Shown here: positions 1 to 64,000 of the stretch, one piece after another
Layout of the letters: each line of letters starts with the position of its first letter
How positions within the stretch are numbered: the stretch's first letter is position 1
Source of the DNA: Bdellovibrionales bacterium
Lineage (GTDB): Bacteria; Bdellovibrionota; Bdellovibrionia; Bdellovibrionales; JAMPXM01
Direction: 5' to 3'
Assembly: GCA_043739185.1 (NCBI GenBank)
Contig: JAYUEN010000398.1
Coordinates: 27,280-91,279, forward strand
DNA: 64,000 nucleotides
Notes under the pieces: generated by a model
What the model was told of the DNA's origin: nothing
Seen by the model: the letters and a program-made list of their open reading frames with translations, nothing else
Database searches by the model: none
Made by a program: the position numbers and the translations under genes

Positions 1-65
1 TCGCAGAGATCAAGCCAATGCTTTATGTTGGCAAGACTAAGCCTCACGGAGGTCACCATGGCTAA
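1..65 (+). CDS. actC: 3' end of probable alternative complex III subunit ActC (NrfD family), partial
   Basis: Frame 3 reads AEIKPMLYVGKTKPHGGHHG* and overlaps the actD start; position directly upstream of actD. Confidence 0.6.
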   Translation, partial: AEIKPMLYVGKTKPHGGHHG

Positions 66-594
66 TCCATTCGGTAAACGCGTCGGCGGCATTGCAGGAA
101 TTTGGCATGATGATCACGAACTTGTCGTAGCAGCCAAAAAGGTGCGAGATGCAGGTTACGTAAAATTTGATTCGATAACACCTTTTCCGGTACATGGACT
201 TGAAGAGGCGATGGGTATTCGCAGATCAATGATTCCCTGGGTAACCTTTATTGCTGGCCTCATAGGTGGTTTAAGCGGTTTGGGGCTACAGTATTGGGTG
301 GCCGCAGTCGATTGGCCTCTGATTGTCGGTGGTAAACCATTTTTCTCAGTACCAGCATTTATTCCGGTTACTTTTGAGCTGACGGTTTTATTTGCTGCTT
401 TGAGCTCAGTCGGGGCACTTTTTGTTATGTGCGGCTTACCTAAAATCGATCCACCCATCATAGATCGAGATTTGACCAGTCATAAGTTTGCGATTTTTAT
501 TCCAGAAGATGATACGGCTTATGATGCCGCCAAAGTTGAAAGTTTCTTGAAGCAAATTGGTGCAAAAGAAATTAAAAAAGTTGCTGAGTATTAG
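58..594 (+). CDS. actD: Alternative complex III subunit ActD (DUF3341)
   Basis: TPFPVHGL, WPLIVGGKP and PAFIPVTFELTVL motifs; two TM helices; GGAGG before the ATG at 58. Confidence 0.9.
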   Translation: MANPFGKRVGGIAGIWHDDHELVVAAKKVRDAGYVKFDSITPFPVHGLEEAMGIRRSMIPWVTFIAGLIGGLSGLGLQYWVAAVDWPLIVGGKPFFSVPAFIPVTFELTVLFAALSSVGALFVMCGLPKIDPPIIDRDLTSHKFAIFIPEDDTAYDAAKVESFLKQIGAKEIKKVAEY

Positions 595-606
595 AGGGAG
601 TTCGAA

Positions 607-1188
607 ATGAAGTTTTATTTGTCACGTCTCACCTATTTAGCTGGCTCTCTAAGCGTAATTTTAGCTTTTGGCGCATGTTCAATAGGTAAGCATTCACAGC
701 CCAATATTGATCCGATTCAAGATATGATGGATCAAGATGCCATTAAAGCTCAAGACTATCAGCCCGGTGGTGATGGGACCAAGGCGGCCTCTTTGCTGCC
801 GCCTCAGGGGACTGTTCCTCAAGGCTATAAGCCCTATCCCTATCACAACAATGCCGAAGCAGCTGAAAAAAATCTGAAGAATCCTTACGCTGGAGATGAG
901 TCGGTTGAGGTTTTGAAAAATGGCGAAGCCAAATACAATACTTACTGTATTGTTTGCCACGGCCCTCAGGGCAAGGGTGATGGTTTGGTTGCTGCTAAGA
1001 TGTTGCTTAAGCCGCCACCGCTCATATCGGACAAAGTCGTGGGATTTAATGACGGCAGAATTTATCATATTATTACCGACGGCCAAGGAGTCATGAGCTC
1101 CTATGCTTTTCAAATGGTGAATGAAAAAGATCGCTGGGCAGTTGTAAAGTATGTTCGTAGTTTACAGAAATTAGCGAAAGGCAAATAA
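607..1188 (+). CDS. actE: Alternative complex III monoheme cytochrome c lipoprotein ActE
   Basis: Lipobox FGAC, DMxxQ motif, CIVCH heme motif, DGRIYHII; operon context. Confidence 0.88.
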   Translation: MKFYLSRLTYLAGSLSVILAFGACSIGKHSQPNIDPIQDMMDQDAIKAQDYQPGGDGTKAASLLPPQGTVPQGYKPYPYHNNAEAAEKNLKNPYAGDESVEVLKNGEAKYNTYCIVCHGPQGKGDGLVAAKMLLKPPPLISDKVVGFNDGRIYHIITDGQGVMSSYAFQMVNEKDRWAVVKYVRSLQKLAKGK

Positions 1189-1189
1189 G

Positions 1190-2392
1190 ATGCAAGCTTC
1201 TCACAATGCAAGTCCGACCATGCCCGGAAAGTTTGTTCCGAATTCGGCAATTAAGACACTTTATAGTGTGGGTATTTTGATTGGTGTCTTAGCTTTTAGC
1301 GCTGGCATTATGCGCGACCCACAGAGAATTTGGTTCTCTTATTTGGTTAGCTTTTTTTATTTTCTCTGTCTTGGTCTTGGCGGATTGTTTTTTGCTTCAC
1401 TTCAACATTTAACCAATGCGGGCTGGAGCGTTAATATTCGTAGAATTTCAGAATCTCTGGCGGCATTTTTGCCAGTTGGCGCTGTTGCAGCACTTATTTT
1501 AATTTTTGGATCAAAACACTTATATGTTTGGCTTGATGCTAAAGAAGTGGCTCACGATGCCGTTTTGGCCGCAAAGCAATCTTATCTTAATTTTGGCTTT
1601 TTCGTTTTAAGACTAGTTGTATTTATGGGGCTTTGGTTGGGTTTTTCAAAACTCATCATCGGGAACTCAATCAAACAGGATAGCAATGGCGATGAAAAAC
1701 TCTCAATCAAAAATAATGCACTTTCAGTAGTATTTATTCTGCTCTTTGCTTTGAGCTTTTCGCTTTTCAGCGTTGACGCCATTATGAGTTTAGAGCCGCA
1801 TTGGTACTCTACGATTTTTGGGATTTATTGTTTTGCAGGATTGTTTCAGAGCAGTCTTTCACTCATCACCATTATTACTATTTATATGATCAAGCAGGGT
1901 TTGCTTCGGGGCTTGGTGAGCGATCATCATCTTCATGACCTCGGTAAGTATATGAAGGCATTTACGGTATTTTATGCCTATATTGCGTTTTCGCAATTCA
2001 TGTTGATATGGTATGCAAACTTGCCTGAAGAAACTATTTTTTATCTAAACCGTGCAAATGGCGGATGGCTCTTAATTTCTTGGTCGATTTTAATTTTCAA
2101 ATTCATCGTGCCATTCTTGTTACTTCTTCCGAAATGGGCAAAGCGCAGCCAGTCGCAGCTCATTCTGGTGGGCCTCATTATATTGATCATGCAATATGTT
2201 GATATTTATTGGTTGGTATATCCAAACTTAGATAGCAATAGTGTGCAGTTCGGTTGGCAAGAAATCGGCGTTTTCATGGGATTTTTGGGTCTATTCACAT
2301 TGGCGGTCACGCGCTTTTTGACCAAAAATAATTTGGTGCCGATTAGAGATCCTCGTATTCAAGAGTCTATTCACCACGAAGTTACTTACTAA
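1190..2392 (+). CDS. actF: Alternative complex III membrane subunit ActF
   Basis: About 10 TM helices; MSLEPHWYSTIFG, HLHDLGK and SQFMLIWYANLPEE motifs. Confidence 0.9.
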   Translation: MQASHNASPTMPGKFVPNSAIKTLYSVGILIGVLAFSAGIMRDPQRIWFSYLVSFFYFLCLGLGGLFFASLQHLTNAGWSVNIRRISESLAAFLPVGAVAALILIFGSKHLYVWLDAKEVAHDAVLAAKQSYLNFGFFVLRLVVFMGLWLGFSKLIIGNSIKQDSNGDEKLSIKNNALSVVFILLFALSFSLFSVDAIMSLEPHWYSTIFGIYCFAGLFQSSLSLITIITIYMIKQGLLRGLVSDHHLHDLGKYMKAFTVFYAYIAFSQFMLIWYANLPEETIFYLNRANGGWLLISWSILIFKFIVPFLLLLPKWAKRSQSQLILVGLIILIMQYVDIYWLVYPNLDSNSVQFGWQEIGVFMGFLGLFTLAVTRFLTKNNLVPIRDPRIQESIHHEVTY

Positions 2393-2406
2393 TCCTGGCG
2401 ATGGCG

Positions 2407-2457
2407 CACCGCTTCGCCGCCGGAGGCGGTGGAGCTGAAGAACCCTGAATTTTCAGG
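2407..2457. repeat. GC-rich hairpin plus short palindrome after actF (possible terminator or repeat remnant)
   Basis: caccgcttc...gaggcggtg stem, then the cctgaattttcagg palindrome; agaaccctgaattt recurs at 5447-5460. Confidence 0.4.
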
Positions 2458-2671
2458 CTAACGATTTCTAAGTAGTGAATCCTAAATTGTCCTTCCCTAA
2501 CATCCCATTTTCAGATACATTGCGAAGTGTCTAATTAATGAGGGATTTTTGAAACTGACATTTGCTACGAATCTAAAAACCTTGATCAAGGCTCAAACCG
2601 AATTCACCCAGAATTCAGTTGTTGTTTTTTGTATTCGCTCTCATTCTCTCGTCTCATGAAAAGAAATATAA

Positions 2672-4654
2672 ATGTCGTTAATTAAAATTCATTTGCCAGA
2701 TCAGTCTGTTATGGAGTTTGACCACGAGCCGAGTGCGCTTGAAGTGGCAACACGCATCGGCCCAGGCCTTGCGAAGTCAACATTAGGAGCGAAAATCAAT
2801 GGACTCCCTGAAGTCATCGATTTTCGTCTTCCACTTAAAAATGGCACTAAACTAGAAATTGTTACCTTGAAAAGCCCTGAAGCCAACGATGTGATCCGGC
2901 ATACTTCTGCTCATGTTATGGCACAGGCAGTTCAAGAGGTATTTCCGGATGTGAAGGTGACCATTGGTCCAGTGATCGATAATGGTTTCTTTTATGATTT
3001 CGATTCTCCAAGAAGTTTTACTCCTGAAGATCTTGAGAAAATTGAAAAGAAGATGGCTGAAATCGTAGCAAAAGATTTCGAAATCAAGCGCGTAGATATT
3101 CCGATAGATGAAGCGATCGCAACTTTTACTAAAATGGGTGAAAACTTCAAAGCAGAAATTATACAAGATTTAAAAGCCAAGGGCGAAAGCCAAGTTGGAA
3201 TCTACCATCAAGGCCCATGGTTTGATCTTTGCCGAGGGCCTCACATCAAATCGACTGGTCAAATCAAAGCCTTTAAACTCTTGTCGATTGCAGGCTCGTA
3301 CTGGCGTGGGGATGAAACTAAGGCTCGTCTGCAGCGTATTTACGCGACGGCTTTTTCTGATAAGAAAGATCTCGTTGAGTATTTACACAATCTCGAAGAA
3401 GCCAAAAAGCGCGATCATCGCAAGCTCGGTAAAGATCTCGGGCTTTTTCACTTTCATCAGTTGTCCCCAGGCGCTCCATTTTTTACGGGCAAGGGGGCCA
3501 CAATCTACAATGAGCTTCAAAAGTATATGCGCGAGCTTTATTTTGAATTTGATTACGATGAAGTGATCACTCCGCAAATTTTTGATGTCGATCTTTATCA
3601 TAAATCGGGACACTACGAGAATTATCGCGAAAATATGTTTTTCACGCAAATTGATGAGCGCGAGTTTTCATCTAAGCCAATGAATTGTCCGGGCCATTGC
3701 TTGTTGTTTTCAGCTGAACGCCACTCGTATCGGGAGCTTCCTTTGAGAATGGCAGACTTCGGAAGGCTTCACCGTTACGAGCGTAGCGGAGTGATGCATG
3801 GATTGACCAGAGTGCGTTCGTTTTGCCAGGACGATGCCCATATTTTTTGTCGGGCAGATCAGATTCAATCTGAAATTTCAAACTTTGTGCAGCTACTTCA
3901 AAAGGTTTATTCCAAGCTAGGTATGAATGAATACAATATTTTTCTCTCAACTCGGCCGGCAAAGCGCATGGGTTCTGAAGAGGTTTGGAATAAAGCCGAA
4001 GCGGCTCTTGAGGCAGCCTTGAAGCAGCTGAATCTGCCTTATAAAATTAATCCTGGCGATGGTGCCTTTTACGGCCCAAAACTTGATATTATGTTTGTCG
4101 ATGCGATTAAACGTTCATGGCAGCTGGGTACTTTGCAAGTTGATTTCAATTTGCCAGAGGCTTTTGATTTGAAATATGCCGGTGAAGACAATCAGGAGCA
4201 TCGTCCGGTGATGCTTCATCGGGCGATTTTGGGATCTCTTGAGCGATTCATCGGTGTCTATCTCGAACACTGTGCGGGTCATTTGCCAACTTGGTTGTCG
4301 CCAGTTCAGGTACAGATTTTGAATGTAACCGATCGCCAAGATGCATTTTGCACCGAGCTTGAGGAGCAATTGTCTGGTCATGGGGTTCGAGTGCATTATG
4401 ATTCACGTGGTGAAAAGTTGGGATTTAAGATTCGGGAAGCTCAGTTGCAGAAAGTCCCATATATGCTGATCGTTGGGGACAAAGAGTCGGATAATAAAAC
4501 TCTGTCGGTCAGGTCTCGCACCGGTAAAGTAAAAGATGGGGTTGGTCCAAAAGAATTTGCCCAAATGATATTAAATGAAATAAAAAATCGAAGTCTTGAG
4601 AGTGAAATGTTCCCTCAGGATGTTGTTCAACATAACCAGGAGGTTAGCAATTAA
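2672..4654 (+). CDS. thrS: Threonine--tRNA ligase
   Basis: TGS domain, DLCRGPH, RDHRKLG, KPMNCPGH, GAFYGPK and HRAILGSLERF motifs. Confidence 0.99.
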   Translation: MSLIKIHLPDQSVMEFDHEPSALEVATRIGPGLAKSTLGAKINGLPEVIDFRLPLKNGTKLEIVTLKSPEANDVIRHTSAHVMAQAVQEVFPDVKVTIGPVIDNGFFYDFDSPRSFTPEDLEKIEKKMAEIVAKDFEIKRVDIPIDEAIATFTKMGENFKAEIIQDLKAKGESQVGIYHQGPWFDLCRGPHIKSTGQIKAFKLLSIAGSYWRGDETKARLQRIYATAFSDKKDLVEYLHNLEEAKKRDHRKLGKDLGLFHFHQLSPGAPFFTGKGATIYNELQKYMRELYFEFDYDEVITPQIFDVDLYHKSGHYENYRENMFFTQIDEREFSSKPMNCPGHCLLFSAERHSYRELPLRMADFGRLHRYERSGVMHGLTRVRSFCQDDAHIFCRADQIQSEISNFVQLLQKVYSKLGMNEYNIFLSTRPAKRMGSEEVWNKAEAALEAALKQLNLPYKINPGDGAFYGPKLDIMFVDAIKRSWQLGTLQVDFNLPEAFDLKYAGEDNQEHRPVMLHRAILGSLERFIGVYLEHCAGHLPTWLSPVQVQILNVTDRQDAFCTELEEQLSGHGVRVHYDSRGEKLGFKIREAQLQKVPYMLIVGDKESDNKTLSVRSRTGKVKDGVGPKEFAQMILNEIKNRSLESEMFPQDVVQHNQEVSN

Positions 4655-5375
4655 GAGCTTTAATAGTTCCAGACCAGCAGGAGGCACCGGTGGCGGTGGT
4701 TCAAGAGGATCTTTCGGCGGTGGAGGCGGCGGTGGCGCCCCTAAAAAAGGTGGCGGCAAGGATTCGCTCAGGATCAACCGAGAAATCAGAGCCCCAGAAG
4801 TACGCGTGATCGATGAAGATGGAACTATGCTTGGAGTATTTCCTCCACATGAAGCACTTAGGCTTGCTGAAGGCAAAGGCCTTGATTTAATTGAAATTGC
4901 GCCGACGGCAAAACCGCCGACTTGCAAGATCATGGACTACGGAAAATTCAAATACGAGAACAAGAAAAAAGAACATCAAGCGCGCAAAAACCAAACAGTT
5001 ATTACGATTAAAGAAATTCAACTTCGACCCCGCACCGATCAACATGATCTCGACGTGAAATTGCGGGCAGCACGTGGCTTTTTGCTTGAAGGTGATAAAG
5101 TAAAAGTCAATTTGCGATATTATGGTCGCGAAATGGCCCATCAAGAATTGGGTTTGGCGGTCCTGCAAAAAGTGACTGCGGCACTAATCGATATTGCGAT
5201 GGTTGAGGTTCCTCCAAAAATGGAAGGTCGCCAACTCTTCGTTTTGTATGCTCCAGATCCAGTTAAAATTAAGGAAATGGGCAAAGCGGCCGCTGCTGGG
5301 GCAGCTCGGGCAACTCCGCCAAAAGAGCAAAAAGATGCTCCGGCTACACCTGAAGCAGTTGAGAGCGCAGAGTAG
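4650..5375 (+). CDS. infC: Translation initiation factor IF-3 (ATT start)
   Basis: RINREIR..EVRVI and PPTCKIMDYGKFKY motifs; AGGAGG (4638-4643) precedes an in-frame ATT at 4650 that overlaps the thrS stop. Confidence 0.96.
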   Translation: MKSFNSSRPAGGTGGGGSRGSFGGGGGGGAPKKGGGKDSLRINREIRAPEVRVIDEDGTMLGVFPPHEALRLAEGKGLDLIEIAPTAKPPTCKIMDYGKFKYENKKKEHQARKNQTVITIKEIQLRPRTDQHDLDVKLRAARGFLLEGDKVKVNLRYYGREMAHQELGLAVLQKVTAALIDIAMVEVPPKMEGRQLFVLYAPDPVKIKEMGKAAAAGAARATPPKEQKDAPATPEAVESAE

Positions 5376-5600
5376 GATCAGGCAGCGGGCAGCCGCTGCT
5401 GTAAACTGTTTCAGTTTCGGCGGGCGGGCACCTGATTGCCTGGCCCAGAACCCTGAATTTCTTTGAAAAGTCCTTGTCTTATCAGGCTTTAATCGACTAT
5501 ATCTTGTGCTCTCGCAAATTTTTTGCGGGTGTATTCTGTTTTGGGTTCACAAAGATTTTGGTCAATTTCGATCGAAACACCTACGCAGAGAAAGAACAAT

Positions 5601-5792
5601 ATGAAAACGAAAACCCACTCGGGTGCAAAAAAGCGTTTGATTCTTTTGCCAGGTGGCAAAGTTAAACGTAAGCAAGCTGGCCTCCGCCATCGTCTCAAAA
5701 GTCACAATTCAAAATTGAAAAGACACCTCGGTGATACGGTTTATGTTCACAGTGCGAATATGAATCAGACTCGTCGCTTACTTGGTTTCTAA
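5601..5792 (+). CDS. rpmI: 50S ribosomal protein L35
   Basis: MKTKTHSGAKKR...; lies between infC and rplT. Confidence 0.96.
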   Translation: MKTKTHSGAKKRLILLPGGKVKRKQAGLRHRLKSHNSKLKRHLGDTVYVHSANMNQTRRLLGF

Positions 5793-5875
5793 TCAGTCCG
5801 TTGCTTATTGGTTTAAAGCCAATAAATTTGAATCAAAAACTTAATAAATTTAGATAAATTTTCAGGAGAAGATGT

Positions 5876-6238
5876 ATGGCAAGAGTAAAAGGTGGCGTTA
5901 CAGGCCGCAGACGACGTAAAAAGGTAATGGACCGAGCAGAAGGTTACTACTCATCTGGTAGTCGCTGCTTCATTCATGCAAAAGAAAAAAATGACCGTGG
6001 AATGGTATTTAGCTACCGCGATCGCAAAGTCCGCAAGCGTGCATTCAGAACTTTGTGGATCACCCGTATCAATGCTGCAGCAAGAATCAATGGTACCAGC
6101 TATTCAACATTTATGAATTCCCTCGAAAAGGCCTCGTTGAATCTCGATCGTAAAGTTTTGGCTGATATGGCCGTAAACGATGCGACAGGCTTCGCAGCTT
6201 TAGTAGCGCGTGTGGTTCCAGGCCGAGTAGTTGCATAA
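5876..6238 (+). CDS. rplT: 50S ribosomal protein L20
   Basis: MARVKGG, YRDRKVRKRAFRTLWITRINAAAR and LDRKVLADMA. Confidence 0.99.
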   Translation: MARVKGGVTGRRRRKKVMDRAEGYYSSGSRCFIHAKEKNDRGMVFSYRDRKVRKRAFRTLWITRINAAARINGTSYSTFMNSLEKASLNLDRKVLADMAVNDATGFAALVARVVPGRVVA

Positions 6239-6272
6239 TATTTTAAAAGCAGAATTTTTTTTCAAATAAAAT

Positions 6273-6306
6273 AAAAAGGCTCACCGATAGGTTGAGCCTT
6301 TCTTTT
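6273..6306 (+). terminator. Rho-independent terminator after rplT
   Basis: aaaggctca...tgagccttt stem followed by a T-rich tail. Confidence 0.8.
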
Positions 6307-6342
6307 AGGTCGGTACTCAAAACCGGCCTGGCAGAGTGAACA

Positions 6343-7386
6343 ATGACCAAGGGCGACTCTTTTCAAGAATTTGAACAACGAAAAGGTGATCATATTCGCT
6401 TGGCATTGTCGCAAAGCTCGCAAACCGAGAGTCTTTCCGGAATCGATCGCATTCGTCTCAAACACGAAGCATTTCCAGAAATGAATTTTGCGGATATCGA
6501 TGTTTCTTGTGAACTCTTTGGTAAGAAGTTGCGATCACCTTTTTTTGTAAGCTCGATGACCGCTGGTCACGCGGGTTCTCTCAAGCTCAATCATCGCTTT
6601 GCCAAAGCCTGTAGTGAAAAATCTTGGATCATGGGAGTGGGTTCCCAGAGAAGAGAGCTCTTTGATGAAAATGCCGGTCAGGAATGGCAGCAAATTCGCG
6701 CCGAATTTCCGGATTTGATTTTACTTAGTAATATTGGCCTGTCCCAACTAATTAAAACACCATTAGAAAAAATTCAAAAACTCATTAGCTCTTTAAAGGC
6801 TCAGGCCTTGATTGTTCATACCAATCCGCTCCAGGAAGCACTTCAGCCGGAGGGAACCCCTGAATTTGAGCATGGATTAAAAGCTCTAAAAAATTCACTT
6901 CAATTCCTTTCAGTTCCTGTCATAGTTAAAGAAACGGGTTGTGGCTTTTCAAAAGCTAGTCTTGAAAAGCTCAATGATATCGGAGTGCCTATAGTAGATT
7001 TGAGCGGATTGGGGGGAACCCATTGGGGTCGAATTGAAGGCTTGAGATCAAAACCCATAGAAAAACTTCACAAGGCTTCGAAGGTTTTTGCTGATTGGGG
7101 CATTTCAACTGTAGAATCCTTACTTAATGCTCGGTCAATTGGTCCTAAGTTTCAGATCTGGGCATCAGGTGGAGTGAGATCGGGTCTTGATGCTGCAAAA
7201 TTTATTGCAATGGGCGCTTCGATGGTGGGAATAGCAAAACCAATCTTGGCGGCGGCACTAGAGTCAGAAGAAGAATTGCTTTCAACGATGGAGCAATTTG
7301 AGTTTGAATTGCAGCTTGCAATGTTCTGTTGTGGTGCCAAAAGCATCAAGCAGTTACAGGAGAATCAGGTATGGGAAAAGATTTAA
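6343..7386 (+). CDS. fni: Type 2 (FMN-dependent) isopentenyl-diphosphate delta-isomerase
   Basis: RKGDHI, SMTAG, GSQR, NPLQEALQPEG, KETGCG, GGTHW and ASGGVRSG motifs. Confidence 0.96.
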   Translation: MTKGDSFQEFEQRKGDHIRLALSQSSQTESLSGIDRIRLKHEAFPEMNFADIDVSCELFGKKLRSPFFVSSMTAGHAGSLKLNHRFAKACSEKSWIMGVGSQRRELFDENAGQEWQQIRAEFPDLILLSNIGLSQLIKTPLEKIQKLISSLKAQALIVHTNPLQEALQPEGTPEFEHGLKALKNSLQFLSVPVIVKETGCGFSKASLEKLNDIGVPIVDLSGLGGTHWGRIEGLRSKPIEKLHKASKVFADWGISTVESLLNARSIGPKFQIWASGGVRSGLDAAKFIAMGASMVGIAKPILAAALESEEELLSTMEQFEFELQLAMFCCGAKSIKQLQENQVWEKI

Positions 7387-8669
7387 ATCCAGATTTGTTT
7401 CAAGGCTTTTCAAAGCTGACCCGAGATCAGCGTTTTGACCGTTTGGTTGCCATGGGAGCTTTAAATCGCGAAGACGTAAAATTTCTCAGCCGTGGTGGCA
7501 TAAAGGATTTCAGTCTAGCAGAAAATTTCATTGAAAATGTCATTGGCTATTTTCAGATGCCGCTCGGAGTGGCGACCAATTTCTGTATCGACGGCCAGGA
7601 AATATTAATTCCGATGGCAGTTGAAGAGACCTCAATCATTGCGGCAGCAAGTAAGACCGCCAAGTGGGTGCGTGAATTTGGCGAGATTACAACTAAATCG
7701 TTGGGCCAACTCATCATTGGGCAAATTCAAATTTCAAAAGTTAAAAATTTTGATTTTTTAAATACCCAAATTCAACTTCATAAAAGCAATTTAATTCATG
7801 AAGCCAATCGCCAGGTTTCAAAGAGTATGGTCGAGCGTGGTGGCGGCGTTCGAGATATTGAAGTCAGAAGGCTCGACCGTGGAGATGGCCATGAAATGGC
7901 GATCTTGCATGTCTTAGCCGACCCCTGTGATGCCATGGGTGCCAATGTGATAAATCAAATTTGTGAGTTTTTAAAAGCTCCGATTGAAGAACTCACTGGC
8001 GAAAATGTTACCATGTGCATACTTTCAAATCTCGTAGACACCAAACTCACCCAAGCTCAGGTGAAATTGCGCGGAATTGATCCGGATCTTGCACTGCGAA
8101 TTTGTGAAGCTTCGCTTTTTGCTCAGCAAGATCCTTATCGTGCAGCGACCAATAATAAGGGCGTTTTGAATGGCATTGATCCGATCTTGATTGCGACCGG
8201 AAATGACTGGCGCGCAGTTGAAGCCGGAGTTCACGCCTACGCTGCCAGATCAGGTCAATATCGCTCAATTACTAAATGGCAGTATATCAATGAAGAGCTA
8301 GTGGGAACCCTGGTCGCGCCCATCGTGGCGGGTACAGTCGGCGGTGTTACTAAACTTCATCCTACGGCACAAATTTGTCTGAATATGCTTGCTGTCGAAA
8401 ATGCATCTCATCTTTCACGAGTGATGGCGGCCGTCGGCCTCGTGCAGAATTTAGGCGCCCTAAAGGCCCTCACCACAGTGGGAATTATTGAAGGGCATAT
8501 GAAGCTTCATATAAAAAATCTCAGTCTTGGCGCGGGCGCATCTGCTGATGAAATGTCCTATGTACAAACTAAACTTGAAGAGATTTTGAAATTGAAAAAG
8601 CGTATATCTTTACACAATGCAGTCGAAGTTTTGACTGAGCTTCGTGCGCGAAATGCAATCCACAGTTAA
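7371..8669 (+). CDS. mvaA: Hydroxymethylglutaryl-CoA reductase, class II
   Basis: ENVIG, PMAVEETS, DAMGAN, GNDWRAVEAG and GHMKLH motifs. Confidence 0.96.
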   Translation: MGKDLNPDLFQGFSKLTRDQRFDRLVAMGALNREDVKFLSRGGIKDFSLAENFIENVIGYFQMPLGVATNFCIDGQEILIPMAVEETSIIAAASKTAKWVREFGEITTKSLGQLIIGQIQISKVKNFDFLNTQIQLHKSNLIHEANRQVSKSMVERGGGVRDIEVRRLDRGDGHEMAILHVLADPCDAMGANVINQICEFLKAPIEELTGENVTMCILSNLVDTKLTQAQVKLRGIDPDLALRICEASLFAQQDPYRAATNNKGVLNGIDPILIATGNDWRAVEAGVHAYAARSGQYRSITKWQYINEELVGTLVAPIVAGTVGGVTKLHPTAQICLNMLAVENASHLSRVMAAVGLVQNLGALKALTTVGIIEGHMKLHIKNLSLGAGASADEMSYVQTKLEEILKLKKRISLHNAVEVLTELRARNAIHS

Positions 8670-9600
8670 TTCACAGTCTGAAAAGACCTTGCTTGCCGAG
8701 CTTTCGGTTCCATCAAAGAGTTTTTTGATGGGAGAATATCTCATTCTCTTTGGTGGCCCGGCTTTGGTGATTGCGACCACCCCAAGATTTAAATTAAAAG
8801 TATTTGAGTCTAAAAAATCCTTTCATCCTTTTCATCCAAAATCGCCGGCAGGCTTGCTGCTTAAGGAACAAAATTTAAAAAATATCTTTTTTGAATTTAG
8901 TGATCCTTATTTTGGCTCAGGCGGTATGGGCGCATCTTCGGCGCAGTTTGTTTTGATTCATTCCTACCTCAATTTGAAAAAGGATATGAGCTGGCAAGCA
9001 TTGTATAAGAGTTATCGGGCTCAAAGCTCAGGAGTCGAGAATTGGCGGAGACCAAGTGGCGGAGATGTCATTGCTCAGTTTATGGGGGGCATTAGCTCTT
9101 TTCATCCGCGGCTGAACAGTCTTGAAAACTTAAGTTGGAGTTTTTCAGATCTTGAATTTTCACTTTTTAAAACCTCACAAAAACTTGCAACCCACCTTCA
9201 CTTAAATGAAGAGCGAGATTTTCAAAAGGATTTGCAAAAGCCCGAGCGCCTTAGCGAAGTCAGTGCTTTGGTTGAGCAGGCCAGCGCCGCACTTAAAGCT
9301 TGCAATAGTGATTCTTTTATTGAGGCCTTTGCTGCATTTTCAAAAATACTAGAGAGTTTAAAATTGGTGGCAGTTCCCACTCAGAAAATATTGAAGGCCT
9401 TGAGAATGCATTCTGAGGTTTTGGCGTCGAAGGGTTGCGGAGCAATGGGCGTTGATGTGATTTGTGTTTTACATCGGCCAGAACATAAGTCCTTGATTTT
9501 GGCGGAGGCTACGAACTTGGGGCTTAAGTTTCTGGCCAATCACAAACAGCTCGATTCTGCAGGCTTTCGAATTGATTCAGAAGCTTCGCTGAGGGTATAA
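8653..9600 (+). CDS. GHMP kinase, probable phosphomevalonate kinase
   Basis: PSKSFLMGEY, GGMGASSA, SGGDV and KGCGAMGVD motifs; lies in the mevalonate operon. Confidence 0.72.
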   Translation: MQSTVNSQSEKTLLAELSVPSKSFLMGEYLILFGGPALVIATTPRFKLKVFESKKSFHPFHPKSPAGLLLKEQNLKNIFFEFSDPYFGSGGMGASSAQFVLIHSYLNLKKDMSWQALYKSYRAQSSGVENWRRPSGGDVIAQFMGGISSFHPRLNSLENLSWSFSDLEFSLFKTSQKLATHLHLNEERDFQKDLQKPERLSEVSALVEQASAALKACNSDSFIEAFAAFSKILESLKLVAVPTQKILKALRMHSEVLASKGCGAMGVDVICVLHRPEHKSLILAEATNLGLKFLANHKQLDSAGFRIDSEASLRV

Positions 9601-9609
9601 CAAAATCAA

Positions 9610-10671
9610 ATGAAACAAAAAATAGGTGATCAAAAAATATGGCGTGCAAGTGCTCCTTCAAATATTGCGCTCATAAAGTATATGGGCAAAGTTGACAGCC
9701 TTGGCAATCACCCCAGCAATTCGTCTTTGTCCTATACACTTGATCACCTGCAGAGCTATGTCGAATTGAAACTCGTTAATCTGACTCAAGATGTGGATTC
9801 ATGGCGGCCTTTAGAAGTTGAGGACCTTAGTAAGTTTGAGGATGCCCTGAGCCCCAGTTTTACCAAGCCAAATTTAAATGCTCAAGCGCAAACGCGTTTT
9901 CTAAAGCATCTTAAATTTGTAAAAGATAGTTTTCAGTTTCAAGGAAGTTTTGAAGTGCGCTCTGCCAATGGATTTCCGGCCGATTGTGGCCTGGCAAGTT
10001 CGGCCTCAAGTTTTGCCGCATTGACTCTTTGTGCGAGCCAGGCTTTAACCGAGTTGACCGGTCGAAAATCTTTCTCTCGGCTCGAAATTTCAGAGATGTC
10101 ACGTCATGGCTCGGGCTCATCTTGTCGCTCGCTATTTTCTCCGTGGGCAATTTGGAATTTCGAAGGTGCAAGTCCAGTTGACCTTGGCATTAAAAAATTG
10201 ATTCATCAGGTAGTCGTAGTCGATAGCGCAAAGAAAAAGGTTTCGAGCAGTGAAGCGCATAAGCGAGTGACAACCAGTCCACTATTTTTAAATCGACGCG
10301 AGCGTGCGGAGCTAAGATTAAAAGAATTGATGACTTCTTTACGCGCAAACAATTGGGCCGCGAGTTACCAGATCATGTGGTCTGAGTTTTGGGATATGCA
10401 GGCTTTGTTTGAAACTTCTAAACCGAGCTTTGGCTATTTGAGTGCGGACTCCGTACAGGTCTTGAGATGGCTGCAGCTAAATACTTGGGAACATCTCGGA
10501 GATGGTCCCCTCATCACTATGGATGCTGGTCCCAACGTTCATCTTTTGTACCGCGAAGATCAAAGGGAGATGGCAGAAATGGTTCAGCGTGAGCTCACTC
10601 CAATGATGAATGTCCTTTCGAGCTATGACTTTGAATCCTACCTTCGCCATTCAATAAAGAGTTCAAAATGA
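9610..10671 (+). CDS. mvaD: Diphosphomevalonate decarboxylase
   Basis: APSNIALIKYMGK, GLASSASSFAA, SGSSCRS and TMDAGPNVH motifs. Confidence 0.96.
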   Translation: MKQKIGDQKIWRASAPSNIALIKYMGKVDSLGNHPSNSSLSYTLDHLQSYVELKLVNLTQDVDSWRPLEVEDLSKFEDALSPSFTKPNLNAQAQTRFLKHLKFVKDSFQFQGSFEVRSANGFPADCGLASSASSFAALTLCASQALTELTGRKSFSRLEISEMSRHGSGSSCRSLFSPWAIWNFEGASPVDLGIKKLIHQVVVVDSAKKKVSSSEAHKRVTTSPLFLNRRERAELRLKELMTSLRANNWAASYQIMWSEFWDMQALFETSKPSFGYLSADSVQVLRWLQLNTWEHLGDGPLITMDAGPNVHLLYREDQREMAEMVQRELTPMMNVLSSYDFESYLRHSIKSSK

Positions 10672-11579
10672 GCTTTCAAAATATGTCAGCACAAGCTTTC
10701 GGAAAGTGGATTCTCTCGGGAGAACATACCGTCATTCGCGGCGGTCCGGCGCTTGTGTTTCCGGTTTTTGCAAAATCACTTTCGCTGAAATATATCGCCG
10801 ATCAAGCGCCCGCAAGTTGTCAATTCTTAGGTCAAAGCGGAAATGAATTTAAACTTTTGTTTTGGGGTGTGATGCAAAGAGGTTTGGAGCTGGCTCATAA
10901 ATCTGGTACCGAACTCAAGGGAAGATTTGAGTTCGATAGTTCAGTCCCTGTCGGGGCCGGTTTGGGGGCTTCGGCGACTTTGTGTGTTACTGTTGCCAAA
11001 TGGTTTCTCGCTCAAGAATTAATTCGAGAGTCTGACGTATACGAATTTGCCCGTCAGCTTGAAAATTTATTTCATGGCGAAAGTAGTGGCGTCGATATTG
11101 CCGTTGCACTGTCAGGAAAGGCTTTGCATTTTGAGCGTGAAGGTAAATGTTATGATTTTCAACCTGCTTGGCAGCCCATTTGGTATATTTCACATACCGG
11201 GAAAAATGGGATTACTTCTGAATGCGTAAGAAAGGTAAAACAACTTCAGGATCAGTTCCCAAGCTTAGCTCAAGAAATTGATTTGGATATGAAATCCGCC
11301 ACGGCTAAGGCAGAGAAAGCACTCGGCACTAAAACTGAAAATTCTTTAGCTGAATTGAGTATGGCGGTAGAATTGGCTCAGTCCTGTTTTCATAGGTGGG
11401 GACTTGCAGATGGTGACGTGGCAAAGCATATGGCAGCTCTCAAAGCTGCTGGAGCGCTTGCCGTAAAGCCAACTGGATCAGGTGATGGAGGTTATGTTTT
11501 GAGCCTCTGGAAGAGCTCGCCGAACGAAGCACTCAAAGAAATTCAAAACTTCTCATTGATCCCGCTTTTCAAGCAATAA
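10668..11579 (+). CDS. mvk: Mevalonate kinase
   Basis: GKWILSGEH, PVGAGLGASA, FHGESSGVD and KPTGSGDGG motifs. Confidence 0.92.
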   Translation: MSFQNMSAQAFGKWILSGEHTVIRGGPALVFPVFAKSLSLKYIADQAPASCQFLGQSGNEFKLLFWGVMQRGLELAHKSGTELKGRFEFDSSVPVGAGLGASATLCVTVAKWFLAQELIRESDVYEFARQLENLFHGESSGVDIAVALSGKALHFEREGKCYDFQPAWQPIWYISHTGKNGITSECVRKVKQLQDQFPSLAQEIDLDMKSATAKAEKALGTKTENSLAELSMAVELAQSCFHRWGLADGDVAKHMAALKAAGALAVKPTGSGDGGYVLSLWKSSPNEALKEIQNFSLIPLFKQ

Positions 11580-11586
11580 TTTTTTT

Positions 11587-11615
11587 CCTACTCCAGTCCT
11601 ACTCCAGTCCTACTC
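11587..11615. repeat. Short tandem repeat, 11-bp unit x2.6
   Basis: cctactccagt cctactccagt cctactc. Confidence 0.85.
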
Positions 11616-11726
11616 AATGGGGAGGCGCCTTAGCTGCGTCTCGTCTAAGGCTTTCAATTTGATTTTCATTTTGGATGTGCTAGCGTTTTGCGAGCCTAAA
11701 AGAGGCTTATCTTGAGGGGGATTTTT

Positions 11727-14243
11727 ATGGGGAAAAATTTATTAAGTAGTGTTTTGTTGATTTCTGTTTCGGCATTGTTTGCTTGTTCTAAAGAGGAGCC
11801 AACTCCGCCACCCAAAAATTTCGTTCAATCTGTGAGTTTTCAAACTTTAGATAAAAAAGTTTCAGTTGCGCCGGATAAGACATCTTCGCGATCTATACAA
11901 GTGCAAGCTGTTCTAGATAAAAAATCGATTTTGAATCAAGATTACTTTTATGTCTCAAATCTGCAGTACTCATCGATTTACGATAAGAAAAATGATCTTT
12001 ATACTCAGAGCAGTGCTTCGGCCTTGGTGCCAGTGCATTTTCGCATTGTAGGTAAAGAGCTGCATCTTATTGCGGATAACAAAATTCAATATCCAAGTGA
12101 TGTCAATCACCCTGAGCTCTTGATCACTCGCTATAAAATCATTGAAGAGACCGCAAGTACGCTCACGGTTTCAGAGGGAAATTCTGCAAGCTATCTCGCC
12201 TCTGAAATGCAGACAAATGCTTCAAGTGCAGGTGCAGCCGAAGACCTATGGGTCAGGTCTTTTGAGTTTGCGCCAGAGGGATCCTATCTACTTCAAGAAA
12301 CCAGTGTCCTCATGCCATCTGGTGATATTGGTGAATTCTTAGAGTCGGTTTTTCCGAGAGAAAATATGAAGCCCTCTTCAGCCTTCAAGATTTTTCAAAT
12401 GAATCCTGAAGAAACCTCAGGCACCACTGATCCTATTATGGGGCGATTTCGACTCTTGCAAAGCGATCGCATTTTTGCAGGTGAGACCAAGCTTTCATAT
12501 GCGGTTCATTTTGATTTACCAAACGATAAATCGACAATTGACTGGTATGTGACCGCGAATATTCCTGACGAAGATCTTGAAGCCATCGGCCTTTCCGTTG
12601 AAGGCTGGAATCGATATTTTAAAAATTTCAAAGGGCTTCATCGCGCCGTCATGAATTTTAAAGGCCGATTGCCAGCGGGAATTCACCTTGGAGATCCAAG
12701 ATACAATGTCATCAATTGGGATAGTCGACTGGTTGCGGGTGCAGCTTATGAATCACAGTCATTTGATCCGAGTAGCGGCAAGCAGGCCAACTCTATAATT
12801 TATATGCCAGCCGCTTGGATCAAAATCGGCATGTCTTACTGGTCGAGTGGTGAATTTTCTGAAGCTCAAAATCCTCCGAGTGTGGGGCACACCAAAGGAT
12901 TGCAAGGGCGCCCGGTTTGTTATCGAGATATGCATGATGCGGCCGCTTATTTGGCTTCGGGAAAATTGAAAGTCGGATCTGAAGAAAGTTTAAAAAAGTT
13001 CGGCGTTGAATTATTAAAGCAAACTCTTTTTCATGAGCTCGGCCATAGCTTAGGACTCGATCATAACTTTAAGGGCTCATTGTCTTACAAGCCAGCGGAT
13101 GCGAAACCAAATTTTTCGAATTCAATTATGGACTACAATGATTTTGAAATTGAACGGGCGGCATTTGAAGACCTTCACTCGGCACTTGGGCCGCAACTTG
13201 AATACGATCGTCAAGCGCTTAGTTTTTTGTATGACAATGGCTTAGATATTTCAAATTCAGATCCTATATTACCGGTTTGTAATGATAAAGAAGCTGACAA
13301 TGAGGTCGGTGGCATCGATCCTTTGTGTACGCGCTATGATATTGAAAGTGATCCGACCCATTCAATTATAGGTGCCTTGAACCGAATCAATCAATCAAGT
13401 TTGGCACACGATGTGAGTCTCAGCGAAGCGCTCTTGCAGGTTCCCGTTATCATTCTGAGCGCAGAAGCTTTAAGTAATATTAAGCTTAAGGCTGACTTTG
13501 ATCAAATCGTTCAAAAACTTTCGTCTGCTTTCGACGGCGTTTTAAATTACTATTTAAGTTCTGGGCGTTCGTCGCTTGGATATGCAACGCGGGCAAATTT
13601 AAAGTCGCTTTTTAAATTCAATGAAAAGGTTTCGCTGCTAGATTTAGATCCTCGATTGATGCGGGAAAATGTATTCAATGGCGTGACTCAAATTTTGAAG
13701 TTGAAGAGCCTGCCAGACAATGTGGCGGTGTCTTTGAGCAAAGCTCGTGATCAGGCATTAGAGCTTCTTAAAACTTCAAACTATTTGAGTGGAATTACGA
13801 CCAGTGAATCTGGACAAATCATTTTGGACAAACAAAAGCTTATGAGTAGTCATATCGCCAATTTTTCAAAAGATGAAAAATTAGGATTGCCAACGCTTCA
13901 TACTAAAATACTATCTGCGATGGTCAGGCACCCAGGCGTTTCATTTTTCTTTGGTAAATATGATAAGACTCAGGTGGATTACGAAATGCAAATCATTGCA
14001 TTGCTAAGTGAAGTGGCCTCTTTAAAGGAAAATACCGCAAGTGTGCGAATGGCGGCCGTGAAATCTTTAGCAAGCTTTACGGGCCGCAAATTGGGTGATG
14101 ATGCCATTTCAAAAGTAGGAACGGGTATTTTAGCAGAGCGGGATGCGGCAGAGGACAGCGATGCGCGTGATCTCACCGAGAGCTTAATGAAAGCAATCTC
14201 TGCCGGACCATCAAGCCCAAGCGCCGCGAGCACTCTCAGATAA
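11727..14243 (+). CDS. Zinc-dependent metalloprotease lipoprotein (met-zincin, EcxA/DUF4953-like)
   Basis: Lipobox LFAC; GDPRYNVINW; HELGHSLGLDHN; Met-turn SIMDY. Confidence 0.88.
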   Translation: MGKNLLSSVLLISVSALFACSKEEPTPPPKNFVQSVSFQTLDKKVSVAPDKTSSRSIQVQAVLDKKSILNQDYFYVSNLQYSSIYDKKNDLYTQSSASALVPVHFRIVGKELHLIADNKIQYPSDVNHPELLITRYKIIEETASTLTVSEGNSASYLASEMQTNASSAGAAEDLWVRSFEFAPEGSYLLQETSVLMPSGDIGEFLESVFPRENMKPSSAFKIFQMNPEETSGTTDPIMGRFRLLQSDRIFAGETKLSYAVHFDLPNDKSTIDWYVTANIPDEDLEAIGLSVEGWNRYFKNFKGLHRAVMNFKGRLPAGIHLGDPRYNVINWDSRLVAGAAYESQSFDPSSGKQANSIIYMPAAWIKIGMSYWSSGEFSEAQNPPSVGHTKGLQGRPVCYRDMHDAAAYLASGKLKVGSEESLKKFGVELLKQTLFHELGHSLGLDHNFKGSLSYKPADAKPNFSNSIMDYNDFEIERAAFEDLHSALGPQLEYDRQALSFLYDNGLDISNSDPILPVCNDKEADNEVGGIDPLCTRYDIESDPTHSIIGALNRINQSSLAHDVSLSEALLQVPVIILSAEALSNIKLKADFDQIVQKLSSAFDGVLNYYLSSGRSSLGYATRANLKSLFKFNEKVSLLDLDPRLMRENVFNGVTQILKLKSLPDNVAVSLSKARDQALELLKTSNYLSGITTSESGQIILDKQKLMSSHIANFSKDEKLGLPTLHTKILSAMVRHPGVSFFFGKYDKTQVDYEMQIIALLSEVASLKENTASVRMAAVKSLASFTGRKLGDDAISKVGTGILAERDAAEDSDARDLTESLMKAISAGPSSPSAASTLR

Positions 14244-14362
14244 GAAGAGTCCTAAATTAATGCGACCGAGGCGTCCGAGGAGAAGGTGCGGAGGCCTACT
14301 CCAGGTAGGCCGCACAAACCGACGACGAAGGCAACGAAGGGCCCATTAATTTAGGACTCTTC
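14244..14362. mobile_element. Palindromic MITE-like element, 119 bp
   Basis: Perfect 19-bp terminal inverted repeats (gaagagtcctaaattaatg / cattaatttaggactcttc), TAA on both flanks, internal ggcctac...gtaggcc hairpin. Confidence 0.8.
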
Positions 14363-15101
14363 TAACATAATAAGAATACATGGCGATGCTAATCGCTGTG
14401 GCAGCATTAAGTGACTCTACATTTGCTGCGCTTGGAATTTGAATTCTCTTGATTTTCATTTCCTTTGGTATGCCGCGACCCTCTTCTCCTACTAAGAGAA
14501 AACTATTTTTTGGCCACTTAAACTGCGCCAAATTTTCGCCGTTCATATCTAGAGCCAAAGTATTTTTGAGCAATTCTGGGCTTAGCTCTAGGATAGAGGG
14601 GCCAATTTCATAGTTCACTTTTAAAACATTGCCCGCAGAAGCTCTAACCGCACGCGGATGAAATGGAGATGCAGATTCCTTTAATAAAATGACCTTACTG
14701 ACTTCAAAGGAAGCGCAAGAGCGAATAATGGTGCCGAGATTAGATGGTTCTGAGACTGCAACTAATAATTCGAGACCTTTGGGCTCGTGGTGTTGCAATT
14801 TTAGAATCGTCGGAACTTTACAGACTAAAATCGGAAAACGCGTCCCGAAAATATCGAGCTCCGAAAAAAGTTCGTTTGATAATTCGATGCGATCTATTGA
14901 TTTGGCGGCGAGATTAAGCTTATGGCCAGGCCCAAGAATCAAAGCTTCGACGGTCTCAGGATTCTCTGCGAGGACTTCATTAACAAATTTCTCTCCCCAA
15001 ATTAAAAATCGATTTTGCCGATGAATGCCCTTTGATGAAAGAAGTTTTTTGTATTCACTAAATATTGGGTTTTGTAGTGAGCTTATACTTTTGGGCGACA
15101 T
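14346..15101 (-). CDS. TrmH/SpoU family RNA 2'-O-methyltransferase
   Basis: PSNLGTIIRS, VRASAG, VGEEGRG and VESLNAATA SPOUT motifs. Confidence 0.93.
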   Translation of the reverse strand: MSPKSISSLQNPIFSEYKKLLSSKGIHRQNRFLIWGEKFVNEVLAENPETVEALILGPGHKLNLAAKSIDRIELSNELFSELDIFGTRFPILVCKVPTILKLQHHEPKGLELLVAVSEPSNLGTIIRSCASFEVSKVILLKESASPFHPRAVRASAGNVLKVNYEIGPSILELSPELLKNTLALDMNGENLAQFKWPKNSFLLVGEEGRGIPKEMKIKRIQIPSAANVESLNAATAISIAMYSYYVRRVLN

Positions 15102-15102
15102 C

Positions 15103-15831
15103 TTATTTTGGTTTCAGTGCAAGCTGAGGGGCAGCCTTAAATTTTCTAAATACCAGCAAGGTTCTCTCATGTGAAGTTTTTGGCAGAACGTAAGGCGTAT
15201 TTTTCTCTAGCCTAAAATATTCGCCCCACTTACTAAGTGCTGGCGCAATTTCGTGTTGGCAATTCGGACCCTTCATCAGGACAAGGCTTCCTCCGACGTT
15301 TAAACACATCATGACATTTGAAATTGAGGACTCCGCACTCTCGACGGCCCTAGTGATGACACTCTGAACAGGATAGATAAAGTCTTCATTTACATAGCGT
15401 CCGATGATATCCAGATTTGGTAGCTTGAGTTCGTCGCGAACAAGCTTGAGAAAATCAACGCGCTTTTGCACGCCTTCGGCAAGTATTAAGCGCTGATCGG
15501 GCAGATGAATTTTAAGCGGAATTCCGGGAAAGCCGGGGCCAGTTCCCATATCAAGGAGCGGGAACTCTAACTTTGTAAGTCTTGGTATCATCAGGCAATC
15601 AATAAAATGTTTAATGGCGACATCGCGCAAGGTGATGAGGCGAGTAAAGTTTTGTGACTTTTGATTTTGCATGAGGAGCAGATAAAAGCGGACAAGTTCA
15701 TGCCTTTGCGCATGCGGATAATCACCAAAGTCATGATTGCGAAAGACATCATAAACACGGTCGTCGGCTTCAGCAAAACTAAAGCTTTCTTGGGGTTTTT
15801 TATGGTTGGGGCGAGATCTGTTTTTTTGCAT
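15103..15831 (-). CDS. rsmG: 16S rRNA m7G527 methyltransferase RsmG
   Basis: [28 protein letters not shown] and MKG motifs. Confidence 0.92.
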
Positions 15832-15885
15832 TTGAATCGCGTAAATGTAATTGAAAAAAAACATAAAATCATTCAGTATTTTGGA

Positions 15886-16911
15886 ATGTTAAAAGAAAAA
15901 CTCGACCTACTAAAAATCCAAGCTACGGGCTCTTTTCAAGAGGCTCAAACCACCAACCAGCTTTTTGAAAAAAAAGCGCAATTCCTGGGTAAACAGGGGC
16001 AGATCTCGCTCTTAATGAAAGATCTTGCAGGCCTCAAGCCTGAAGAACGGCCTGCCTTTGGGAAAATTGTCAATGAAGTGAAGCTTGAACTTGAAAAGGT
16101 ATTTTCAGAAGCTGAGGCCAAGCTTAAAGCTTCTGAGCTCGGTCAAAAATTAAATGCAGAGTTCATTGATTTGACTTTACCAGGGCCCATTCGGTCGGTT
16201 GGCACTCATCATCCGATTTCGATGGTGATTGATGAAATCACGTCGATTTTGGCGAGACTCGGTTACAGCGTCCGAACCGGCCCATTGATTGAGAAGGATC
16301 GATATAATTTTGAGGCGCTTAATATTCCAAAGGATCATCCCGCAAGAGATATGCAGGATACTTTTTATATTGATAGTGACCATGTCTTGCGAACCCACAC
16401 CTCGCCAATTCAGATTCATGTTTTAGAAAATGAAAAGCCACCCTTACGCGTACTGGGAGTAGGGCCCGTATTTCGCTGTGACAGTGATGTTTCACATTCG
16501 CCCAACTTTCATCAGATTGAGGGAATGTTGGTAGATGAAAATGTTTCAATGGCCGACCTGAAAGGAACTATTTCGTTTTTTGTTAAAGAATTTTTTGGAA
16601 AAGAACTCAAGACCAGGTTTCGCCCCAGCTTTTTTCCTTTTACCGAGCCCTCAGCAGAGGTGGATTGTTCTTGCCCGCTTTGCAAAGGCAAGGGTTGCAG
16701 TATGTGTGGCCAGAGTGGCTGGGTTGAAATCGGTGGAAGTGGCCTGATCAATCCTAATGTTTTTAAAGCCGCCGGTGTTGAGTATCCAAAATGGACTGGT
16801 TTTGCATTCGGATTTGGGGTCGAACGCATGGCCATTATAAAATATGGAATCGATGACATTCGACTCTTTTCTGAAAATCATCTTCACTTTTTAAGGCAGT
16901 TTCCAGTATGA
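15886..16911 (+). CDS. pheS: Phenylalanine--tRNA ligase alpha subunit
   Basis: [29 protein letters not shown] and FAFGFGVER motifs; likely start is the ATG at 15886. Confidence 0.98.
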
Positions 16912-19355
16912 AAATTTCATTAAAATGGCTAAACGACTACGTCGATATTAAAGAATTTTTTGCCAAACCCAAAGAGCTTGCGGCCATCCTCACTTCCGCC
17001 GGACTCGAGGTTGAGAGTATTTCGGATCAAGCCAAGCAATTTGAATTTGTTGTTATCGGACATATTTTAAAAAAAGATCAGCACCCCAATGCAGATCGAT
17101 TGAGTCTTTGCCAAGTTTCAACCGGCGAAGGTCGCATTCACCAAATTGTTTGTGGGGCGCAAAATCATAAACAAAATGACAATGTGGTCGTGGCCTTGCC
17201 TGGTGCGATTTTGCCTGGTGATTTTGCAATCAAACTCTCTAAGATTCGTGGTGTCGAGTCTTCAGGAATGTTGTGCTCTGAAAAAGAATTAGGTTTAAAA
17301 AATGAGAGCGAAGGCATTTTGATATTGCCACAAAACGCACCTATCGGAAAATCTTATGCCGAGCATATGGGTTACGACGACGTACTTTTCGAATTGAAGG
17401 TCACCCCAAATCGTGCGGATTGTTTGAGTCACTTCGGCTTAGCTCGGGAGATCGCTTGTCTCTTGGGGCGCGAATGTGTGCTTCCTATTGAGTCTATGAT
17501 TGAGAGTGCAGATTCTACAAAGAAAATGATTCAGCTCGAAGTGAAAAGCTCAGATGCCTGCCCAAGATATGCCGGACGGGCTATCAAGGGCGTGAAAGTT
17601 GCGTCGTCGCCTGATTGGCTTAAAAAACGTCTTGATAGTATTGGGGTCAAACCAATTAATAATATTGTAGATGTCACCAACTACGTGATGCATGAATTGG
17701 GACAGCCTTTACATGCTTTTGATACGAAGGAAATTAAGGGCTCAAAAATTACGGTTGATCTTGCCGTCCCCAAAGAAAAATTTGTTAGTCTTGACGGCTC
17801 TGAAAAGACTTTATCAGGTGAAGAATTGACGATTCGAGATAGTGAGCGCGTGATTGCGCTGGCAGGAATTGTTGGCGGCAAAAACTCTGGCATTCAAGAT
17901 TCAACGCAATATATTTTCATTGAAGCCGCCTACTTTGCAGCCGCAGGCATTCGAAAAACATCTCGAAGCCTAGGAATTGAAACAGATTCTTCTTATCGCT
18001 TTAGTCGAGGGGTCAATCCTGAGGCCGTTCCGCTTGCAATGAATCGCGCCGCCCAAATGATTCAAAAACTAGCTGGTGGCGAAATAGTAGGGGATGCTTA
18101 TGATATTTATCCAAAAGCCATTTATCCGTCTGCAATTTCGATATCACTCGATCTACTGACCAATCGACTCGGCTACAAAGTAGAAGCCTCTGAATTCGTA
18201 AGTTGGATGAAGCGTCTGGGGTGTCAGCTTACTGAGAAAGCTACTAACAAATGGGAAATTGTGACTCCAGTTTTTCGCACGGATATGAATATTGATATGG
18301 ATCTAGTAGAGGAGTTCGCAAGACTTCATGGCTACCAGAATATTCCCGAGAAACTGCCTGCTCTCGATGCTTCTCCCTCGCAAGATGTGTCTGCATTTCA
18401 AAATGATAAGCGGCTGCGAAATATTTGGGTATCGCTTGGCTATCAACAAGTTATTCATCACGCCTTCACCTCTGAAAAGTGGCAGTCGCAAATTTTAGGC
18501 GATGTTGCGAAGTTGATTCCCTATGGGCTAAAGTCAATTGAGAAGCCGATCCAATTGGTGAATCCGTTAAATGAAGAAATTGGTGTAATGAGAACTTCGC
18601 TCGCACCGGGACTCATTAAAAATGTCGCCCACAATTTCAATAATTCTGTATTTAGTGGTCAAATTTTTGAAATTGGGTTTGCACATTTTTTGGCAAACGC
18701 CGAAGCCTCGAAAAACAAATACGAACAGGAGATGCGCCTTGGCCTTGCGGTTTGGGGAATCGACGTCAATCTTTGGCAAAAGCTTCAAGATATTCCCTCT
18801 GTTTTTCAATTGAAGTCAGATTTAGGGGTTTTGTTTAAGAAGTTGAATATTAGTAAGTTGAGTTTTGAGATGACGAAGACGCCAGCTGATTTTCTGCATC
18901 CAAAACAAAGTGCCGTAATCAACGCTGAAGGCAAAGCTATAGGATATATCGGAAGTCTTCATCCGAGTATTCTTGAAGAACATAAAATTCGCGCCCAGGT
19001 AGCGATACTAGAATTGAATATAGATAAATTGATGCTCGGTCAGCCGCGAGTCTTTCGATATCAAGGCCTTTCGCGAATGCCTTCTGTTGATCGCGACTTA
19101 AGTTTTGTAATGCCAAAAGACCTACAAGCTTCGCAAATTGAGGCCGTGATCAAACAAAATGCAGGTCCTCTGCTAAAAGAAGTAAAGATTGTAGATTTGT
19201 TCAAGGGCGGAAGCCTTAAGGAAAATGAGCAAAGCTTAAGCTTTAGGCTTGTCTTTCAAGATCCAAATTTGAGCCTTGCAGATGCTCAAATCAATGAGCT
19301 TCGCGATAAAATAGTAAATGCAGTCAGTCAAAAATTTCAGATTGGTCTGAGATAG
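16908..19355 (+). CDS. pheT: Phenylalanine--tRNA ligase beta subunit
   Basis: [29 protein letters not shown] and [12 protein letters not shown] motifs. Confidence 0.98.
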
Positions 19356-19470
19356 ACTGCAATTGTCACGAGTCGTCTAATTAGGTCTAGTTTCAACATA
19401 AATCTTGATAGTTTTCAGCTACTTGGTAGCCTTAGATTTATGTAAATGTAAACGAGACAGGGAGACTGTG

Positions 19471-19815
19471 ATGACGTCTGAAAAAACCGAACGCTCAACA
19501 ATGACCAAGGCTGATATTGTTGAAAAGGTTTATCAAAAAATTGGTTTTTCAAAAAAAGAAGCTTCCGAATTGGTGGAGTTGGTATTTTCATCCCTCAAGG
19601 AAGTTTTACAAAATGGTGATAAAGTAAAAATTTCTGGATTTGGAAATTTTTTAGTTCGAGAAAAACACGAACGCGTTGGGAGAAATCCTCAAACTGGCGC
19701 ACAAATGAAAATTAGCGCAAGACGTGTTATTAGTTTTCGACCTTCTCAAGTTTTGAAGGCTTTACTTGATGGTGAAGATATAACTGGTTTGAAAGAAGAT
19801 GACGACGATGAGTGA
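19471..19815 (+). CDS. ihfA: Integration host factor subunit alpha
   Basis: MTKADIV, VKISGFGNF, GRNPQTG and FRPSQVLK motifs; follows pheT. Confidence 0.95.
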   Translation: MTSEKTERSTMTKADIVEKVYQKIGFSKKEASELVELVFSSLKEVLQNGDKVKISGFGNFLVREKHERVGRNPQTGAQMKISARRVISFRPSQVLKALLDGEDITGLKEDDDDE

Positions 19816-20407
19816 GATTGAGCTGATCACAGATAAAACTCAACTTGAAAAGCATGATGAAAAATCAGAATTGAAGTCTGAAGTCGCCGCGCCAAATTCA
19901 ACGGGAGCCTTGTTTCCAGTTGATTTTGCTATCGAGAAAGTAAACTTCACAGAAAATGTTTTTGATGAAATCGAGCTACGCTCTCCAGAGCAACAGAGTA
20001 TCCCTTTATATATTGATCAAGAAGACATAGCTTCTCTTGAAAATATTCCGAAAAAAATGGCATTTAAAATTGGTGAAGTTGCCGAAATGGTCGGTGTTAA
20101 GCAATATGTTTTAAGATACTGGGAAAGTGAATTTGAACAACTTCACCCAAAAAAATCTAAATTCAATCAACGAGTCTATACACGAAAAGATGTTGAAAAC
20201 GCCTTGCTCATAAAAAAACTTTTATACAAAGATCGATTCTCAATTGAGGGCGCTCGAAGTGCCATGAAGCAGTTGAAGGAGCAGGTAAAAGAAGAGCGTG
20301 CCGTTCGTCACATTAGTCACAATCAAGAGCATATTATCGAGATGGTAACTGATCTCATGTCACAAATTCAAAAGATGAAACAAAAGTTAATTAAAGTAAA
20401 TCTTTAG
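19808..20407 (+). CDS. MerR-family transcriptional regulator
   Basis: FKIGEVAEMVGVKQYVLRYWESEF; conserved position after ihfA. Confidence 0.9.
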   Translation: MSEIELITDKTQLEKHDEKSELKSEVAAPNSTGALFPVDFAIEKVNFTENVFDEIELRSPEQQSIPLYIDQEDIASLENIPKKMAFKIGEVAEMVGVKQYVLRYWESEFEQLHPKKSKFNQRVYTRKDVENALLIKKLLYKDRFSIEGARSAMKQLKEQVKEERAVRHISHNQEHIIEMVTDLMSQIQKMKQKLIKVNL

Positions 20408-21006
20408 TGAACGAGTTCGACCTTACCAATCACATCGTTTAGATGAACAACACCTAAAGTGCCGCTATCGCGATCTCCTGGCGGAAATGCTGAGAACACA
20501 ATTATTTCTCGATCGAGTAAAACTCCGTCCCGTGAGTTTTCAAGTAATTTAAGTGGTGGCGGGATTTTGGGATCATTGGTGCCAAAGGCATAGGGCTGAT
20601 CTTTGTGCATAACTAATTCTTCACCGATTTGAACATTCCAAGCCTTTTGATGTTTGTTAAATATGACCTTAAATTCGTCGTCCGGAATTCCATAAACTTT
20701 TCTAACGACTGGCTCTAGGCCTTGCGCAAATTTAAGATAAACAAGATCGCCGTTTTTGACCGGATTGCACCAATACCAATTCATAATTAAATTGAAGTCT
20801 TGGCCTTCTTCTAAAATTCCCCTCATATAAACATCGTTCATTTTTAGACTTTTAGTTTCACCCGGGCAAGGCCCTGAAAAATCGTAAGGGTGTTTCCCAG
20901 AGTGCGAAATAACCTTGGAGGTTTTGGGTCGATACAAAGTGAAATACCCAACTGTTGAGAGCAGACTTATGATTATCAAGGCGACAAGATATTTTTGCTT
21001 CTTCAA
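20404..21006 (-). CDS. S26 signal-peptidase-like membrane protein with degenerate catalytic motifs
   Basis: N-terminal TM; GDLVYL...VVRKVYGIPDD and DRDSGTLGVV...VIGKV resemble S26 boxes. Confidence 0.6.
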   Translation of the reverse strand: MKKQKYLVALIIISLLSTVGYFTLYRPKTSKVISHSGKHPYDFSGPCPGETKSLKMNDVYMRGILEEGQDFNLIMNWYWCNPVKNGDLVYLKFAQGLEPVVRKVYGIPDDEFKVIFNKHQKAWNVQIGEELVMHKDQPYAFGTNDPKIPPPLKLLENSRDGVLLDREIIVFSAFPPGDRDSGTLGVVHLNDVIGKVELVH

Positions 21007-21240
21007 GAATTTCTCCGGAGATTCAGATTATTTAGCTCAGCTTCATTTTCTGGTTAAATAGCTCTGAAATCAAGAGTGCTCGTTGGGCACCTGGTTATAG
21101 GTACTGGAACAGGGCTTTTTTGTGGTGCACGGCTTAGCCGAGGCTTCATTTTATTCATTTGATCATTGACTCAATTGGGGGCGCTAATCAGATCATATAT
21201 AACGAGAGAGTAATGATCGATTCGCTTTGGGGTATAAAAG

Positions 21241-21423
21241 ATGGATACAAAAGATAAAAAGAAAACGGGCTTATTTGAAGAGGATCGAAGGGCAAAGATG
21301 AGACTGGATGCGCCTGAGCGCCGGACCCAACTACGTGCAACGCCAAAATTGAAAATTTATGGTTTTTTGATCGCAGCCATATGTGCTGTCATAGCATGTG
21401 TGGTTGGCTATATGGCGAAATAA
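21241..21423 (+). CDS. Small membrane protein (60 aa, C-terminal TM)
   Basis: ATG start, charged N-terminus and one hydrophobic helix. Confidence 0.55.
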   Translation: MDTKDKKKTGLFEEDRRAKMRLDAPERRTQLRATPKLKIYGFLIAAICAVIACVVGYMAK

Positions 21424-21433
21424 ACTTCTCGGT

Positions 21434-22900
21434 CTATAAGGCCCCAGGTAAAGCTGAAAACTCAAAAATCATTTCATTTTTTTGTCCGACCCGAAACTTT
21501 TCAAGCTCAAAGGGATCGAGGCCGTCCATCTGAAGTTTCGGTATTTGAAAGCTCTGACTTTGCAAAGCCAAATTCTGTTTGATGGCATCATCCAATATCC
21601 AGGTAGCTAAATTCGTAAATGGATGAAAGCGGTCAAGATAGTCTTGGCCAAATGAAATTTGACTCTTCACGGATTTGATAGTCGGCGCTAAGGTCAGGAC
21701 GCCACTCGCAATTGCAATTGAAAGTTTGGCTTTAACTCTATTTTGGATGTCGAGATAATGCCATTGATTGCCCTCGCGGGGAGCTTCAATCCACGAAGAG
21801 GAGTCTAGATTTAGATTCCATTGTTGATTGGCTCCCAATGCGATTGTTGAAGTGGGGAGAAATTGGGAGTGCAAAGTGAAATTCGATGATTTAGGAAAGT
21901 TCATAAGATCAGGCCAAATGAAAAATTGAAAAAAGCGTGAGCGCATGAGCTGGGCAAAACCCGAAAAACTCTTCAAAGCTACTTGGTATTTTTGACCCAG
22001 CAAAGAAGTTCGAATCAACTCTTGAAATCCTAGGGGACCGAACGCCAAAGAAATATGGTCAGCCGAGAGCTCAGGCAAAGTCGTATTCTTGAGATCGTCA
22101 ATTGGCTGAACTTTGGGATCAGCCGTTGCGTCTGAAACTAGAATTTGAAAATCAACTCCGGTGCCCGATATTTTTTCAACTTGATTCAATTGGTATTCAA
22201 TATTTACATTTGAAAGTGCTAGAAAGTGTGGCGCCAAGGCACTATTTAAAAAAAGATTGAGATGTTCATTGAGAGCGTTCTGCAAAAGCCCCTGCACTTC
22301 ATCTTTGAATGCAGTCGCATCATTTAGTTTAGTCGCCAAATCTTTTTGAATCAAATCTGCAAAGCCGACTGGCCCTGAACATTGAATCTGCGAAATCATC
22401 CAAGAATTTGCGGGCCATTGAAAATTCAAATTTGAAATGATGCCATTGATCTTTTGATTTTGCAGCCGCCATTGAATCAGGGCCTGAATAGAGGCTCGTG
22501 TTTGAATGAGTTGAATCGGGCTGCAACTTGCACTCAGATTTACAATGACCTCTACGCCTCCATTTTTCACACTCACTTGTTTTTGAATTGCGATCGCAGG
22601 AATTTGAATTTGAATTGCCAAATCTCTTGTTGAGACAGGCATATTTTGATCCTGAAAAAAGATCGAATTCAAATTGTATTTCACCAAGACATCAATTGGT
22701 GGCAGCGTGATGGGACCGAAAGAGCTAGCCACCGCTAAATCATTTATAGGAAAAGTTTTTGTTGAGCTGAGATATTCGGGGTGCTCATCAAGTTGTTGTT
22801 CAATGACTGACCAAGGAATTCTGAGCATGCCTAAGACGGGCACCGCATGAACTGAAAATGAAATCAAAAATGCGCAGAACAAGACAAACATTTTTTTCAT
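21434..22900 (-). CDS. Secreted hypothetical protein, possibly BPI/LBP (TULIP)-like
   Basis: Signal peptide MKKMFVLFCAFLISFSVHA; long amphipathic strands with long helices. Confidence 0.6.
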   Translation of the reverse strand: MKKMFVLFCAFLISFSVHAVPVLGMLRIPWSVIEQQLDEHPEYLSSTKTFPINDLAVASSFGPITLPPIDVLVKYNLNSIFFQDQNMPVSTRDLAIQIQIPAIAIQKQVSVKNGGVEVIVNLSASCSPIQLIQTRASIQALIQWRLQNQKINGIISNLNFQWPANSWMISQIQCSGPVGFADLIQKDLATKLNDATAFKDEVQGLLQNALNEHLNLFLNSALAPHFLALSNVNIEYQLNQVEKISGTGVDFQILVSDATADPKVQPIDDLKNTTLPELSADHISLAFGPLGFQELIRTSLLGQKYQVALKSFSGFAQLMRSRFFQFFIWPDLMNFPKSSNFTLHSQFLPTSTIALGANQQWNLNLDSSSWIEAPREGNQWHYLDIQNRVKAKLSIAIASGVLTLAPTIKSVKSQISFGQDYLDRFHPFTNLATWILDDAIKQNLALQSQSFQIPKLQMDGLDPFELEKFRVGQKNEMIFEFSALPGAL

Positions 22901-22910
22901 AGTACCCATC

Positions 22911-22918
22911 TTATCGGC
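22911..22918 (-). promoter_or_regulatory. Putative sigma28 (FliA) -10 box
   Basis: GCCGATAA on the minus strand, 10 bp upstream of the 22900 start. Confidence 0.5.
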
Positions 22919-23057
22919 GCAAAGGCCTTCGTGGTAAAGCTTTGGAGCATTCACTGAAGAGATATAAATATAATAATAAATTTTGAAGTAAGTGTAAAAC
23001 TTATTGCAAAAATTGATGCAGTACTATGATCCGGAATTTGTCCAGGTCATAGGGCCC

Positions 23058-24017
23058 TTAGTCGCTCGCGCCGTTACGCCGTGTTCTCTTGGCTGGGTCC
23101 GCTTCGTTATTGCCAAAGCTAATACAAACCAAATTGCCACTATAGCCCAAAGGCCCACTGCGATTGACTGTCGAAGCTGCAATTTCAAAAATATTTACCG
23201 GAAGTTCTTTTCCTTCTCTGCTGACATAAACATAAACGCCACTGCGGTTTTTAAAAACTTTTCGCGAGATGACTTCATTCCCAGACTTGAGATCAATAGT
23301 CCAGGAGCCGTCCGAATTTTTAAACATATTCATTGGGAAATTTTTTTGCGGAGGTCCTTCTTCAAAATCAAATTGTATTGCTTTTGGTTTGGGATCACCA
23401 TTGGGTCGGTCCTTGCAGCTATTTGCCAATGCGAGAGCATGATCCTGATTGTAATCCGCCAATTTTTTAATCTCATCTAGATCAATTTTTACTTTAAAGC
23501 GGGCATCGGCCAGTTGCTGATCAGCATCTCGTTTTATCTTTCCCGCAAGGCTTTCAATATAACTGCATTGATTGGTGCTTTGATTGTATAGAATCGCTAG
23601 TTTTTTTAATGCCTCAGTGTCTTGAACATCATCCGAAAAAAAGTTAGTTTCAAATTTTCCTTCGGCCCTTGCTTTGGGATCCTCAAAAAACTCTAGGGCT
23701 TCTGCGTAAGTTGAATTGATTGCCTTGAGTGCATTGAGCACGTCTGGATTGTCTTTGTTTTTTTTAAATACTTGAGCGATCGCGGATGAATTGACTCCTG
23801 GAGAGTAAGTGGTCCCGCCCATCACGCTGTTCTTACAAGTGAAAAGGGCCGGGCCCTTAGTATTGCTATCAATTCGCACTGTGATTGAGCCAATAATACA
23901 GGGCTTTGAATTGCTTTGATTGCTTGGATCGATCTCAAGACACGTGTCATTTGTCACTGCCTGAGCGACGAAACTTAAGAATACATTTGCCGCAATAATT
24001 GAAAAGTTTAGCTTCAT
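23058..24017 (-). CDS. Secreted Cys-containing hypothetical protein
   Basis: 319-aa ORF with signal peptide and GAGGA RBS. Confidence 0.75.
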   Translation of the reverse strand: MKLNFSIIAANVFLSFVAQAVTNDTCLEIDPSNQSNSKPCIIGSITVRIDSNTKGPALFTCKNSVMGGTTYSPGVNSSAIAQVFKKNKDNPDVLNALKAINSTYAEALEFFEDPKARAEGKFETNFFSDDVQDTEALKKLAILYNQSTNQCSYIESLAGKIKRDADQQLADARFKVKIDLDEIKKLADYNQDHALALANSCKDRPNGDPKPKAIQFDFEEGPPQKNFPMNMFKNSDGSWTIDLKSGNEVISRKVFKNRSGVYVYVSREGKELPVNIFEIAASTVNRSGPLGYSGNLVCISFGNNEADPAKRTRRNGASD

Positions 24018-24256
24018 TTAAAGTCATTCCTCAATAAGGGACCCGAAAACTGCCGCCATATTTTGATTAATTTTAACCTAGGCTGCAAATAAATGAAAGC
24101 TATGTGAGCTAGATTGAGGTTTAGTTTTTTACCTAAATGGGGTGCCTGATATTGGTTTCGCTGCACTAGACACAAGTCGGTTTGAATTGTGTCTCGGCTA
24201 GTGCCGAGACCTTGAAAAATTGAAGCGGAATATACTGAAATTATTCAATATTGAAA

Positions 24257-25327
24257 TTATCTATATCCTTGAACGACGGCGGTCGCTGAAGTATTAAATC
24301 TACGCTCTCTAAAGTTATTCATTTCGCCAACAGACGTATCACGGTAGACACAAACTGCATAACCTGCGGCTAAACACTTTTCAAGTGCGTTCTCAAGCGC
24401 GCGGTTCTGAACGCCCATGACTTCGAGATCGTCCATTCTTTCGGCTTCATAGCGATTGGCGCCGCCAGAGAAAATTTCTCCGGCTTTTAGGTTGAGACCT
24501 TCGATTGATGTTACTGTCGCCGTCATTTTGGTGTGCCACTTGCCATTGATAGTGTCGCCAATTTCTCGGTCAACCATTCCTAAAGCAACGTCTTGATGAC
24601 CTTGTGACATTGCATAAAAAACAGCTGTCTTAATTGCGTCAAATTCAATTCCTTGAACCTGAGTTTGAGTGAAAGGAACAGGGGAAGAACGGCTCCAGCT
24701 GCCAGAGCTACCAATGAAATTTCTGCTCGGGGAGTATCCGGTCACAATTGCTTTCGCAGCAGTGTGATAAGAGGCACCTGAATATTTGTTAATTATTCCG
24801 GTATCATTTTCTCGAGTCAAGGTGGTGCCTTGATATACGCAAAACATATATCCCGCAGACATACATTTTTTAATAGCTTCTGTAAGAGCATCATAGTGAA
24901 CGCCCATAATTTCTAATGACGATAGTCTTCGTCCTTCACGTTCTGTGGCCTGACCTTCAAAAATTGCGCCGGCGGCGAGATTTCGGTCATCTATTGAAAC
25001 TAGGCGTGAGGTCATTTCAACATAACGTTTTGGTCCGAGTTTAGGATCTCGGGTTTCATATATATTTGAATCGAGTCTAGATGTTCCAAAAACCAATTTT
25101 GAATGGCCTTTTTCTTTCGCAGCGACCACTGCATTTTGAAATGCATTGAATTCAACCCCTCTCATCTCAAGTGCACTAAATTCTGCGGCAGCAGGACTTA
25201 GCCAAGTCACCTGCTTCGCAAAAGTCGTATATGGGGTAGGCGGCTGAAATAATACTTCGCACTGATTGTCTGCAAGGGCGTGTGAGCCAGCCACGGTTAA
25301 GAGCGCCGTTAAAAAAAAGTTTTTCAT
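24257..25327 (-). CDS. Secreted protein with an internal tandem duplication
   Basis: Signal peptide; two ~155-aa repeats, each ending KCxxAGYxxCVY...AxVxGY. Confidence 0.8.
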   Translation of the reverse strand: MKNFFLTALLTVAGSHALADNQCEVLFQPPTPYTTFAKQVTWLSPAAAEFSALEMRGVEFNAFQNAVVAAKEKGHSKLVFGTSRLDSNIYETRDPKLGPKRYVEMTSRLVSIDDRNLAAGAIFEGQATEREGRRLSSLEIMGVHYDALTEAIKKCMSAGYMFCVYQGTTLTRENDTGIINKYSGASYHTAAKAIVTGYSPSRNFIGSSGSWSRSSPVPFTQTQVQGIEFDAIKTAVFYAMSQGHQDVALGMVDREIGDTINGKWHTKMTATVTSIEGLNLKAGEIFSGGANRYEAERMDDLEVMGVQNRALENALEKCLAAGYAVCVYRDTSVGEMNNFRERRFNTSATAVVQGYR

Positions 25328-25377
25328 AAGAAAGTCTCCAGATATACTTTGGTTTTTAAATTTTCAAATTTAATATT

Positions 25378-25393
25378 TGCAAGCCGTAAGCCA
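25378..25393 (-). promoter_or_regulatory. Putative sigma54 promoter
   Basis: TGGCTT-ACGGC-TTGCA (GG-N10-GC) 50 bp upstream of the 25327 start. Confidence 0.55.
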
Positions 25394-25484
25394 TCGATAT
25401 TTAAGCTTCAGATCAACCAAAGATCGCTTTTTGAGTAGATAAAGTGTTCAAGCTTTGGCCAGTGACTTTTAATGTGAGAATTTC

Positions 25485-25760
25485 TAGGCTCTATTTCAGA
25501 GCTAGGTTCTTTCTTCCTTTGGTTGGTAAAATGTGAATTACTTCAGGGTTCGGTAACAGGCAATCGGTCATAATCAACAGATCCAGCGTCAGAGGCAGGA
25601 TAGGGCACGGACCCACTAAGTACCGAGACTGAAACTGCCAAACAGCTAACTGCTACGGCTGCCATTTAAACTGATTTAAAATCAAGAGTTGAAACCAGAC
25701 CGCCAAAAGTAAGACATAGCCGAATTAAGATTAGCTGAAATGACAACTGACTGCCAAATT
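25485..25760 (+). repeat. Degenerate dispersed repeat, copy B
   Basis: Shares taggttctttcttc and aaactgatttaaaatc with 33663-33920, and caagagttgaa with 44431-44560. Confidence 0.75.
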
Positions 25761-25838
25761 TAGTCACCATTGCTTTGTTCGTTTTTAGCTAATCTTAGAC
25801 GGGAGAAAAGGGGTATAGCGCTTGCAATTATGAGATTT

Positions 25839-27533
25839 ATGAAGTCAGGCATAATATTCTTAATCGCCATCCTTTTATATTCGATTTCTGGGAGAGCTGA
25901 AAATCTCTGCCATGATTTATTTCTACTGGACTATCCCATATTAAAATTAATCGAAAGGCTAGATGGCGCTCCGGTTATAATTGAACGTGGGCATATAGTG
26001 GTTGGCCAAGATCGTTCGCAATTTAAACTAAATGTGCATGGGGAATATGCGAATGAACTTAAGCTAGGAAGAAACGAACAAGACTTGTTTCCGGATCGTG
26101 CCTATAATCGAAATTTTAAAATTTCTCCTGATGGAAAGCGCATAGCCTATATACTTTCGACTGATACCATCGTGATAGTAGATGCCGACGGAACTGCCGG
26201 ACAAAAACAAATAGGCTCTCACGATTTGCATCAAGCAGATTATTTGACTTCTTCAAGAATGGGTTTCGCGGGGCATGCTGAAACGCAAGCGCCGCTTTTT
26301 ATCAATGACTTTTCATGGTCAAGCGATGGCCATTTTCTGACTGTGGGAACAAACAGTAAGTTTTATAGTTATGTTTATCCTGACGTGCACCTTGATGACC
26401 TCCCAAGGTGTCCCGAAACCAAAGTCATAAATACCTCTCAATTACTATATTTTCAAAATATAGCGGCTCCAAATCGAAGTGGCAAAGTGATTGATTTTGT
26501 GATTTCAATTTGGTCCGATCAACATTTTGAAATTAGTAAGAGTAAACCTGATATCTTTGGATTAAAGATGGCCAAGAAACTGACTGAAGAAATTCCGCTC
26601 GGTAGCCGTTTGGTAGAAAATCCATCTAAGGCGCAGCTAAGGGCTTTGGCAAAAATGCTTTTTGCTGGTCATTTCGCTACTTCGTTATCGGTGGTTGGTG
26701 AAACGGATTTGGTTCAAGGTGCATCCGAAACTTCATCTGTAATTCCCCTTAATTATGATTCAATTGCAAGGATTGCAAATCATGAATCTTTGCCGCCTTC
26801 AGTTTCAATTGATGGTCAGCCAATTGATAAGCAGATTGTGCATGGTCGCATTTCATTTCGTTCAGGAGCTGAGCGAGCGGCCTTAAAAATGAAGGGTCAT
26901 TATCAATATGAAATGGGACAATTTGCCGAAAATTTAAAATTCAAAGATGCCACTCATGATGTTGTGGTTTCTCCTGATAATACAAAGATTGCTTATGTGG
27001 TCTCAGCAAATTCGATTGTGGTCTATGATGCTGTCACTGAAGTGGCGCAGAAAGTTTCAATTGGAACTGCCGACAAGAGAGATATGTTTCATCTCGGTGA
27101 ATCTGAAACAGCAAATCATCTTGTTGATATAGAGTGGTCACAGCATGGTGACTTTCTAATTGCGAAAACCAGCGATAACTTTTTAGAGTATGTGCAAATA
27201 AAACCCCAATTAGACGGTAATAAGTTTGATATCTCCACCCGTCATATTGCAATAGGAAAAAGTGTTAAATTACTGGCATCAAAACTTATAAGTGCAACCG
27301 CAATGGATCACAAAACAACAGATTATATTTTAACGCTTTGGTCGGATGATATCTTTAGAATTTACTCACCGGCACAAACGAGTGGCGGGATCGCGCAAAG
27401 GTTTGAAACACCCCTTCACGGTGCCGCACTCGAAACGGCCCACGAAGAACTTTCAAATCTACTTTCTGAACTGTATGAAACCTATTTTGCCTTTGCCGCG
27501 CGTTTTCTCAATCCGACACAGCAGAATCACTAA
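25839..27533 (+). CDS. Secreted protein with a duplicated TolB/WD40-like beta-propeller segment
   Basis: Signal peptide; ISPDGKRIAY...WSSDGHFL repeated as VSPDNTKIAY...WSQHGDFL. Confidence 0.75.
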   Translation: MKSGIIFLIAILLYSISGRAENLCHDLFLLDYPILKLIERLDGAPVIIERGHIVVGQDRSQFKLNVHGEYANELKLGRNEQDLFPDRAYNRNFKISPDGKRIAYILSTDTIVIVDADGTAGQKQIGSHDLHQADYLTSSRMGFAGHAETQAPLFINDFSWSSDGHFLTVGTNSKFYSYVYPDVHLDDLPRCPETKVINTSQLLYFQNIAAPNRSGKVIDFVISIWSDQHFEISKSKPDIFGLKMAKKLTEEIPLGSRLVENPSKAQLRALAKMLFAGHFATSLSVVGETDLVQGASETSSVIPLNYDSIARIANHESLPPSVSIDGQPIDKQIVHGRISFRSGAERAALKMKGHYQYEMGQFAENLKFKDATHDVVVSPDNTKIAYVVSANSIVVYDAVTEVAQKVSIGTADKRDMFHLGESETANHLVDIEWSQHGDFLIAKTSDNFLEYVQIKPQLDGNKFDISTRHIAIGKSVKLLASKLISATAMDHKTTDYILTLWSDDIFRIYSPAQTSGGIAQRFETPLHGAALETAHEELSNLLSELYETYFAFAARFLNPTQQNH

Positions 27534-27709
27534 GTTAATCGTTCTCGGGCGGTCCATTTTGATGGCCCAATGACGCTTTTATAGCCCAAAACCCCAATAG
27601 AGCTTCTATTGAAAATGACATCAAATAAACTTTCCAATTTGTAATATGAAATGCTATTTATTCTTCTTTGTCGTGAAATTTTGTTTTGCGGTAAAGACAG
27701 GAGAAACGC

Positions 27710-28468
27710 ATGCCATTGAGAGGTCAGGATTTCAAAGCTTTAGTTTTGAGTTTTATTTTTGCATTGTGCTTTTGCCAGCCATTAAACGCCCATCAAAGCC
27801 CAAGCGAAATGCTGCAAATTTCAGATCGCTCGCGAGGCGGGCTATCACAAGGAGTGGTTTGGAAGCTCAATCTCATTTCAAAAGATGCAGGCACTGAGAA
27901 TCAATTTGAATATGAAGTGAAAGTTAAAAATAGCCAGGCAATTGCTAAGTGCCTAGCGCCAGCAAGGTCAAAGAATGAGGTTTATCTGTTCTTGGATCGG
28001 AATCTATGGATGTATCGACCAGGTTTGAGAAAGGCATTGTCGCTATCGACTCGGCAAAAGCTCTCTGGCCAAGCTGCAAATGGAGATATTGCCAATACCA
28101 ATTATGCTCGAGACTATTCTGCGACTTTGCTGGGTGAAGAAGTGATTGATAAAAAGCGGACATTTAAACTGAAGCTAAAAGCAAAGTCGGATGATTTGAC
28201 CTACGATCAAATTATTTATTGGATTAGCCAAGATAAACTATTGGCCGTTAAGGCTGATTTCTTAAGTGTGGATGGTCAAGTTTTTAAAAGCGCAGTTTTT
28301 AATTATGAAAATAGTATTCAAGTTGAAGGTAAAAGTCTTCCGTTTGTGAGTCGAATGTTAATCACGGATGCAAAGAATCCTAAGCTTGTTTCTGAGCTCA
28401 ACTACTCGCAAATTAAAATCGAAAATTTGAGCGATTCTGAATTCAATGTGAATAATCTTTCGAAATGA
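27710..28468 (+). CDS. Outer-membrane lipoprotein-sorting protein (LolA-like)
   Basis: Signal peptide; LWMYRPG, RQKLSGQAANGDIA and LTYDQIIYWI motifs. Confidence 0.82.
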   Translation: MPLRGQDFKALVLSFIFALCFCQPLNAHQSPSEMLQISDRSRGGLSQGVVWKLNLISKDAGTENQFEYEVKVKNSQAIAKCLAPARSKNEVYLFLDRNLWMYRPGLRKALSLSTRQKLSGQAANGDIANTNYARDYSATLLGEEVIDKKRTFKLKLKAKSDDLTYDQIIYWISQDKLLAVKADFLSVDGQVFKSAVFNYENSIQVEGKSLPFVSRMLITDAKNPKLVSELNYSQIKIENLSDSEFNVNNLSK

Positions 28469-29766
28469 AGATTTTTTTCGCGATTTTGCTTTTGCTTGCT
28501 CCAAAATTTGCAAGCGGGTTTTTAAAGGCAAAAGGTGATGCGCCATTTTTAAAGTTTGAGACGAGCCTCGATATTATTGGCGGTATTGCCGCTCAAAATA
28601 ATCAAGTGAGCCTGACCAATCCCGATAATCAAATCTTAAATTTACCAACTCAGAGCCTTGACTCTGAATTTAAGCCGATTTTCAAATTCGAACAAAGTCA
28701 ACGTGGTCTGACGCTTTCATTAAAGCCTTATCTTCGGCTTTATGACTCGCAATTCGAATTCAAATCACAAACTCAAAATCGCAAACTTTCAGACTATGGC
28801 TTTTATGAAGCTTATTTAAGATGGGAGCTCTTGAAAGTCATCGATCTAAGTTTTGGTAAAATAAATTCTCAGTGGGGGCCATCTGAACTATTGAGTCCAA
28901 GTCAATTTATGTTTCAGGGGCTTTTGCTTCGACCAGAGCCATTTCAAAGTGTCGCTGGTCAAGAAATGATTCAACTTCAATTTACGCCAAAACAAAATTT
29001 GAGTTTTTGCGTGCAAACTGAACTCAATCCCTCAGGATTGCAGCATACGGATCAAATCAACGCGGCACCTGCAACGTCGCAAGGACGAATTTTATCTAAA
29101 GTAGATTACTCGAGTCGCTCAGGCGACTTTGATTTAGGAGTTGTCATTGGAGAGCAAGGGCAAGTACAGAAGCGAATTATTGTCGGTAGCTTTGCATTTT
29201 TTAATTACAACCCAGATGCTCAAATTTACTATGATGTAAGACACCAAAGAGGTAGTGAAAAGCTTCATATTGCTTCGATTCAAACTCTAGATCAGCCTTT
29301 TTTGACAAGCGACGAGCCCTTCACTTTGGGAGTGCTCGGTCATCGTTATAGTTTTTCAAACGGAATAGAATGGCATATCGAGTATATAGGAAGTGATTTT
29401 GGTCAAAGTATTAGTCAGCGTGAATTTGCATTTAAAACCATAAAATCAAATCCCAATACGCTACAACTTTATCAAATATTTAATGATCCGGTGAGTGCGC
29501 TCCCTGGACAAAACTATATTTACAATTCGCTCAGATGGGACAGTCCGAGCTTCTTAAGTTCACTGTTTTCTGCTTCACATATTTATTTGCGAAGCCTTCA
29601 TTCAATCGGAGATGCTTCAGCCTTTATCAACTTTGCTCTTGAAACGAGTTTATCAGATCATTGGGCACAAAGTCTTGCCATGATTAAAACCATCGGCGAC
29701 AATGAAGCCGAGCTCAATCAAAGTGTCGATTTTTATCTGAGTTACTATCTCAAACGTTCATTTTAA
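28465..29766 (+). CDS. Probable outer-membrane beta-barrel protein
   Basis: Signal peptide, EAYLRW...GK..WG motif, amphipathic strands, C-terminal YYLKRSF. Confidence 0.7.
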   Translation: MKIFFAILLLLAPKFASGFLKAKGDAPFLKFETSLDIIGGIAAQNNQVSLTNPDNQILNLPTQSLDSEFKPIFKFEQSQRGLTLSLKPYLRLYDSQFEFKSQTQNRKLSDYGFYEAYLRWELLKVIDLSFGKINSQWGPSELLSPSQFMFQGLLLRPEPFQSVAGQEMIQLQFTPKQNLSFCVQTELNPSGLQHTDQINAAPATSQGRILSKVDYSSRSGDFDLGVVIGEQGQVQKRIIVGSFAFFNYNPDAQIYYDVRHQRGSEKLHIASIQTLDQPFLTSDEPFTLGVLGHRYSFSNGIEWHIEYIGSDFGQSISQREFAFKTIKSNPNTLQLYQIFNDPVSALPGQNYIYNSLRWDSPSFLSSLFSASHIYLRSLHSIGDASAFINFALETSLSDHWAQSLAMIKTIGDNEAELNQSVDFYLSYYLKRSF

Positions 29767-29781
29767 AGTTGGAGTTAAGAA

Positions 29782-30459
29782 TTGTCTGAAATCCTGAAAA
29801 TAGAAAATGTCGAGAAGTCCTATCTGATGGGTGAAACGAAAGTGAAGGCCCTGCAGGGAGTTTGTCTGACTCTGAAACAGGGCGATTTTCATGTCATTCT
29901 AGGAAGTTCAGGCTCGGGTAAGAGTACTCTTTTGCATCTGATTGCAACACTTGATATTCCCGATTCTGGTCGCATCGAATTTATGGGTAGAGACTTAGCT
30001 GCCATGAACGAAAATCAGAAGAGCGATTTGAGAAATCGCGATTTGAGTATGATTTTTCAAAACTTCAATCTTATTGCGGCTCTCAATGTTGAACAAAATA
30101 TTGAGCTTCCTCTTATTTTGCGTAGTGAGCTTTCGGATAGTGAAAAAAAACAGCGAGTATCTCAGGCTATTCTAGATGTCGGCCTAAAGGATTTTAGCCT
30201 GCATAAGCCTGATCAGTTATCAGGAGGTCAGCGTCAGCGGGTGGCCATTGCACGGGCACTGGTGCCTCATCCAAAATTGATTTTGGCCGATGAGCCCACC
30301 GCCAATTTAGATTCAAAAACTGCGCATCAAATCATCGATTTATTGTTGGCACTCAATCAAGACAAGAAAATAACATTCTTATTCGCAAGTCATGATGAAA
30401 AGCTCATTTCACGCGTTAAAAATTTATCTAGTATCGTTGATGGTGTTATTGCCCAGTAA
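29782..30459 (+). CDS. ABC transporter ATP-binding protein (LolD/MacB-like)
   Basis: GSSGSGKST, LSGGQRQRVAIARAL and ILADEPTANLD motifs. Confidence 0.95.
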   Translation: MSEILKIENVEKSYLMGETKVKALQGVCLTLKQGDFHVILGSSGSGKSTLLHLIATLDIPDSGRIEFMGRDLAAMNENQKSDLRNRDLSMIFQNFNLIAALNVEQNIELPLILRSELSDSEKKQRVSQAILDVGLKDFSLHKPDQLSGGQRQRVAIARALVPHPKLILADEPTANLDSKTAHQIIDLLLALNQDKKITFLFASHDEKLISRVKNLSSIVDGVIAQ

Positions 30460-30468
30460 AGAGTTTCT

Positions 30469-31782
30469 CTAGTCTGAATCCCGAAGAGCATCAGAAACCT
30501 TCATATATAATGCCCGTCGCACCGGAAAGGCGCAGGCTAAAAGCGAAATAAGAATCAATGTAAAAGTTGAAAATACTATGGTTTTTGGACTAACTGTCAT
30601 CGCAAAGGCAACACTGTCTGACAGCATCCCGAGTTTATAAGGAATTTCAATAGCATTGATTATAAGCGCCAAAAAGTAAGAAAGAAAAACGCCGATCAAT
30701 ACGCCAAAAAAACTCAAGAAAAAAGATTCTGATAGGAATAAAATAAAAATATGTTGAGCGCGAAAGCCCAAGCTCAGTAAGGTTCCGATCTCGCGTGTCC
30801 GTTCAAAGACCAAGCGGTAAAAAGTGGTAACAACTGAAAGGGTTCCAATAAAGATAACCACAACAGTGATAAAATTTCGAAAGACGAAGAGAAAATCAAT
30901 ACTCTTTATATAAAAATCGCCAATGTCAAAATTTCTCCAAGACTTCAAATGTAGAGCGGGAACCTTGGCTTGAACGTACTTGAATTGCGAAATTAAAGTT
31001 GGAATATCCGATTTGTTTTTAAGGCGAATTGAGGTCATTGAAAGACTCTTGGTTTTCATTAAATTTTGGACTAAACTCAAAGGCGCCATAATGAGCCTTT
31101 GATCTAAATCACTAAAGACGCCATCAACAATTCCTACAATTTCAACTTCGGCGGCATTGATTTGGCCAGTTTCAGTCATGAGTGAAATTTGCACGCTTTT
31201 GTGTTCACAATGAAAAGTCCGATTCTTAGCTTCATAGCCATTTTTATTAATTTTGGGATGATAATTTTCGTCCTCTGAGCAGCCGATTATTTCAGCTAGG
31301 CGTCTGCCTACTACAATGATGTGATCCGTTGCGCTACTTTGTTTAAAGGCATCGTCTAATGGGGCTCCAGCTAGTGTATTCCAGCCCCAATAGGGATCGC
31401 GCATTCTGCGTCCCATCTCTGGGTCGTATCCAACTCCTGAAAATATGATTTGGAGGGAGCCTGTATTGAGTGCGCCCGAGAAATTTAAGAAAGGAACCCC
31501 AACGTCTATTTGCCCGCTATGTTCTTTTAAAAATGAGTCGATAGGCCCTTGTTCTTCTATGGTTGTATTGTCTAGCCGACTTTCTTTCCTAATAAGTAAA
31601 TCCCCATACATACTGCGATTTTCATAAGTGCGATCAAACAGAATATTGGTGTCGAAAATATAGGCTTCAAATAAATTAAGCGCAATAAAGCCACTGGCGA
31701 CAGATAAAATAGCCGCAAGAGTTTTTTTACGCGAACTCATTACATTCTTGATCGCAAGCTGAATGATTTTAAAATAAACCAT
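30469..31782 (-). CDS. ABC transporter permease (LolC/E, FtsX-like)
   Basis: One TM, a large periplasmic domain and three TMs; ERTREIGTLLSLGF. Confidence 0.9.
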   Translation of the reverse strand: MVYFKIIQLAIKNVMSSRKKTLAAILSVASGFIALNLFEAYIFDTNILFDRTYENRSMYGDLLIRKESRLDNTTIEEQGPIDSFLKEHSGQIDVGVPFLNFSGALNTGSLQIIFSGVGYDPEMGRRMRDPYWGWNTLAGAPLDDAFKQSSATDHIIVVGRRLAEIIGCSEDENYHPKINKNGYEAKNRTFHCEHKSVQISLMTETGQINAAEVEIVGIVDGVFSDLDQRLIMAPLSLVQNLMKTKSLSMTSIRLKNKSDIPTLISQFKYVQAKVPALHLKSWRNFDIGDFYIKSIDFLFVFRNFITVVVIFIGTLSVVTTFYRLVFERTREIGTLLSLGFRAQHIFILFLSESFFLSFFGVLIGVFLSYFLALIINAIEIPYKLGMLSDSVAFAMTVSPKTIVFSTFTLILISLLACAFPVRRALYMKVSDALRDSD

Positions 31783-31785
31783 AAC

Positions 31786-33177
31786 CTATGCCCTCATCAA
31801 ATCTATGATTTTTTGAAGCATCATTTTTCGAGAAATGATCCAGGTCGTAAGTAAAACTATGATGAGCATCGAAATTAAAACAGAATAAGTATAAATAAAA
31901 GTAGGTTGTAAAACGAATTGCAGGTCATTGGCAAAGCCCGGTATTCGAAAGCGAAAATTCAAATGATTATTTAGGGACTTTAATAAGAAAGCCAAAAAAC
32001 CACCGAAACAAAAACTGACAAATGAAATAATTAAGTACTCAAAAGAAAATAAAATTTGAATTTGTTGGGGGCGAAAACCAATAGAGCGTAGGCTTGCAAT
32101 CTCGGGCTTTCGCTCTAGAAAAGAAATTTGAAGCGAGTTTGCTATTGATAAGATAACCACCCCGCAAACGAGAACCGCGAAAAATGAAATCATCACATAA
32201 ACAAAATTCATAGCGCCTCGGTAAATCTCACTGACTTGTTCTTCGCGATAGCTATGAATCTCAACATTTTGAATATGATTTTGCTGAAGCTCGCGGTTTA
32301 GAGCGGCCTGTAATTTTTCGAGTTCTGAGACCTTCTCTAAAATGACTGCAATTCTTGAAATATGATCAGTCCGTAAGAGGTTCTGCGCGGTTTGAAAAGG
32401 AAGTAGGACTGAGGTTTCATCTGTAAAACTGAACCCGGTAGACATAAGGCCACTGATCGCGGCATCGGTTACGCCCAATCCTCCGTCACTGGCTTGAGCA
32501 AAAATTTGAACAAAGGGATCTTCTGCAATTTTTTTTGCAGAGTCTGGGCTTTTGCAGTCTAAGGCTTGAAGATTTGCGCTTGGTACAATTTCTGTCAGAA
32601 TATTTTGCTTTTTCAAAAGTGAAAAGAGAACCGGACTCATATTTATCGGAACCAAATCAGAATTTCGCGTCCAGAATCCGGCACCACGATCAAACTTTGT
32701 AAGTTCTGGTATTTCTCTTAAAACCTGCGGATGTGAGTAAATCCAGTTGAGATCGGCTGGGTCTACGCCGGTAAACAAGATGGGCAGACTTAGGCACGAA
32801 TTAGTGATCATGGCCTGGCCACTTAAAACCGAAATTACTTTGTCATTTGAATTTAAATTCCGACTCAGAATGTTTTTAATTTTGTCGGCTTCTTCGGCGT
32901 TCAAACTATATTGATTTGGGTTTTGATAATAAAATTTAATCGCATTTTTCTTCCAAAAAGAGAGGTGCCCAACTTGTCTTAGAAAGATACTCTGGGTGGC
33001 TAAATAATCCTCCATGCGAAGCATATAGCCGCCGAGAAGAACCAAACCACAAAAGCCAAAGGATAGGCCTAGGCAAGTAAAAATATGGCGTCTTCTATAG
33101 GTCCAGACATTTCGTGAGGCGAGCTTCCAGATTTTGGGAAGTTTGGAGATTGAATTGCTTTTTTGAATTTCGCTCAA
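31786..33177 (-). CDS. ABC transporter permease (LolC/E, FtsX-like)
   Basis: LASRNVW..RRR; ERKPEIASLRSIGF; same topology as the neighbouring permease. Confidence 0.9.
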   Translation of the reverse strand: MSEIQKSNSISKLPKIWKLASRNVWTYRRRHIFTCLGLSFGFCGLVLLGGYMLRMEDYLATQSIFLRQVGHLSFWKKNAIKFYYQNPNQYSLNAEEADKIKNILSRNLNSNDKVISVLSGQAMITNSCLSLPILFTGVDPADLNWIYSHPQVLREIPELTKFDRGAGFWTRNSDLVPINMSPVLFSLLKKQNILTEIVPSANLQALDCKSPDSAKKIAEDPFVQIFAQASDGGLGVTDAAISGLMSTGFSFTDETSVLLPFQTAQNLLRTDHISRIAVILEKVSELEKLQAALNRELQQNHIQNVEIHSYREEQVSEIYRGAMNFVYVMISFFAVLVCGVVILSIANSLQISFLERKPEIASLRSIGFRPQQIQILFSFEYLIISFVSFCFGGFLAFLLKSLNNHLNFRFRIPGFANDLQFVLQPTFIYTYSVLISMLIIVLLTTWIISRKMMLQKIIDLMRA

Positions 33178-33195
33178 GCAAACTCCGTCAATTAA

Positions 33196-33609
33196 CTATA
33201 TTAAAAGTTGAAAGTTCCCGTAACCCATAATTAAAAGCGAGATGGTCCCGCAACTTACGGGAACAACTTCTAAATACTTAAGCGGCAAATAAATTGAGCC
33301 GAGAAATAAAAAACTCGGAACTCCCCACATACAAACTAACCAACAATAACTACCAATCATCTTAAAAGAGTCTGAGATTGGCATGGCATCGATGTATTGG
33401 CCATAGACAATCGAAATGAGTGGCAGAGCAAAGAGAGCAATATGCGCGAGTCGATTCATCCTTCTGGGTAAATCTGTATAATTGTGATGACCGGGGGGCG
33501 TTTTGAATGGACCCGCAAATGACCAAAGGCCTAGGGTTGATCCGGTCAATATTCCCATGATCATAGTAATCCATCCGAGATGAATATTTAAAAGTCCGTA
33601 ATGGGTCAT
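33196..33609 (-). CDS. Small 4-TM membrane protein
   Basis: Four hydrophobic helices; RRMNRLAH motif; first gene of the permease operon. Confidence 0.75.
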   Translation of the reverse strand: MTHYGLLNIHLGWITMIMGILTGSTLGLWSFAGPFKTPPGHHNYTDLPRRMNRLAHIALFALPLISIVYGQYIDAMPISDSFKMIGSYCWLVCMWGVPSFLFLGSIYLPLKYLEVVPVSCGTISLLIMGYGNFQLLI

Positions 33610-33662
33610 AGGGCCTCTTTCTTAAAAAGAACTTTTCAACTCATAAAGAATTTTGCTGGTAA

Positions 33663-33920
33663 AAGAGCCTCATTTCAAGCTCAAATAGGTTCTTTCTTCT
33701 TTATGATGGTAAAACCTTGAACACTTCTGCGTCAGGCATTCCGAATTCAGTCAACTGCAACTGATACGGACTCTGACACACTGAAGGCTGTTCACCGAAA
33801 CTGGTAAGCGGTTGACGGCCGCTGCTGCCGTTAAAACTGATTTAAAATCTAGATATGAAGCGAGCTCACCCAAGAGAAGACAGAGCCCAAATTCTGACAA
33901 AAATGGCTCAATCGCCCATA
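33663..33920 (+). repeat. Degenerate dispersed repeat, copy C
   Basis: Colinear with 25485-25760; shares gacacactgaa and cgctgctgccgt with 44431-44487. Confidence 0.75.
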
Positions 33921-34116
33921 AGTTCTGCGGCCTCAAACTTGATTTGATTTGAAGTTTGCTAAACAAATATCAAATTTACATCCGCGCCAAAAAGTCAAAA
34001 GGACGGCGAAGACTGTGGCCCCGTTGGTTGAAAGCTTGAGTCCTTCGACTTTTAAAATCGTCAAAAAGTTCGACAGAGGTTTTTTTTCCTGATGTATAAG
34101 TAAAAAAATGCGGCCA

Positions 34117-34132
34117 TGGCGTTGGAATTGCA
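34117..34132 (+). promoter_or_regulatory. Putative sigma54 promoter of the diiron enzyme-PKS operon
   Basis: TGGCGT-TGGAA-TTGCA (GG-N10-GC), followed by a GAGGAGG RBS and the ATG at 34179. Confidence 0.65.
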
Positions 34133-34178
34133 AATTGTGATTTGGTAGCGCCAGTCCGAAGCCCTGAGGAGGATTCAA

Positions 34179-35066
34179 ATGTCGACCGCAGTTTCAATTA
34201 AGAGTTTGTTAAAAGTTCTCGATTCAAAGAGTCTCAATCATCCAAGAGCAATCGGACGACAAGCAGTGCAAGCCAGTGTTGGCGAATCTGATTGGAATCG
34301 AAATCTTCTTTTCTCAAACGAGCTTCAAAGAAAAATTGACAAACATAAACTTTGTCGGCACCCGCTGATTGGTTTGTTGAGTACTGAAAAGCTCAATGTA
34401 AACGCCACAAAAATTATTCATTTTGAGTTTTCATACGCATTTGCCGAAATATTTACCGACTCTCTTATTCAAGCGATGACAACCTCGGCTTCATTAGAGC
34501 CGCGGCTTGGAGCTATGGGCAAGGTTTCGGCGCGATTTTTACTCCAGCTCAATTTGCTCGATGAATTGGGTTTTAAACCCATGGTAAATGGGTCTGAAGA
34601 CTCTGAATTTTGTGGCAATCCATTTTTAGCCCACTATGTACAATTCAATGAAACAATCGAGGAATTGGGCGGCCTTCATAAAGATATCTTAAATTATAAG
34701 GCGTCGGCAGCAGCCGCGACGGCGCGTAGAACATTTACCGATCATTACAGCGACCACTTGAATCTTACAACCGTGCTCGCAGTTGCAGAGACTGTATTTA
34801 CCCTCTTCGCAGGTCCCTGGGCCAAGAGCGTGAGTTTATCAACTGATATTGATGTGAGTCGAGGTTATCACAAAATTCACGTTGAAGATGACCATGGAGA
34901 ATTTGTTGATGACGATCACTCAGAAGATTCTTGGTATATTTTTCGTCAAGCCGTTGAAGAAAAGGATTTCAAATTGGTAGAAGAAAATATTTTGCAATGG
35001 TTAGACACCTGGTATGACTTTGGCGATGAGGTCATGCACATTGCTCGTCAGCTCTCAAAGAAGTAA
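34179..35066 (+). CDS. Heme-oxygenase-like diiron oxidase (HDO; CADD/PqqC-like fold)
   Basis: HPL near the N-terminus; NLLDELG...AHY, AVAET and YHKIHVEDDH...DDDH fit the E..H / E / H..D..H ligand pattern. Confidence 0.72.
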   Translation: MSTAVSIKSLLKVLDSKSLNHPRAIGRQAVQASVGESDWNRNLLFSNELQRKIDKHKLCRHPLIGLLSTEKLNVNATKIIHFEFSYAFAEIFTDSLIQAMTTSASLEPRLGAMGKVSARFLLQLNLLDELGFKPMVNGSEDSEFCGNPFLAHYVQFNETIEELGGLHKDILNYKASAAAATARRTFTDHYSDHLNLTTVLAVAETVFTLFAGPWAKSVSLSTDIDVSRGYHKIHVEDDHGEFVDDDHSEDSWYIFRQAVEEKDFKLVEENILQWLDTWYDFGDEVMHIARQLSKK

Positions 35067-35084
35067 ACCATTAAGGAAATAGTC

Positions 35085-38000
35085 ATGAGCGATCTTCGGG
35101 ATTCTAAAACCTCTTCTGTTGATGAATTGATTGAGCTCATCACTTCAGAAATAGCAACGGTGACGGGCATTCCTGCGTCTAAAATATCAATTGATCAGGG
35201 TTTTATGGAGATGGGAATTGAATCCCTACAGGCCGTAGCGATAATCGAAAATCTTTCATTAAAGCTTCATGAAAACCTAAATGTAGAGTTACTCTTTGAT
35301 CATCCTAATATTCAGAAACTTGCAATACATCTTGAGCTCGAATCAAATTTAAAAGAGCGGAAAATCATAGCCGAACGATCAATATCCCCTGGCGCTGATG
35401 AGCTCTTAAAATCTGAAAAAGAAATCTTTGAAAATACAGATATTTCAATTGTAGGAATGAGCTGTCGCTTTCCTAAAGCCAACGGGCTGCTTGAGTTTTA
35501 TGACCTCCTTTTAAATGGCAGAAGTGGCATTGATAGCATGACAAAAGATAGGCTCAAACTGCACGCTGAACATCGCCAAAAAGAAATGGGTTTTGTCGAA
35601 GCCATTGAGAATTTTGCTTCTGATGCGTTTTCAATCTCTAGTCATGAAGCAAATTTAATGGATCCACAGCAAAGAATGCTGCTCGAAGAATGCAACCGAG
35701 CACTCGAAGATGCAGGCTATACTCCAAAGGATTTGCAAGGATCTCATACCGGAGTTTTCATTGGGGTCAGCAATTCAGACTATGCATTTGAAATCTCAAA
35801 ATCGAGTCGAGTCGATATTTTCACTTCACTAGGAAATGCTCATTCAATAGTCGCAAATCGAATTTCATACTTCTATGATCTGAAGGGTCCAAGTTTAGCC
35901 GTAGATACAGCCTGTTCTTCGTCACTTGTTGCTCTTCATATGGCCGTTCAAAGCTTGGCGCGAAATGAAATCGAAATGGCTATTGTTGGTGGAGTCAATT
36001 CCCTATTGAGTTCCGAAATTACCAATGCTTTTTGGGAAGCGGGTATGCTTTCTCCTGATTCACGTTGTTTTACTTTTTCAAAAGAAGCCAATGGCTATGT
36101 TCGGGGCGAAGGAGTAGGAGTTATTGTCCTTCGTCGAAGTAAGGATATGGTAGGAAACAGCTTTCGCAGTTATGCGAAAATAAAGGCCACAGCAATCAAT
36201 CAAGATGGAAAATCTAGCGGATTGACAGCTCCAAACGGGAGCGCACAAGAAAGCGCGTTGCGAGAAGCACTTTTAAAAGCAAATTTAAATCCTGAAGAAA
36301 TTTCTTACCATGAAGCTCATGGCACGGCCACAGCACTTGGCGATCCGATCGAATTGCTTGCGCTAGAGCGAATTCACAAGCTGCGACTGAAAGATCAGCC
36401 ACTTCTTATTGGATCGGTCAAAACTAATATTGGGCATCTCGAATCTGCAGCTGGTATCGCTTCAGTGATAAAGGTAGCGCTCGGACTTTATTATAAAAAA
36501 ATATTCAAGAATCTGAATTTCAGCGAAATCAATCCGCAGATTAAAAACCGCATTGCGTCTCTTGAACCTGTTTTGCTAAGGCAGGATTGGTCCTCACGTC
36601 ATGGCGAACGACTCTATGCAAGTCTAAGCTCATTCGGATTTGGAGGTACCAATGCCTGTGCAATTCTTGCCGAAGCAGATATGCCATTCCCTCAAACTAA
36701 AACCGACATTGTTGATTCGTTAGATTTGAAAACCGAGAACAAGGGCCACATCGTTTTTGCTTGGTCTGCCAACTCCCAGGCTGCGGTTCGAAATGGAATG
36801 AAAAACTTATTGAATCAAGTTAAATACAAAAGTTGGGATGAAGCAGCCATTTATGCCCAGGCGAGTATTGCAAAGCGAAGGTTTTTCAAAGATCAAATTT
36901 TGGTTAATGTGAGCAGCAAAAAACAGCTGCAAGACTTGTCAGCCCTATTTCAGGATTCATCAATTGACCTGTCGAATATTGAAAATATTCGTGAATTTAA
37001 AAAGCAAAAGCTCGGGAGTAAGCGCATCGCCTTTCTGTTTACAGGTCAAGGCGCTCAATACTCTCAAATGTATTATACATTATATGAAGATGATATACTG
37101 TTTAAGTCATTAGTAGATGAGGCCCTGCAAGAAGCGCAAATCTATTATCCAAAAAATCTCTATCAGGTCTGGACGGATGCACGTTTAGTTTCGGATCTTG
37201 ATCAAACCGACTATTCACAAATCCTTCTCTTTGCGCTGGCTTTAAGCTTTGCCAAATATTTGAAAATCAAATTCAATGTTGAGCCTGAATATTCATTTGG
37301 CCATAGTTTGGGAGAGATTACGGCGGCAGCTTTTGCCGGCGCATTTGATTTGAAGACATCTATTCAGATGGTGGCTTGCCGGGCTCGGCTCATGTGGCAG
37401 ACTCAAGCCGGCGCTATGACGGCTGTCTTTGAAGCCAAAACTCAAATTGAATCTATTCTGATAAAATATGCTATTGAACTAGATATTTCAGCCATCAACG
37501 GGCCAAGATTTATTGTACTGTCAGGCCCAGAGAATGAAATAATCAAACTTGAAACCGGTTGCGACAAAGAAAGAATAAAATATGTTCGCTTGAAACCAAA
37601 GCAAGGCTTTCATTCACGCCTTATGGACCCAATTTTACAGGAATATCAAAGTGCGCTTAATGATTTGAGTTTTGAAGCTTTGAAATCACCGATCGTTTCT
37701 TCTCTTACTGGCGATCTGCTTCCGGAGGGCTTTCATTACAAGCCTGAGTATTGGCTCGAGCAAATGAGAAGGCCTACGCAATTTGATAAGGCGCTGGCTA
37801 CAATGCAAGATTTAAAAGTAACTCACTTTATTGAAATTGGGCCCGAGCCTCAATTGATTGGTATGGCCAAATTAACAGGAAAAAACAAACCGGCAAATTG
37901 GGTTCATTTTTTCGACAAACAACTACTGCGAAAAAGTTTTGTTGAAGCCAGCTTTTTCTTATTTGAAAATGATTTGACTGCTGACGCTGATTTTTTTAAG

Positions 38001-41000
38001 AAGTCACAGATAAATATTGCAAGTTTTCTCCCAAAAACTATTTTGAGCGGCACGGCTCATTGGCACTCATTTGAAGACGAAATGAAACACAAAACGAGGC
38101 AGCACACGGACGCGATCAAATCCAAGGACGCCTTAACTCCGGCTTTCAATCGCAAGGAAAATCAAATGGAATTTTTAAATCCGAATGAAGCTTTACAAGA
38201 ACTAGAAGTGCAGAAAGAACTCGTGCAAATTGTTGCCTCTGTCATGAGAGTTTCGATTCAGGATATATCACTTGATGAAAGCCTAGTCGATATCGGAGCC
38301 GACTCTTTGGTACTCATGAATGCCGTTCAGACTATAAAGGAAACCTATGAAGTATCGATTCCGATTTCGGAAGTCTTCAAAGACCTCAATAATCTAAGGA
38401 AAATTGCGAACTTTATTGTCAACGAATCCCCGGTAATTCAGAGCCGGAATCCGGTTGAAGAATCACTTTCTTCAAGCCTGCCGCAATTCGAAAGTTCAAA
38501 TCTAACGCCTGAAGTGGTCAAGCTCTTTCAAAATCAAATTGCTATTATGAATCGACAACTTGAGGTTTTGGGACTCAATGCAAGCGCTCAAAAGCTCAAT
38601 GTACCAAATCAACAAATATTGCCACCAGAGAAATTAGAAATTGCAAATCTAGGCAAAGAAAAGCGCGGAGTACTTGGCAATTTCAAAAATTTTGCAAACC
38701 TCGAGGCCGAGACCGAATCGGATCGAATGAAGAATAGATTTCTCAATAGAGTCATTGCGGAATTCAACGCCAAGACACCTAAGACAAAAACTCACGTTCA
38801 GAAATATCGCAAACAACTCGCTGATAATCGCGTGAGTGCTGGCTTCAGGCCCAATACAAAGGAAATGATATATCCAATTCATTGTCTCAAGGCTAAAGGA
38901 AGTAAATTTATAGATTTAGACGGGAATGAGTTTACCGATTTTAGTATGGGCTTTGGCGTGAATCTCTTTGGCCATTCACCTGATTTTATAGAGGCAGCCC
39001 TTTTAGAACAAATGAAGAACGGAATGTGTCTGGGGCCGCAGTCATTTTTGGCCGGAGATGTTGCTTCTCAATTGAGTGAATTGACCGGACTTGAACGCGT
39101 GGCATTTGTCAATTCTGGTACCGAAGCAGTTATGACCGCTGTTCGCCTTGCACGCGCCGGTACGAAGCGCTCAAAGATTGTGATTTTTGATGGCTCCTAT
39201 CATGGCCATTTTGATGGTATCCTTGCTCGTCCAAGTCGGAGTTTAAAATCCCATCCGGTGGCGGCCGGAATTTCGGAAAGTCTTTTAGAGGATGTCATTG
39301 TGCTCGAATATGGTAGCGCTCGCTCACTCGAAATAATTGAAGAGATGGGTGAAAATTTGGCAGGAGTCTTGGTTGAACCTGTTCAAAGTCGTTTTCCGGA
39401 ATTTCAACCCCAGGCCTTTTTACAAAAGTTAAGAGAAATTACCAAGCGCAATGGGACAGCATTTATTTGGGATGAAGTGATCACAGGTTTTCGAATTCAT
39501 CCCGGTGGTGCACAAGCTCATTTTGAAATTCAAGCCGATATCGCCACTTACGGAAAAATTCTAGGTGGAGGAATGCCAATTGGTGCGGTGGCTGGCTCTG
39601 CAAAATATTTGGATTTTATTGATGGTGGTCATTGGCAATTTGGAGATCAATCTTATCCGAGTCATGAAATGACTTTTTTTGCGGGAACCTTTTCTAAACA
39701 TCCTTTAGCGATGGCAGCGGCAAATGCAGTACTTTTGAAGCTCAAGCAAGAAGGTAAGGAATTGATCGAGAGCCTAAATGAAAAGACCACTCAACTTTGT
39801 AGAGAATTAAATTCGTATTTTAAAGAACAATATTTGGCTATTGAGCTAAATAATTATGGTTCATTGTTTAGGTTCAAAGCGGCCTTAAATTTAGATTTAT
39901 TTTTTACGCTTTTGAACAGTCGTGGCTTTTATGTTTGGGAGGGCCGAAATCTATTTTTATCAACGGCACATTCGGCAGAAGACATTCAAAATTTCAAGCA
40001 GGCCGTCGTTGACATTACTGGCGAGCTCCTTTCAGAAGGCATCTTAGTCCCGCAAAAGCCAGCTTTGGTTAAGCCCTTAAGCCTCAGTTTGCCTCAAGCT
40101 AGGTTTGCAAATTTAAGTGCGAATCTAGAATTTGGAAATTCAGCAAGTTTGATTTGTGTTAGCGCCAAGGTCAAAGGCTTCTTGGATATTGAGAAGCTTA
40201 AACTTGCTCTGCAGATACTTCAAGATTCGCATGACCTTTTTAATTTAAGAGTCAATATTAACGATAAGCTCCAAGAGTTTTCATCGCTTGCATCTCCTGT
40301 TGATTTTGAATTTTTGAACTACCGATCTGAAAAATCTCCCTGGAAAATATTAGACCAAGAACTAAATATGCTGGCCCAGACAAATTTTGATTTAACCAAA
40401 TCCCCAGGCATTTTGGTGAGGCTATTTGAGGTGGCGGTTGATACTCACGTATTGGCGGTTATTACTCACCATCTGGTATTTGATGGCTGGACCATGACCC
40501 TCTATTTCGAAGAGCTTGCTCGCATTTACAATAGTCTGCTTTTAGGAACTACGCCTGCAAAGAATCAACAATTGAGTTACGAACAATTCCTGAATCAATC
40601 CTCAATGAATAGAGTCGATGAAAAACTACTGAGTGCCAAAAGTTATTGGGAAAACGAATTCGCAGAGATTTTAGGTAACCAAGCAGAAAATTCGGTGGCC
40701 ATTGAAAAAAGCCTAAAGGGACAACGCATCGTTTTTGATCTAGAATTGAAACTTTATAAAGCCCTCAAGCTATGGGCAAGAGAACACAAAATGACCGCGT
40801 TCATGTTTTTATTCGGCTGTTTTGCAAAAGCACTTATGACTCGTCTTCATAAAAATGAAATTGTAATTGGCATTCCGGTCGCGAACCGCGATTATCCGGG
40901 CTCAGAAAAAATGTTTGGGAATTGTGTGAATTTACTTCCGGTAAAAATTCAAAATAGCGAGCCCAATGTTGAAGCTTATTTTGCCTATGTAAAATCAAAA

Positions 41001-41366
41001 ATTTTAAACGCCTATCAAAATATGAATTATCCGTATGAAAAATTAATTGCAAGTGCAGGGCCCCTGTTTGATACTTACTTTAATTTGGAGCCCACCTCTG
41101 ATCTGCCAGAATTTGATCAGGCGAGCCTCATTATTCATCCATTTCCAATTGCGGCAAGTGAATATAAACTCATGTTGAATATCACTGATTTCGAACACTA
41201 CTATCATTGTGAATTCGATTTTCAAAATGCAAAATTAAGCGATGACGAAATTCTAGAAATGATTGATGATTTAAAGGCGCAAATCAAAGCGGTCGTCACT
41301 GCGAAATCTGTGGCGGGGCCCAAGCAGAATACGCTGAGCGCAAGTGAAGAAGATTTGACGCCTTAA
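35085..41366 (+). CDS. Hybrid type I PKS: ACP-KS-AT-ACP-aminotransferase-condensation domain
   Basis: ACP1 GIESL; KS DTACSSS, EAHGT, NIGHLE; AT GQGAQ, GHSLG, GFHS; ACP2 GADSL; class III PLP aminotransferase DEVITGFR, YGKILGGG; C domain HHLVFDG. Confidence 0.95.
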   Translation: MSDLRDSKTSSVDELIELITSEIATVTGIPASKISIDQGFMEMGIESLQAVAIIENLSLKLHENLNVELLFDHPNIQKLAIHLELESNLKERKIIAERSISPGADELLKSEKEIFENTDISIVGMSCRFPKANGLLEFYDLLLNGRSGIDSMTKDRLKLHAEHRQKEMGFVEAIENFASDAFSISSHEANLMDPQQRMLLEECNRALEDAGYTPKDLQGSHTGVFIGVSNSDYAFEISKSSRVDIFTSLGNAHSIVANRISYFYDLKGPSLAVDTACSSSLVALHMAVQSLARNEIEMAIVGGVNSLLSSEITNAFWEAGMLSPDSRCFTFSKEANGYVRGEGVGVIVLRRSKDMVGNSFRSYAKIKATAINQDGKSSGLTAPNGSAQESALREALLKANLNPEEISYHEAHGTATALGDPIELLALERIHKLRLKDQPLLIGSVKTNIGHLESAAGIASVIKVALGLYYKKIFKNLNFSEINPQIKNRIASLEPVLLRQDWSSRHGERLYASLSSFGFGGTNACAILAEADMPFPQTKTDIVDSLDLKTENKGHIVFAWSANSQAAVRNGMKNLLNQVKYKSWDEAAIYAQASIAKRRFFKDQILVNVSSKKQLQDLSALFQDSSIDLSNIENIREFKKQKLGSKRIAFLFTGQGAQYSQMYYTLYEDDILFKSLVDEALQEAQIYYPKNLYQVWTDARLVSDLDQTDYSQILLFALALSFAKYLKIKFNVEPEYSFGHSLGEITAAAFAGAFDLKTSIQMVACRARLMWQTQAGAMTAVFEAKTQIESILIKYAIELDISAINGPRFIVLSGPENEIIKLETGCDKERIKYVRLKPKQGFHSRLMDPILQEYQSALNDLSFEALKSPIVSSLTGDLLPEGFHYKPEYWLEQMRRPTQFDKALATMQDLKVTHFIEIGPEPQLIGMAKLTGKNKPANWVHFFDKQLLRKSFVEASFFLFENDLTADADFFKKSQINIASFLPKTILSGTAHWHSFEDEMKHKTRQHTDAIKSKDALTPAFNRKENQMEFLNPNEALQELEVQKELVQIVASVMRVSIQDISLDESLVDIGADSLVLMNAVQTIKETYEVSIPISEVFKDLNNLRKIANFIVNESPVIQSRNPVEESLSSSLPQFESSNLTPEVVKLFQNQIAIMNRQLEVLGLNASAQKLNVPNQQILPPEKLEIANLGKEKRGVLGNFKNFANLEAETESDRMKNRFLNRVIAEFNAKTPKTKTHVQKYRKQLADNRVSAGFRPNTKEMIYPIHCLKAKGSKFIDLDGNEFTDFSMGFGVNLFGHSPDFIEAALLEQMKNGMCLGPQSFLAGDVASQLSELTGLERVAFVNSGTEAVMTAVRLARAGTKRSKIVIFDGSYHGHFDGILARPSRSLKSHPVAAGISESLLEDVIVLEYGSARSLEIIEEMGENLAGVLVEPVQSRFPEFQPQAFLQKLREITKRNGTAFIWDEVITGFRIHPGGAQAHFEIQADIATYGKILGGGMPIGAVAGSAKYLDFIDGGHWQFGDQSYPSHEMTFFAGTFSKHPLAMAAANAVLLKLKQEGKELIESLNEKTTQLCRELNSYFKEQYLAIELNNYGSLFRFKAALNLDLFFTLLNSRGFYVWEGRNLFLSTAHSAEDIQNFKQAVVDITGELLSEGILVPQKPALVKPLSLSLPQARFANLSANLEFGNSASLICVSAKVKGFLDIEKLKLALQILQDSHDLFNLRVNINDKLQEFSSLASPVDFEFLNYRSEKSPWKILDQELNMLAQTNFDLTKSPGILVRLFEVAVDTHVLAVITHHLVFDGWTMTLYFEELARIYNSLLLGTTPAKNQQLSYEQFLNQSSMNRVDEKLLSAKSYWENEFAEILGNQAENSVAIEKSLKGQRIVFDLELKLYKALKLWAREHKMTAFMFLFGCFAKALMTRLHKNEIVIGIPVANRDYPGSEKMFGNCVNLLPVKIQNSEPNVEAYFAYVKSKILNAYQNMNYPYEKLIASAGPLFDTYFNLEPTSDLPEFDQASLIIHPFPIAASEYKLMLNITDFEHYYHCEFDFQNAKLSDDEILEMIDDLKAQIKAVVTAKSVAGPKQNTLSASEEDLTP

Positions 41367-41528
41367 GGGCCCGTCCAAAAATAACTACTCTTTCTTTGCT
41401 TGGTCTTTTTCGAAAAGTCTTCGTTGGTCGTCGTCCGATTAAGCCCCTGGCTAGTCGTTCCTCCTCCCGCCTCGACTTTTCGAAAAATCCACGGCGCAAA
41501 GAAAGGGCATTTATTTTTAGACGGGCCC
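41367..41528. mobile_element. Palindromic MITE-like element, 162 bp
   Basis: Imperfect TIRs gggcccgtccaaaaataa / ttatttttagacgggccc, nested IRs (ctttctttgc, tttttcgaaaagtc), TAA on both flanks. Confidence 0.8.
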
Positions 41529-41536
41529 TAACGCAA

Positions 41537-42580
41537 CTATTTGCGACAATCTAAAATATGATTGTCGAAGACGCTGCCTATCAAAATATGATTTGGGTCG
41601 ATTGCAAGGGCGACACTTGCGGCCGATATTTCTTCGCCACTATTTTCATAGATGACTTTTTGAATAGGCTTTTCTCCCTGCCAATTTTCGATTGAAATAA
41701 TTTTGGAGGGCGCAATCTTTCGACGCTGCTCTGACATTTTTCTCAATCTTAAAAGATTTGGATGAACTGCGACCAAAGCATGATTGTCACGGACGGTGAT
41801 ATTGTCGGGTGCGCCCTCTAAAGATAAAGTGTTTTTTCTTCGAATTTCAGAATTGAATCTTTCATATATCAGTACTTTTTTTGAAAGCATGGCGGCAGCT
41901 ATCAAATATCTTTGATCGGATGAAACGGCAATTCCATTAGCGAAAAAAATGTGCTCGTCGACCTTTGATGCGATTTTTTCATTTTGAAAAAAGCTGATAT
42001 AGCCACTTGCTATATAGGTATAGGGTTCAATCATCTTTCGTAACGGGTCCGGGCTGCCAAAGTCGCTGGTGATATAAAAGCTTTCGGTTGAGACCAAGGC
42101 AAGATCGTTTGCGGACTGTAAGAGAGGGTGTTCAATGCTTTTAATATATTTGAGTTCATTGGTACTTTGCCAATTGAAAACCTCAAGCGTGGTGTGATGT
42201 TTATCGCGATGATTGATTGCATAAACTAAGATTTGATCCTCAGTTTTAAAGAGATCAATGCCATGCGGATGAAAGTTAAAACTTAATTTGAGCTTTTTGA
42301 TCAAAGGAAAAGCTTGGCGTGTTTTCAGATCATATTGAAAAAGGTCACCTTGAGCCAAATCGCCTCTAAGGTCAGAACTAATCAGCACATGGTCTTCCCC
42401 TGGGATTTGAACCATGTCTTCAGGGCCTTCTATGATTGAGCTTGATTTGCAATCGCCAAATTTAATGTCGCTAATTTCCCTAAAGTATCCGGCATCTGCG
42501 ACGAGGTAGAGAATGTATCCGCTGAGAAACATTAATAAAAGTACGAGAGCCTTAAGCATTTTTACCCTGCTTAAGCTCAA
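41537..42580 (-). CDS. Paraoxonase/arylesterase-like six-bladed beta-propeller (SMP-30/strictosidine synthase superfamily)
   Basis: N-terminal anchor; GPEDM, FHPHGID, ANDL, FANGIAVS and PDNI motifs; N- and C-terminal Cys. Confidence 0.82.
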   Translation of the reverse strand: MSLSRVKMLKALVLLLMFLSGYILYLVADAGYFREISDIKFGDCKSSSIIEGPEDMVQIPGEDHVLISSDLRGDLAQGDLFQYDLKTRQAFPLIKKLKLSFNFHPHGIDLFKTEDQILVYAINHRDKHHTTLEVFNWQSTNELKYIKSIEHPLLQSANDLALVSTESFYITSDFGSPDPLRKMIEPYTYIASGYISFFQNEKIASKVDEHIFFANGIAVSSDQRYLIAAAMLSKKVLIYERFNSEIRRKNTLSLEGAPDNITVRDNHALVAVHPNLLRLRKMSEQRRKIAPSKIISIENWQGEKPIQKVIYENSGEEISAASVALAIDPNHILIGSVFDNHILDCRK

Positions 42581-44264
42581 AGGATTTTACGACCGCTGCT
42601 CGTTTAACCTTTTGGCTACTGGTGAGTTCGAGACTCGCTTCTTGAAATTTGAATTCATTTGGCCGTTTGAAAGCTGAAAGACTTTCGCAGAGTGATTTTA
42701 GATCTGCAGTAATTTGGTTTTTCAATTGTGGATTTTTGTAAGCCTCTTGAAAGCGCTCTTGAAGATTGATGATTGCGATGATTTTATCGCCTGCAGCTTG
42801 GGCCGTAATGCTAAAAACACAGACATTTTTAACATAAGGGGAGGTCACTAAAATTTCTTCGACTTCTTCGGGTTGGAGTTTTTTGCCGCTTGATAAAACA
42901 ATCATACTCTTTATTCGGCCCACGACGTAAAGGTATCCATCTGAATCGATGACACCCAAGTCTCCAGTTTTAAACCACCCATCTGCGGTTTTGAGTTCAT
43001 TTGTTAACGCTGAATTTTTAAAATAGGATTCGAAGACATGAGGTCCCTTTGTCCAAATTTCGCCACTTTCTTCATTCTGTTCAGCACTTGAATCTTTCAC
43101 TATTTTCAATTCGACACCAGGTAGGGCTTTTCCGGTTGAGCCATTTCGCGAGGCATTTGGAGTATTGAGACTGATGACCGGCCCCGTTTCAGTTAAGCCA
43201 TAACCATTGTATACAGGCCAGCCAAATGCTTGAAAGAAGTCCGCGGTTTCTTTACTTAAATTAGCTCCACCAGAAATGAAGAACTCAATTGTTTCGCCTA
43301 AGCCAGCCCGAACCTTTTTGAAAAAAAGTATTGCTATTAACTCTGATTTGAGACGTTTGTTGAGAAACAATACGGCCGAAAATAATAATTTTTGAAATTT
43401 CGGCAAAGCTTCGACTTTGGCTAATATTCCATTTCGGATTAACGTAAGGATCAGTGGCACAACAATGAGGCGGCTTACTCTTCTTTCTTTAATAAGTAGA
43501 CTAATACTTTGCGGTGATAAATTTTGCGTGAGACAAACCTCTTGGCCCATCCAAAGAATAGGAAACATTGAGCCCGACAAGCCATAGATGTGATTGAGTG
43601 GCAATATTGAAAGAGCTGCACTGCGACCCGCTTTAATAGGGAAGGCTTGTTTGATCGCATGAATTTGAAAAAATATTGATGAGAAGGAGATATGAACTGC
43701 TTTTTGGTTTCCTGAAGTTCCAGAAGTATAGACAATCAATCGAGATGATTTGTGCGCGTCTGGGTCTTCATTTTGAGAAGCTGAAATCGATTGAACTAAG
43801 ACACGTGGATAATTAGAAATTTGAGAGAATCTAATAATAGATGTCTGCAAACGCTTCACCGGCTTCAGACTATTGGCAAATTGAAATAGGTCGTCTGAAA
43901 CAAATAAATGTGTGGCCTCAAAGTGTTCAAGTAGTTCGGAGGTTTCTAATTGACTGAGTTTAATGTCCAAGATGCAAACGCAGGCACCTTTTAAAAGGCT
44001 AGCAAAGAAATTCTTGAGTAAATCAAGAGAAGTGGGACCTAGAAAGGCGACCCTTGAACTCGCATTAATTCCGGGAATACTTTGCCGACGAAAAAAATCT
44101 TGAATTGAAGTTAAAAAGTCATTTCCGGTAATACTATTTATACTTGGGGCTTGGGTTGAGTCGGTAGGTGAGTTCTCTAAAATACTGAGTATATTTTCTG
44201 AGCCTGCTTGCCGGCAGACATTCTCAAGAAATTCTTTGATGGATTCGGGTGCATGTTCGAGCAT
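42552..44264 (-). CDS. Long-chain fatty-acid--CoA/ACP ligase (AMP-binding enzyme)
   Basis: YTSGTSGNQK, GYGLTETGP, GWFKTGDLG and GRIKSMIVLSSGK motifs. Confidence 0.92.
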   Translation of the reverse strand: MLEHAPESIKEFLENVCRQAGSENILSILENSPTDSTQAPSINSITGNDFLTSIQDFFRRQSIPGINASSRVAFLGPTSLDLLKNFFASLLKGACVCILDIKLSQLETSELLEHFEATHLFVSDDLFQFANSLKPVKRLQTSIIRFSQISNYPRVLVQSISASQNEDPDAHKSSRLIVYTSGTSGNQKAVHISFSSIFFQIHAIKQAFPIKAGRSAALSILPLNHIYGLSGSMFPILWMGQEVCLTQNLSPQSISLLIKERRVSRLIVVPLILTLIRNGILAKVEALPKFQKLLFSAVLFLNKRLKSELIAILFFKKVRAGLGETIEFFISGGANLSKETADFFQAFGWPVYNGYGLTETGPVISLNTPNASRNGSTGKALPGVELKIVKDSSAEQNEESGEIWTKGPHVFESYFKNSALTNELKTADGWFKTGDLGVIDSDGYLYVVGRIKSMIVLSSGKKLQPEEVEEILVTSPYVKNVCVFSITAQAAGDKIIAIINLQERFQEAYKNPQLKNQITADLKSLCESLSAFKRPNEFKFQEASLELTSSQKVKRAAVVKSFELKQGKNA

Positions 44265-44430
44265 AAATAATTGTATATCAATTGTATTTTGAAGAGCTAC
44301 TAAGATAGCTTTGGACTTTTTTTACACAACCAACACCTAGTCGAGATTGAATTCGATAGTACTGAACTCCAAATCATTGATTGGGGTTTTTTCTGCTGGC
44401 CGATGGTTTGGGTGTATGCCTTTATTTGCT

Positions 44431-44560
44431 GACACACTGAACCCCGAGACCGAAACAAGTAAGACACTTGATTGTCGCTGCTGCCGTCACTGATTTGAAG
44501 CCAAGAGTTGAAGCAGGACCCTTTAAAAAAGTGACAGAGCCAGTACAGCGACTAACTTTT
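44431..44560 (+). repeat. Degenerate dispersed repeat, copy D
   Basis: gacacactgaa, ccgagac, cgctgctgccgt, actgattt, caagagttgaa and gacagagcc blocks shared with copies B/C. Confidence 0.7.
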
Positions 44561-44615
44561 GGTCAGTGGTGCCAATCCAAAAGATTGGTATTGGTTGTGC
44601 ATATATATTCCTCGA

Positions 44616-46367
44616 ATGAAGAAGCTATTTATATTCAAACTCATCTTTGTCCTATGTCTTGCGACCATTTGGTCGAGCAATAGCTTCTCTGCTGATGCCT
44701 GCCCGGCACTTTTCTTCAAATCACCATTTCAAACGAAGAGTACTTTCGATTCAAAAGGTCGGATCAAGATTCATTTGGCCCCGGGAGCTCTCGAGAGATT
44801 GAGCGGCGGCATCTTAAAAAATTTAATTGAGAAATTATCTGTTAAGGGAGCACTGAGCGGAGAATTTTCACCACAGACCCTCAACAAAGAAGTGGTCATG
44901 GGAGACTCTAGACTTCTCAAGCTGCTTGATGCAGAGTTCATGAGACCATTGGCGAAAATATTTCATTCAACTGAGCTGAAGGATTTGCTAGGTCAATTTG
45001 ATCCACGAATAAAGTTGGGAAAGAGCGAGTTTCGAATTGCGATTAGTGATTTAAGCCTTTCGCCAGCGGATGATTTAGTTGAAAGGCTCGGACTATTAAA
45101 AGATTTTAATCACGGAAGCATAGTCAATGTTGAGATTCAGCTTGAATCCTTAGACGCTCATGCAAGTGAGTCACACTTTGATATCGTACGTGATAAAGTC
45201 GGTCGAATAGGTTTTAAAGATCTTCGGGTTCAATCACGAGGCGCGATCTCGCTTAGTATTCCCGTATTCTTGGGTGTACATAAGAGCGGATTACCTGACT
45301 TTCAAATTCTAGCGGTCGATGGATTGGATCCAGAACAGTTAAGTGTGCAAGTGAAAAACTTGTTGCTTCCGAAAATTCAAATAAAAATTGATGGAGAAAC
45401 GATTGAGGTTTCGCCGCCACCACAAGCTCTAGAAAACCTACAGACCAGTATCATTGATGCGGTCACAAATCCTGCGGTTGTTGCGCAAGTGAATGCGCAA
45501 ATTGTTGATTTTTTAAATCATATCGTTGCCAAACTAATACAATCAAAATTTACTGCTGAGCGCGGGATCAGGCTTGCTCTTGAAATTGATCCAGAGATGT
45601 TCCCGGCAAAAAATTCATCACGCAAGAAATCTGAACCAATCGTCATGAGCGTAAACCTATTGCCCCTGTCTATTTCTTCTGATCATGCAAGTTTAGCTGT
45701 GGGAATTGATATGCAGACGGATGCGAAAACCGACAAAAAAGTTGTCGCGGTTCAAGAGCTTGGGGAGTGTCCTTTTGCGTGCACGCAATATGACGTCGCG
45801 GTCGCATTGAATCGTGATCTGTTGCAGGATATATTCAATCAAGCATACAAAAAGAATCTTATTAAAAATATTGCCACTCCACAGGGAGGCATTTTAGTTT
45901 TAGAGTCACCGCAAATCGAGTATGCGAGTTCAAAGGCTAACGACAAAAAATCGGCATTTATCAAGCTTAAGCTTAAACTCAAGCCTGAAAATATGCCATC
46001 ATTGTCAGGAGCTTTATTAAAAGGCGACTTCTCGCTATCAGTAAATGTATTGGTTCAGATTTCGCCCGAGAAGTCGGGAAAGGCAGTGAAATTTGAAGTC
46101 ATCGAAGTCAGCGCAGATAAACTCGCTATCGATGAAACTAGTCTCAGAACAGGTGCTCGGCTTTTCGCAGCCTTCGTACCTAAGACTTTAAAAATGGGAA
46201 TGCAAGATGTCGCATTGGGAATTTTAAACCAAAGCCTGATGAGTGGTGACAAGAGTGCGATGCGATTTGCAATTCCCTCTGAAATTGCCGAGTTGATGGG
46301 GCCGCTAAAGGTCGTAGGCCTTAACTTTGACGAAAACCAAAATCTTTATTTATTGCTAAAGCAATAG
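44616..46367 (+). CDS. Secreted hypothetical protein, possibly BPI/LBP (TULIP)-like
   Basis: Signal peptide, then ACPALF; long strand-helix architecture. Confidence 0.65.
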   Translation: MKKLFIFKLIFVLCLATIWSSNSFSADACPALFFKSPFQTKSTFDSKGRIKIHLAPGALERLSGGILKNLIEKLSVKGALSGEFSPQTLNKEVVMGDSRLLKLLDAEFMRPLAKIFHSTELKDLLGQFDPRIKLGKSEFRIAISDLSLSPADDLVERLGLLKDFNHGSIVNVEIQLESLDAHASESHFDIVRDKVGRIGFKDLRVQSRGAISLSIPVFLGVHKSGLPDFQILAVDGLDPEQLSVQVKNLLLPKIQIKIDGETIEVSPPPQALENLQTSIIDAVTNPAVVAQVNAQIVDFLNHIVAKLIQSKFTAERGIRLALEIDPEMFPAKNSSRKKSEPIVMSVNLLPLSISSDHASLAVGIDMQTDAKTDKKVVAVQELGECPFACTQYDVAVALNRDLLQDIFNQAYKKNLIKNIATPQGGILVLESPQIEYASSKANDKKSAFIKLKLKLKPENMPSLSGALLKGDFSLSVNVLVQISPEKSGKAVKFEVIEVSADKLAIDETSLRTGARLFAAFVPKTLKMGMQDVALGILNQSLMSGDKSAMRFAIPSEIAELMGPLKVVGLNFDENQNLYLLLKQ

Positions 46368-46526
46368 GCCGCTCTGATTGCGAATTCGACAGACTCGAGT
46401 CGGGCTCCAGGCTATTGGCCTAGTTCAAACGCCAAATGTAAAAGTTTAAAAACGGCGACTCTAGCTCTTTAAATTGGCTGCCGATAAATCTCAAATGGGC
46501 TGCGAATCGAGAGTGAGGATGTTCAA

Positions 46527-47903
46527 TTGTTATTTTTTAAGAAATATTTAGAGCGCGATAAAGAGTCTTGTCTTATCGAGCGCTATTTTCTGACGATTGC
46601 AATTTTGATACTTGCTACACTCAATGTCTTTGCTGAAGATTGCCAAAAGACACCCGATCAGATTCTTGCAGAAATGCAAAGCATAGCAAATTCTACATCT
46701 AGAAAATGGCAGACGACCAATGGCTTTTATGATCGCGAATTTATCTTAGATAAGGAGAGCGCAGACTACGCAAAATTGAAAAATTCTTGCGCCCGAAAAA
46801 TATCAGACTCAAAACTTGCAAAATGTTTTGAAAATATGGACAGATTTATTGATCAGCTTGAAAAAGTAAAATCACCTCATCACGCAAACGGCTTTTTATT
46901 AAATGATCAAGAATATAAAGGGAGTCGAAGTAAAGCAAACTTTGAATTGCCCAAAGAGCTAATGAATGGGATTCCTGCAAATTACCAAGAAATTGCAAAA
47001 GCAAACAACTGGATATTTTATGAGTATTCTTCAAGTTTGGTTGTGGGTGCAGGTGATTCTAAAAGGCGCTTGCTTTTTGTAGTAGAAGAAGCGCCGCTAG
47101 CGAAATGGATTCAATTTACACTTCCGGATCAGTGGCCTCAAAATATTGGACAAGAAAAAATGGTTGATATCATAAGTATCGACTCTTCAAGGAGTAAAGC
47201 GGCCCCACTTGTTTCGTATATTGAATATTCAAAAGAAGAGAGTGCAAATTGGGAGAGTGTCAATTCTAAATGTCTAAAATGTCACGCAAACGGTCTGCGT
47301 CCGCTTCGGCCGGCAAGGGGTTCTGAGGGGGCGCATAATACGAGTTACTACGAATTGAATGCTAAAATTTCAAAATATTCTGGGAAATATGATATTCGAC
47401 CTCTGCTCCATAACGAGGATTTCGGGCCCGCATTTGGAGCTAGCCAAAAATGTACAAGTTGCCATTCGAATTCATTAATTTTGAAGACCAATTATGGGCA
47501 AATTCATGGGGGCTACTCAAAAGATGCGCTTTATAGCAAAATGGTAAGAGAACTACAAATGCCGCCAGGTGTTTTGGCTCGTTCACAATACAGTGATTTG
47601 TCAAAGGCCCTTTCTCAGTTTTCAGATCTGAAGGCGGATGAAAAGAAAGGATTTCGCCAAATCAAATCTTTGTCCGCGCCAGAGGTATTGCAATTTATGA
47701 TAGACAATAAAAAAATTAGTACTGCGTTGTATGAAAAGGCAAAAGATCAGCTCGATCAAGCAACTGCCGAGGCAAAAGCAAACTATGAAATGCTGATCGA
47801 AAACTACAAAATAGAATTAAGTGAATGGTTAAGCGGATCAGATAACAAGCAATGCAAAATTAAAGGCCAGGTTCATGCGAAGCCAAATAGGGCCTCTCAT
47901 TAG
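46527..47903 (+). CDS. Secreted diheme cytochrome c-like protein (start uncertain)
   Basis: Two CxxCH motifs (CLKCH, CTSCH), distal MPP, hydrophobic leader; GCCGATAA at 46480-46487. Confidence 0.7.
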   Translation: MLFFKKYLERDKESCLIERYFLTIAILILATLNVFAEDCQKTPDQILAEMQSIANSTSRKWQTTNGFYDREFILDKESADYAKLKNSCARKISDSKLAKCFENMDRFIDQLEKVKSPHHANGFLLNDQEYKGSRSKANFELPKELMNGIPANYQEIAKANNWIFYEYSSSLVVGAGDSKRRLLFVVEEAPLAKWIQFTLPDQWPQNIGQEKMVDIISIDSSRSKAAPLVSYIEYSKEESANWESVNSKCLKCHANGLRPLRPARGSEGAHNTSYYELNAKISKYSGKYDIRPLLHNEDFGPAFGASQKCTSCHSNSLILKTNYGQIHGGYSKDALYSKMVRELQMPPGVLARSQYSDLSKALSQFSDLKADEKKGFRQIKSLSAPEVLQFMIDNKKISTALYEKAKDQLDQATAEAKANYEMLIENYKIELSEWLSGSDNKQCKIKGQVHAKPNRASH

Positions 47904-48031
47904 AGTGATGCCAGGGTCAGTCTATTTTCGCGTTAAAAAAGCTTGAATTAAAACTTCATATTCTTCTTGGCACTTGCTCGCAGTGTCGGTATGCTTCAGA
48001 CCAGATTTAAACATTTTCTGTAGGGAGCTAT

Positions 48032-48436
48032 ATGAAAAATTTATTATTATTTGTAGTCATTTCTTTTCTTTTTGTTTTGCCAAAAGCTTATGCTGGTTTA
48101 GGTTCAACTTCAGGATCTACTTCAGGCAGTTGTTCAAATTCAATTTCACAACTAGGATATTTTTATGCATATACATATCAATACGCCTATATATACAATG
48201 GGATTTTGGGATCTGAAAGTCACAGTTTTAGCTTCTCAGGTTTTCTCGCGGATATGAAGGACGCTAAGATTGTTGGAGCTAACGAAAAGTATGTTGTTTA
48301 TCGCTCACAACATGGGCGAGCACTTGACCTAGCGGTTCCCTTTCAGAGCGGCGCCGGTTTATTTGTGAAGTATGTTGAGAGCACTGATTTTCCTGGTGAA
48401 GGCAAATCTGCCTGGACAAAACTGTGTAGCTATTGA
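48032..48436 (+). CDS. Small secreted hypothetical protein
   Basis: Signal peptide ending AYA, GS-rich linker, GGGAG RBS. Confidence 0.7.
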   Translation: MKNLLLFVVISFLFVLPKAYAGLGSTSGSTSGSCSNSISQLGYFYAYTYQYAYIYNGILGSESHSFSFSGFLADMKDAKIVGANEKYVVYRSQHGRALDLAVPFQSGAGLFVKYVESTDFPGEGKSAWTKLCSY

Positions 48437-48627
48437 TTTAAAGGTGAATCAACTCAAATCTCAAATTGAAATGCATACAATATAATGAAATGAACAAGAC
48501 TATGCATTTTCTAAAATTGACCTGAGATTACCAATATATAATTCAACTGGTTATTCCGAATTTCAAAATAGAATTGCGATTATTCTCAAATTGAATCAAT
48601 CAAAGTCATTCAGAGCCCATTAATTCT

Positions 48628-48729
48628 TGGCATCCTCTTTGCAAATTTCTTAGTTGTTCAAAGATTGATTTTTAAAGAGGGGATTCAATGAAGTCATTTA
48701 TTTTGTTTAGTGCCTTTAGCATCGTGTAG
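48628..48729 (+). pseudogene. Sigma54 motif and RBS followed by a truncated signal-peptide ORF (gene remnant)
   Basis: TGGCAT-CCTCT-TTGCA at 48628-48643; GAGGGG; ATG at 48688 gives MKSFILFSAFSIV*. Confidence 0.45.
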
Positions 48730-48937
48730 TAATACGGGATGCTGTGATTCTGCAGGCGATGGCTCATTGTAAACAAATTCAGTAGATGTTGTTTATTATG
48801 ATCAAGTCTAAATATGAGTTTATGAATTCAACACTTTTTGATAACGAGCTCCTATTTAGTATTCGAGCTTTGGTCGATAATGAATAAAGAGAACTTTAAC
48901 GCTTAAACTTAGCTTGAGAAAAAAAATAGTGAAAGCA

Positions 48938-49597
48938 ATGCCGGTAAGACTTATTGTTCAAAGTTTTTTATTTTTATCATGGGCACTGATTTTTCAAAAT
49001 TGTAGCCCGGGCGAGACCTATACCGCGTCTAAATCGACCCTAACCCAAGGAGGAAGTCCCACTTCGCCAGCGGCGAATTCAAGTAACCCTGTGCCGCTCC
49101 CATCCCAAACGCCAACTCCAAGTCCTACGACGCCACCGTCTGCATCCGCACCGATTTCAGTCTGTCCCGGAAATGAATTGAGGTATTCTTTTAATCCTGC
49201 AGGCATTAACCAAGAAATTGCGACCACCAATCAAGTGGGAACGACTCCAGTTTTAATAATAATGGATGTTGGGGGACCAGGTATAGTAAGCACGGTCGGT
49301 AAGGCAAGAGTGCCATCAATTTGGTTTGTTGAAGTTTCAGGTGGTGCCATGTCGAGTAAAGAAGTTACGATTTCAAAGTCACCGTGTAACTTTTTAAATC
49401 CAGAGTTTGTCATCGCCTCGCCAAATGATTTTGCTTCGACAGGTAGGGTCAGCATTTATTTAAATGACCAGGGCCGTACGCCTTCTCGCCCCAATTTGAC
49501 TCAAGGACGATGGTATATAAATCTTCGAAATGTACCTGGCACATGTGGCGCCTCTATCTGCAATACTGACATTCAATACACGGACTATGTTCAGTAG
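48938..49597 (+). CDS. Lipoprotein with a Pro/Thr/Ser-rich linker
   Basis: FQNCS lipobox, PTPSPTTPP linker, Cys-containing beta domain. Confidence 0.75.
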   Translation: MPVRLIVQSFLFLSWALIFQNCSPGETYTASKSTLTQGGSPTSPAANSSNPVPLPSQTPTPSPTTPPSASAPISVCPGNELRYSFNPAGINQEIATTNQVGTTPVLIIMDVGGPGIVSTVGKARVPSIWFVEVSGGAMSSKEVTISKSPCNFLNPEFVIASPNDFASTGRVSIYLNDQGRTPSRPNLTQGRWYINLRNVPGTCGASICNTDIQYTDYVQ

Positions 49598-49603
49598 GCC
49601 CTA

Positions 49604-49631
49604 TGTGAAGCAGCGCCGCTGCTGCTTCACA
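49604..49631. terminator. Hairpin between convergent genes
   Basis: tgtgaagcagc-gccgct-gctgcttcaca, a perfect 11-bp stem. Confidence 0.65.
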
Positions 49632-49636
49632 GCTAT

Positions 49637-50791
49637 TTAATCTTGAGTTAGAAGATCTTTTATCTCGATCACTTCTGTGATGGATCGGCATAGCATTTGA
49701 AACTGTACGTTTGCAACTTCATTTGGGATCCAAATTTTTTCGCCGGCAATCGGAGAGGGATGATTTAAAACTCCAACGCCTTTTTCAAGGTCAATGCTGA
49801 ATTGATTTGAAGCCATCACATGATCAAAAAGATTAAATTCCTTTTGCCTCCAGCTGATTTGCTTATCGTCGGCCTTATACTCTGCTGTCTGAGCGCCAGA
49901 GTAAGAATTTTCAGCAAATGGATAAGCCAAAAAATACCTATCGCCCTCTTTTATTTTCCCGATGTTTTTCTCCATTTGGTCAAGTGTATCGACAAAGTAT
50001 TTCGGACTTGTATGAATGTCGGGCGGAGGAGCTAAGATTAAATTGTCATCTTTGTCTGCAGTATAAGAATCAGTCTGATAGCTATCAATGAGAAATGCGA
50101 CCTTTCCACTTGGTCGGTGAAGCATTAATCCAAACCAAAGTAAGCTTCCCTTTCGCATCGGAAAAATTTCCCATTGCCGAGAGTCGCAACGAACATATTC
50201 TAAATTTCGCGCTCGCAAAAATCGTTCAGCGAAGACATCGCCATTTGAGTCGTCTTTTCCGTCATTGCGAGTCCCTATTTTCAGTAAATGCGCCAGTTCA
50301 TGAAGCAGACGTTGACGAACATCTTTCTCCGTAAGTTTATAAATATTATCGTCAAATTTCTTTTCGGCAAGTTGCTTCATGGGAAGAGCCCGATAGGTAT
50401 CAAAAAAAGCTTGCTCGGCAATAATGGCACGCGCTGGCTTAACACAGCTATCTACTTCGCAGTAAGATGAACTGTAATCAAACATAAGGCCTTCTTCTTC
50501 GCCGTCAGCATTGGTACGTACTTTATTTTGGTCAGGGCGAGCTTTCACGTCTCGAATGATGCGAGCAATTTCTTCTCGCGAGAACTCAGGTGGAAGCTTA
50601 GAAAATACCTTTGAATCCGCTTGAAGAATCTCGGCAAATAGATCTGTGGTCACTTTTTTAAGTAGTGCGCGTGAGTTGGGATATTGAAATCCACCGCCAC
50701 CATTGCTCGGTCCTGCGGCCATACCCAAGGTCGGCAGCAGCGTCAAAAGCGTAGACATTAAGATGCGCTTAAAGTGAATTTGTGGGTTCAT
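49637..50791 (-). CDS. Secreted HExxH zincin-like protein
   Basis: Signal peptide, GPSNGGGG, LLHELAHLL; AGGAG RBS. Confidence 0.7.
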   Translation of the reverse strand: MNPQIHFKRILMSTLLTLLPTLGMAAGPSNGGGGFQYPNSRALLKKVTTDLFAEILQADSKVFSKLPPEFSREEIARIIRDVKARPDQNKVRTNADGEEEGLMFDYSSSYCEVDSCVKPARAIIAEQAFFDTYRALPMKQLAEKKFDDNIYKLTEKDVRQRLLHELAHLLKIGTRNDGKDDSNGDVFAERFLRARNLEYVRCDSRQWEIFPMRKGSLLWFGLMLHRPSGKVAFLIDSYQTDSYTADKDDNLILAPPPDIHTSPKYFVDTLDQMEKNIGKIKEGDRYFLAYPFAENSYSGAQTAEYKADDKQISWRQKEFNLFDHVMASNQFSIDLEKGVGVLNHPSPIAGEKIWIPNEVANVQFQMLCRSITEVIEIKDLLTQD

Positions 50792-50956
50792 ATATTCTCC
50801 TCAAATTTGTTAATTCAATTTTTGATCCAAAAGGTCTTTCGAAAACCAAGCTATACGCTCCGCATTATAATTTCTAGATGTTTATGGTTAAAGCTTCTTA
50901 TTAAATTTAACTATTTAGTTAAATATTACGATAATGTATTGAATATTGGAGTATTT

Positions 50957-51766
50957 ATGATTTTTCAGTTTATGGATTATCACAGCTATTTAAAGGGATA
51001 TTTGAGGCAACTACCTAAAGGAGGCTTTGGAGAGGCCACAAAGATCGCTCGTCACCTAGGAGTTAGTTCTACCTATGTCAGTCAGGTTTTGGGGGGTAGC
51101 AAAGAGCTGTCTCTAGAACAAGCCATTACTCTTAGTGCTTATTTGGGATTGAGTGAAATCGAATCCGACTATTTCTTTTATCTCGTTCATCATGAGCGCG
51201 CGGGCACGCAAGATCTCAAAAAATATTGTCGCAACAAACTTGAAAGCTTGAAAAAGAAATCCTTAAAACTTGTCAATCGAGTTGAGGCCAAACGAAGCTT
51301 GAGTGATCAAGAAAAGTCGGTATTTTATTCAAGTCCACTTTATTCAAGTATACATGTTTATTGTTCAACTCATAAGAAGGGTCGCACACTCGATGAAATT
51401 GCAAAGCGCTTTGAAATTACTAGAGCAAAATCTGCCGAAGTGATGCGGTTTTTAACTGAGTCAGGCCTTTGTATTGAAAGTGAAAATTATTTTCAAACAG
51501 GCACTCAAGGTACTCATCTTGAGTTCGGCTCTCCCCATCTTTTAAAACATCATACCAACTGGCGATTGAGGGCCATTCAAAGCGCAGAAAATCTCTCCGA
51601 AGATGAGCTTATGTATACGGTGACGGTAGGACTATCAGAAAAAGACTTTATTTATTTGCGAGAAGAAATGACGAGTTTTATCAAAAAGTTTTTAGACCGA
51701 ATTCATCCGTCTCCGTCAGAAGAAATAGCCTGCTTCAATATGGATTGGTTTCGAATTAGAAAATAG
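50957..51766 (+). CDS. TIGR02147/DUF4423-like HTH regulator
   Basis: IFQFMDYHSYL, XRE-like HTH, FYSS, HHTNWR and C-terminal FNMDWF. Confidence 0.85.
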   Translation: MIFQFMDYHSYLKGYLRQLPKGGFGEATKIARHLGVSSTYVSQVLGGSKELSLEQAITLSAYLGLSEIESDYFFYLVHHERAGTQDLKKYCRNKLESLKKKSLKLVNRVEAKRSLSDQEKSVFYSSPLYSSIHVYCSTHKKGRTLDEIAKRFEITRAKSAEVMRFLTESGLCIESENYFQTGTQGTHLEFGSPHLLKHHTNWRLRAIQSAENLSEDELMYTVTVGLSEKDFIYLREEMTSFIKKFLDRIHPSPSEEIACFNMDWFRIRK

Positions 51767-51792
51767 CAATTGAGACGACGGCCTTGCTTTGC

Positions 51793-52599
51793 TTAGTAAT
51801 CAAACCAGTCAATATTCAAACAGGAAACTTTCTCCGAAGCAGATGGCCCTGAAATTTTCATAACAGCTTGAATGAAATTAACGATCATATTTTTAATTTC
51901 TTCGCTGGCCGCAATAGATAGTGACATCGGAGAGGTAAAAAAAATGTCAGAATCATTTCTGCTTTCCATCTGGGAGATCGATTTGATTCTCCAATTTTGA
52001 TGGTGCTTATTTACAAACGGTGATTCGCGGTCAATATGTATAGCTGTTGTTCCGTTTGTGATCTTAGCGTTGAGCTCTTTGCACATTCCAATTTCAAATA
52101 GAAAGCGTAAAGCCTTTTGCACTGATCGCGCTTCAATCTTGAGATGATCTGCAATGGATTGAACATCGTTGAAAGAATCGAGGGCCGATAAATTTGTGAT
52201 TCCAGAGTAGAGCCAGCTTGAATAAAAAATTGCTTTTTGTTCATCCGTAAGTTCTCTGGTCCTAGGAACTCGTGTGCCAATTTTTTTGGACTGTTCTTGC
52301 ATGGATTTTATTTTTCGCAGCAGACTTTCTTTGTGACGGTGATTGCCTGATTTATCAAATTCAACTAGCAGATGAAAAAAGTCTGTTTCTAAATCGCTGA
52401 GTCCGATAAATTTTGCTAAATCAAAACTTTGCTCTGAGGTCAGAGATCTTTCACCTTTTTGCATTTGGCTCATCAAGCTTGAACTAATCCCCAATGCTTT
52501 GGCAATTTTGCCTTTTAGGCCGTAAGCGCCTTCACCATGGGACTCAATCCAGGCGCTTAAGTATTTGCGATAATTAGTGTATTCGAAAATTGAGAGCAT
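51793..52599 (-). CDS. TIGR02147/DUF4423-like HTH regulator
   Basis: SIFEYTNYRKYL, HTH, FYSSW, HHQNWR and LNIDWF; paralog of 50957-51766. Confidence 0.85.
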   Translation of the reverse strand: MLSIFEYTNYRKYLSAWIESHGEGAYGLKGKIAKALGISSSLMSQMQKGERSLTSEQSFDLAKFIGLSDLETDFFHLLVEFDKSGNHRHKESLLRKIKSMQEQSKKIGTRVPRTRELTDEQKAIFYSSWLYSGITNLSALDSFNDVQSIADHLKIEARSVQKALRFLFEIGMCKELNAKITNGTTAIHIDRESPFVNKHHQNWRIKSISQMESRNDSDIFFTSPMSLSIAASEEIKNMIVNFIQAVMKISGPSASEKVSCLNIDWFDY

Positions 52600-52733
52600 A
52601 TTATTATTTTACATAAAGTAAAAAATATTGCTAACAATTAACAAAATTAGCCTATGGTTCGCCGCAGCAATTTGGTAGATTGGGTTCAACAAACAAGCCG
52701 GCCCTTTGCGGGCCAATACAAAGGAGAATTGAA

Positions 52734-53162
52734 GTGAAACAGAAACTTTTTATGGTGGCGATGCTGATGCTGAGCTCTATTTCCCAGGCCAAAGTCATAT
52801 GCAATGTGGATTCGGGGGATCCCAAGCAAGATATGGTGTTCGATAAATTGTTGATTACAACTGAAGTATCTTCCCCAAAATACATTCTTATAAAGGCGGG
52901 AAATACTTCAGCCGTAGAAGTTCAGCTTGCACAGTTTGACAGTCTTGAAAAATGGCAATCAATTAATGGCGCAAGCCTCGTCTCGTTAGGCGAGCAACAA
53001 AACGGTGAATTCGGAATCACTGCAAGTACGATCGATATTTCAAAATCAAGTAATATACTTCCACTCGACGCCCTTGCCCTCGGACCTATAGTTGAGAAGC
53101 AATATTTGAATCTCATTCTTCCCAATAAAAATCTCTCGATAATCTGCTTTACGCAAAAATAA
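52734..53162 (+). CDS. Secreted hypothetical protein
   Basis: AGGAG plus GTG start; signal peptide ending SQA; terminal Cys pair. Confidence 0.7.
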   Translation: MKQKLFMVAMLMLSSISQAKVICNVDSGDPKQDMVFDKLLITTEVSSPKYILIKAGNTSAVEVQLAQFDSLEKWQSINGASLVSLGEQQNGEFGITASTIDISKSSNILPLDALALGPIVEKQYLNLILPNKNLSIICFTQK

Positions 53163-53248
53163 GAATGATTCCGCTATTCCTTTTTTAGTCAATAATAAGC
53201 GGCTAAATGAGGGGTGGCGGAATAAATGTTGCAACCAAAAGGACTGAT

Positions 53249-54652
53249 ATGAAAAACTTCGTTATAAGCCTTCTATTCGCAGCTCTCGCATTCACCGGCG
53301 TCAATCTATTGGTCGCATGTACCCAAAAAGGAGGCGGCGCCAATGAGCCCGCAAGCGGAACTCCAATGCCAAAATTAGAGTCTGGGGGAACCTCTACGAG
53401 TGGCGGTGGAACCGGAATAGACGGTAAGGTCTTTGAGTCCTATATCGTAAATCCGACCGAGCTTCCGGCCTATATCCAATATCTGAAGCCTCTGTTTGCA
53501 AATATCAAGGGCGAAAAAGCAGGCGAGGAGCCCCACTTCGATTTCTTTTTCAAAATGAAAACCTGGTATATCGCGCCGATTGAATTAGATAAAATAAGCA
53601 AAGATTTGTTAGGAGTTTCATTTATCAAATCAAATACTCAGCAAATTGCTCGTCAGACAATGAAAGAGGTATGGATTGATAAGCGAGTTTTTGACGGAAT
53701 GAGTTCTTACGACCAATCTGAGTTGCTGCTGCATGAGTTTGTGATGAATCTGTATCTTATAAAATTTATTAAAATGACTGACTTTTGCAAAATATCTTTG
53801 GCAATCGGAGACGGTAAAAATAGTGATAGCTGTATTCATCAGTCCGACTTATTAGAAAAAGCTCTGCCTTCTGAAGAAGCTCATCCCCTAGACGATCAAG
53901 ATAATGCCAATATTCGATTTGTAACCGGATGGCTGATGGAAAATGCCAAAAAACCAATTGTCGAAACGGATTTGGTTAGAGTCCTTTTCAACAAGGGTTT
54001 TGATAGGCGTTTTTTCAATCCAGTTGGTTACAGCGAACGAGAAAGACCCGTTGATTTGAAGACTTCAGGTAAAGAGCTTTATCGTGCGATTAAGGGTGCG
54101 AGTCTCACCGGCAAAATGCCAAGTCAATGTCTTGGATTAACAAGCGCGAAGTCAAAAAATTGCAAAGTCGAAATTGCAGAAAAATCAATAGATTTTAAAA
54201 ACTTTCAAGTTCCCGGTTATCAACTCAGCGTGAATATTGATGGCGAGGTTCCGGCAAATATATTCTTTTTTGTTGGTGACGAGGTGTCATTGAGTACTTC
54301 TGAAGACGGCGATGGCGGCTTTATTTACACTTTTATTTTAACCGATTATCGAGAAAAAATTCAAATTGGCGATCGACTCTATTCAGCGATCATCTTATTT
54401 AGAAAAGAAAGTCCGGGCTCTCAGTCAGGCTTAGTCATTGAGTCCATTATTCTCAAGCCAGGGATTGTCGTTTCGATTGATAAAAAGCGAGAGCCGATCT
54501 GCTTGGTAAGCACACCAAGAGTCATTAGTTTGATTGATGACGGAATATTAATCCAGCAAGAAAGTCAAAAATCCAGATTCAATGTTATTCAAGGGACATA
54601 TTCTGCAACTCCGCCAATCGCAGCTTGCAGTGCGGAGAATGTGGTTGAATGA
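53249..54652 (+). CDS. Lipoprotein with a GG-x4-GGG motif and degenerate HExxH
   Basis: Lipobox LVAC; GGTSTSGGG; QIARQT..EVWID; LLLHEFVM. Confidence 0.75.
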   Translation: MKNFVISLLFAALAFTGVNLLVACTQKGGGANEPASGTPMPKLESGGTSTSGGGTGIDGKVFESYIVNPTELPAYIQYLKPLFANIKGEKAGEEPHFDFFFKMKTWYIAPIELDKISKDLLGVSFIKSNTQQIARQTMKEVWIDKRVFDGMSSYDQSELLLHEFVMNLYLIKFIKMTDFCKISLAIGDGKNSDSCIHQSDLLEKALPSEEAHPLDDQDNANIRFVTGWLMENAKKPIVETDLVRVLFNKGFDRRFFNPVGYSERERPVDLKTSGKELYRAIKGASLTGKMPSQCLGLTSAKSKNCKVEIAEKSIDFKNFQVPGYQLSVNIDGEVPANIFFFVGDEVSLSTSEDGDGGFIYTFILTDYREKIQIGDRLYSAIILFRKESPGSQSGLVIESIILKPGIVVSIDKKREPICLVSTPRVISLIDDGILIQQESQKSRFNVIQGTYSATPPIAACSAENVVE

Positions 54653-54817
54653 ACCTCTAAAAATAAGTGACGGTGAACGTGATAACACAAGCGCCCCAAT
54701 GGGATGCAAAGGGCTCAGTATAGGTATCAGCAGTTGATTCCGCATCTATAGCCCAATTGACATTGCCATCAGTAACATTGGCCCTGGACGGGCCAGAGTA
54801 CCATTTATTGTTTTCAC

Positions 54818-55012
54818 ATGCTGTCCATAGAGGAACAAGGGCTCGTCAGGCATATGGAGGATTCGAAAGCCACTGGCCAGTTCAAAGAAATTCATTTTCG
54901 TAAGAGCGACTACTTCAAAGAAATAGCCATTTCGTATAATCAAATGCTTGCACATTTTCATAAAGTCGATTGCAATCCTATTTTGGTCTCACCTAATGCA
55001 ATTAAGGAATAA
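54818..55012 (+). pseudogene. Fragment resembling the C-terminus of a HAMP-like membrane protein
   Basis: LVRHME...IHFRKSDYFKEIAISYNQM, with no upstream TM region. Confidence 0.4.
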
Positions 55013-55014
55013 AA

Positions 55015-55605
55015 ATGAGAAGCATTCAGAAATTAATGGTGGCTTTCTGCTGTAGCTTCAGCATTGCTGCGTGGCCACAAACTATTGAAAACAAAAGAGA
55101 AGGGCAAATGAATTACAAAAAAGCACTAGTCGACTTTGATGCGTTTAAGAGACTTGTAGAAGAAGTCGAAAAACATCGGAGCGAGCGACTGCTTGGACTT
55201 GATGCCTTTTTAGAAATGAGTAAGCAAAAAAATGTAGTTATTCTAGATTCGCGATCGGACTTTCGTTTCAATCGAAAGCATTTAAAGGGAGCGATTCACT
55301 TAGATTTTACGGACTATACTCAAGAAAACCTGACGAAGCTCATCCCTGATCCGAATACCAAGATTTTAATTTACTGCAATAATAATTTTGATGGTGATCA
55401 AGTTGATTTTGCGACTAAAGTATTTATTCCAAAAAAAGATCCCGAGACGCAAATTCTATCCAACAGAAAACCAATTATGTTGGCTTTAAATATCCCAACC
55501 TATATCAACTTATATGGATACGGTTATCGAAATATCTATGAGCTAAACGAGTTGGTAAGAATTGATGATAAAAGAATTAGGTTTGAAGGAACTGTCGTAA
55601 AGTAA
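55015..55605 (+). CDS. Secreted rhodanese-like domain protein
   Basis: VILDSRS, HLKGAIHL and ILIYCNNN motifs. Confidence 0.85.
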   Translation: MRSIQKLMVAFCCSFSIAAWPQTIENKREGQMNYKKALVDFDAFKRLVEEVEKHRSERLLGLDAFLEMSKQKNVVILDSRSDFRFNRKHLKGAIHLDFTDYTQENLTKLIPDPNTKILIYCNNNFDGDQVDFATKVFIPKKDPETQILSNRKPIMLALNIPTYINLYGYGYRNIYELNELVRIDDKRIRFEGTVVK

Positions 55606-56171
55606 GTTTGTGAATGTAGTTATAGTTTTTTGGGATCGTGTTGTACAGGACGAGGACTGTTCAAACTCAAGTGCTTTGTATCTATTCGCAGTAACCAATC
55701 TTCATGCCTCAATCAAAAATAGTTCTTGCGCGGCGAGGCGGGTTCAAATAGCGGACCCTGAAGTTTTCAATATTTTTCCAACCAAATGAAGAAAGAACCC
55801 ACTTGCCTCTTAAGAATTTTAAACTAATTGGATCCAAAAAGTGTGAGGAGAAAAACTTTAATCACAAAAACTTCATTTATCAAATGGCCTCAAAATGAGA
55901 CACTTTTAAAGTGGTTTATTTCACCGTCAACTACGATTTGGTGAAGTTGGGTTCTCTGTTTGGATGGAGATTGGTCAAATGTTAGCCAATTAACTATTTA
56001 AGTACACATTTTCTAAACTCCAATGAGCTCTTAAAGAAGTCGACTTGAATCGCCATAAGTATTCGATTGTGTATACAGATTTTCAAATATTTAGGTTTGG
56101 CAATTAGCTCAAAATCAATTTGGTTCTAAATTTGAAATACCTAATTGTGTGATCTTAATAAAAGGGAAGGT

Positions 56172-56822
56172 ATGATTATGAATTGGAAGATTTTATTTAC
56201 AATATTTTTTGTTATTAGTTCTTGTTTAGTCGCCCACGCGGACGATGGTGGCGGTGACGGCGATGGTGGTGGCGACGGAAGTTCGGCATCTTCTAGTGAT
56301 AATGGAGACAATGCCGCGAGCGACTCGCCAACAGATGATGCCACCCAATCTGTAACAATAACAGGAACGATCCCATCAGATCCAAGTGATCCTTCGGGAG
56401 ATCAGACTTCATTTCAAGATACCCAAACAGTCACGATCATTGGTCATCTGAGCCATCCTGAACTTGAAGCCAACATCGAAGCGACTTCTAAGTTTGTTTT
56501 ACCTATTCTAGAAAGAATGTTAAATCATCAGGCTTCATTAAGTGAAGTTCTTGTTGCTACCTTGGCAATTCTTCAACTCGGCAAAATGGTGGCGGATCTT
56601 GGGCTTCAATCCCAAGTCTTGGCAACAATGCATGCGCAGCCGTCGTTGACCTCATTTTTCAATATCGTAGCTGATCCGGATCTGTCTTTTTCTGATGGCA
56701 ACCCCAACCACTACTATTTAGTAATCGACGCTCAGAACCATAACGTCATTTTAAAGCACAAATATGTTCGCGAGGTAACACGTAGGTATTGTGGGTGGAA
56801 ATACGAATGCGAAGAGCCTTAA
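56172..56822 (+). CDS. Secreted protein with an acidic Gly/Asp-rich N-terminus
   Basis: Signal peptide ending AHA; DDGGGDGDGGGD; repeated QSVTITG/QTVTIIG. Confidence 0.7.
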   Translation: MIMNWKILFTIFFVISSCLVAHADDGGGDGDGGGDGSSASSSDNGDNAASDSPTDDATQSVTITGTIPSDPSDPSGDQTSFQDTQTVTIIGHLSHPELEANIEATSKFVLPILERMLNHQASLSEVLVATLAILQLGKMVADLGLQSQVLATMHAQPSLTSFFNIVADPDLSFSDGNPNHYYLVIDAQNHNVILKHKYVREVTRRYCGWKYECEEP

Positions 56823-56839
56823 AAAAATATTAAGCGTAC

Positions 56840-56867
56840 GGGAATTGATTGATTCAATTCCCATTTT
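56840..56867 (+). terminator. Probable terminator hairpin
   Basis: gggaattga-ttgat-tcaattccc followed by atttt. Confidence 0.55.
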
Positions 56868-57411
56868 AAGTGACATTTAACTTGCAAACAAATTTGTACC
56901 GCTAAAACCCGACCTCAGCCTAACTTTAAACCTGGACCAAGTTCACAATCGGCCTTTGTCTTTTGCTATGTTTCTTATGATTTTAAGACAGGTTGTTTTT
57001 AAGTAGTTAAATTCTAAAAAATGAAAGTTGATCAGCAAATTGTTAATTTAAAAAAAGCCGGGAACCTCCGCCTACTGCATTGGTTACCAAGTGGCAGCAT
57101 AATTCTGTCGGGGCTTCTTGCATTGGCGGGTCTATTGAATGCCTATCCAGGGTTTTATATGCACGCGATTTTGAAATCTAATGCCTGCGATTGAGAGTTC
57201 TTGAAAGCTGTTTGAAACTAAGGGGTGCGCTTATTAAAAAAAGTCGTAACTCTACTTTGCACTCGACATTTCGAGATGTTTTGAGAGCAAAACTCTTATC
57301 GATTTCGCATTCCCATTTGAACAAGTAAAAAACCAAAACTCTGAAGCAGCGACTTTATTTTTACTCCAATTACAGCATTGACTATCGCGTGAGGGGTTCT
57401 ATAATTCAAAA

Positions 57412-57762
57412 ATGTTTCTTTTCAAATTTATCTTCTGGACTTTGACTGTCACAACTACATTTTTTTCAATTTTCTTTATTTTGCTTTGGCTTGGACTGCC
57501 TAGCTCACATGAGTTGTTCGGTTTGGCGAAAATTTGCGGCAAATTTGGTTTTTATCAATCTGTTCCGGCAGGCATTCTTTGTTTCGGTCTCTATTTTAAA
57601 AAATATGAAGCATTTGAGACTTTTGGAAATGGCGAGTTTGCTTCGGTCATCATCTGGATGCCACAAATGTTTTGGTTTAGCGTACTCGCTTCTGCAATTA
57701 TATGTTCTATTTACGGATTTTTATTACTTCGTAGTTATCCGTGGAGTTTAATCCTAATGTAG
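57412..57762 (+). CDS. Small membrane protein (about 3 TM)
   Basis: 116-aa hydrophobic ORF with ATG start. Confidence 0.5.
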   Translation: MFLFKFIFWTLTVTTTFFSIFFILLWLGLPSSHELFGLAKICGKFGFYQSVPAGILCFGLYFKKYEAFETFGNGEFASVIIWMPQMFWFSVLASAIICSIYGFLLLRSYPWSLILM

Positions 57763-57990
57763 ACTTTTCCTTTTGTTGGCTGTTCTTAAGCACATTCAGT
57801 AATGCCGACAATGGCAATCAAGGCTGGGATGCGGCAAACGCAAGATATAAGTTAAGTATGGAATTCCTGTGTCGGTGTTACTTGCATTTATTCCACTTTA
57901 TTATTTTGCGCTCAACTCAAACGTCATGTCTTTGTCAGGAATTGCAAGCGCAACGTGGGATGGGCCCGCAAATTAATATAATTAAAAAAA

Positions 57991-58899
57991 CTATTTCATT
58001 CCAAATTGGTGAACTTTTTCTTTTAACTCAGCTATAGGGTCTGAAGTCAATTTTCTCTTTGTTTCAACACTCAGTAGATTGAGTTGCTTTGCCCTAAAGA
58101 GTATTTCAAAACTTTCGCCACGAACTCGCCAAAAACCATGTTCTGCGAGCTTGGTAACCTCCGGAAAAACAGAAGATGCGTTATCTCCTAAGACCGCCGT
58201 TATCTGCATGGCCTCTAGCAAAACCACTACATCAGTTTTTAGTGACAGAATTTTCTTAAGTGCAACTTCTATGACGGCACTTTTTTCGATTAAAGAATCT
58301 CTGTCCAGTCGCGTGAAATCATAAACGGCATGTCCAAACAATGTGTCATCTTTAACATAGTCTTGCTTTTTTAAACCCATTTTCTCAAAAACTGTGAAGT
58401 CCTTAGGTTCATCACTCTTCAGTGAAAGTTGTTCTTGGTATTGTGCTTCAAATATCACTTCTTGAGAGTACGGCGCGGATTTGAGTTTCTTTAGCAGCTT
58501 AGCAATGGACTGCCTATCGGATGCTTCAGCGGCATGATTACTGACTGAACTAAGTGCAGAAACTTCGGCGACCTGTTCGCTCAAATTTTTTTCGCTTTCA
58601 ATTTGTTTAAGCAATGCGGTTACTTGTTCTTTTGAAACAGAATAGCTAATTCCAACATCGCGCTCACTCAATCTTCGTAAACGAACTGCCGCCAAACGAC
58701 GATCCTCTGGAGAGGAACTTGATAGTTTAGAAAATGCAGAATTGATTGCGGTATAGTGCTCGGTCCTTATTCTGTCCAATTCGTCAGGTGGTATTTGTTC
58801 GTGTTCGGCTTCGTCTTTTGACCCCATGGCAACCTCAGTTCTCAATGTAAAATTCAGAGAAAAAATGAACAGGCATACTATTTTGAAAAAAAACTTCAT
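57991..58899 (-). CDS. Secreted HEAT/ARM-like helical repeat protein
   Basis: Signal peptide; LSSSSPEDRRLAAVRL and FWRVRGESFEIL HEAT-like segments. Confidence 0.65.
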   Translation of the reverse strand: MKFFFKIVCLFIFSLNFTLRTEVAMGSKDEAEHEQIPPDELDRIRTEHYTAINSAFSKLSSSSPEDRRLAAVRLRRLSERDVGISYSVSKEQVTALLKQIESEKNLSEQVAEVSALSSVSNHAAEASDRQSIAKLLKKLKSAPYSQEVIFEAQYQEQLSLKSDEPKDFTVFEKMGLKKQDYVKDDTLFGHAVYDFTRLDRDSLIEKSAVIEVALKKILSLKTDVVVLLEAMQITAVLGDNASSVFPEVTKLAEHGFWRVRGESFEILFRAKQLNLLSVETKRKLTSDPIAELKEKVHQFGMK

Positions 58900-59028
58900 A
58901 AAATATCTTCGGCAAGAGTAAGGCCTTCGTCAAGAAATGGCAATTTCAACTGGCCGTGTAATAATTTGAAATTCAATTACCCCCACCCCCCAAAGCCAGA
59001 CATTAGTTGGACACATAAAACACAGGCA

Positions 59029-59181
59029 GATCAAGGCGAATCTCGAGTCATTCGGTTTGGGCTCGGGAATTTGTAAGCGACACAAAAGTGCAAAGTCGTT
59101 TTGAGGAGTATGTGCGGAAGTATGACGTGGTAAAATTTTACGATCTAATGATATCGCTCGCATTAGTCTTGGGAGCCAGCG
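59029..59181 (+). repeat. Diverged direct repeat of 63455-63607 (gene remnants)
   Basis: Ungapped alignment at constant offset 4426; exact blocks tcattcggtttgggctcgg and atgacgtggtaaaattttacg. Confidence 0.9.
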
Positions 59182-59252
59182 CGCTTACCAATTAATATCG
59201 TAGGCCAATGGTTTCAATAATGGTTGCAGCCTTGTTGGCCCCGAATAAGTGT

Positions 59253-59274
59253 TCGCCTCGCCTCGCCTCGCCTC
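59253..59274. repeat. (TCGCC)4 microsatellite
   Basis: tcgcctcgcctcgcctcgcctc. Confidence 0.8.
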
Positions 59275-59631
59275 AGTATTAAAGCGCATATTGTTCGGTA
59301 GCGGCGTCATCGTTGCTGATGAACCGTTGATGCGGCTATTCTATGCAAGCCATGCCATAAGATTCTCATTCAAAAAAGTGTTCTTATAATTGTCTTCTCA
59401 TTTGCCCCGTTAGTGTTATCGTCCCATTTTCAATAGTTTAGAGGTGTAAAATTTCAAGACATCCAAAGTGACCATTCTAGTAAGACAGGAACAGTTCTCC
59501 AACTTTTCGTGGGGTCGAAGAAGAATTTTATAAATTCGCTAAAGAAACGCCCGAGCATGGGCTTGACCAGCCTCCCCTTTTTAGACTTTGGTCTCATCAT
59601 GCCGTAGTGATTCACTTCCGATAAATAGCTT

Positions 59632-60174
59632 GTGAAAACCATATTTTGCCTTATCTTAATTGCTCATTTTTCGACCTTTGCGGCAGAACCTGCGGCAGAC
59701 GTGTTGAGCAGTGTTTTGAATGGGGGGGGCTTTCACTACAAGCTTGAAAAAAAATGGATCAAGTTCGAAGAAAATAGCAATAATCTTTTTTTAACAGGCG
59801 CTGAATATTCAGATGGATTTAAACCAACTGTTTTTATTTCTTTTCTAAAATTGAGCGGAGTGCAGTTTAACGCTGCTTATCTCGAAGCTTCTAGCGACGA
59901 ATATTTCGAAGGCCGAACGCAGTATGTTTCGTCTAAAGGCGGATCGGTCCTTTCGACAAGTCCTTACGAAACTCAAAAATGGTCTGGCATAAGCGAAGCT
60001 CATCGCATTGGTGTCACCTATAAAATAGCCGAAACAATCTATCACGAATATTCTTACTATGTTTCATGTAACGGAAAAATTTTTCATTTGAAGTCTTTGG
60101 ATTTTGGCGCGGGTGAAAAATCCAAATCGGCCGATGAAGTTGAAAAAGTAATTCAAGGCTTTTCATGTTTATGA
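59632..60174 (+). CDS. Secreted hypothetical protein (possibly PsbP/DcrB-like fold)
   Basis: GTG start, signal peptide; overlaps the start of the next gene. Confidence 0.65.
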   Translation: MKTIFCLILIAHFSTFAAEPAADVLSSVLNGGGFHYKLEKKWIKFEENSNNLFLTGAEYSDGFKPTVFISFLKLSGVQFNAAYLEASSDEYFEGRTQYVSSKGGSVLSTSPYETQKWSGISEAHRIGVTYKIAETIYHEYSYYVSCNGKIFHLKSLDFGAGEKSKSADEVEKVIQGFSCL

Positions 60175-62636
60175 GGCTGACGACTTCTATTCGACTCATT
60201 TGTGCCCTCGCGCTGATCCAGTCTCCTCAGGTCAGTCGCGCAAACGAAGATCACGAGGCCGCCGTTCAAGAGGCTAAGAGATCGGTCTTGTTTGATAAAA
60301 AAAATGGACTCTGCACAGACAAAACAGGCTCAAAGGGAGAGCCACTTACAACAGTCATCATTGCCCGAGGTGACTATGTTGCGACTCTTCAATTAACAGC
60401 ATCTCGCACAGCACTGATTGAAAGTGGTGAAGATGGTCGAGTGAAGATTACAAAATTGTCACAAAAAGATTTTGAAAAAATCATTAAGGCACCGACAGAA
60501 TCCACAATTATCCCATGTGAAGAAGAAAAGAAAAATTTTGGCATGGGTGGACCTCAGCCAGATAAACATAACTTAGAAGGTGTCGGCGCGTGTGAAACTT
60601 GCACAAGCGACGACGGGAAAATTCTTCTTAATAAGATCCTGCCGACGGCTGAGGAGGGTCGAAAGCTTGTTTGTGACGCTAAGAAAAAGGAAGAAGTGAA
60701 AGCTAAAAGTTGTTGGCAAAGCCTGGTCTCATCATCGAGTGCATTGAGCTGTTTAAGCAATTTACTTTGGGGACTTGTTAAGGCATCGACAGATGTTGCT
60801 TCGTTTCTTTATCACGGAGTAGAGTTTATTACGACCCTACCAGTTAAAGGTTTTGATAAGATAGCCCACACTCATTTTGCTGCAAAAATAGAGAAGTTGA
60901 TGGACGCTCCCGAAAAATTTATCAAGAGCTGGTGGAGAGGGACAAAAGAGGCTGAAGACCGCAGTTCCGATTCAATGGCGATGGTGTCAGCCTTAACTCC
61001 TGAGCAATTCAAAATAGTTCATAAGCAGCTTGCACAGCTTGAAGGAGCAAATAAATCAAAAGATAATGAAAGTCATAATATGTGGGTTAAGCTCGCTGAC
61101 TTTATTTGGCGAGAAATGACCGATAATTTTGGTTGCCAGAAGTGGAGTGGACTTCCGCAAGCTCCTGGCTCAACCTGCGTTGAACCATGGACAGGTGGTG
61201 ATTGTGCTGACTGTGCTTCCAAAGCGAGTATAGTTTGTGGTGGCTTGGGTTATATGGCCGGACAAATTCCTTCAAGTATGTTGTTGGGATTTGCAGTTAA
61301 ATATTTCACTGCAGGTGCAATACCGATCATAAGGCTTTCTGGAAAGGGCATCGATGGTATGCAAACACTTCTGAGTAAAGCCTCAAGTATGCCTGCCGCT
61401 CAACAGGGTTCAAAATTTACCGATATGGTTGCTGACAAGCTTAAGAGCCTTTCAAAGCTCGGAAACCAAGTGAAAGAAATGCCAAGTAAGGCAATTGATA
61501 CCATGATTTCAATTGGTGATAATAAAATCGTGCGCTTTGCGAGTTTAGGGAGCATTTCGGCTACGGCCAAAGGTGTTCGTTGGTACTTGCGACAAATCGA
61601 TCTTGCTTTTGCTCGCGGAAATGGTGGAACGGCAAAAGTCTTACAGGTTCGCCAAGCTCATTTAGAAGAAGGACTTGAAAAACAAGAAGCTGAAATAAAA
61701 GCTCTTGAAAGTAAAAAACAAGCTTTTGAAGATCATGAGGTGGCCCAGCCAAGACTCCTGAGAAGCATGGAAGAAAAAATTAATAAATTAAAAGCCGAAA
61801 GCGAAAAGCTGGGGAGCGCAACACGCCAAGCTCGGTTCAATTCCTCTAAATATCTTTTCGACGGAATCTCCAAAAGTTATGGCTACGAATATCAGGCTAA
61901 AAATGTCATCATGTCTGATGATATGATCAAGTTGATCAATCACAATCCGACGTGGACCAACGAGCAAATCAAACTTGAATATGCAAGCCGGGTTCATCAA
62001 ACCTGGCGAGACGCGAGGCGGATTTCAAGTTCTCAAGAGCTAGAGGCCGCAGTCAACAAAGAAAAAGCGAATTATCAAGTCGAATTTGAAGCGCATAAGA
62101 TCAATAAAAAACATTTGCGTCTCATCGTAGAATATCTCGACCGAGAACTACCGCGCTTGCAACAAGATTTGAAAGAAGGCCGGGTGGTCTACGCGCCAAG
62201 AATGAAACCTGAAAAAAAATCTTGGGCGAACGTTGCTAAGGCAAAAGATCTCGTCGATATTGCTGCTGTCCCAACTCAGGATTTGCCGCCGGCTTGGGTA
62301 CTAGAACAAATGGCGCCGGCTGAGAATATGATGAGGGTTTTGCAATATTATCGTAATTCTACAGGGCTAATCGAATCGCCCGCTCAACAGATCTGGATGA
62401 CAACTTCCTATGGCGACGAAGCAGAACGCCTTAAGGCTATGGCGAATCATCTTTCAAAGCTTCCGAGCTCTGGCATTCCGGACGATCCACTTTATCGAGC
62501 GGCGGCGGCTGAACTTGTGGGCTATACCAAACGGACGAGCGGTGGCTTTAGTACCTATGTCAGTGCAGACGCAATTGCCAAATCCATTGATGATTATTTT
62601 CGTCACAGCCAAGTCGAGTCTGGCAAAAACTACTAG
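60165..62636 (+). CDS. Large secreted multidomain protein (Cys-rich region, hydrophobic helices, coiled coil)
   Basis: 823-aa ORF; CETC, FGCQKW...CADC...VCG; coiled coil near aa 500-555. Confidence 0.8.
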   Translation: MFMRLTTSIRLICALALIQSPQVSRANEDHEAAVQEAKRSVLFDKKNGLCTDKTGSKGEPLTTVIIARGDYVATLQLTASRTALIESGEDGRVKITKLSQKDFEKIIKAPTESTIIPCEEEKKNFGMGGPQPDKHNLEGVGACETCTSDDGKILLNKILPTAEEGRKLVCDAKKKEEVKAKSCWQSLVSSSSALSCLSNLLWGLVKASTDVASFLYHGVEFITTLPVKGFDKIAHTHFAAKIEKLMDAPEKFIKSWWRGTKEAEDRSSDSMAMVSALTPEQFKIVHKQLAQLEGANKSKDNESHNMWVKLADFIWREMTDNFGCQKWSGLPQAPGSTCVEPWTGGDCADCASKASIVCGGLGYMAGQIPSSMLLGFAVKYFTAGAIPIIRLSGKGIDGMQTLLSKASSMPAAQQGSKFTDMVADKLKSLSKLGNQVKEMPSKAIDTMISIGDNKIVRFASLGSISATAKGVRWYLRQIDLAFARGNGGTAKVLQVRQAHLEEGLEKQEAEIKALESKKQAFEDHEVAQPRLLRSMEEKINKLKAESEKLGSATRQARFNSSKYLFDGISKSYGYEYQAKNVIMSDDMIKLINHNPTWTNEQIKLEYASRVHQTWRDARRISSSQELEAAVNKEKANYQVEFEAHKINKKHLRLIVEYLDRELPRLQQDLKEGRVVYAPRMKPEKKSWANVAKAKDLVDIAAVPTQDLPPAWVLEQMAPAENMMRVLQYYRNSTGLIESPAQQIWMTTSYGDEAERLKAMANHLSKLPSSGIPDDPLYRAAAAELVGYTKRTSGGFSTYVSADAIAKSIDDYFRHSQVESGKNY

Positions 62637-62734
62637 TATGAATGGCTTGTGCTTTTTCATGACTTTCGCCGCTGAAGCTCGGGGGCTCTACTTGCCATTG
62701 CGATTCGGCTCGATGATCAATCGATCACCATCGG

Positions 62735-63037
62735 ATGTCATTTCCAGCCGACTTTTACTCGTTTTTAGTCAATAAAGTACGGCCAAAAACAAAAAGTATC
62801 TTTGTGCAATGTTCAAAATTTTATTCTTTAGATACAGAAAGTGCAGATTGGGGTCATGGCTCGGGACCCGCCTGTGACGATTTTAAAGGAATGAGCGCAA
62901 TCACTAGAGCTAAGCGCGAGGCGATCAGGCAATGTCAAATTTTATATCGGAATAAGGAAATGCTAAATTGCTCTTACGCATCTGTGGCAACAAGTGCTGG
63001 GCAATTGATATGTATAGCTAACGTGACTGTTGAATAG
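62735..63037 (+). CDS. Small Cys-rich hypothetical protein or remnant
   Basis: AITRAKREAIRQC...CSY...CIANV; start uncertain. Confidence 0.4.
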   Translation: MSFPADFYSFLVNKVRPKTKSIFVQCSKFYSLDTESADWGHGSGPACDDFKGMSAITRAKREAIRQCQILYRNKEMLNCSYASVATSAGQLICIANVTVE

Positions 63038-63132
63038 GCCTCGTCGCTCGCGCGATTCGCTGGTGCTCACCTCAAAGGCCATCCTGGTCTTTTTGTCGAA
63101 CTCCCAAGTGAGAGTTCTCATCGTCCCCGGAG

Positions 63133-63268
63133 CCACCATCTCTTTTCTTATTCCAAATTTAAGGATCGGAAAAGAGAAGTCTCGAAGAGACCGAGCGCAC
63201 GACGCGCGAGTCTTTTTCGTAGGACAAGGAGTCCGACCTTAAATTTGGAATAAGAAAAGAGATGGTGG
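63133..63268. repeat. Perfect 32-bp inverted repeat abutting tRNA/tmRNA-like 3' ends
   Basis: 63133-63164 ccaccatctcttttcttattccaaatttaagg is the reverse complement of 63237-63268. Confidence 0.92.
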
Positions 63269-63551
63269 AGGCGGGGCTAAGGTAGTCGAACACTCAGAAC
63301 TCACTATTGCGAGATGGTATCAGATTGAGTGGCGAAAGCAAGAAATTGATCTGGCGGAGCTGGCAAAACTACGTTGGATTGATAAAATGCAGATCGATGA
63401 CCTAGCTCGACACTTTGGCTGTGGTTCGACGAAGATTGACGTACATCTCAGACGGATCAAGGCAAATCCCGATTCATTCGGTTTGGGCTCGGTATTTAAA
63501 AATGGGCTCGGATGTGCAAAATCTTTTCGGGGAATGAGCGAGGAGGCATGA
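63264..63551 (+). pseudogene. Reading frame lacking a 5' start, encoding an HTH-like module
   Basis: GGGGAKVVEHSELTIARWYQIEWRKQEIDLAELAKLRWIDKMQIDDLARHFGCGSTKIDVHLRRI...*; in-frame stop at 63240-63242. Confidence 0.55.
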
Positions 63552-63552
63552 C

Positions 63553-63819
63553 GTGGTAAAATTTTACGGACTAGTGCTTTCGATAGCTTTAGCTTTGGGC
63601 GCCAGCGGCCATTTGAAAGAGGCGACATTGTATATAATGAAGAGCGCAGCAAGCGCTCAATCACATCAAATGTCTTATGCGAAATTTTCCCGAATGCTCA
63701 CTCATTGCGGTTTCGGCACACCAGAATATGGTACTCAGGCTTGCGGCTTCCGCCGAGTGAAATTTGCTCGGCTCCCGCACGATCAAGTTTCAATGGATAG
63801 AAAGGCTCGTTCAAATTGA
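63553..63819 (+). CDS. Small protein with an N-terminal hydrophobic helix
   Basis: GAGGAGG plus GTG; MVKFYGLVLSIALALGASG; truncated paralog at 59127-59195. Confidence 0.6.
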   Translation: MVKFYGLVLSIALALGASGHLKEATLYIMKSAASAQSHQMSYAKFSRMLTHCGFGTPEYGTQACGFRRVKFARLPHDQVSMDRKARSN

Positions 63820-64000
63820 GCGGCCTCAGGCGGGGACACAGGGACTCGATAAAATTGAATTTGGTTTTAACTTCAGTGAAAAACCGCGCAGGTTTGAGGC
63901 CAAGAATAAGTGTTAATGATAACGCAAGAGCTAAATAAAATTCTAATACTTTTCAAATTCATAAAGCATTCAGGTAGTTCTGAGCTCAAATTTTTAAATA

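Follow-up and report, generated by a model that had tools for sequence, protein, structure and literature searches.

The 64,000-nt window, meaning the whole stretch of DNA analysed, contains ten contiguous open reading frames between positions 27710 and 44264, all intact and free of frame breaks (Table 1). Their strand order (+,+,+,-,-,-,+,+,-,-) divides them into four transcription units and rules out a single operon. Nearest named homologues of the cluster proteins are found in Pseudobdellovibrionaceae and Bdellovibrio. A preliminary description had listed, among the ten genes, a single ACP-KS-AT-ACP-AMT-C megasynthase, a heme-oxygenase-like diiron enzyme, a paraoxonase-like propeller and a 4-TM protein, and reading frames, Pfam domains and folds bear out each of these. 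The Pfam scan left three frames (the barrel, the 4-TM protein and the diiron oxidase) without a match, and these were assigned by other means. Promoter and terminator scans of the cluster gave counts at chance level (28 versus 35.0 and 20 versus 17.5). The inverted-arm element beside the megasynthase gene has more copies on four other contigs and is thus not specific to the cluster.

Table 1. Features of the cluster, with positions in the window, strand and basis of assignment.
Feature	Position	Strand	Basis
LolA-like periplasmic lipid shuttle, accessory export	27710..28468	+	PF17131, E=4e-32
Probable outer-membrane beta-barrel, accessory export	28465..29766	+	No Pfam match; hydrophobic N-terminus
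LolD/MacB-type ABC ATPase	29782..30459	+	PF00005
FtsX/LolCE-like permease	30469..31782	-	PF02687
FtsX/LolCE-like permease	31786..33177	-	PF02687, weak MacB_PCD
4-TM protein, core gene	33196..33609	-	Four-helix model, fold search, conservation
Heme-oxygenase-like diiron oxidase (HDO), Iso4 orthologue by sequence	34179..35066	+	Homologue profiles, fold, tree
Megasynthase ACP-KS-AT-ACP-AMT-C, 2093 aa	35085..41366	+	Pfam: two PP-binding, KS, AT, Aminotran_3, Condensation
164-nt element with 34-nt inverted arms	41366..41529		Between converging PKS and lactonase genes
Paraoxonase-1-like calcium lactonase, N-terminal anchor	41537..42580	-	Pfam Arylesterase; PON1 structures, E=2e-29
Stand-alone long-chain acyl-CoA-ligase-type adenylating enzyme	42552..44264	-	Pfam AMP-binding

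Loading modules of the MycA/ItuA type follow an ACP-KS-(AT)-ACP-AMT-C logic and yield a 3-aminoacyl thioester. The megasynthase has its KS at amino acids 118-479, AT at 650-934, second ACP at 1045-1111, AMT at 1264-1582 and C at 1667-2088, and the protein stops there, with nothing beyond the C domain. Catalytic motifs are intact throughout: C277/H412/H451 in the KS, S741 with an FH motif in the AT, S47 and S1074 in the ACPs, K1491 in the AMT and the HHxxxDG motif (H1795-H1796...D1800-G1801) in the C domain. This conserved domain make-up agrees with the suggested single malonyl extension and transamination, with no A/PCP or TE to follow. It differs from MycA/ItuA-type systems in lacking downstream A/PCP modules, in its dedicated HDO and in a C domain that falls apart from NRPS-continuing post-AMT C domains; no A-PCP module occurs among the scanned frames, and a hand-over to an NRPS of the MycA/iturin type was not found. 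The active-site motifs, including FH, mark the KS-AT as malonyl-specific like Iso5 of the myxofacycline pathway, for which the AT FH motif is reported in the supplement, as is the likeness of the ACP-AMT to the MycA/ItuA type (PMC9298251).

PF14518 is matched by 70 of 88 aligned homologues of the HDO. The AlphaFold model (pLDDT 94.5) has CADD, BesC and PolF as its top fold matches, and its neighbours include the C-C-cleaving enzymes BesC and UndA and the N-oxygenases RohS and HrmI; homologue profiles and fold search together give the protein the HO-like helical fold. An HDO ligand motif, E-H-E-H-(D/E)-H, is given in PMC13725569. The window HDO has this set by sequence, with E129, H152, E204, H231/H234, D245 and H247 as candidate ligands, assigned from alignment rather than model geometry. 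Among PKS-linked HDOs, E129, H152, E204, H234 and H247 are kept in 30/30 and D245 in 27/30, and E83 and H231, also invariant in all 30, occur in 1/15 and 0/15 of the others. With 40% identity to HDOs of iso clusters (E=5e-73) and a 100/100 branch shared with them in a tree of 31 rows, 30 of them PKS-linked, the enzyme is by sequence an orthologue of Iso4. Within the phylum, it occurs in only 10 of 401 genomes. Acinetobacter homologues were rejected as members of the system, KS being absent from 11 Acinetobacter-type loci; one plasmid-borne copy stands alone beside a TetR gene.

The myxofacycline cluster, iso1-9, is known from Myxococcus xanthus Mx x48, Stigmatella and Corallococcus (PMC9298251). 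We located it among our loci through the published iso4 knockout primers, which land in the HDO homologue of Myxococcus vastator (L029) at 10020 and 10582 with 0 and 1 mismatches; the 563 bp that they span, plus two 10-nt tails, equal the published 583-bp iso4 amplicon, and an iso3 primer matches the gene upstream. Loci L031 and L032 are C. sicarius CA040B and Vitiosangium GDMCC 1.1324, both named as iso carriers in the supplement (PMC9298251). Identity to the myxofacycline proteins is 40% for the HDO, 42%/30% for the malonyl-type KS-AT, 53-54% for the AMT and 23% for the C domain. Shared features are an ACP-AMT-C without an A domain, fatty-acid activation and possible TE-free release. The window cluster differs in that KS-AT and ACP-AMT-C are fused in one protein behind a loading ACP, that a stand-alone CoA-type ligase takes the place of the FAAL-ACAD-ACP protein Iso2, and that a 4-TM heme-fold protein, a PON1-like lactonase and an export set are added to the iso-type core. 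None of the ten genes encodes the acyl-CoA dehydrogenase (ACAD) of Iso2, and no Iso3 desaturase or Iso7/8/9 was found in the cluster or its flanking frames; with these missing, myxofacycline itself cannot be the product. By sequence, the cluster is a stripped-down line of the myxofacycline type, with an Iso4-like oxidase, KS-AT and ACP-AMT-C. The preliminary description could not match it to a characterised pathway; the iso cluster is a characterised relative (PMC9298251).

The published Iso6 C domain forms a distinct clade with an HHxxxDG motif, and truncated products of that system are released without a TE module (PMC9298251). In our tree, 27 HDO-linked terminal C domains, including Iso6 orthologues, separate from 32 NRPS-continuing post-AMT domains with a support of 99, and a mixture-model tree of 20 versus 24 rows leaves the split unchanged; these are quick trees, in which the branches of the HDO-linked group are long and the window and Iso6 domains share only the 23% identity given above. 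All 27 HDO-linked proteins end 272-310 aa past the C motif. On these alignments, the terminal C domain groups with the Iso6 type and not with amide-forming NRPS domains. In a FastTree phylogeny, by contrast with the C domains, the AMT domains of HDO-linked clusters are not united in a single group (3 changes).

A KS accompanies close HDO homologues at 31 of 32 loci and weaker ones at none of 15, a co-occurrence far above chance. Twenty-two related loci are of the kind described here: 14 of Bdellovibrionota type and 8 enterobacterial, from Serratia, Photorhabdus and Enterobacter; in S. plymuthica, an AraC-type regulator gene adjoins the cluster. The 4-TM gene occurs in 21 of the 22, which makes it a core gene, and the lactonase in 16; the expected conservation in other genomes is therefore found. 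In two loci with a complete PKS, L013 and L015, no lactonase lies within the fetched flank. Iso2-type dehydrogenase and Iso3 desaturase activities are absent from all 22. Neither a second ligase nor an export set occurs in any of the eight enterobacterial loci, a FAAL-type ligase is fused into the Serratia proteins, unlike the stand-alone ligase here, and a full ferredoxin-reductase lies beside the lactonase in five of the eight. A type II thioesterase is encoded in 11 of the 14 Bdellovibrionota-type loci and is fused to the HDO in homologue P0028. Three cyanobacterial loci also carry the HDO-PKS core. The Serratia plymuthica literature covered names no product for the cluster, and a search mostly without subscription literature returned no publication that combines HDO, PKS and aminotransferase, or isoxazole and heme oxygenase-like enzymes.

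The 4-TM protein is modelled as four helices, with R50, R53 and H56 invariant in its family (H56 in 80/80) and Y44, Y112 and K111 conserved. Styrene oxide isomerase (SOI; PDB 8PNU; PMC11374702) ranks first in a Foldseek search with the model (E 0.037, probability 1.0) and second in a VIA structure search, tied with heme-copper-oxidase units. The two share a four-helix fold (TM 0.73; Z 11.4, r.m.s.d. 2.8 Å over 130 residues; helical bundles may attain a Z of this size by chance) and a conserved helix-2 histidine, H56 here and H58 in SOI. The family was placed by fold searches only: identity is 12-13%, no sequence profile links the proteins, and profile searches of the family against solved structures returned nothing significant. 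A homotrimer model scores 0.96 against 0.00 for the best control, with contacts agreeing 100% and pLDDT at least 93; this mark is reached by 20 of 30 true pairs and 1 of 23 single chains, and the prediction may be memorised, since the SOI trimer structure is solved, and includes heme that was not scored. On modelling, a heme-binding homotrimer is predicted.

The 4-TM family comprises 447 representatives at 50% identity. Unlike the SOI gene, its genes adjoin HDO-PKS or B12 radical-SAM genes; distant relatives adjoin or are fused to B12 radical-SAM enzymes, the local Pfam assigns this domain to no family in 46 distant matches, and single homologues are fused to an AurF N-oxygenase and to an ACP. 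The gene was not found in the four iso-type genomes searched, on which ground we rejected it as an obligatory HDO reductant, nor in the three cyanobacterial loci or in the Nostoc and Moorena genomes searched. It lies outside 34179-44264, the fragment first proposed for expression.

The lactonase aligns with PON1 over residues 33-340, active-site motifs included, and differs in being bacterial and in sitting in a biosynthetic cluster. Ten positions (E54, D55, H106, H124, N158, D159, N215, D259, N260 and H273) are invariant in 16/16 aligned copies and align with PON1, where they make up the calcium site and the catalytic residues. The stand-alone ligase likely activates the starter fatty acid, judging from its sequence; it falls in its own 12-row group apart from FAALs and is not of the FAAL type that is fused into MycA-like proteins. 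The proposed LolA-like, barrel and LolD/LolCE-like export set survives as Lol-like families with a probable barrel, whose nearest named Atlas clusters, by language-model features only, are DUF1302 (0.96) and Porin_O_P (0.95). With LolCDE/LolA and MacB-type exporters it shares an ABC ATPase, two FtsX permeases and a LolA-like shuttle, and differs by the barrel. True LolCDE identity is ruled out by scores far below the equivalog cut-offs (LolD 229 versus 308 bits, LolCE 62 versus 362 bits), and three more LolA-like copies lie elsewhere in the genome. The FtsX set occurs in 4 of 14 Bdellovibrionota-type and none of the eight enterobacterial loci, and MMPL (3/14) or ABC-2/HlyD sets replace it in relatives; we therefore rejected it as core and regard it as exchangeable.

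Having its three core enzymes in common with the isoxazole (myxofacycline) pathway of myxobacteria, the cluster probably produces a fatty lipid that bears a rare nitrogen-oxygen ring, and exports it. The specific product that we favour, at a probability of about 0.45, is a 3-alkylisoxazol-5-one or isoxazolidin-5-one. A fatty acid activated by the ligase would reach the first ACP, KS-AT would add one malonyl unit and the AMT would turn the 3-oxo group into a 3-amine, both as expected from their families. The HDO would then likely oxidise the amine to a hydroxylamine or oxime, as proposed for Iso4 from knockouts rather than in vitro; N-oxidation by Iso4 and cyclisation by Iso6 are both proposals from single-crossover mutants that may be polar (PMC9298251). 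With no dehydrogenase or desaturase to make the C5 acceptor used in myxofacycline, we propose an attack of the N-OH oxygen on the carbonyl of the thioester, with help from the terminal C domain, to close a five-membered ring; such cyclising release would explain the missing thioesterase. The lactonase could open the ring for self-protection or maturation, the 4-TM protein could be an accessory redox or isomerising partner, and the ABC, LolA-like and barrel proteins would move the lipid outward. Given the iso relative, N-oxidation and ring formation become the expected outcome and not a side possibility: of the beta-amino lipid first proposed, a small exported nitrogen-containing lipid remains likely, and the beta-amino form is probably an intermediate. 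The PON1-type residues kept in the lactonase and an export set of exchangeable lipid transporters fit the ring model; the 23% identity of the C domain, the ungrouped AMT, the lactonase missing near two PKS and distant 4-TM relatives that accompany radical-SAM enzymes, not N-O chemistry, speak against it. Given the type II thioesterases and the P0028 fusion, the chain may instead be released by hydrolysis, the free acid then being the substrate of the HDO.

In the first of the alternatives, an unlikely one, either the SOI-like heme protein or the HDO would rearrange the N-oxidised intermediate to a dysidazirine-type 3-alkyl-2H-azirine-2-carboxylic acid. Dysidazirine acid, C18H31NO2 with nitrogen bridging C2 and C3, came from a cyanobacterial collection (PMC8911782); its skeleton is that expected from a C16 starter, malonyl and AMT, and cyanobacterial loci share the core, yet those loci, the nearest to the known azirine source, all lack the 4-TM gene. 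In the flask, Fe(II) turns 5-chloroisoxazoles, made from isoxazol-5-ones, into azirine-2-carbonyls (PMC9822487), a chemistry that requires an activated isoxazole. A heme Lewis-acid isomerase is the top Foldseek match of the 4-TM protein, at fold level and without mapped counterparts of the catalytic SOI residues Y103, N64 and N99, and the top folds of the oxidase include PolF, an HDO that forms small rings. A search mostly without subscription literature found no azirine biosynthetic pathway. Were this reading true, the cassette would be the missing route to long-chain 2H-azirine-2-carboxylic acids, with the cultured Serratia plymuthica, Photorhabdus kayaii and Bdellovibrio sp. HCB337 as unrecognised producers; an SOI-like heme trimer would contract an isoxazol-5-one or oxime to a three-membered ring while the lactonase guards the producer, and in the 4-TM family HDOs and B12 radical-SAM lipid enzymes alike would have a new class of heme partner in the membrane.

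Less probable still, the KS may act twice or take a 3-oxoacyl starter, giving a (5-alkylisoxazol-3-yl)acetic acid of the kind represented by myxofacyclines 1a-7a, which are truncated products. An iterative Iso5 is one of two published starter models and iso9 mutants build up such compounds, but iso2, with its dehydrogenase, and iso3 are reported as essential (PMC9298251), both activities are absent here, and the lactonase would be left without an ester substrate. Next in rank, improbable, and close to the reading first proposed, the C domain would hand the beta-aminoacyl chain over to an amine, an alcohol or another acyl-CoA; the outcome would be an amide, ester or hydroxamate membrane lipid, with the HDO as a tailoring enzyme only. 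The canonical HHxxxDG motif and a stand-alone CoA-type ligase that could provide a second acyl donor favour it, and export of a Lol-like kind suits an outer-membrane lipid; the Iso6-type grouping of the C domain, enterobacterial loci without second ligase or export set, and the rarity of the HDO in the phylum, a better fit to a specialised metabolite than to a structural lipid, speak against it. Least probable is an oxime released as the acid and then decarboxylated or cleaved to a methyl ketoxime, nitrile, nitro or alkene lipid, the heme protein serving as oxime dehydratase or HDO electron carrier: the C-C-cleaving and N-oxygenating fold neighbours, the AurF and ACP fusions and an electron-transfer protein encoded in ~40% of HDO clusters (PMC13725569) favour it, whereas iso-type clusters work without a 4-TM gene and the enterobacterial ferredoxin-reductases indicate that the 4-TM protein is not an obligatory reductant.

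If an N-O ring lipid is the product, the lactonase-like protein and the predicted heme membrane protein would finish or detoxify it. N-O heterocycles are uncommon in nature, and the ring-forming step in myxofacyclines, whose building block myxadazoles reportedly share, is only proposed. The cluster packs the same core into one protein plus one oxidase, and Serratia strains that carry it are easy to grow, so that N-O bond formation and TE-free release by an unusual C domain can be tested directly. It also places an unnamed SOI-like membrane family, found alongside HDO, AurF and B12 radical-SAM enzymes, in a biosynthetic context for the first time, and offers a concrete specialised-metabolite lead for Bdellovibrionota.

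The cluster at 27710–44264 of the window is real and conserved across several phyla, and it likely works like the core of the myxofacycline pathway, though it is not a strict member of that family. The preliminary description had found no match to a characterised pathway; however, the layout of what we call iso-type loci matches the myxofacycline (iso) cluster in the available parts of PMC9298251. There, Iso2 is a FAAL–ACAD–ACP protein (fatty-acyl-AMP ligase type; acyl-CoA dehydrogenase), Iso3 a desaturase, Iso4 a TenA/PqqC-like protein called ‘cryptic’ that is proposed to convert an amine to an oxime, Iso5 a KS–AT, Iso6 an ACP–AMT–C without an A domain and Iso9 the last PKS–TE module, and the pathway yields isoxazole, pyrimidinol and pyrrolinone fatty acids. 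Both published iso4 primers match the Myxococcus vastator homologue of the heme-oxygenase-like diiron oxidase (HDO), with the published spacing, and loci L031 and L032 belong to strains that the supplement lists as iso carriers. The hosts of iso-type clusters L033 (Trinickia), L034/L035 (Ramlibacter), L050 (Burkholderia multivorans) and L029 (M. vastator) are not among the carriers named in the accessible supplement; L033 and L034 continue from ACP to KS–AT without a stand-alone A domain.

All ten ORFs previously described were found, each intact, and they form four units of differing strand rather than one operon. Pfam bears out the claimed megasynthase order ACP–KS–AT–ACP–AMT–C and finds nothing beyond C, in line with the earlier claim that no A, PCP or TE follows. 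Catalytic motifs are all present in the cluster enzymes (motif inspection and alignments). The window HDO itself has no Pfam match; PF14518 is matched by 70 of 88 aligned homologues (120 listed), and the HDO model (pLDDT 94.5) best matches the folds of CADD, BesC and PolF. The cluster contains no PPTase or type II thioesterase, and weak homologues of both occur elsewhere in the genome. Most flanking ORFs lack any Pfam family.

Features in and around the cluster (window coordinates)
Unit	Feature	Position	Strand
1	LolA-like, barrel, ATPase		+
2	4-TM protein	33196–33609	-
2	Two FtsX permeases		-
3	HDO	34179–35066	+
3	Megasynthase (2093 aa)	35085–41366	+
4	Lactonase (paraoxonase-1-like)	41537–42580	-
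4	Ligase	42552–44264	-
	Dispersed repeat, two copies	33773–33860; about 44430–44515	
	164-nt element	41366–41529	
	DUF4423 helix-turn-helix genes, converging pair	50774–52599	
	Flanking ORFs	21434–25327; 44559–50791	

The biosynthetic genes have one copy of a dispersed repeat on either side; the source genome holds 112 copies on 67 contigs, none within ORFs of at least 150 aa. Since its variation appears codon-periodic by eye, the repeat could represent a short-peptide family or a decayed coding one. The 164-nt element has 34-nt inverted arms and resembles a MITE or REP, with two other contigs carrying near-full copies (78–95% identity) and a further two having shorter matches. The genome also carries several more type I PKS genes and three additional LolA-like genes, two adjoining FtsX permeases (contigs C492, C258, C108, C44, C49, C175, C351 and C481; C24, C395 and C429).

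Species genomes scanned with the HDO alignment yielded 48 loci; the 47 tabulated are 46 of these (leaving out L012, which nearly duplicates L013, and L036, laid out as L003) plus L003. Conserved co-occurrence is borne out: a KS lies at 31 of 32 close-HDO loci, whereas none of 15 weaker-HDO loci has one, and these counts are not independent events, many loci being close kin. At the sole exception the contig stops just past the HDO. The closest named homologues among the matches listed are Pseudobdellovibrionaceae and Bdellovibrio proteins (71–74%). The HDO is patchily distributed: with the source genome counted each time, it turned up in 2 of 41 near relatives and in 10 of 401 genomes from the phylum. 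Acinetobacter (L041–L049, L051, L052, L143) has distant, stand-alone, partly plasmid-borne homologues with Tyr replacing H231 and no PKS nearby.

Close-HDO loci fall into three flavours. The iso-type loci (n = 7; myxobacteria, Trinickia, Ramlibacter, Burkholderia) have a desaturase (7/7) and ACAD (6/7) but neither 4-TM nor lactonase; the cyanobacterial loci (n = 3) have a Rieske oxygenase (3/3), again with neither gene, and ABC-2/HlyD export genes at two. The window’s flavour (14 Bdellovibrionota-type and 8 enterobacterial loci) has the 4-TM gene at 21 of 22 loci and the lactonase at 16, four of the six misses being contigs cut off ahead of the PKS end or just beyond it. FAAL is fused to the megasynthase in all 8 enterobacterial loci; Bdellovibrionota-type loci have a stand-alone CoA-type ligase (12/14) and type II thioesterase (11/14). 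Export genes vary, with an FtsX set at 4 and MMPL at 3 of the 14 Bdellovibrionota-type loci and none in the 8 enterobacterial ones. The megasynthases of L003/L036 and L010, and proteins P0379 and P0382, lack AT (ACP–KS–ACP–AMT–C), which points to malonyl being loaded in trans. In five of eight enterobacterial loci (L016:7546–9444; L019, L020, L024, L026), a divergent ketosynthase-like gene (632 aa) lies directly upstream of 4-TM; in S. plymuthica it adjoins an AraC/DJ-1 regulator, and in Photorhabdus a LuxR-type gene takes its place.

Window and iso-type HDOs, 40% identical, share a 100/100 branch of 31 rows (L029, L035 and L050 are not in the tree), of which one, the long-branched L037, lacks a PKS. 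In two quick trees (outgroups: the first 32 of 68 NRPS-continuing proteins; then 16 of these plus 8 second C domains), terminal C domains of HDO-linked clusters stand apart from the NRPS-continuing ones (support 99), echoing the remark in the accessible text of PMC9298251 that the Iso6 C domain is a distinct clade. Against kinship, the window C domain is only 23% identical to that of Iso6, and AMT domains of HDO-linked clusters form no single group. Missing from the window cluster are the features of Iso2, Iso3 and Iso7–9, which is why it is no strict member of the family.

As we read the NMR assignment in the available parts of PMC9298251, myxofacycline A carries N where the Iso5/6 intermediate has its beta carbon, with ring O at the delta carbon; that delta acceptor would have to stem from starter or iteration. 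The window’s flavour has neither ACAD nor desaturase, which would make the thioester carbonyl the nearest electrophile for an N-hydroxylated beta-amine. Five-membered closure onto the thioester would yield a 3-alkylisoxazol(idin)-5-one and free the chain, accounting for the missing TE, the A-less terminal C domain and the co-inherited lactonase with its PON1-type site, fully conserved in the alignment. We infer these isoxazol(idin)-5-one-forming steps, and the roles of Iso4 and Iso6 are themselves proposals in PMC9298251. A search that barely reached subscription journals found no published description of the window’s flavour or its product.

The product could instead be read as a dysidazirine-type azirine: the skeleton matches dysidazirine acid (PMC8911782, in part), iron catalyses isoxazole-to-azirine conversion (PMC9822487, in part) and the predicted isomerase fold of 4-TM would fit, but absence of the 4-TM gene from cyanobacterial clusters weakens this reading. 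Cyanobacterial loci L030 (Moorena), L023 (Nostoc minutum) and L025 are candidate clusters for cyanobacterial N-lipids, azirines included; L030 additionally has three desaturases and a cyclopropane-synthase-like methyltransferase. A truncated myxofacycline made by iteration, a plain beta-aminoacyl amide or ester, and decarboxylated or nitrile products are further alternatives, each of low and about equal probability.

The 4-TM protein belongs to no named family. Foldseek ranks styrene oxide isomerase (SOI) first for its model (pLDDT 93.7), with probability 1.0, TM 0.73 and E just 0.037, and the top five of a wide fold search are SOI and heme-copper-oxidase units at Z 10.1–12.1, values that chance can give helical bundles. 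SOI binds heme b via H58 at its trimer interface (PMC11374702, in part); R50, R53 and H56 are conserved without exception across 80 distant 4-TM homologues. A three-copy model scored 0.96 against 0.00 for the best control, with contacts agreeing 100% between runs and pLDDT at least 93; 20 of 30 true pairs reach this score mark, as does 1 of 23 single chains, and the predictor's memory of the solved SOI trimer may underlie the pass. The 4-TM gene was not found in five iso-type or Nostoc genomes, nor in the Moorena genome (positive controls in part of the searches); Iso4-type HDOs thus work without it. Five of eight enterobacterial loci also have a ferredoxin-reductase, similar in domain content to the MboB redox partner (PMC13725569, in part).

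A reciprocal scan with the 4-TM alignment took the best 80 of 127 metagenome matches; the top 20 of these have an HDO at 15, contigs under 3 kb at 3 and a ligase plus radical-SAM gene instead at 2. A B12 radical-SAM gene lies within 1.5 kb of 44 of 59 distant homologues (metagenome loci L073–L132), several fused, and of 15 of 17 with at least 1.5 kb of sequence either side; one homologue carries an AurF fusion and another an ACP fusion. Tandem paralogues and roughly 400-aa repeat forms also occur (examples across the family: P0333, P0268, P0249). We read 4-TM, from its predicted fold, as a putative accessory heme partner of lipid-modifying metalloenzymes, acting as isomerase or electron carrier, and its distant relatives as an unnamed heme-fold family that merits a study of its own.

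Follow-up and report, generated by a model that had tools for sequence, protein, structure and literature searches.

The window (the whole 64,000-nucleotide stretch of DNA that was analysed, from a Bdellovibrionales bacterium) contains a forward-strand gene, 35085..41366, for a megasynthase of 2093 amino acids. Profile matches give it the layout ACP1-KS-AT-ACP2-AMT-C, and its active-site motifs (GIESL, DTACSSS, HEAHGT, GHSLG, GFHS, GADSL and TYGK) are all intact. The loading carrier, ACP1 (35115..35336), with its serine in GIESL, is followed by a KS and a malonyl-type AT (35436..37886) without KR, DH or ER domains; the AT residues GHSLG and FH agree with the malonate consensus (SI Table S16, PMC9298251). 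ACP2 (38217..38423; GADSL) and a class III aminotransferase of the MycA type that retains its PLP lysine (AMT, 38757..40034) lead to the terminal C domain (40083..41309), all on the forward strand.

The C domain was matched by Pfam with an E-value of 1.9e-50 over residues 1667-2088 (about 40083-41309) and carries HHLVFDG at residues 1795-1801 (40467-40487), FNLEP at 41079-41093 and the clade-specific Glu2026. The initial annotation had placed an intact HHLVFDG motif ahead of the stop codon, and this was confirmed: a TAA codon at 41364-41366 closes the open reading frame after the C domain. As 65 distinct relatives of one clade likewise end after C, the end of the window megasynthase is not a truncation. 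It had also been stated that the window holds no gene for an A, PCP, TE, R, KR or PPTase function. No match to the PCP, TE, R, KR or PPTase families was obtained among the 45 of 59 window ORFs of at least 100 amino acids that were scanned (the other 14 being short and most of them overlapping longer genes), but the statement fails for adenylation. An acyl-CoA-ligase-type adenylating enzyme (PF00501, E 2e-48), distinct from an amino-acid A domain, is encoded on the reverse strand at 42552..44264, 1.2 kb downstream of the megasynthase, and is the proposed ACP1 loader. All 12 Bdellovibrionota-type records have the adenylating ligase, and 12 other records have a fused FAAL (FAAL-ACP1) in place of the free-standing enzyme. 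The supposed lack of a thioesterase partner similarly holds in the window, and at loci L013 and L038, but not across relatives: a type II TE occurs in nine of the 12 Bdellovibrionota-type records, and a PPTase in seven. Searches for a cluster-type TE elsewhere in the window genome gave best scores of 117-134 bits, compared with 114 bits for an unrelated TE and 79-292 bits for cluster TEs outside the model, the 79-bit case being a contig-end fragment. A terminator scan of the window found nothing exceeding shuffled sequences.

The genes nearby include a reverse-strand gene (41537..42580) for a paraoxonase-like calcium lactonase (PON1 match, E 2e-29) that carries a hydrophobic anchor at its N-terminus. 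The lactonase keeps the positions corresponding to PON1 E53, H115, H134, N168, N224, D269 and H285, which we take to be the calcium ligands and the catalytic histidine pair. A second reverse-strand gene (33196..33609) encodes a four-helix membrane protein of 137 amino acids with invariant R50, R53 and H56; it belongs to no Pfam family, NCBIfam and PDB sequence searches gave it no name, and there was no sequence-level match to styrene oxide isomerase. In a structure search its top match was styrene oxide isomerase (8PNU; E 0.026, TMq 0.72), and a second fold comparison (Z 11.4, rmsd 2.9, 130 residues aligned) was tied with heme-copper oxidase repeats. The isomerase, in the available text of PMC11374702, has a four-helix membrane fold of similar size, and H56 of the window protein lies near the place of its heme ligand H58; identity between the two is 12-13%. 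An export module (27710..33177) is comprised of a LolA-like protein, a probable outer-membrane protein, an ABC ATPase and two FtsX-type permeases, and its place is occupied by an MMPL transporter in some relatives.

Directly upstream of the megasynthase gene lies a forward-strand gene (34179..35066) for a heme-oxygenase-like diiron enzyme (HDO), a proposed N-oxygenase. It was assigned to the Iso4 family of the myxofacycline pathway by its fold, its conserved His and Glu residues and its homologue at locus L068, the test of membership running through this orthologue and not the Iso4 sequence itself. Pfam, NCBIfam and PDB sequence searches did not name the enzyme. Its fold is the seven-helix one of heme oxygenases, its His and carboxylate ligands are conserved, and in a fold comparison it matched HrmI (Z 21.9, rmsd 2.7, 220 residues aligned), nearly tied with CADD (Z 21.2), FlcD and BesC. 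The ligand set E129, H152, E204, H231 and H234 is present in all 44 distinct sequences, and H247 in 43. Between the window HDO and its Iso4-type homologue at L068 there is 37% identity. The L068 gene has the same length as iso4 (843 bp), and the translated iso4 primers fall on residues 11-16 and 191-197 of its product, which yields the amplicon of 583 bp that the SI of PMC9298251 gives; against this, three of the four iso primers matched nowhere in the L068 DNA with up to three mismatches allowed. The HDO N-oxygenases HrmI/BelK, RohS and SznF (PMC13108848) have the fold and the His/Glu ligand set in common with the window enzyme at a structural identity of 11-19%; their substrates are free amino acids or heterocycles, whereas that of the window HDO is probably a carrier-bound amine. 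HDOs catalyse many reactions other than N-oxygenation (PMC13108848), and related HDOs were also found without any PKS, on an Acinetobacter plasmid and in genome G436.

The affiliation of the terminal C domain was examined in trees drawn without Cy references and without VibH or glidonin C13 references. The window domain and the C domain of Iso6 from M. xanthus fell in a single clade of 97 of the 231 C domains (support 0.997), all 97 of which stand terminally after an AMT. The Iso6 reference was M. xanthus P0548 (QKW94304.1), the 1095 amino acids of which equal 3288 bp, in agreement with SI Table S15 of PMC9298251; WP_143901701.1, the closest iso6 homologue according to the same SI, is encoded in a related cluster. 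An IQ-TREE analysis of 60 domains included 28 members of the clade. All 28 grouped with a bootstrap of 78, and 26 of them, including those of the window and the iso-like loci, with a bootstrap of 100; the clade was sister to the C domains that follow the AMT in the ItuA/MycA and McyE layouts. Direct identity between the window and Iso6 C domains is only 24%; they agree at all 14 signature positions checked, Glu2026 included. This glutamate, which maps on a solved structure to just ahead of the conserved FDL strand, with no further placement, is invariant in the clade (65 of 65 distinct members), whereas 3% of the 58 elongating C domains that follow an AMT carry it, and together with the FNxEP motif can be used as a marker of the Iso6-type clade.

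The catalytic His and Asp are kept throughout the 65 members, and the second His, the Asp and the Gly of the C motif are likewise invariant, despite pairwise identities down to about 20-25%; RHExLRT, QxRLW and YN, which are motifs of elongating C domains, are decayed in the clade. Judged from its sequence, the window C domain looks catalytic. The DxxxxD motif of heterocyclisation (Cy) domains is absent, and HHxxxDG is present instead. Beta-lactam-forming C domains of the NocB type have a third His directly before HHxxxDG; the window domain has Thr at this position, and HHH occurs in no clade member. A truncated or split NRPS was considered and rejected: four of 75 AMT-C-end domains (P0056, P0063, P0073 and P0099) sit among elongating domains and look like the products of split genes, and the window domain is not one of them. 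An AMT-C-C-A layout initially assigned to relatives was wrong, the actual layout being AMT-C-A-T-C.

The pathway to which Iso6 belongs makes the myxofacyclines and is encoded by iso1-9 in Myxococcus xanthus Mx x48 and Stigmatella spp. (Popoff et al. 2021, PMC9298251), where gene inactivation and heterologous expression tied the iso genes to isoxazole products. In the published proposal an aminotransferase acts first, its product is N-oxidised to an oxime, and the C domain closes the ring to the isoxazole; this enzymatic route to assembly-line isoxazole formation is a proposal, and the role of the Iso6 C domain a hypothesis, the knockouts having been single crossovers with possible polar effects (PMC9298251). 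Subscription follow-ups on Iso4 and Iso6 aside, the literature searched held no in vitro work on this role. Iso6 hands its chain to Iso9 and the myxofacyclines are free acids, and the truncated myxofacyclines 1a-7a are released without the Iso9 TE (PMC9298251). The window and the myxofacycline system have in common a KS-AT without KR, an ACP-AMT-C without an A domain, an Iso6-clade C domain with the same signature residues, an Iso4-family HDO gene directly upstream, and an adenylating enzyme to load a fatty acid on a loading ACP. They differ in that the window fuses the architectures of Iso5 (KS-AT) and Iso6 (ACP-AMT-C), which are separate proteins in the myxofacycline system, adds an N-terminal loading ACP, and ends the line at C. 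The Iso7 ACP, the Iso8 A domain and the reducing module with TE of Iso9 are missing, and the lactonase and ligase genes come next on the other strand; an acyl-CoA dehydrogenase, a desaturase (Iso3) and a hotdog TE are also missing among the 45 window ORFs scanned. The window ligase is free-standing and CoA-ligase-like, whereas the myxofacycline starter protein, Iso2, is a FAAL-acyl-CoA dehydrogenase-ACP protein, and the window adds the lactonase, the heme-protein-like membrane protein and the exporter. Fatty acid loading, one ketide extension and a class III AMT that yields a 3-aminoacyl thioester are also found in MycA/ItuA (mycosubtilin, iturin) and the McyE-type KS-AT-ACP-AMT-C-A, in which the C domain delivers the chain to a PCP or an aminoacyl-PCP according to the available text of PMC11751314. 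Unlike that of MycA/ItuA, the window C domain is followed by neither PCP nor A domain and belongs to a clade with residues of its own.

Because the C domain and the HDO are homologous to Iso6 and Iso4 of an isoxazole-forming pathway, sequence comparison makes the chain's own oxidised nitrogen the most likely nucleophile, and not a free amine, an alcohol or a second acyl chain. The C domain is probably a heterocyclase that closes an N-O ring on the chain bound to ACP2, and not a ligase for an outside partner. The ligase would adenylate a fatty acid and load it onto ACP1, as the existence of fused FAAL-ACP1 forms suggests; given their intact motifs, the KS and AT would add malonate to yield a 3-oxoacyl chain on ACP2 or, by two rounds or from a 3-oxo starter, a 3,5-dioxoacyl chain. 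As the window lacks a dehydrogenase, a desaturase and Iso7-9, the dioxo chain would need an iterative KS or a 3-oxo starter. The AMT would form the 3-amino chain, a reaction known for MycA, and the HDO would oxidise the carrier-bound amine to a hydroxylamine or oxime, as proposed for Iso4. The C domain may then steer the N-OH oxygen into closure of a five-membered ring, in either of two equally likely versions. In the first, the oxygen would attack the C5 ketone with loss of water to form a (5-alkylisoxazol-3-yl)acetyl chain comparable to the truncated myxofacyclines 1a-7a, to be freed by hydrolysis or by a type II TE. In the second, attack on the C1 thioester would form the ring and release a 3-alkylisoxazol-5-one or isoxazolidin-5-one in a single step, and the lactonase could open the lactone-like ring beyond the cytoplasm, either as self-protection or as a maturation step. 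The product would be an (alkylisoxazolyl)acetic acid in the first case and a free 3-alkylisoxazol(idin)-5-one in the second, and its exporter would be the ABC/LolA or MMPL module. The first version requires a TE unless hydrolysis serves, and the window has no TE.

The proposal in the initial annotation that the C domain is the release enzyme thus survives in part: the kept His and Asp agree with it and C-domain release is one of the two leading versions, but the nucleophile that it proposed is not retained. Release of an isoxazolone or isoxazolidinone by the C domain is a real possibility, though with somewhat less than an even chance. A fuller reading, to which little credence is given, adds that the oxime oxygen effects release of an isoxazol-5-one and that the membrane protein, as a heme-iron Lewis acid in the manner of styrene oxide isomerase, would turn the N-O ring into a rearranged product such as a 3-alkyl-2H-azirine-2-carboxylate or a Beckmann product, the lactonase serving self-protection. 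No description of release by oxime-oxygen attack on the chain's own thioester was found in the literature searched. Dysidazirine and azirinomycin are compounds of the 2H-azirine-carboxylate type, and iron-catalysed isoxazole-to-azirine chemistry exists. If true, the azirine-type reading would mean a previously unknown reactive-lipid pathway common to predatory bacteria, Serratia and Enterobacter.

Release onto a free common metabolite (an amine, diamine or alcohol), with any N-O ring formed spontaneously beforehand, is unlikely. Line-end C domains without a TE that form amides do exist, fungal TwmB among them. Glidonin C13 adds putrescine, and VibH and SchH add free amines, according to the available text of PMC10587159; the canonical HHxxxDG motif and the TE-less window fit such a model, and the myxadazoles, in the available text on them, join an isoxazole fatty acid similar to the myxofacycline building block to a benzimidazole from another pathway. 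Release onto a free amine or alcohol had been proposed in the initial annotation, which made no use of the adjacent Iso4-family HDO, and the model leaves that enzyme unexplained. No conserved amine- or alcohol-supplying gene was seen in the loci compared, VibH ranks low among the solved C domains matched by the window domain, and Iso6, of the same clade and with the same signature residues, passes its chain on in a pathway that ends in free acids.

The possibility that the oxime ring closes spontaneously and that the C domain is a scaffold, a gatekeeper or a plain thioester hydrolase is rated as quite improbable. Five-membered N-O ring closure of 3-oximino and 3-hydroxylamino acyl compounds is chemically easy, and both the decay of the elongation motifs and the TE-independent truncated myxofacyclines are consistent with this reading; the strict retention of the second His, Asp and Gly in so divergent a clade, together with the newly gained invariant Glu, argues against it.

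Still less probable is acylation of the ACP2-bound 3-amino or 3-hydroxylamino group with a second fatty acid from ACP1, to give a ceramide-like, ornithine-lipid-like or hydroxamate lipid released by a TE. A two-chain product of the first two kinds had been suggested initially, and two ACPs in one protein, the adjoining lipid-type exporters (LolA-like, MMPL), the type II TEs of relatives and the desaturases and cyclopropane-synthase-like gene of one cluster variant are compatible with it. In iso-type clusters, though, ACP1 sits on a protein other than that of the C domain, which is of the same clade, and the products have a single chain; ACP1 is accounted for as the loading carrier by the fused FAAL-ACP1 proteins, and the TE is missing from the window, L013 and L038.

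Transfer of the chain to a trans-acting NRPS or PCP, as to the PCP that comes after ItuA/MycA's first C domain, has a negligible chance: the sister relationship with the ItuA/MycA and McyE domains and the state of the window genome (540 contigs, 97.65% completeness, with other carrier domains) leave some room for it, but the genome-wide search that the initial annotation had called for revealed no partner NRPS in the window genome or five relatives. The single other C domain of the window genome, free-standing and adjoining an unrelated PKS on contig C258, was rejected as a relative of the window domain (it branches long and falls outside the clade, with 86 bits compared with 523), and no amino-acid A domain over the cut-off was found in this genome. 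In the five relatives searched, one of them a single-contig genome, the window-type domain was the only C domain found, and in five of five genomes no amino-acid A domain came over the cut-off; of just three carrier domains in genome G090, the megasynthase accounts for two.

The cluster is a compact, unstudied variant of the myxofacycline-type pathway, with no paper on the Bdellovibrionota or Enterobacterales clusters found in the literature searched. Its core keeps just a megasynthase, an oxygenase and a ligase, so that what the HDO and the C clade do can be tested directly; the two added genes, for the lactonase and the membrane protein, point to chemistry foreign to the myxobacterial pathway. 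The cluster recurs in Bdellovibrionota, where the strong HDO match, the highest-scoring C domain and the membrane protein coincide in the same nine of 401 genomes, and its FAAL-fused form occurs in Serratia and Enterobacter. A product class is thereby suggested for orphan clusters of Bdellovibrionota, Serratia plymuthica, the Enterobacter cloacae complex and Photorhabdus; in cultured strains of the latter three, the megasynthase is annotated merely as a PKS or an aminotransferase.

The megasynthase encoded at 35085-41366 (2093 aa) has the domain order ACP1, KS, AT, ACP2, class III aminotransferase (AMT) and condensation (C), and the active-site motifs are intact in every domain. As the initial annotation had described, the terminal C domain carries an intact HHLVFDG motif (40467-40487) and is followed by the stop codon (TAA, 41364-41366), and its claim that PCP, TE, R, KR and PPTase genes are missing held for the 45 of 59 window ORFs scanned, in which none of these families was matched. 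It was mistaken in reporting no adenylation gene: an adenylate-forming enzyme of the acyl-CoA-ligase type is encoded at 42552-44264. The window also contains a mevalonate pathway operon (6343-11579; type 2 IDI-like FMN enzyme, HMG-CoA reductase, decarboxylase and kinase) and, at 44559-62636, a series of unannotated, probably secreted proteins with two DUF4423 regulators; the 44559-62636 genes are not conserved next to homologous clusters.

A tree built from 205 C domains grouped 71 that are terminal and follow an AMT, 65 of them distinct, in a single clade with a support of 0.999, and four other proteins ending in AMT-C were placed among the elongating domains. The second His, the Asp and the Gly are retained in all 65 distinct members, Glu2026 is present in 65/65 compared with 3% of 58 elongating post-AMT domains, and several elongating-domain motifs have decayed. 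An IQ-TREE analysis of 60 domains gave a support of 100 for 26 of the 28 sampled clade members and of 78 for all 28, with the clade as sister of the MycA- and McyE-layout domains. Judged by sequence, and in trees built without Cy, VibH or SgcC5 references, the window C domain belongs to a dedicated clade of terminal post-AMT domains.

The protein encoded at 34179-35066 has no Pfam match; its model (pLDDT 86) resembles heme-oxygenase-like dimetal (HDO) enzymes (HrmI, Z 21.9; CADD, 21.2; FlcD and BesC, 20.3), and the His and Glu ligands are conserved. An Acinetobacter plasmid carries a 35%-identical relative (L075:7974-8831) that stands alone next to a TetR regulator, with no PKS. The paraoxonase-like lactonase (41537-42580) keeps the PON1 active-site positions. 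For the 137-aa membrane protein (33196-33609, minus strand; model pLDDT 96), styrene oxide isomerase was the best Foldseek match (E 0.026, TMq 0.72), but ranked level with heme-copper oxidase repeats in a wide structure search; R50, R53 and H56 are invariant across 83 sequences. Its distant relatives include one fusion with an AurF-like diiron domain and one with an ACP (P0481, P0406), and the protein is repeated two or three times in many proteins of 390-430 aa.

A C-domain search of 301 genomes gave five strong non-self matches, and all five loci also have a 34179-type gene, a small membrane gene and a ligase; the four genomes with a weaker match have ordinary NRPS genes. Among 401 genomes of the phylum, some of which contributed to the profiles and whose kin are not independent, the same nine (the window's own included) combined a strong match to 34179 with the membrane protein, and the nine top C scores were theirs; a tenth had a weaker 34179 relative and no C match. 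A search with the 34179 family, whose presence is therefore by construction, yielded 13 genome and 36 metagenome loci. Types were counted from records with AMT and C visible; loci whose contig or flank ended before C were dropped, and L026, L027, L029 and L031, which repeat the DNA of other records, were counted once. The Bdellovibrionota type (n = 12, including the window) has the membrane protein and ligase in 12/12, the paraoxonase-like gene in 11 (the contig of the twelfth stops 430 bp past the stop codon), a type II TE in nine and a PPTase in seven. Of the 12 records of the FAAL-fused type, ten are close kin; 11 of the 12 have the membrane protein and 11 the paraoxonase-like gene, and no TE was found in any of the 12 within the ≤2 kb of downstream DNA. 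The locus proteins of this type cluster with named proteins of Serratia plymuthica, the Enterobacter cloacae complex, S. fonticola and Photorhabdus, and its flanks carry a KS, which we take to be FabY-like, and a ferredoxin-type reductase. Four of the five records of the iso-like type carry pieces of a further gene set: FAAL-dehydrogenase-ACP, desaturase or additional PKS; neither the membrane protein nor the paraoxonase-like gene was found in the available DNA of the five. No protein in the records of the three types has an A-T module after C.

An Enterobacterales cassette (L047, L048, L049, L055-L059, L064, L071) runs AraC/DJ-1 regulator, FabY-like KS, membrane protein, HDO, FAAL-ACP-KS-AT-ACP-AMT-C, lactonase and ferredoxin-NAD(P)H reductase; in L055 the megasynthase is split within the AT domain. 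At L017:3548-8111, four genes lie between the membrane gene and HDO: two for fatty acid desaturases, one for a cyclopropane-synthase-like methyltransferase and one for a flavin oxidoreductase; their products may modify the starter fatty acid. Two genes, one of the tryptophan-halogenase family and one unknown, separate megasynthase from lactonase at L014:7474-9105. In a variant (L070:1-13241), an ACP-AMT-C protein that clusters with Pseudomonas proteins has Asn in place of the first His of the motif, with a multi-module PKS upstream; next come an unknown gene and genes for an HDO, a ligase and an SDR. Bdellovibrionota also have another hybrid that recurs (L020:7127-19998, L022:6511-18250), with the layout A-T-KS-AT-T-AMT then (T)-C-(T)-C-A-T-TE; its C domains lie outside the clade of the window C domain.

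The available text of PMC9298251 describes, for myxofacycline, iso2 (FAAL-dehydrogenase-ACP), iso3 (desaturase), iso4 (TenA/PqqC-like oxidase), iso5 (KS-AT), iso6 (ACP-AMT-C with no A domain) and iso7-9. Its authors suggest a transamination, conversion to an oxime by Iso4 and ring closure by the C domain of Iso6, which they regard as possibly a novel clade, and they report release of truncated acids on iso9 disruption. Locus L068 has the iso gene order. Its DNA matches the iso6 primer with two mismatches (0/100 shuffles), and the remaining three of four iso primers had no match in it at up to 3 mismatches; translated iso4 primers fall on residues 11-16 and 191-197 of its 843-bp HDO, predicting a 583-bp amplicon, the size in the supplement of that paper. 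The L068 C-domain search recovered P0548 (QKW94304.1) of M. xanthus, which at 1095 aa has the exact Iso6 length and carries the primer peptide, and a cluster with WP_143901701.1, given by the same supplement as the closest iso6 homologue. The window and L068 HDOs are 37% identical. In an enlarged tree of 231 domains, the window C domain and P0548 fall in a single clade of 97 (support 0.997); they share 14/14 signature positions, with a direct identity of 24%.

We infer each reaction of the window pathway as follows, and the role of Iso6 is itself hypothetical. The ligase would load ACP1, KS and AT would extend the chain, AMT would aminate C3 (known for MycA from the accessible parts of PMC3870968 and PMC11751314), the HDO would oxidise the amine, and the C domain would, on the most likely reading, close a five-membered N-O ring. 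HDOs as a family catalyse many reactions, according to the text available of PMC13108848. An oxime oxygen on C3 could attack either of two groups, a ketone at C5 or the thioester at C1, and the ring would be of the same size. Attack on the C5 ketone would give a tethered isoxazole, as in the myxofacycline proposal, and would call for both a 3,5-dioxo chain and a step that releases the product; this version is tentatively entertained, and the TE in 9/12 records and the FabY-like KS of the FAAL-fused type fit it. Attack on the C1 thioester would directly release an isoxazol(idin)-5-one, a version entertained just as tentatively; the absence of a downstream module, the TE-free loci and the lactonase, which occurs only in types without Iso9, fit it.

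The initial annotation had the C domain coupling the chain to a free amine or alcohol, for which the accessible portion of PMC10587159 offers precedent; this is unlikely, as it leaves the HDO and the kinship with Iso6 unexplained. A passive or hydrolytic C domain fits poorly with the invariant residues and is more doubtful still. The other suggestion of the initial annotation, a two-chain ceramide-like or ornithine-lipid-like product, is very improbable, being at odds with the single-chain products of the same C clade.

The core of the cluster has been described before. In the open-access literature searched, no report was found of a stand-alone form that carries the lactonase, the membrane protein and the exporter, nor of its occurrence across Bdellovibrionota, Enterobacterales and cyanobacteria; the cyanobacterial clade members (P0102, P0114) were seen at the level of the C domain only. 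Myxadazoles receive secondary mentions in the available parts of PMC8868522, PMC8948627 and PMC11610982.

A hidden NRPS partner accepting the chain is nearly excluded. The initial annotation saw no adenylation partner in the window, and in the genome that the window comes from, which is assembled in 540 contigs at 97.65% completeness, no partner NRPS was found and no amino-acid adenylation domain scored above the cut-off. The megasynthase C domain was the sole one found in 5/5 relatives searched, including the single-contig G055, and two of the three carrier domains of the G090 genome belong to the megasynthase. The window's genome has one further C domain, free-standing and adjoining an unrelated PKS; at C258:678-14548, this other PKS and divergent C domain are accompanied by a putative carbamoyltransferase-like gene, labelled from its N-terminus.
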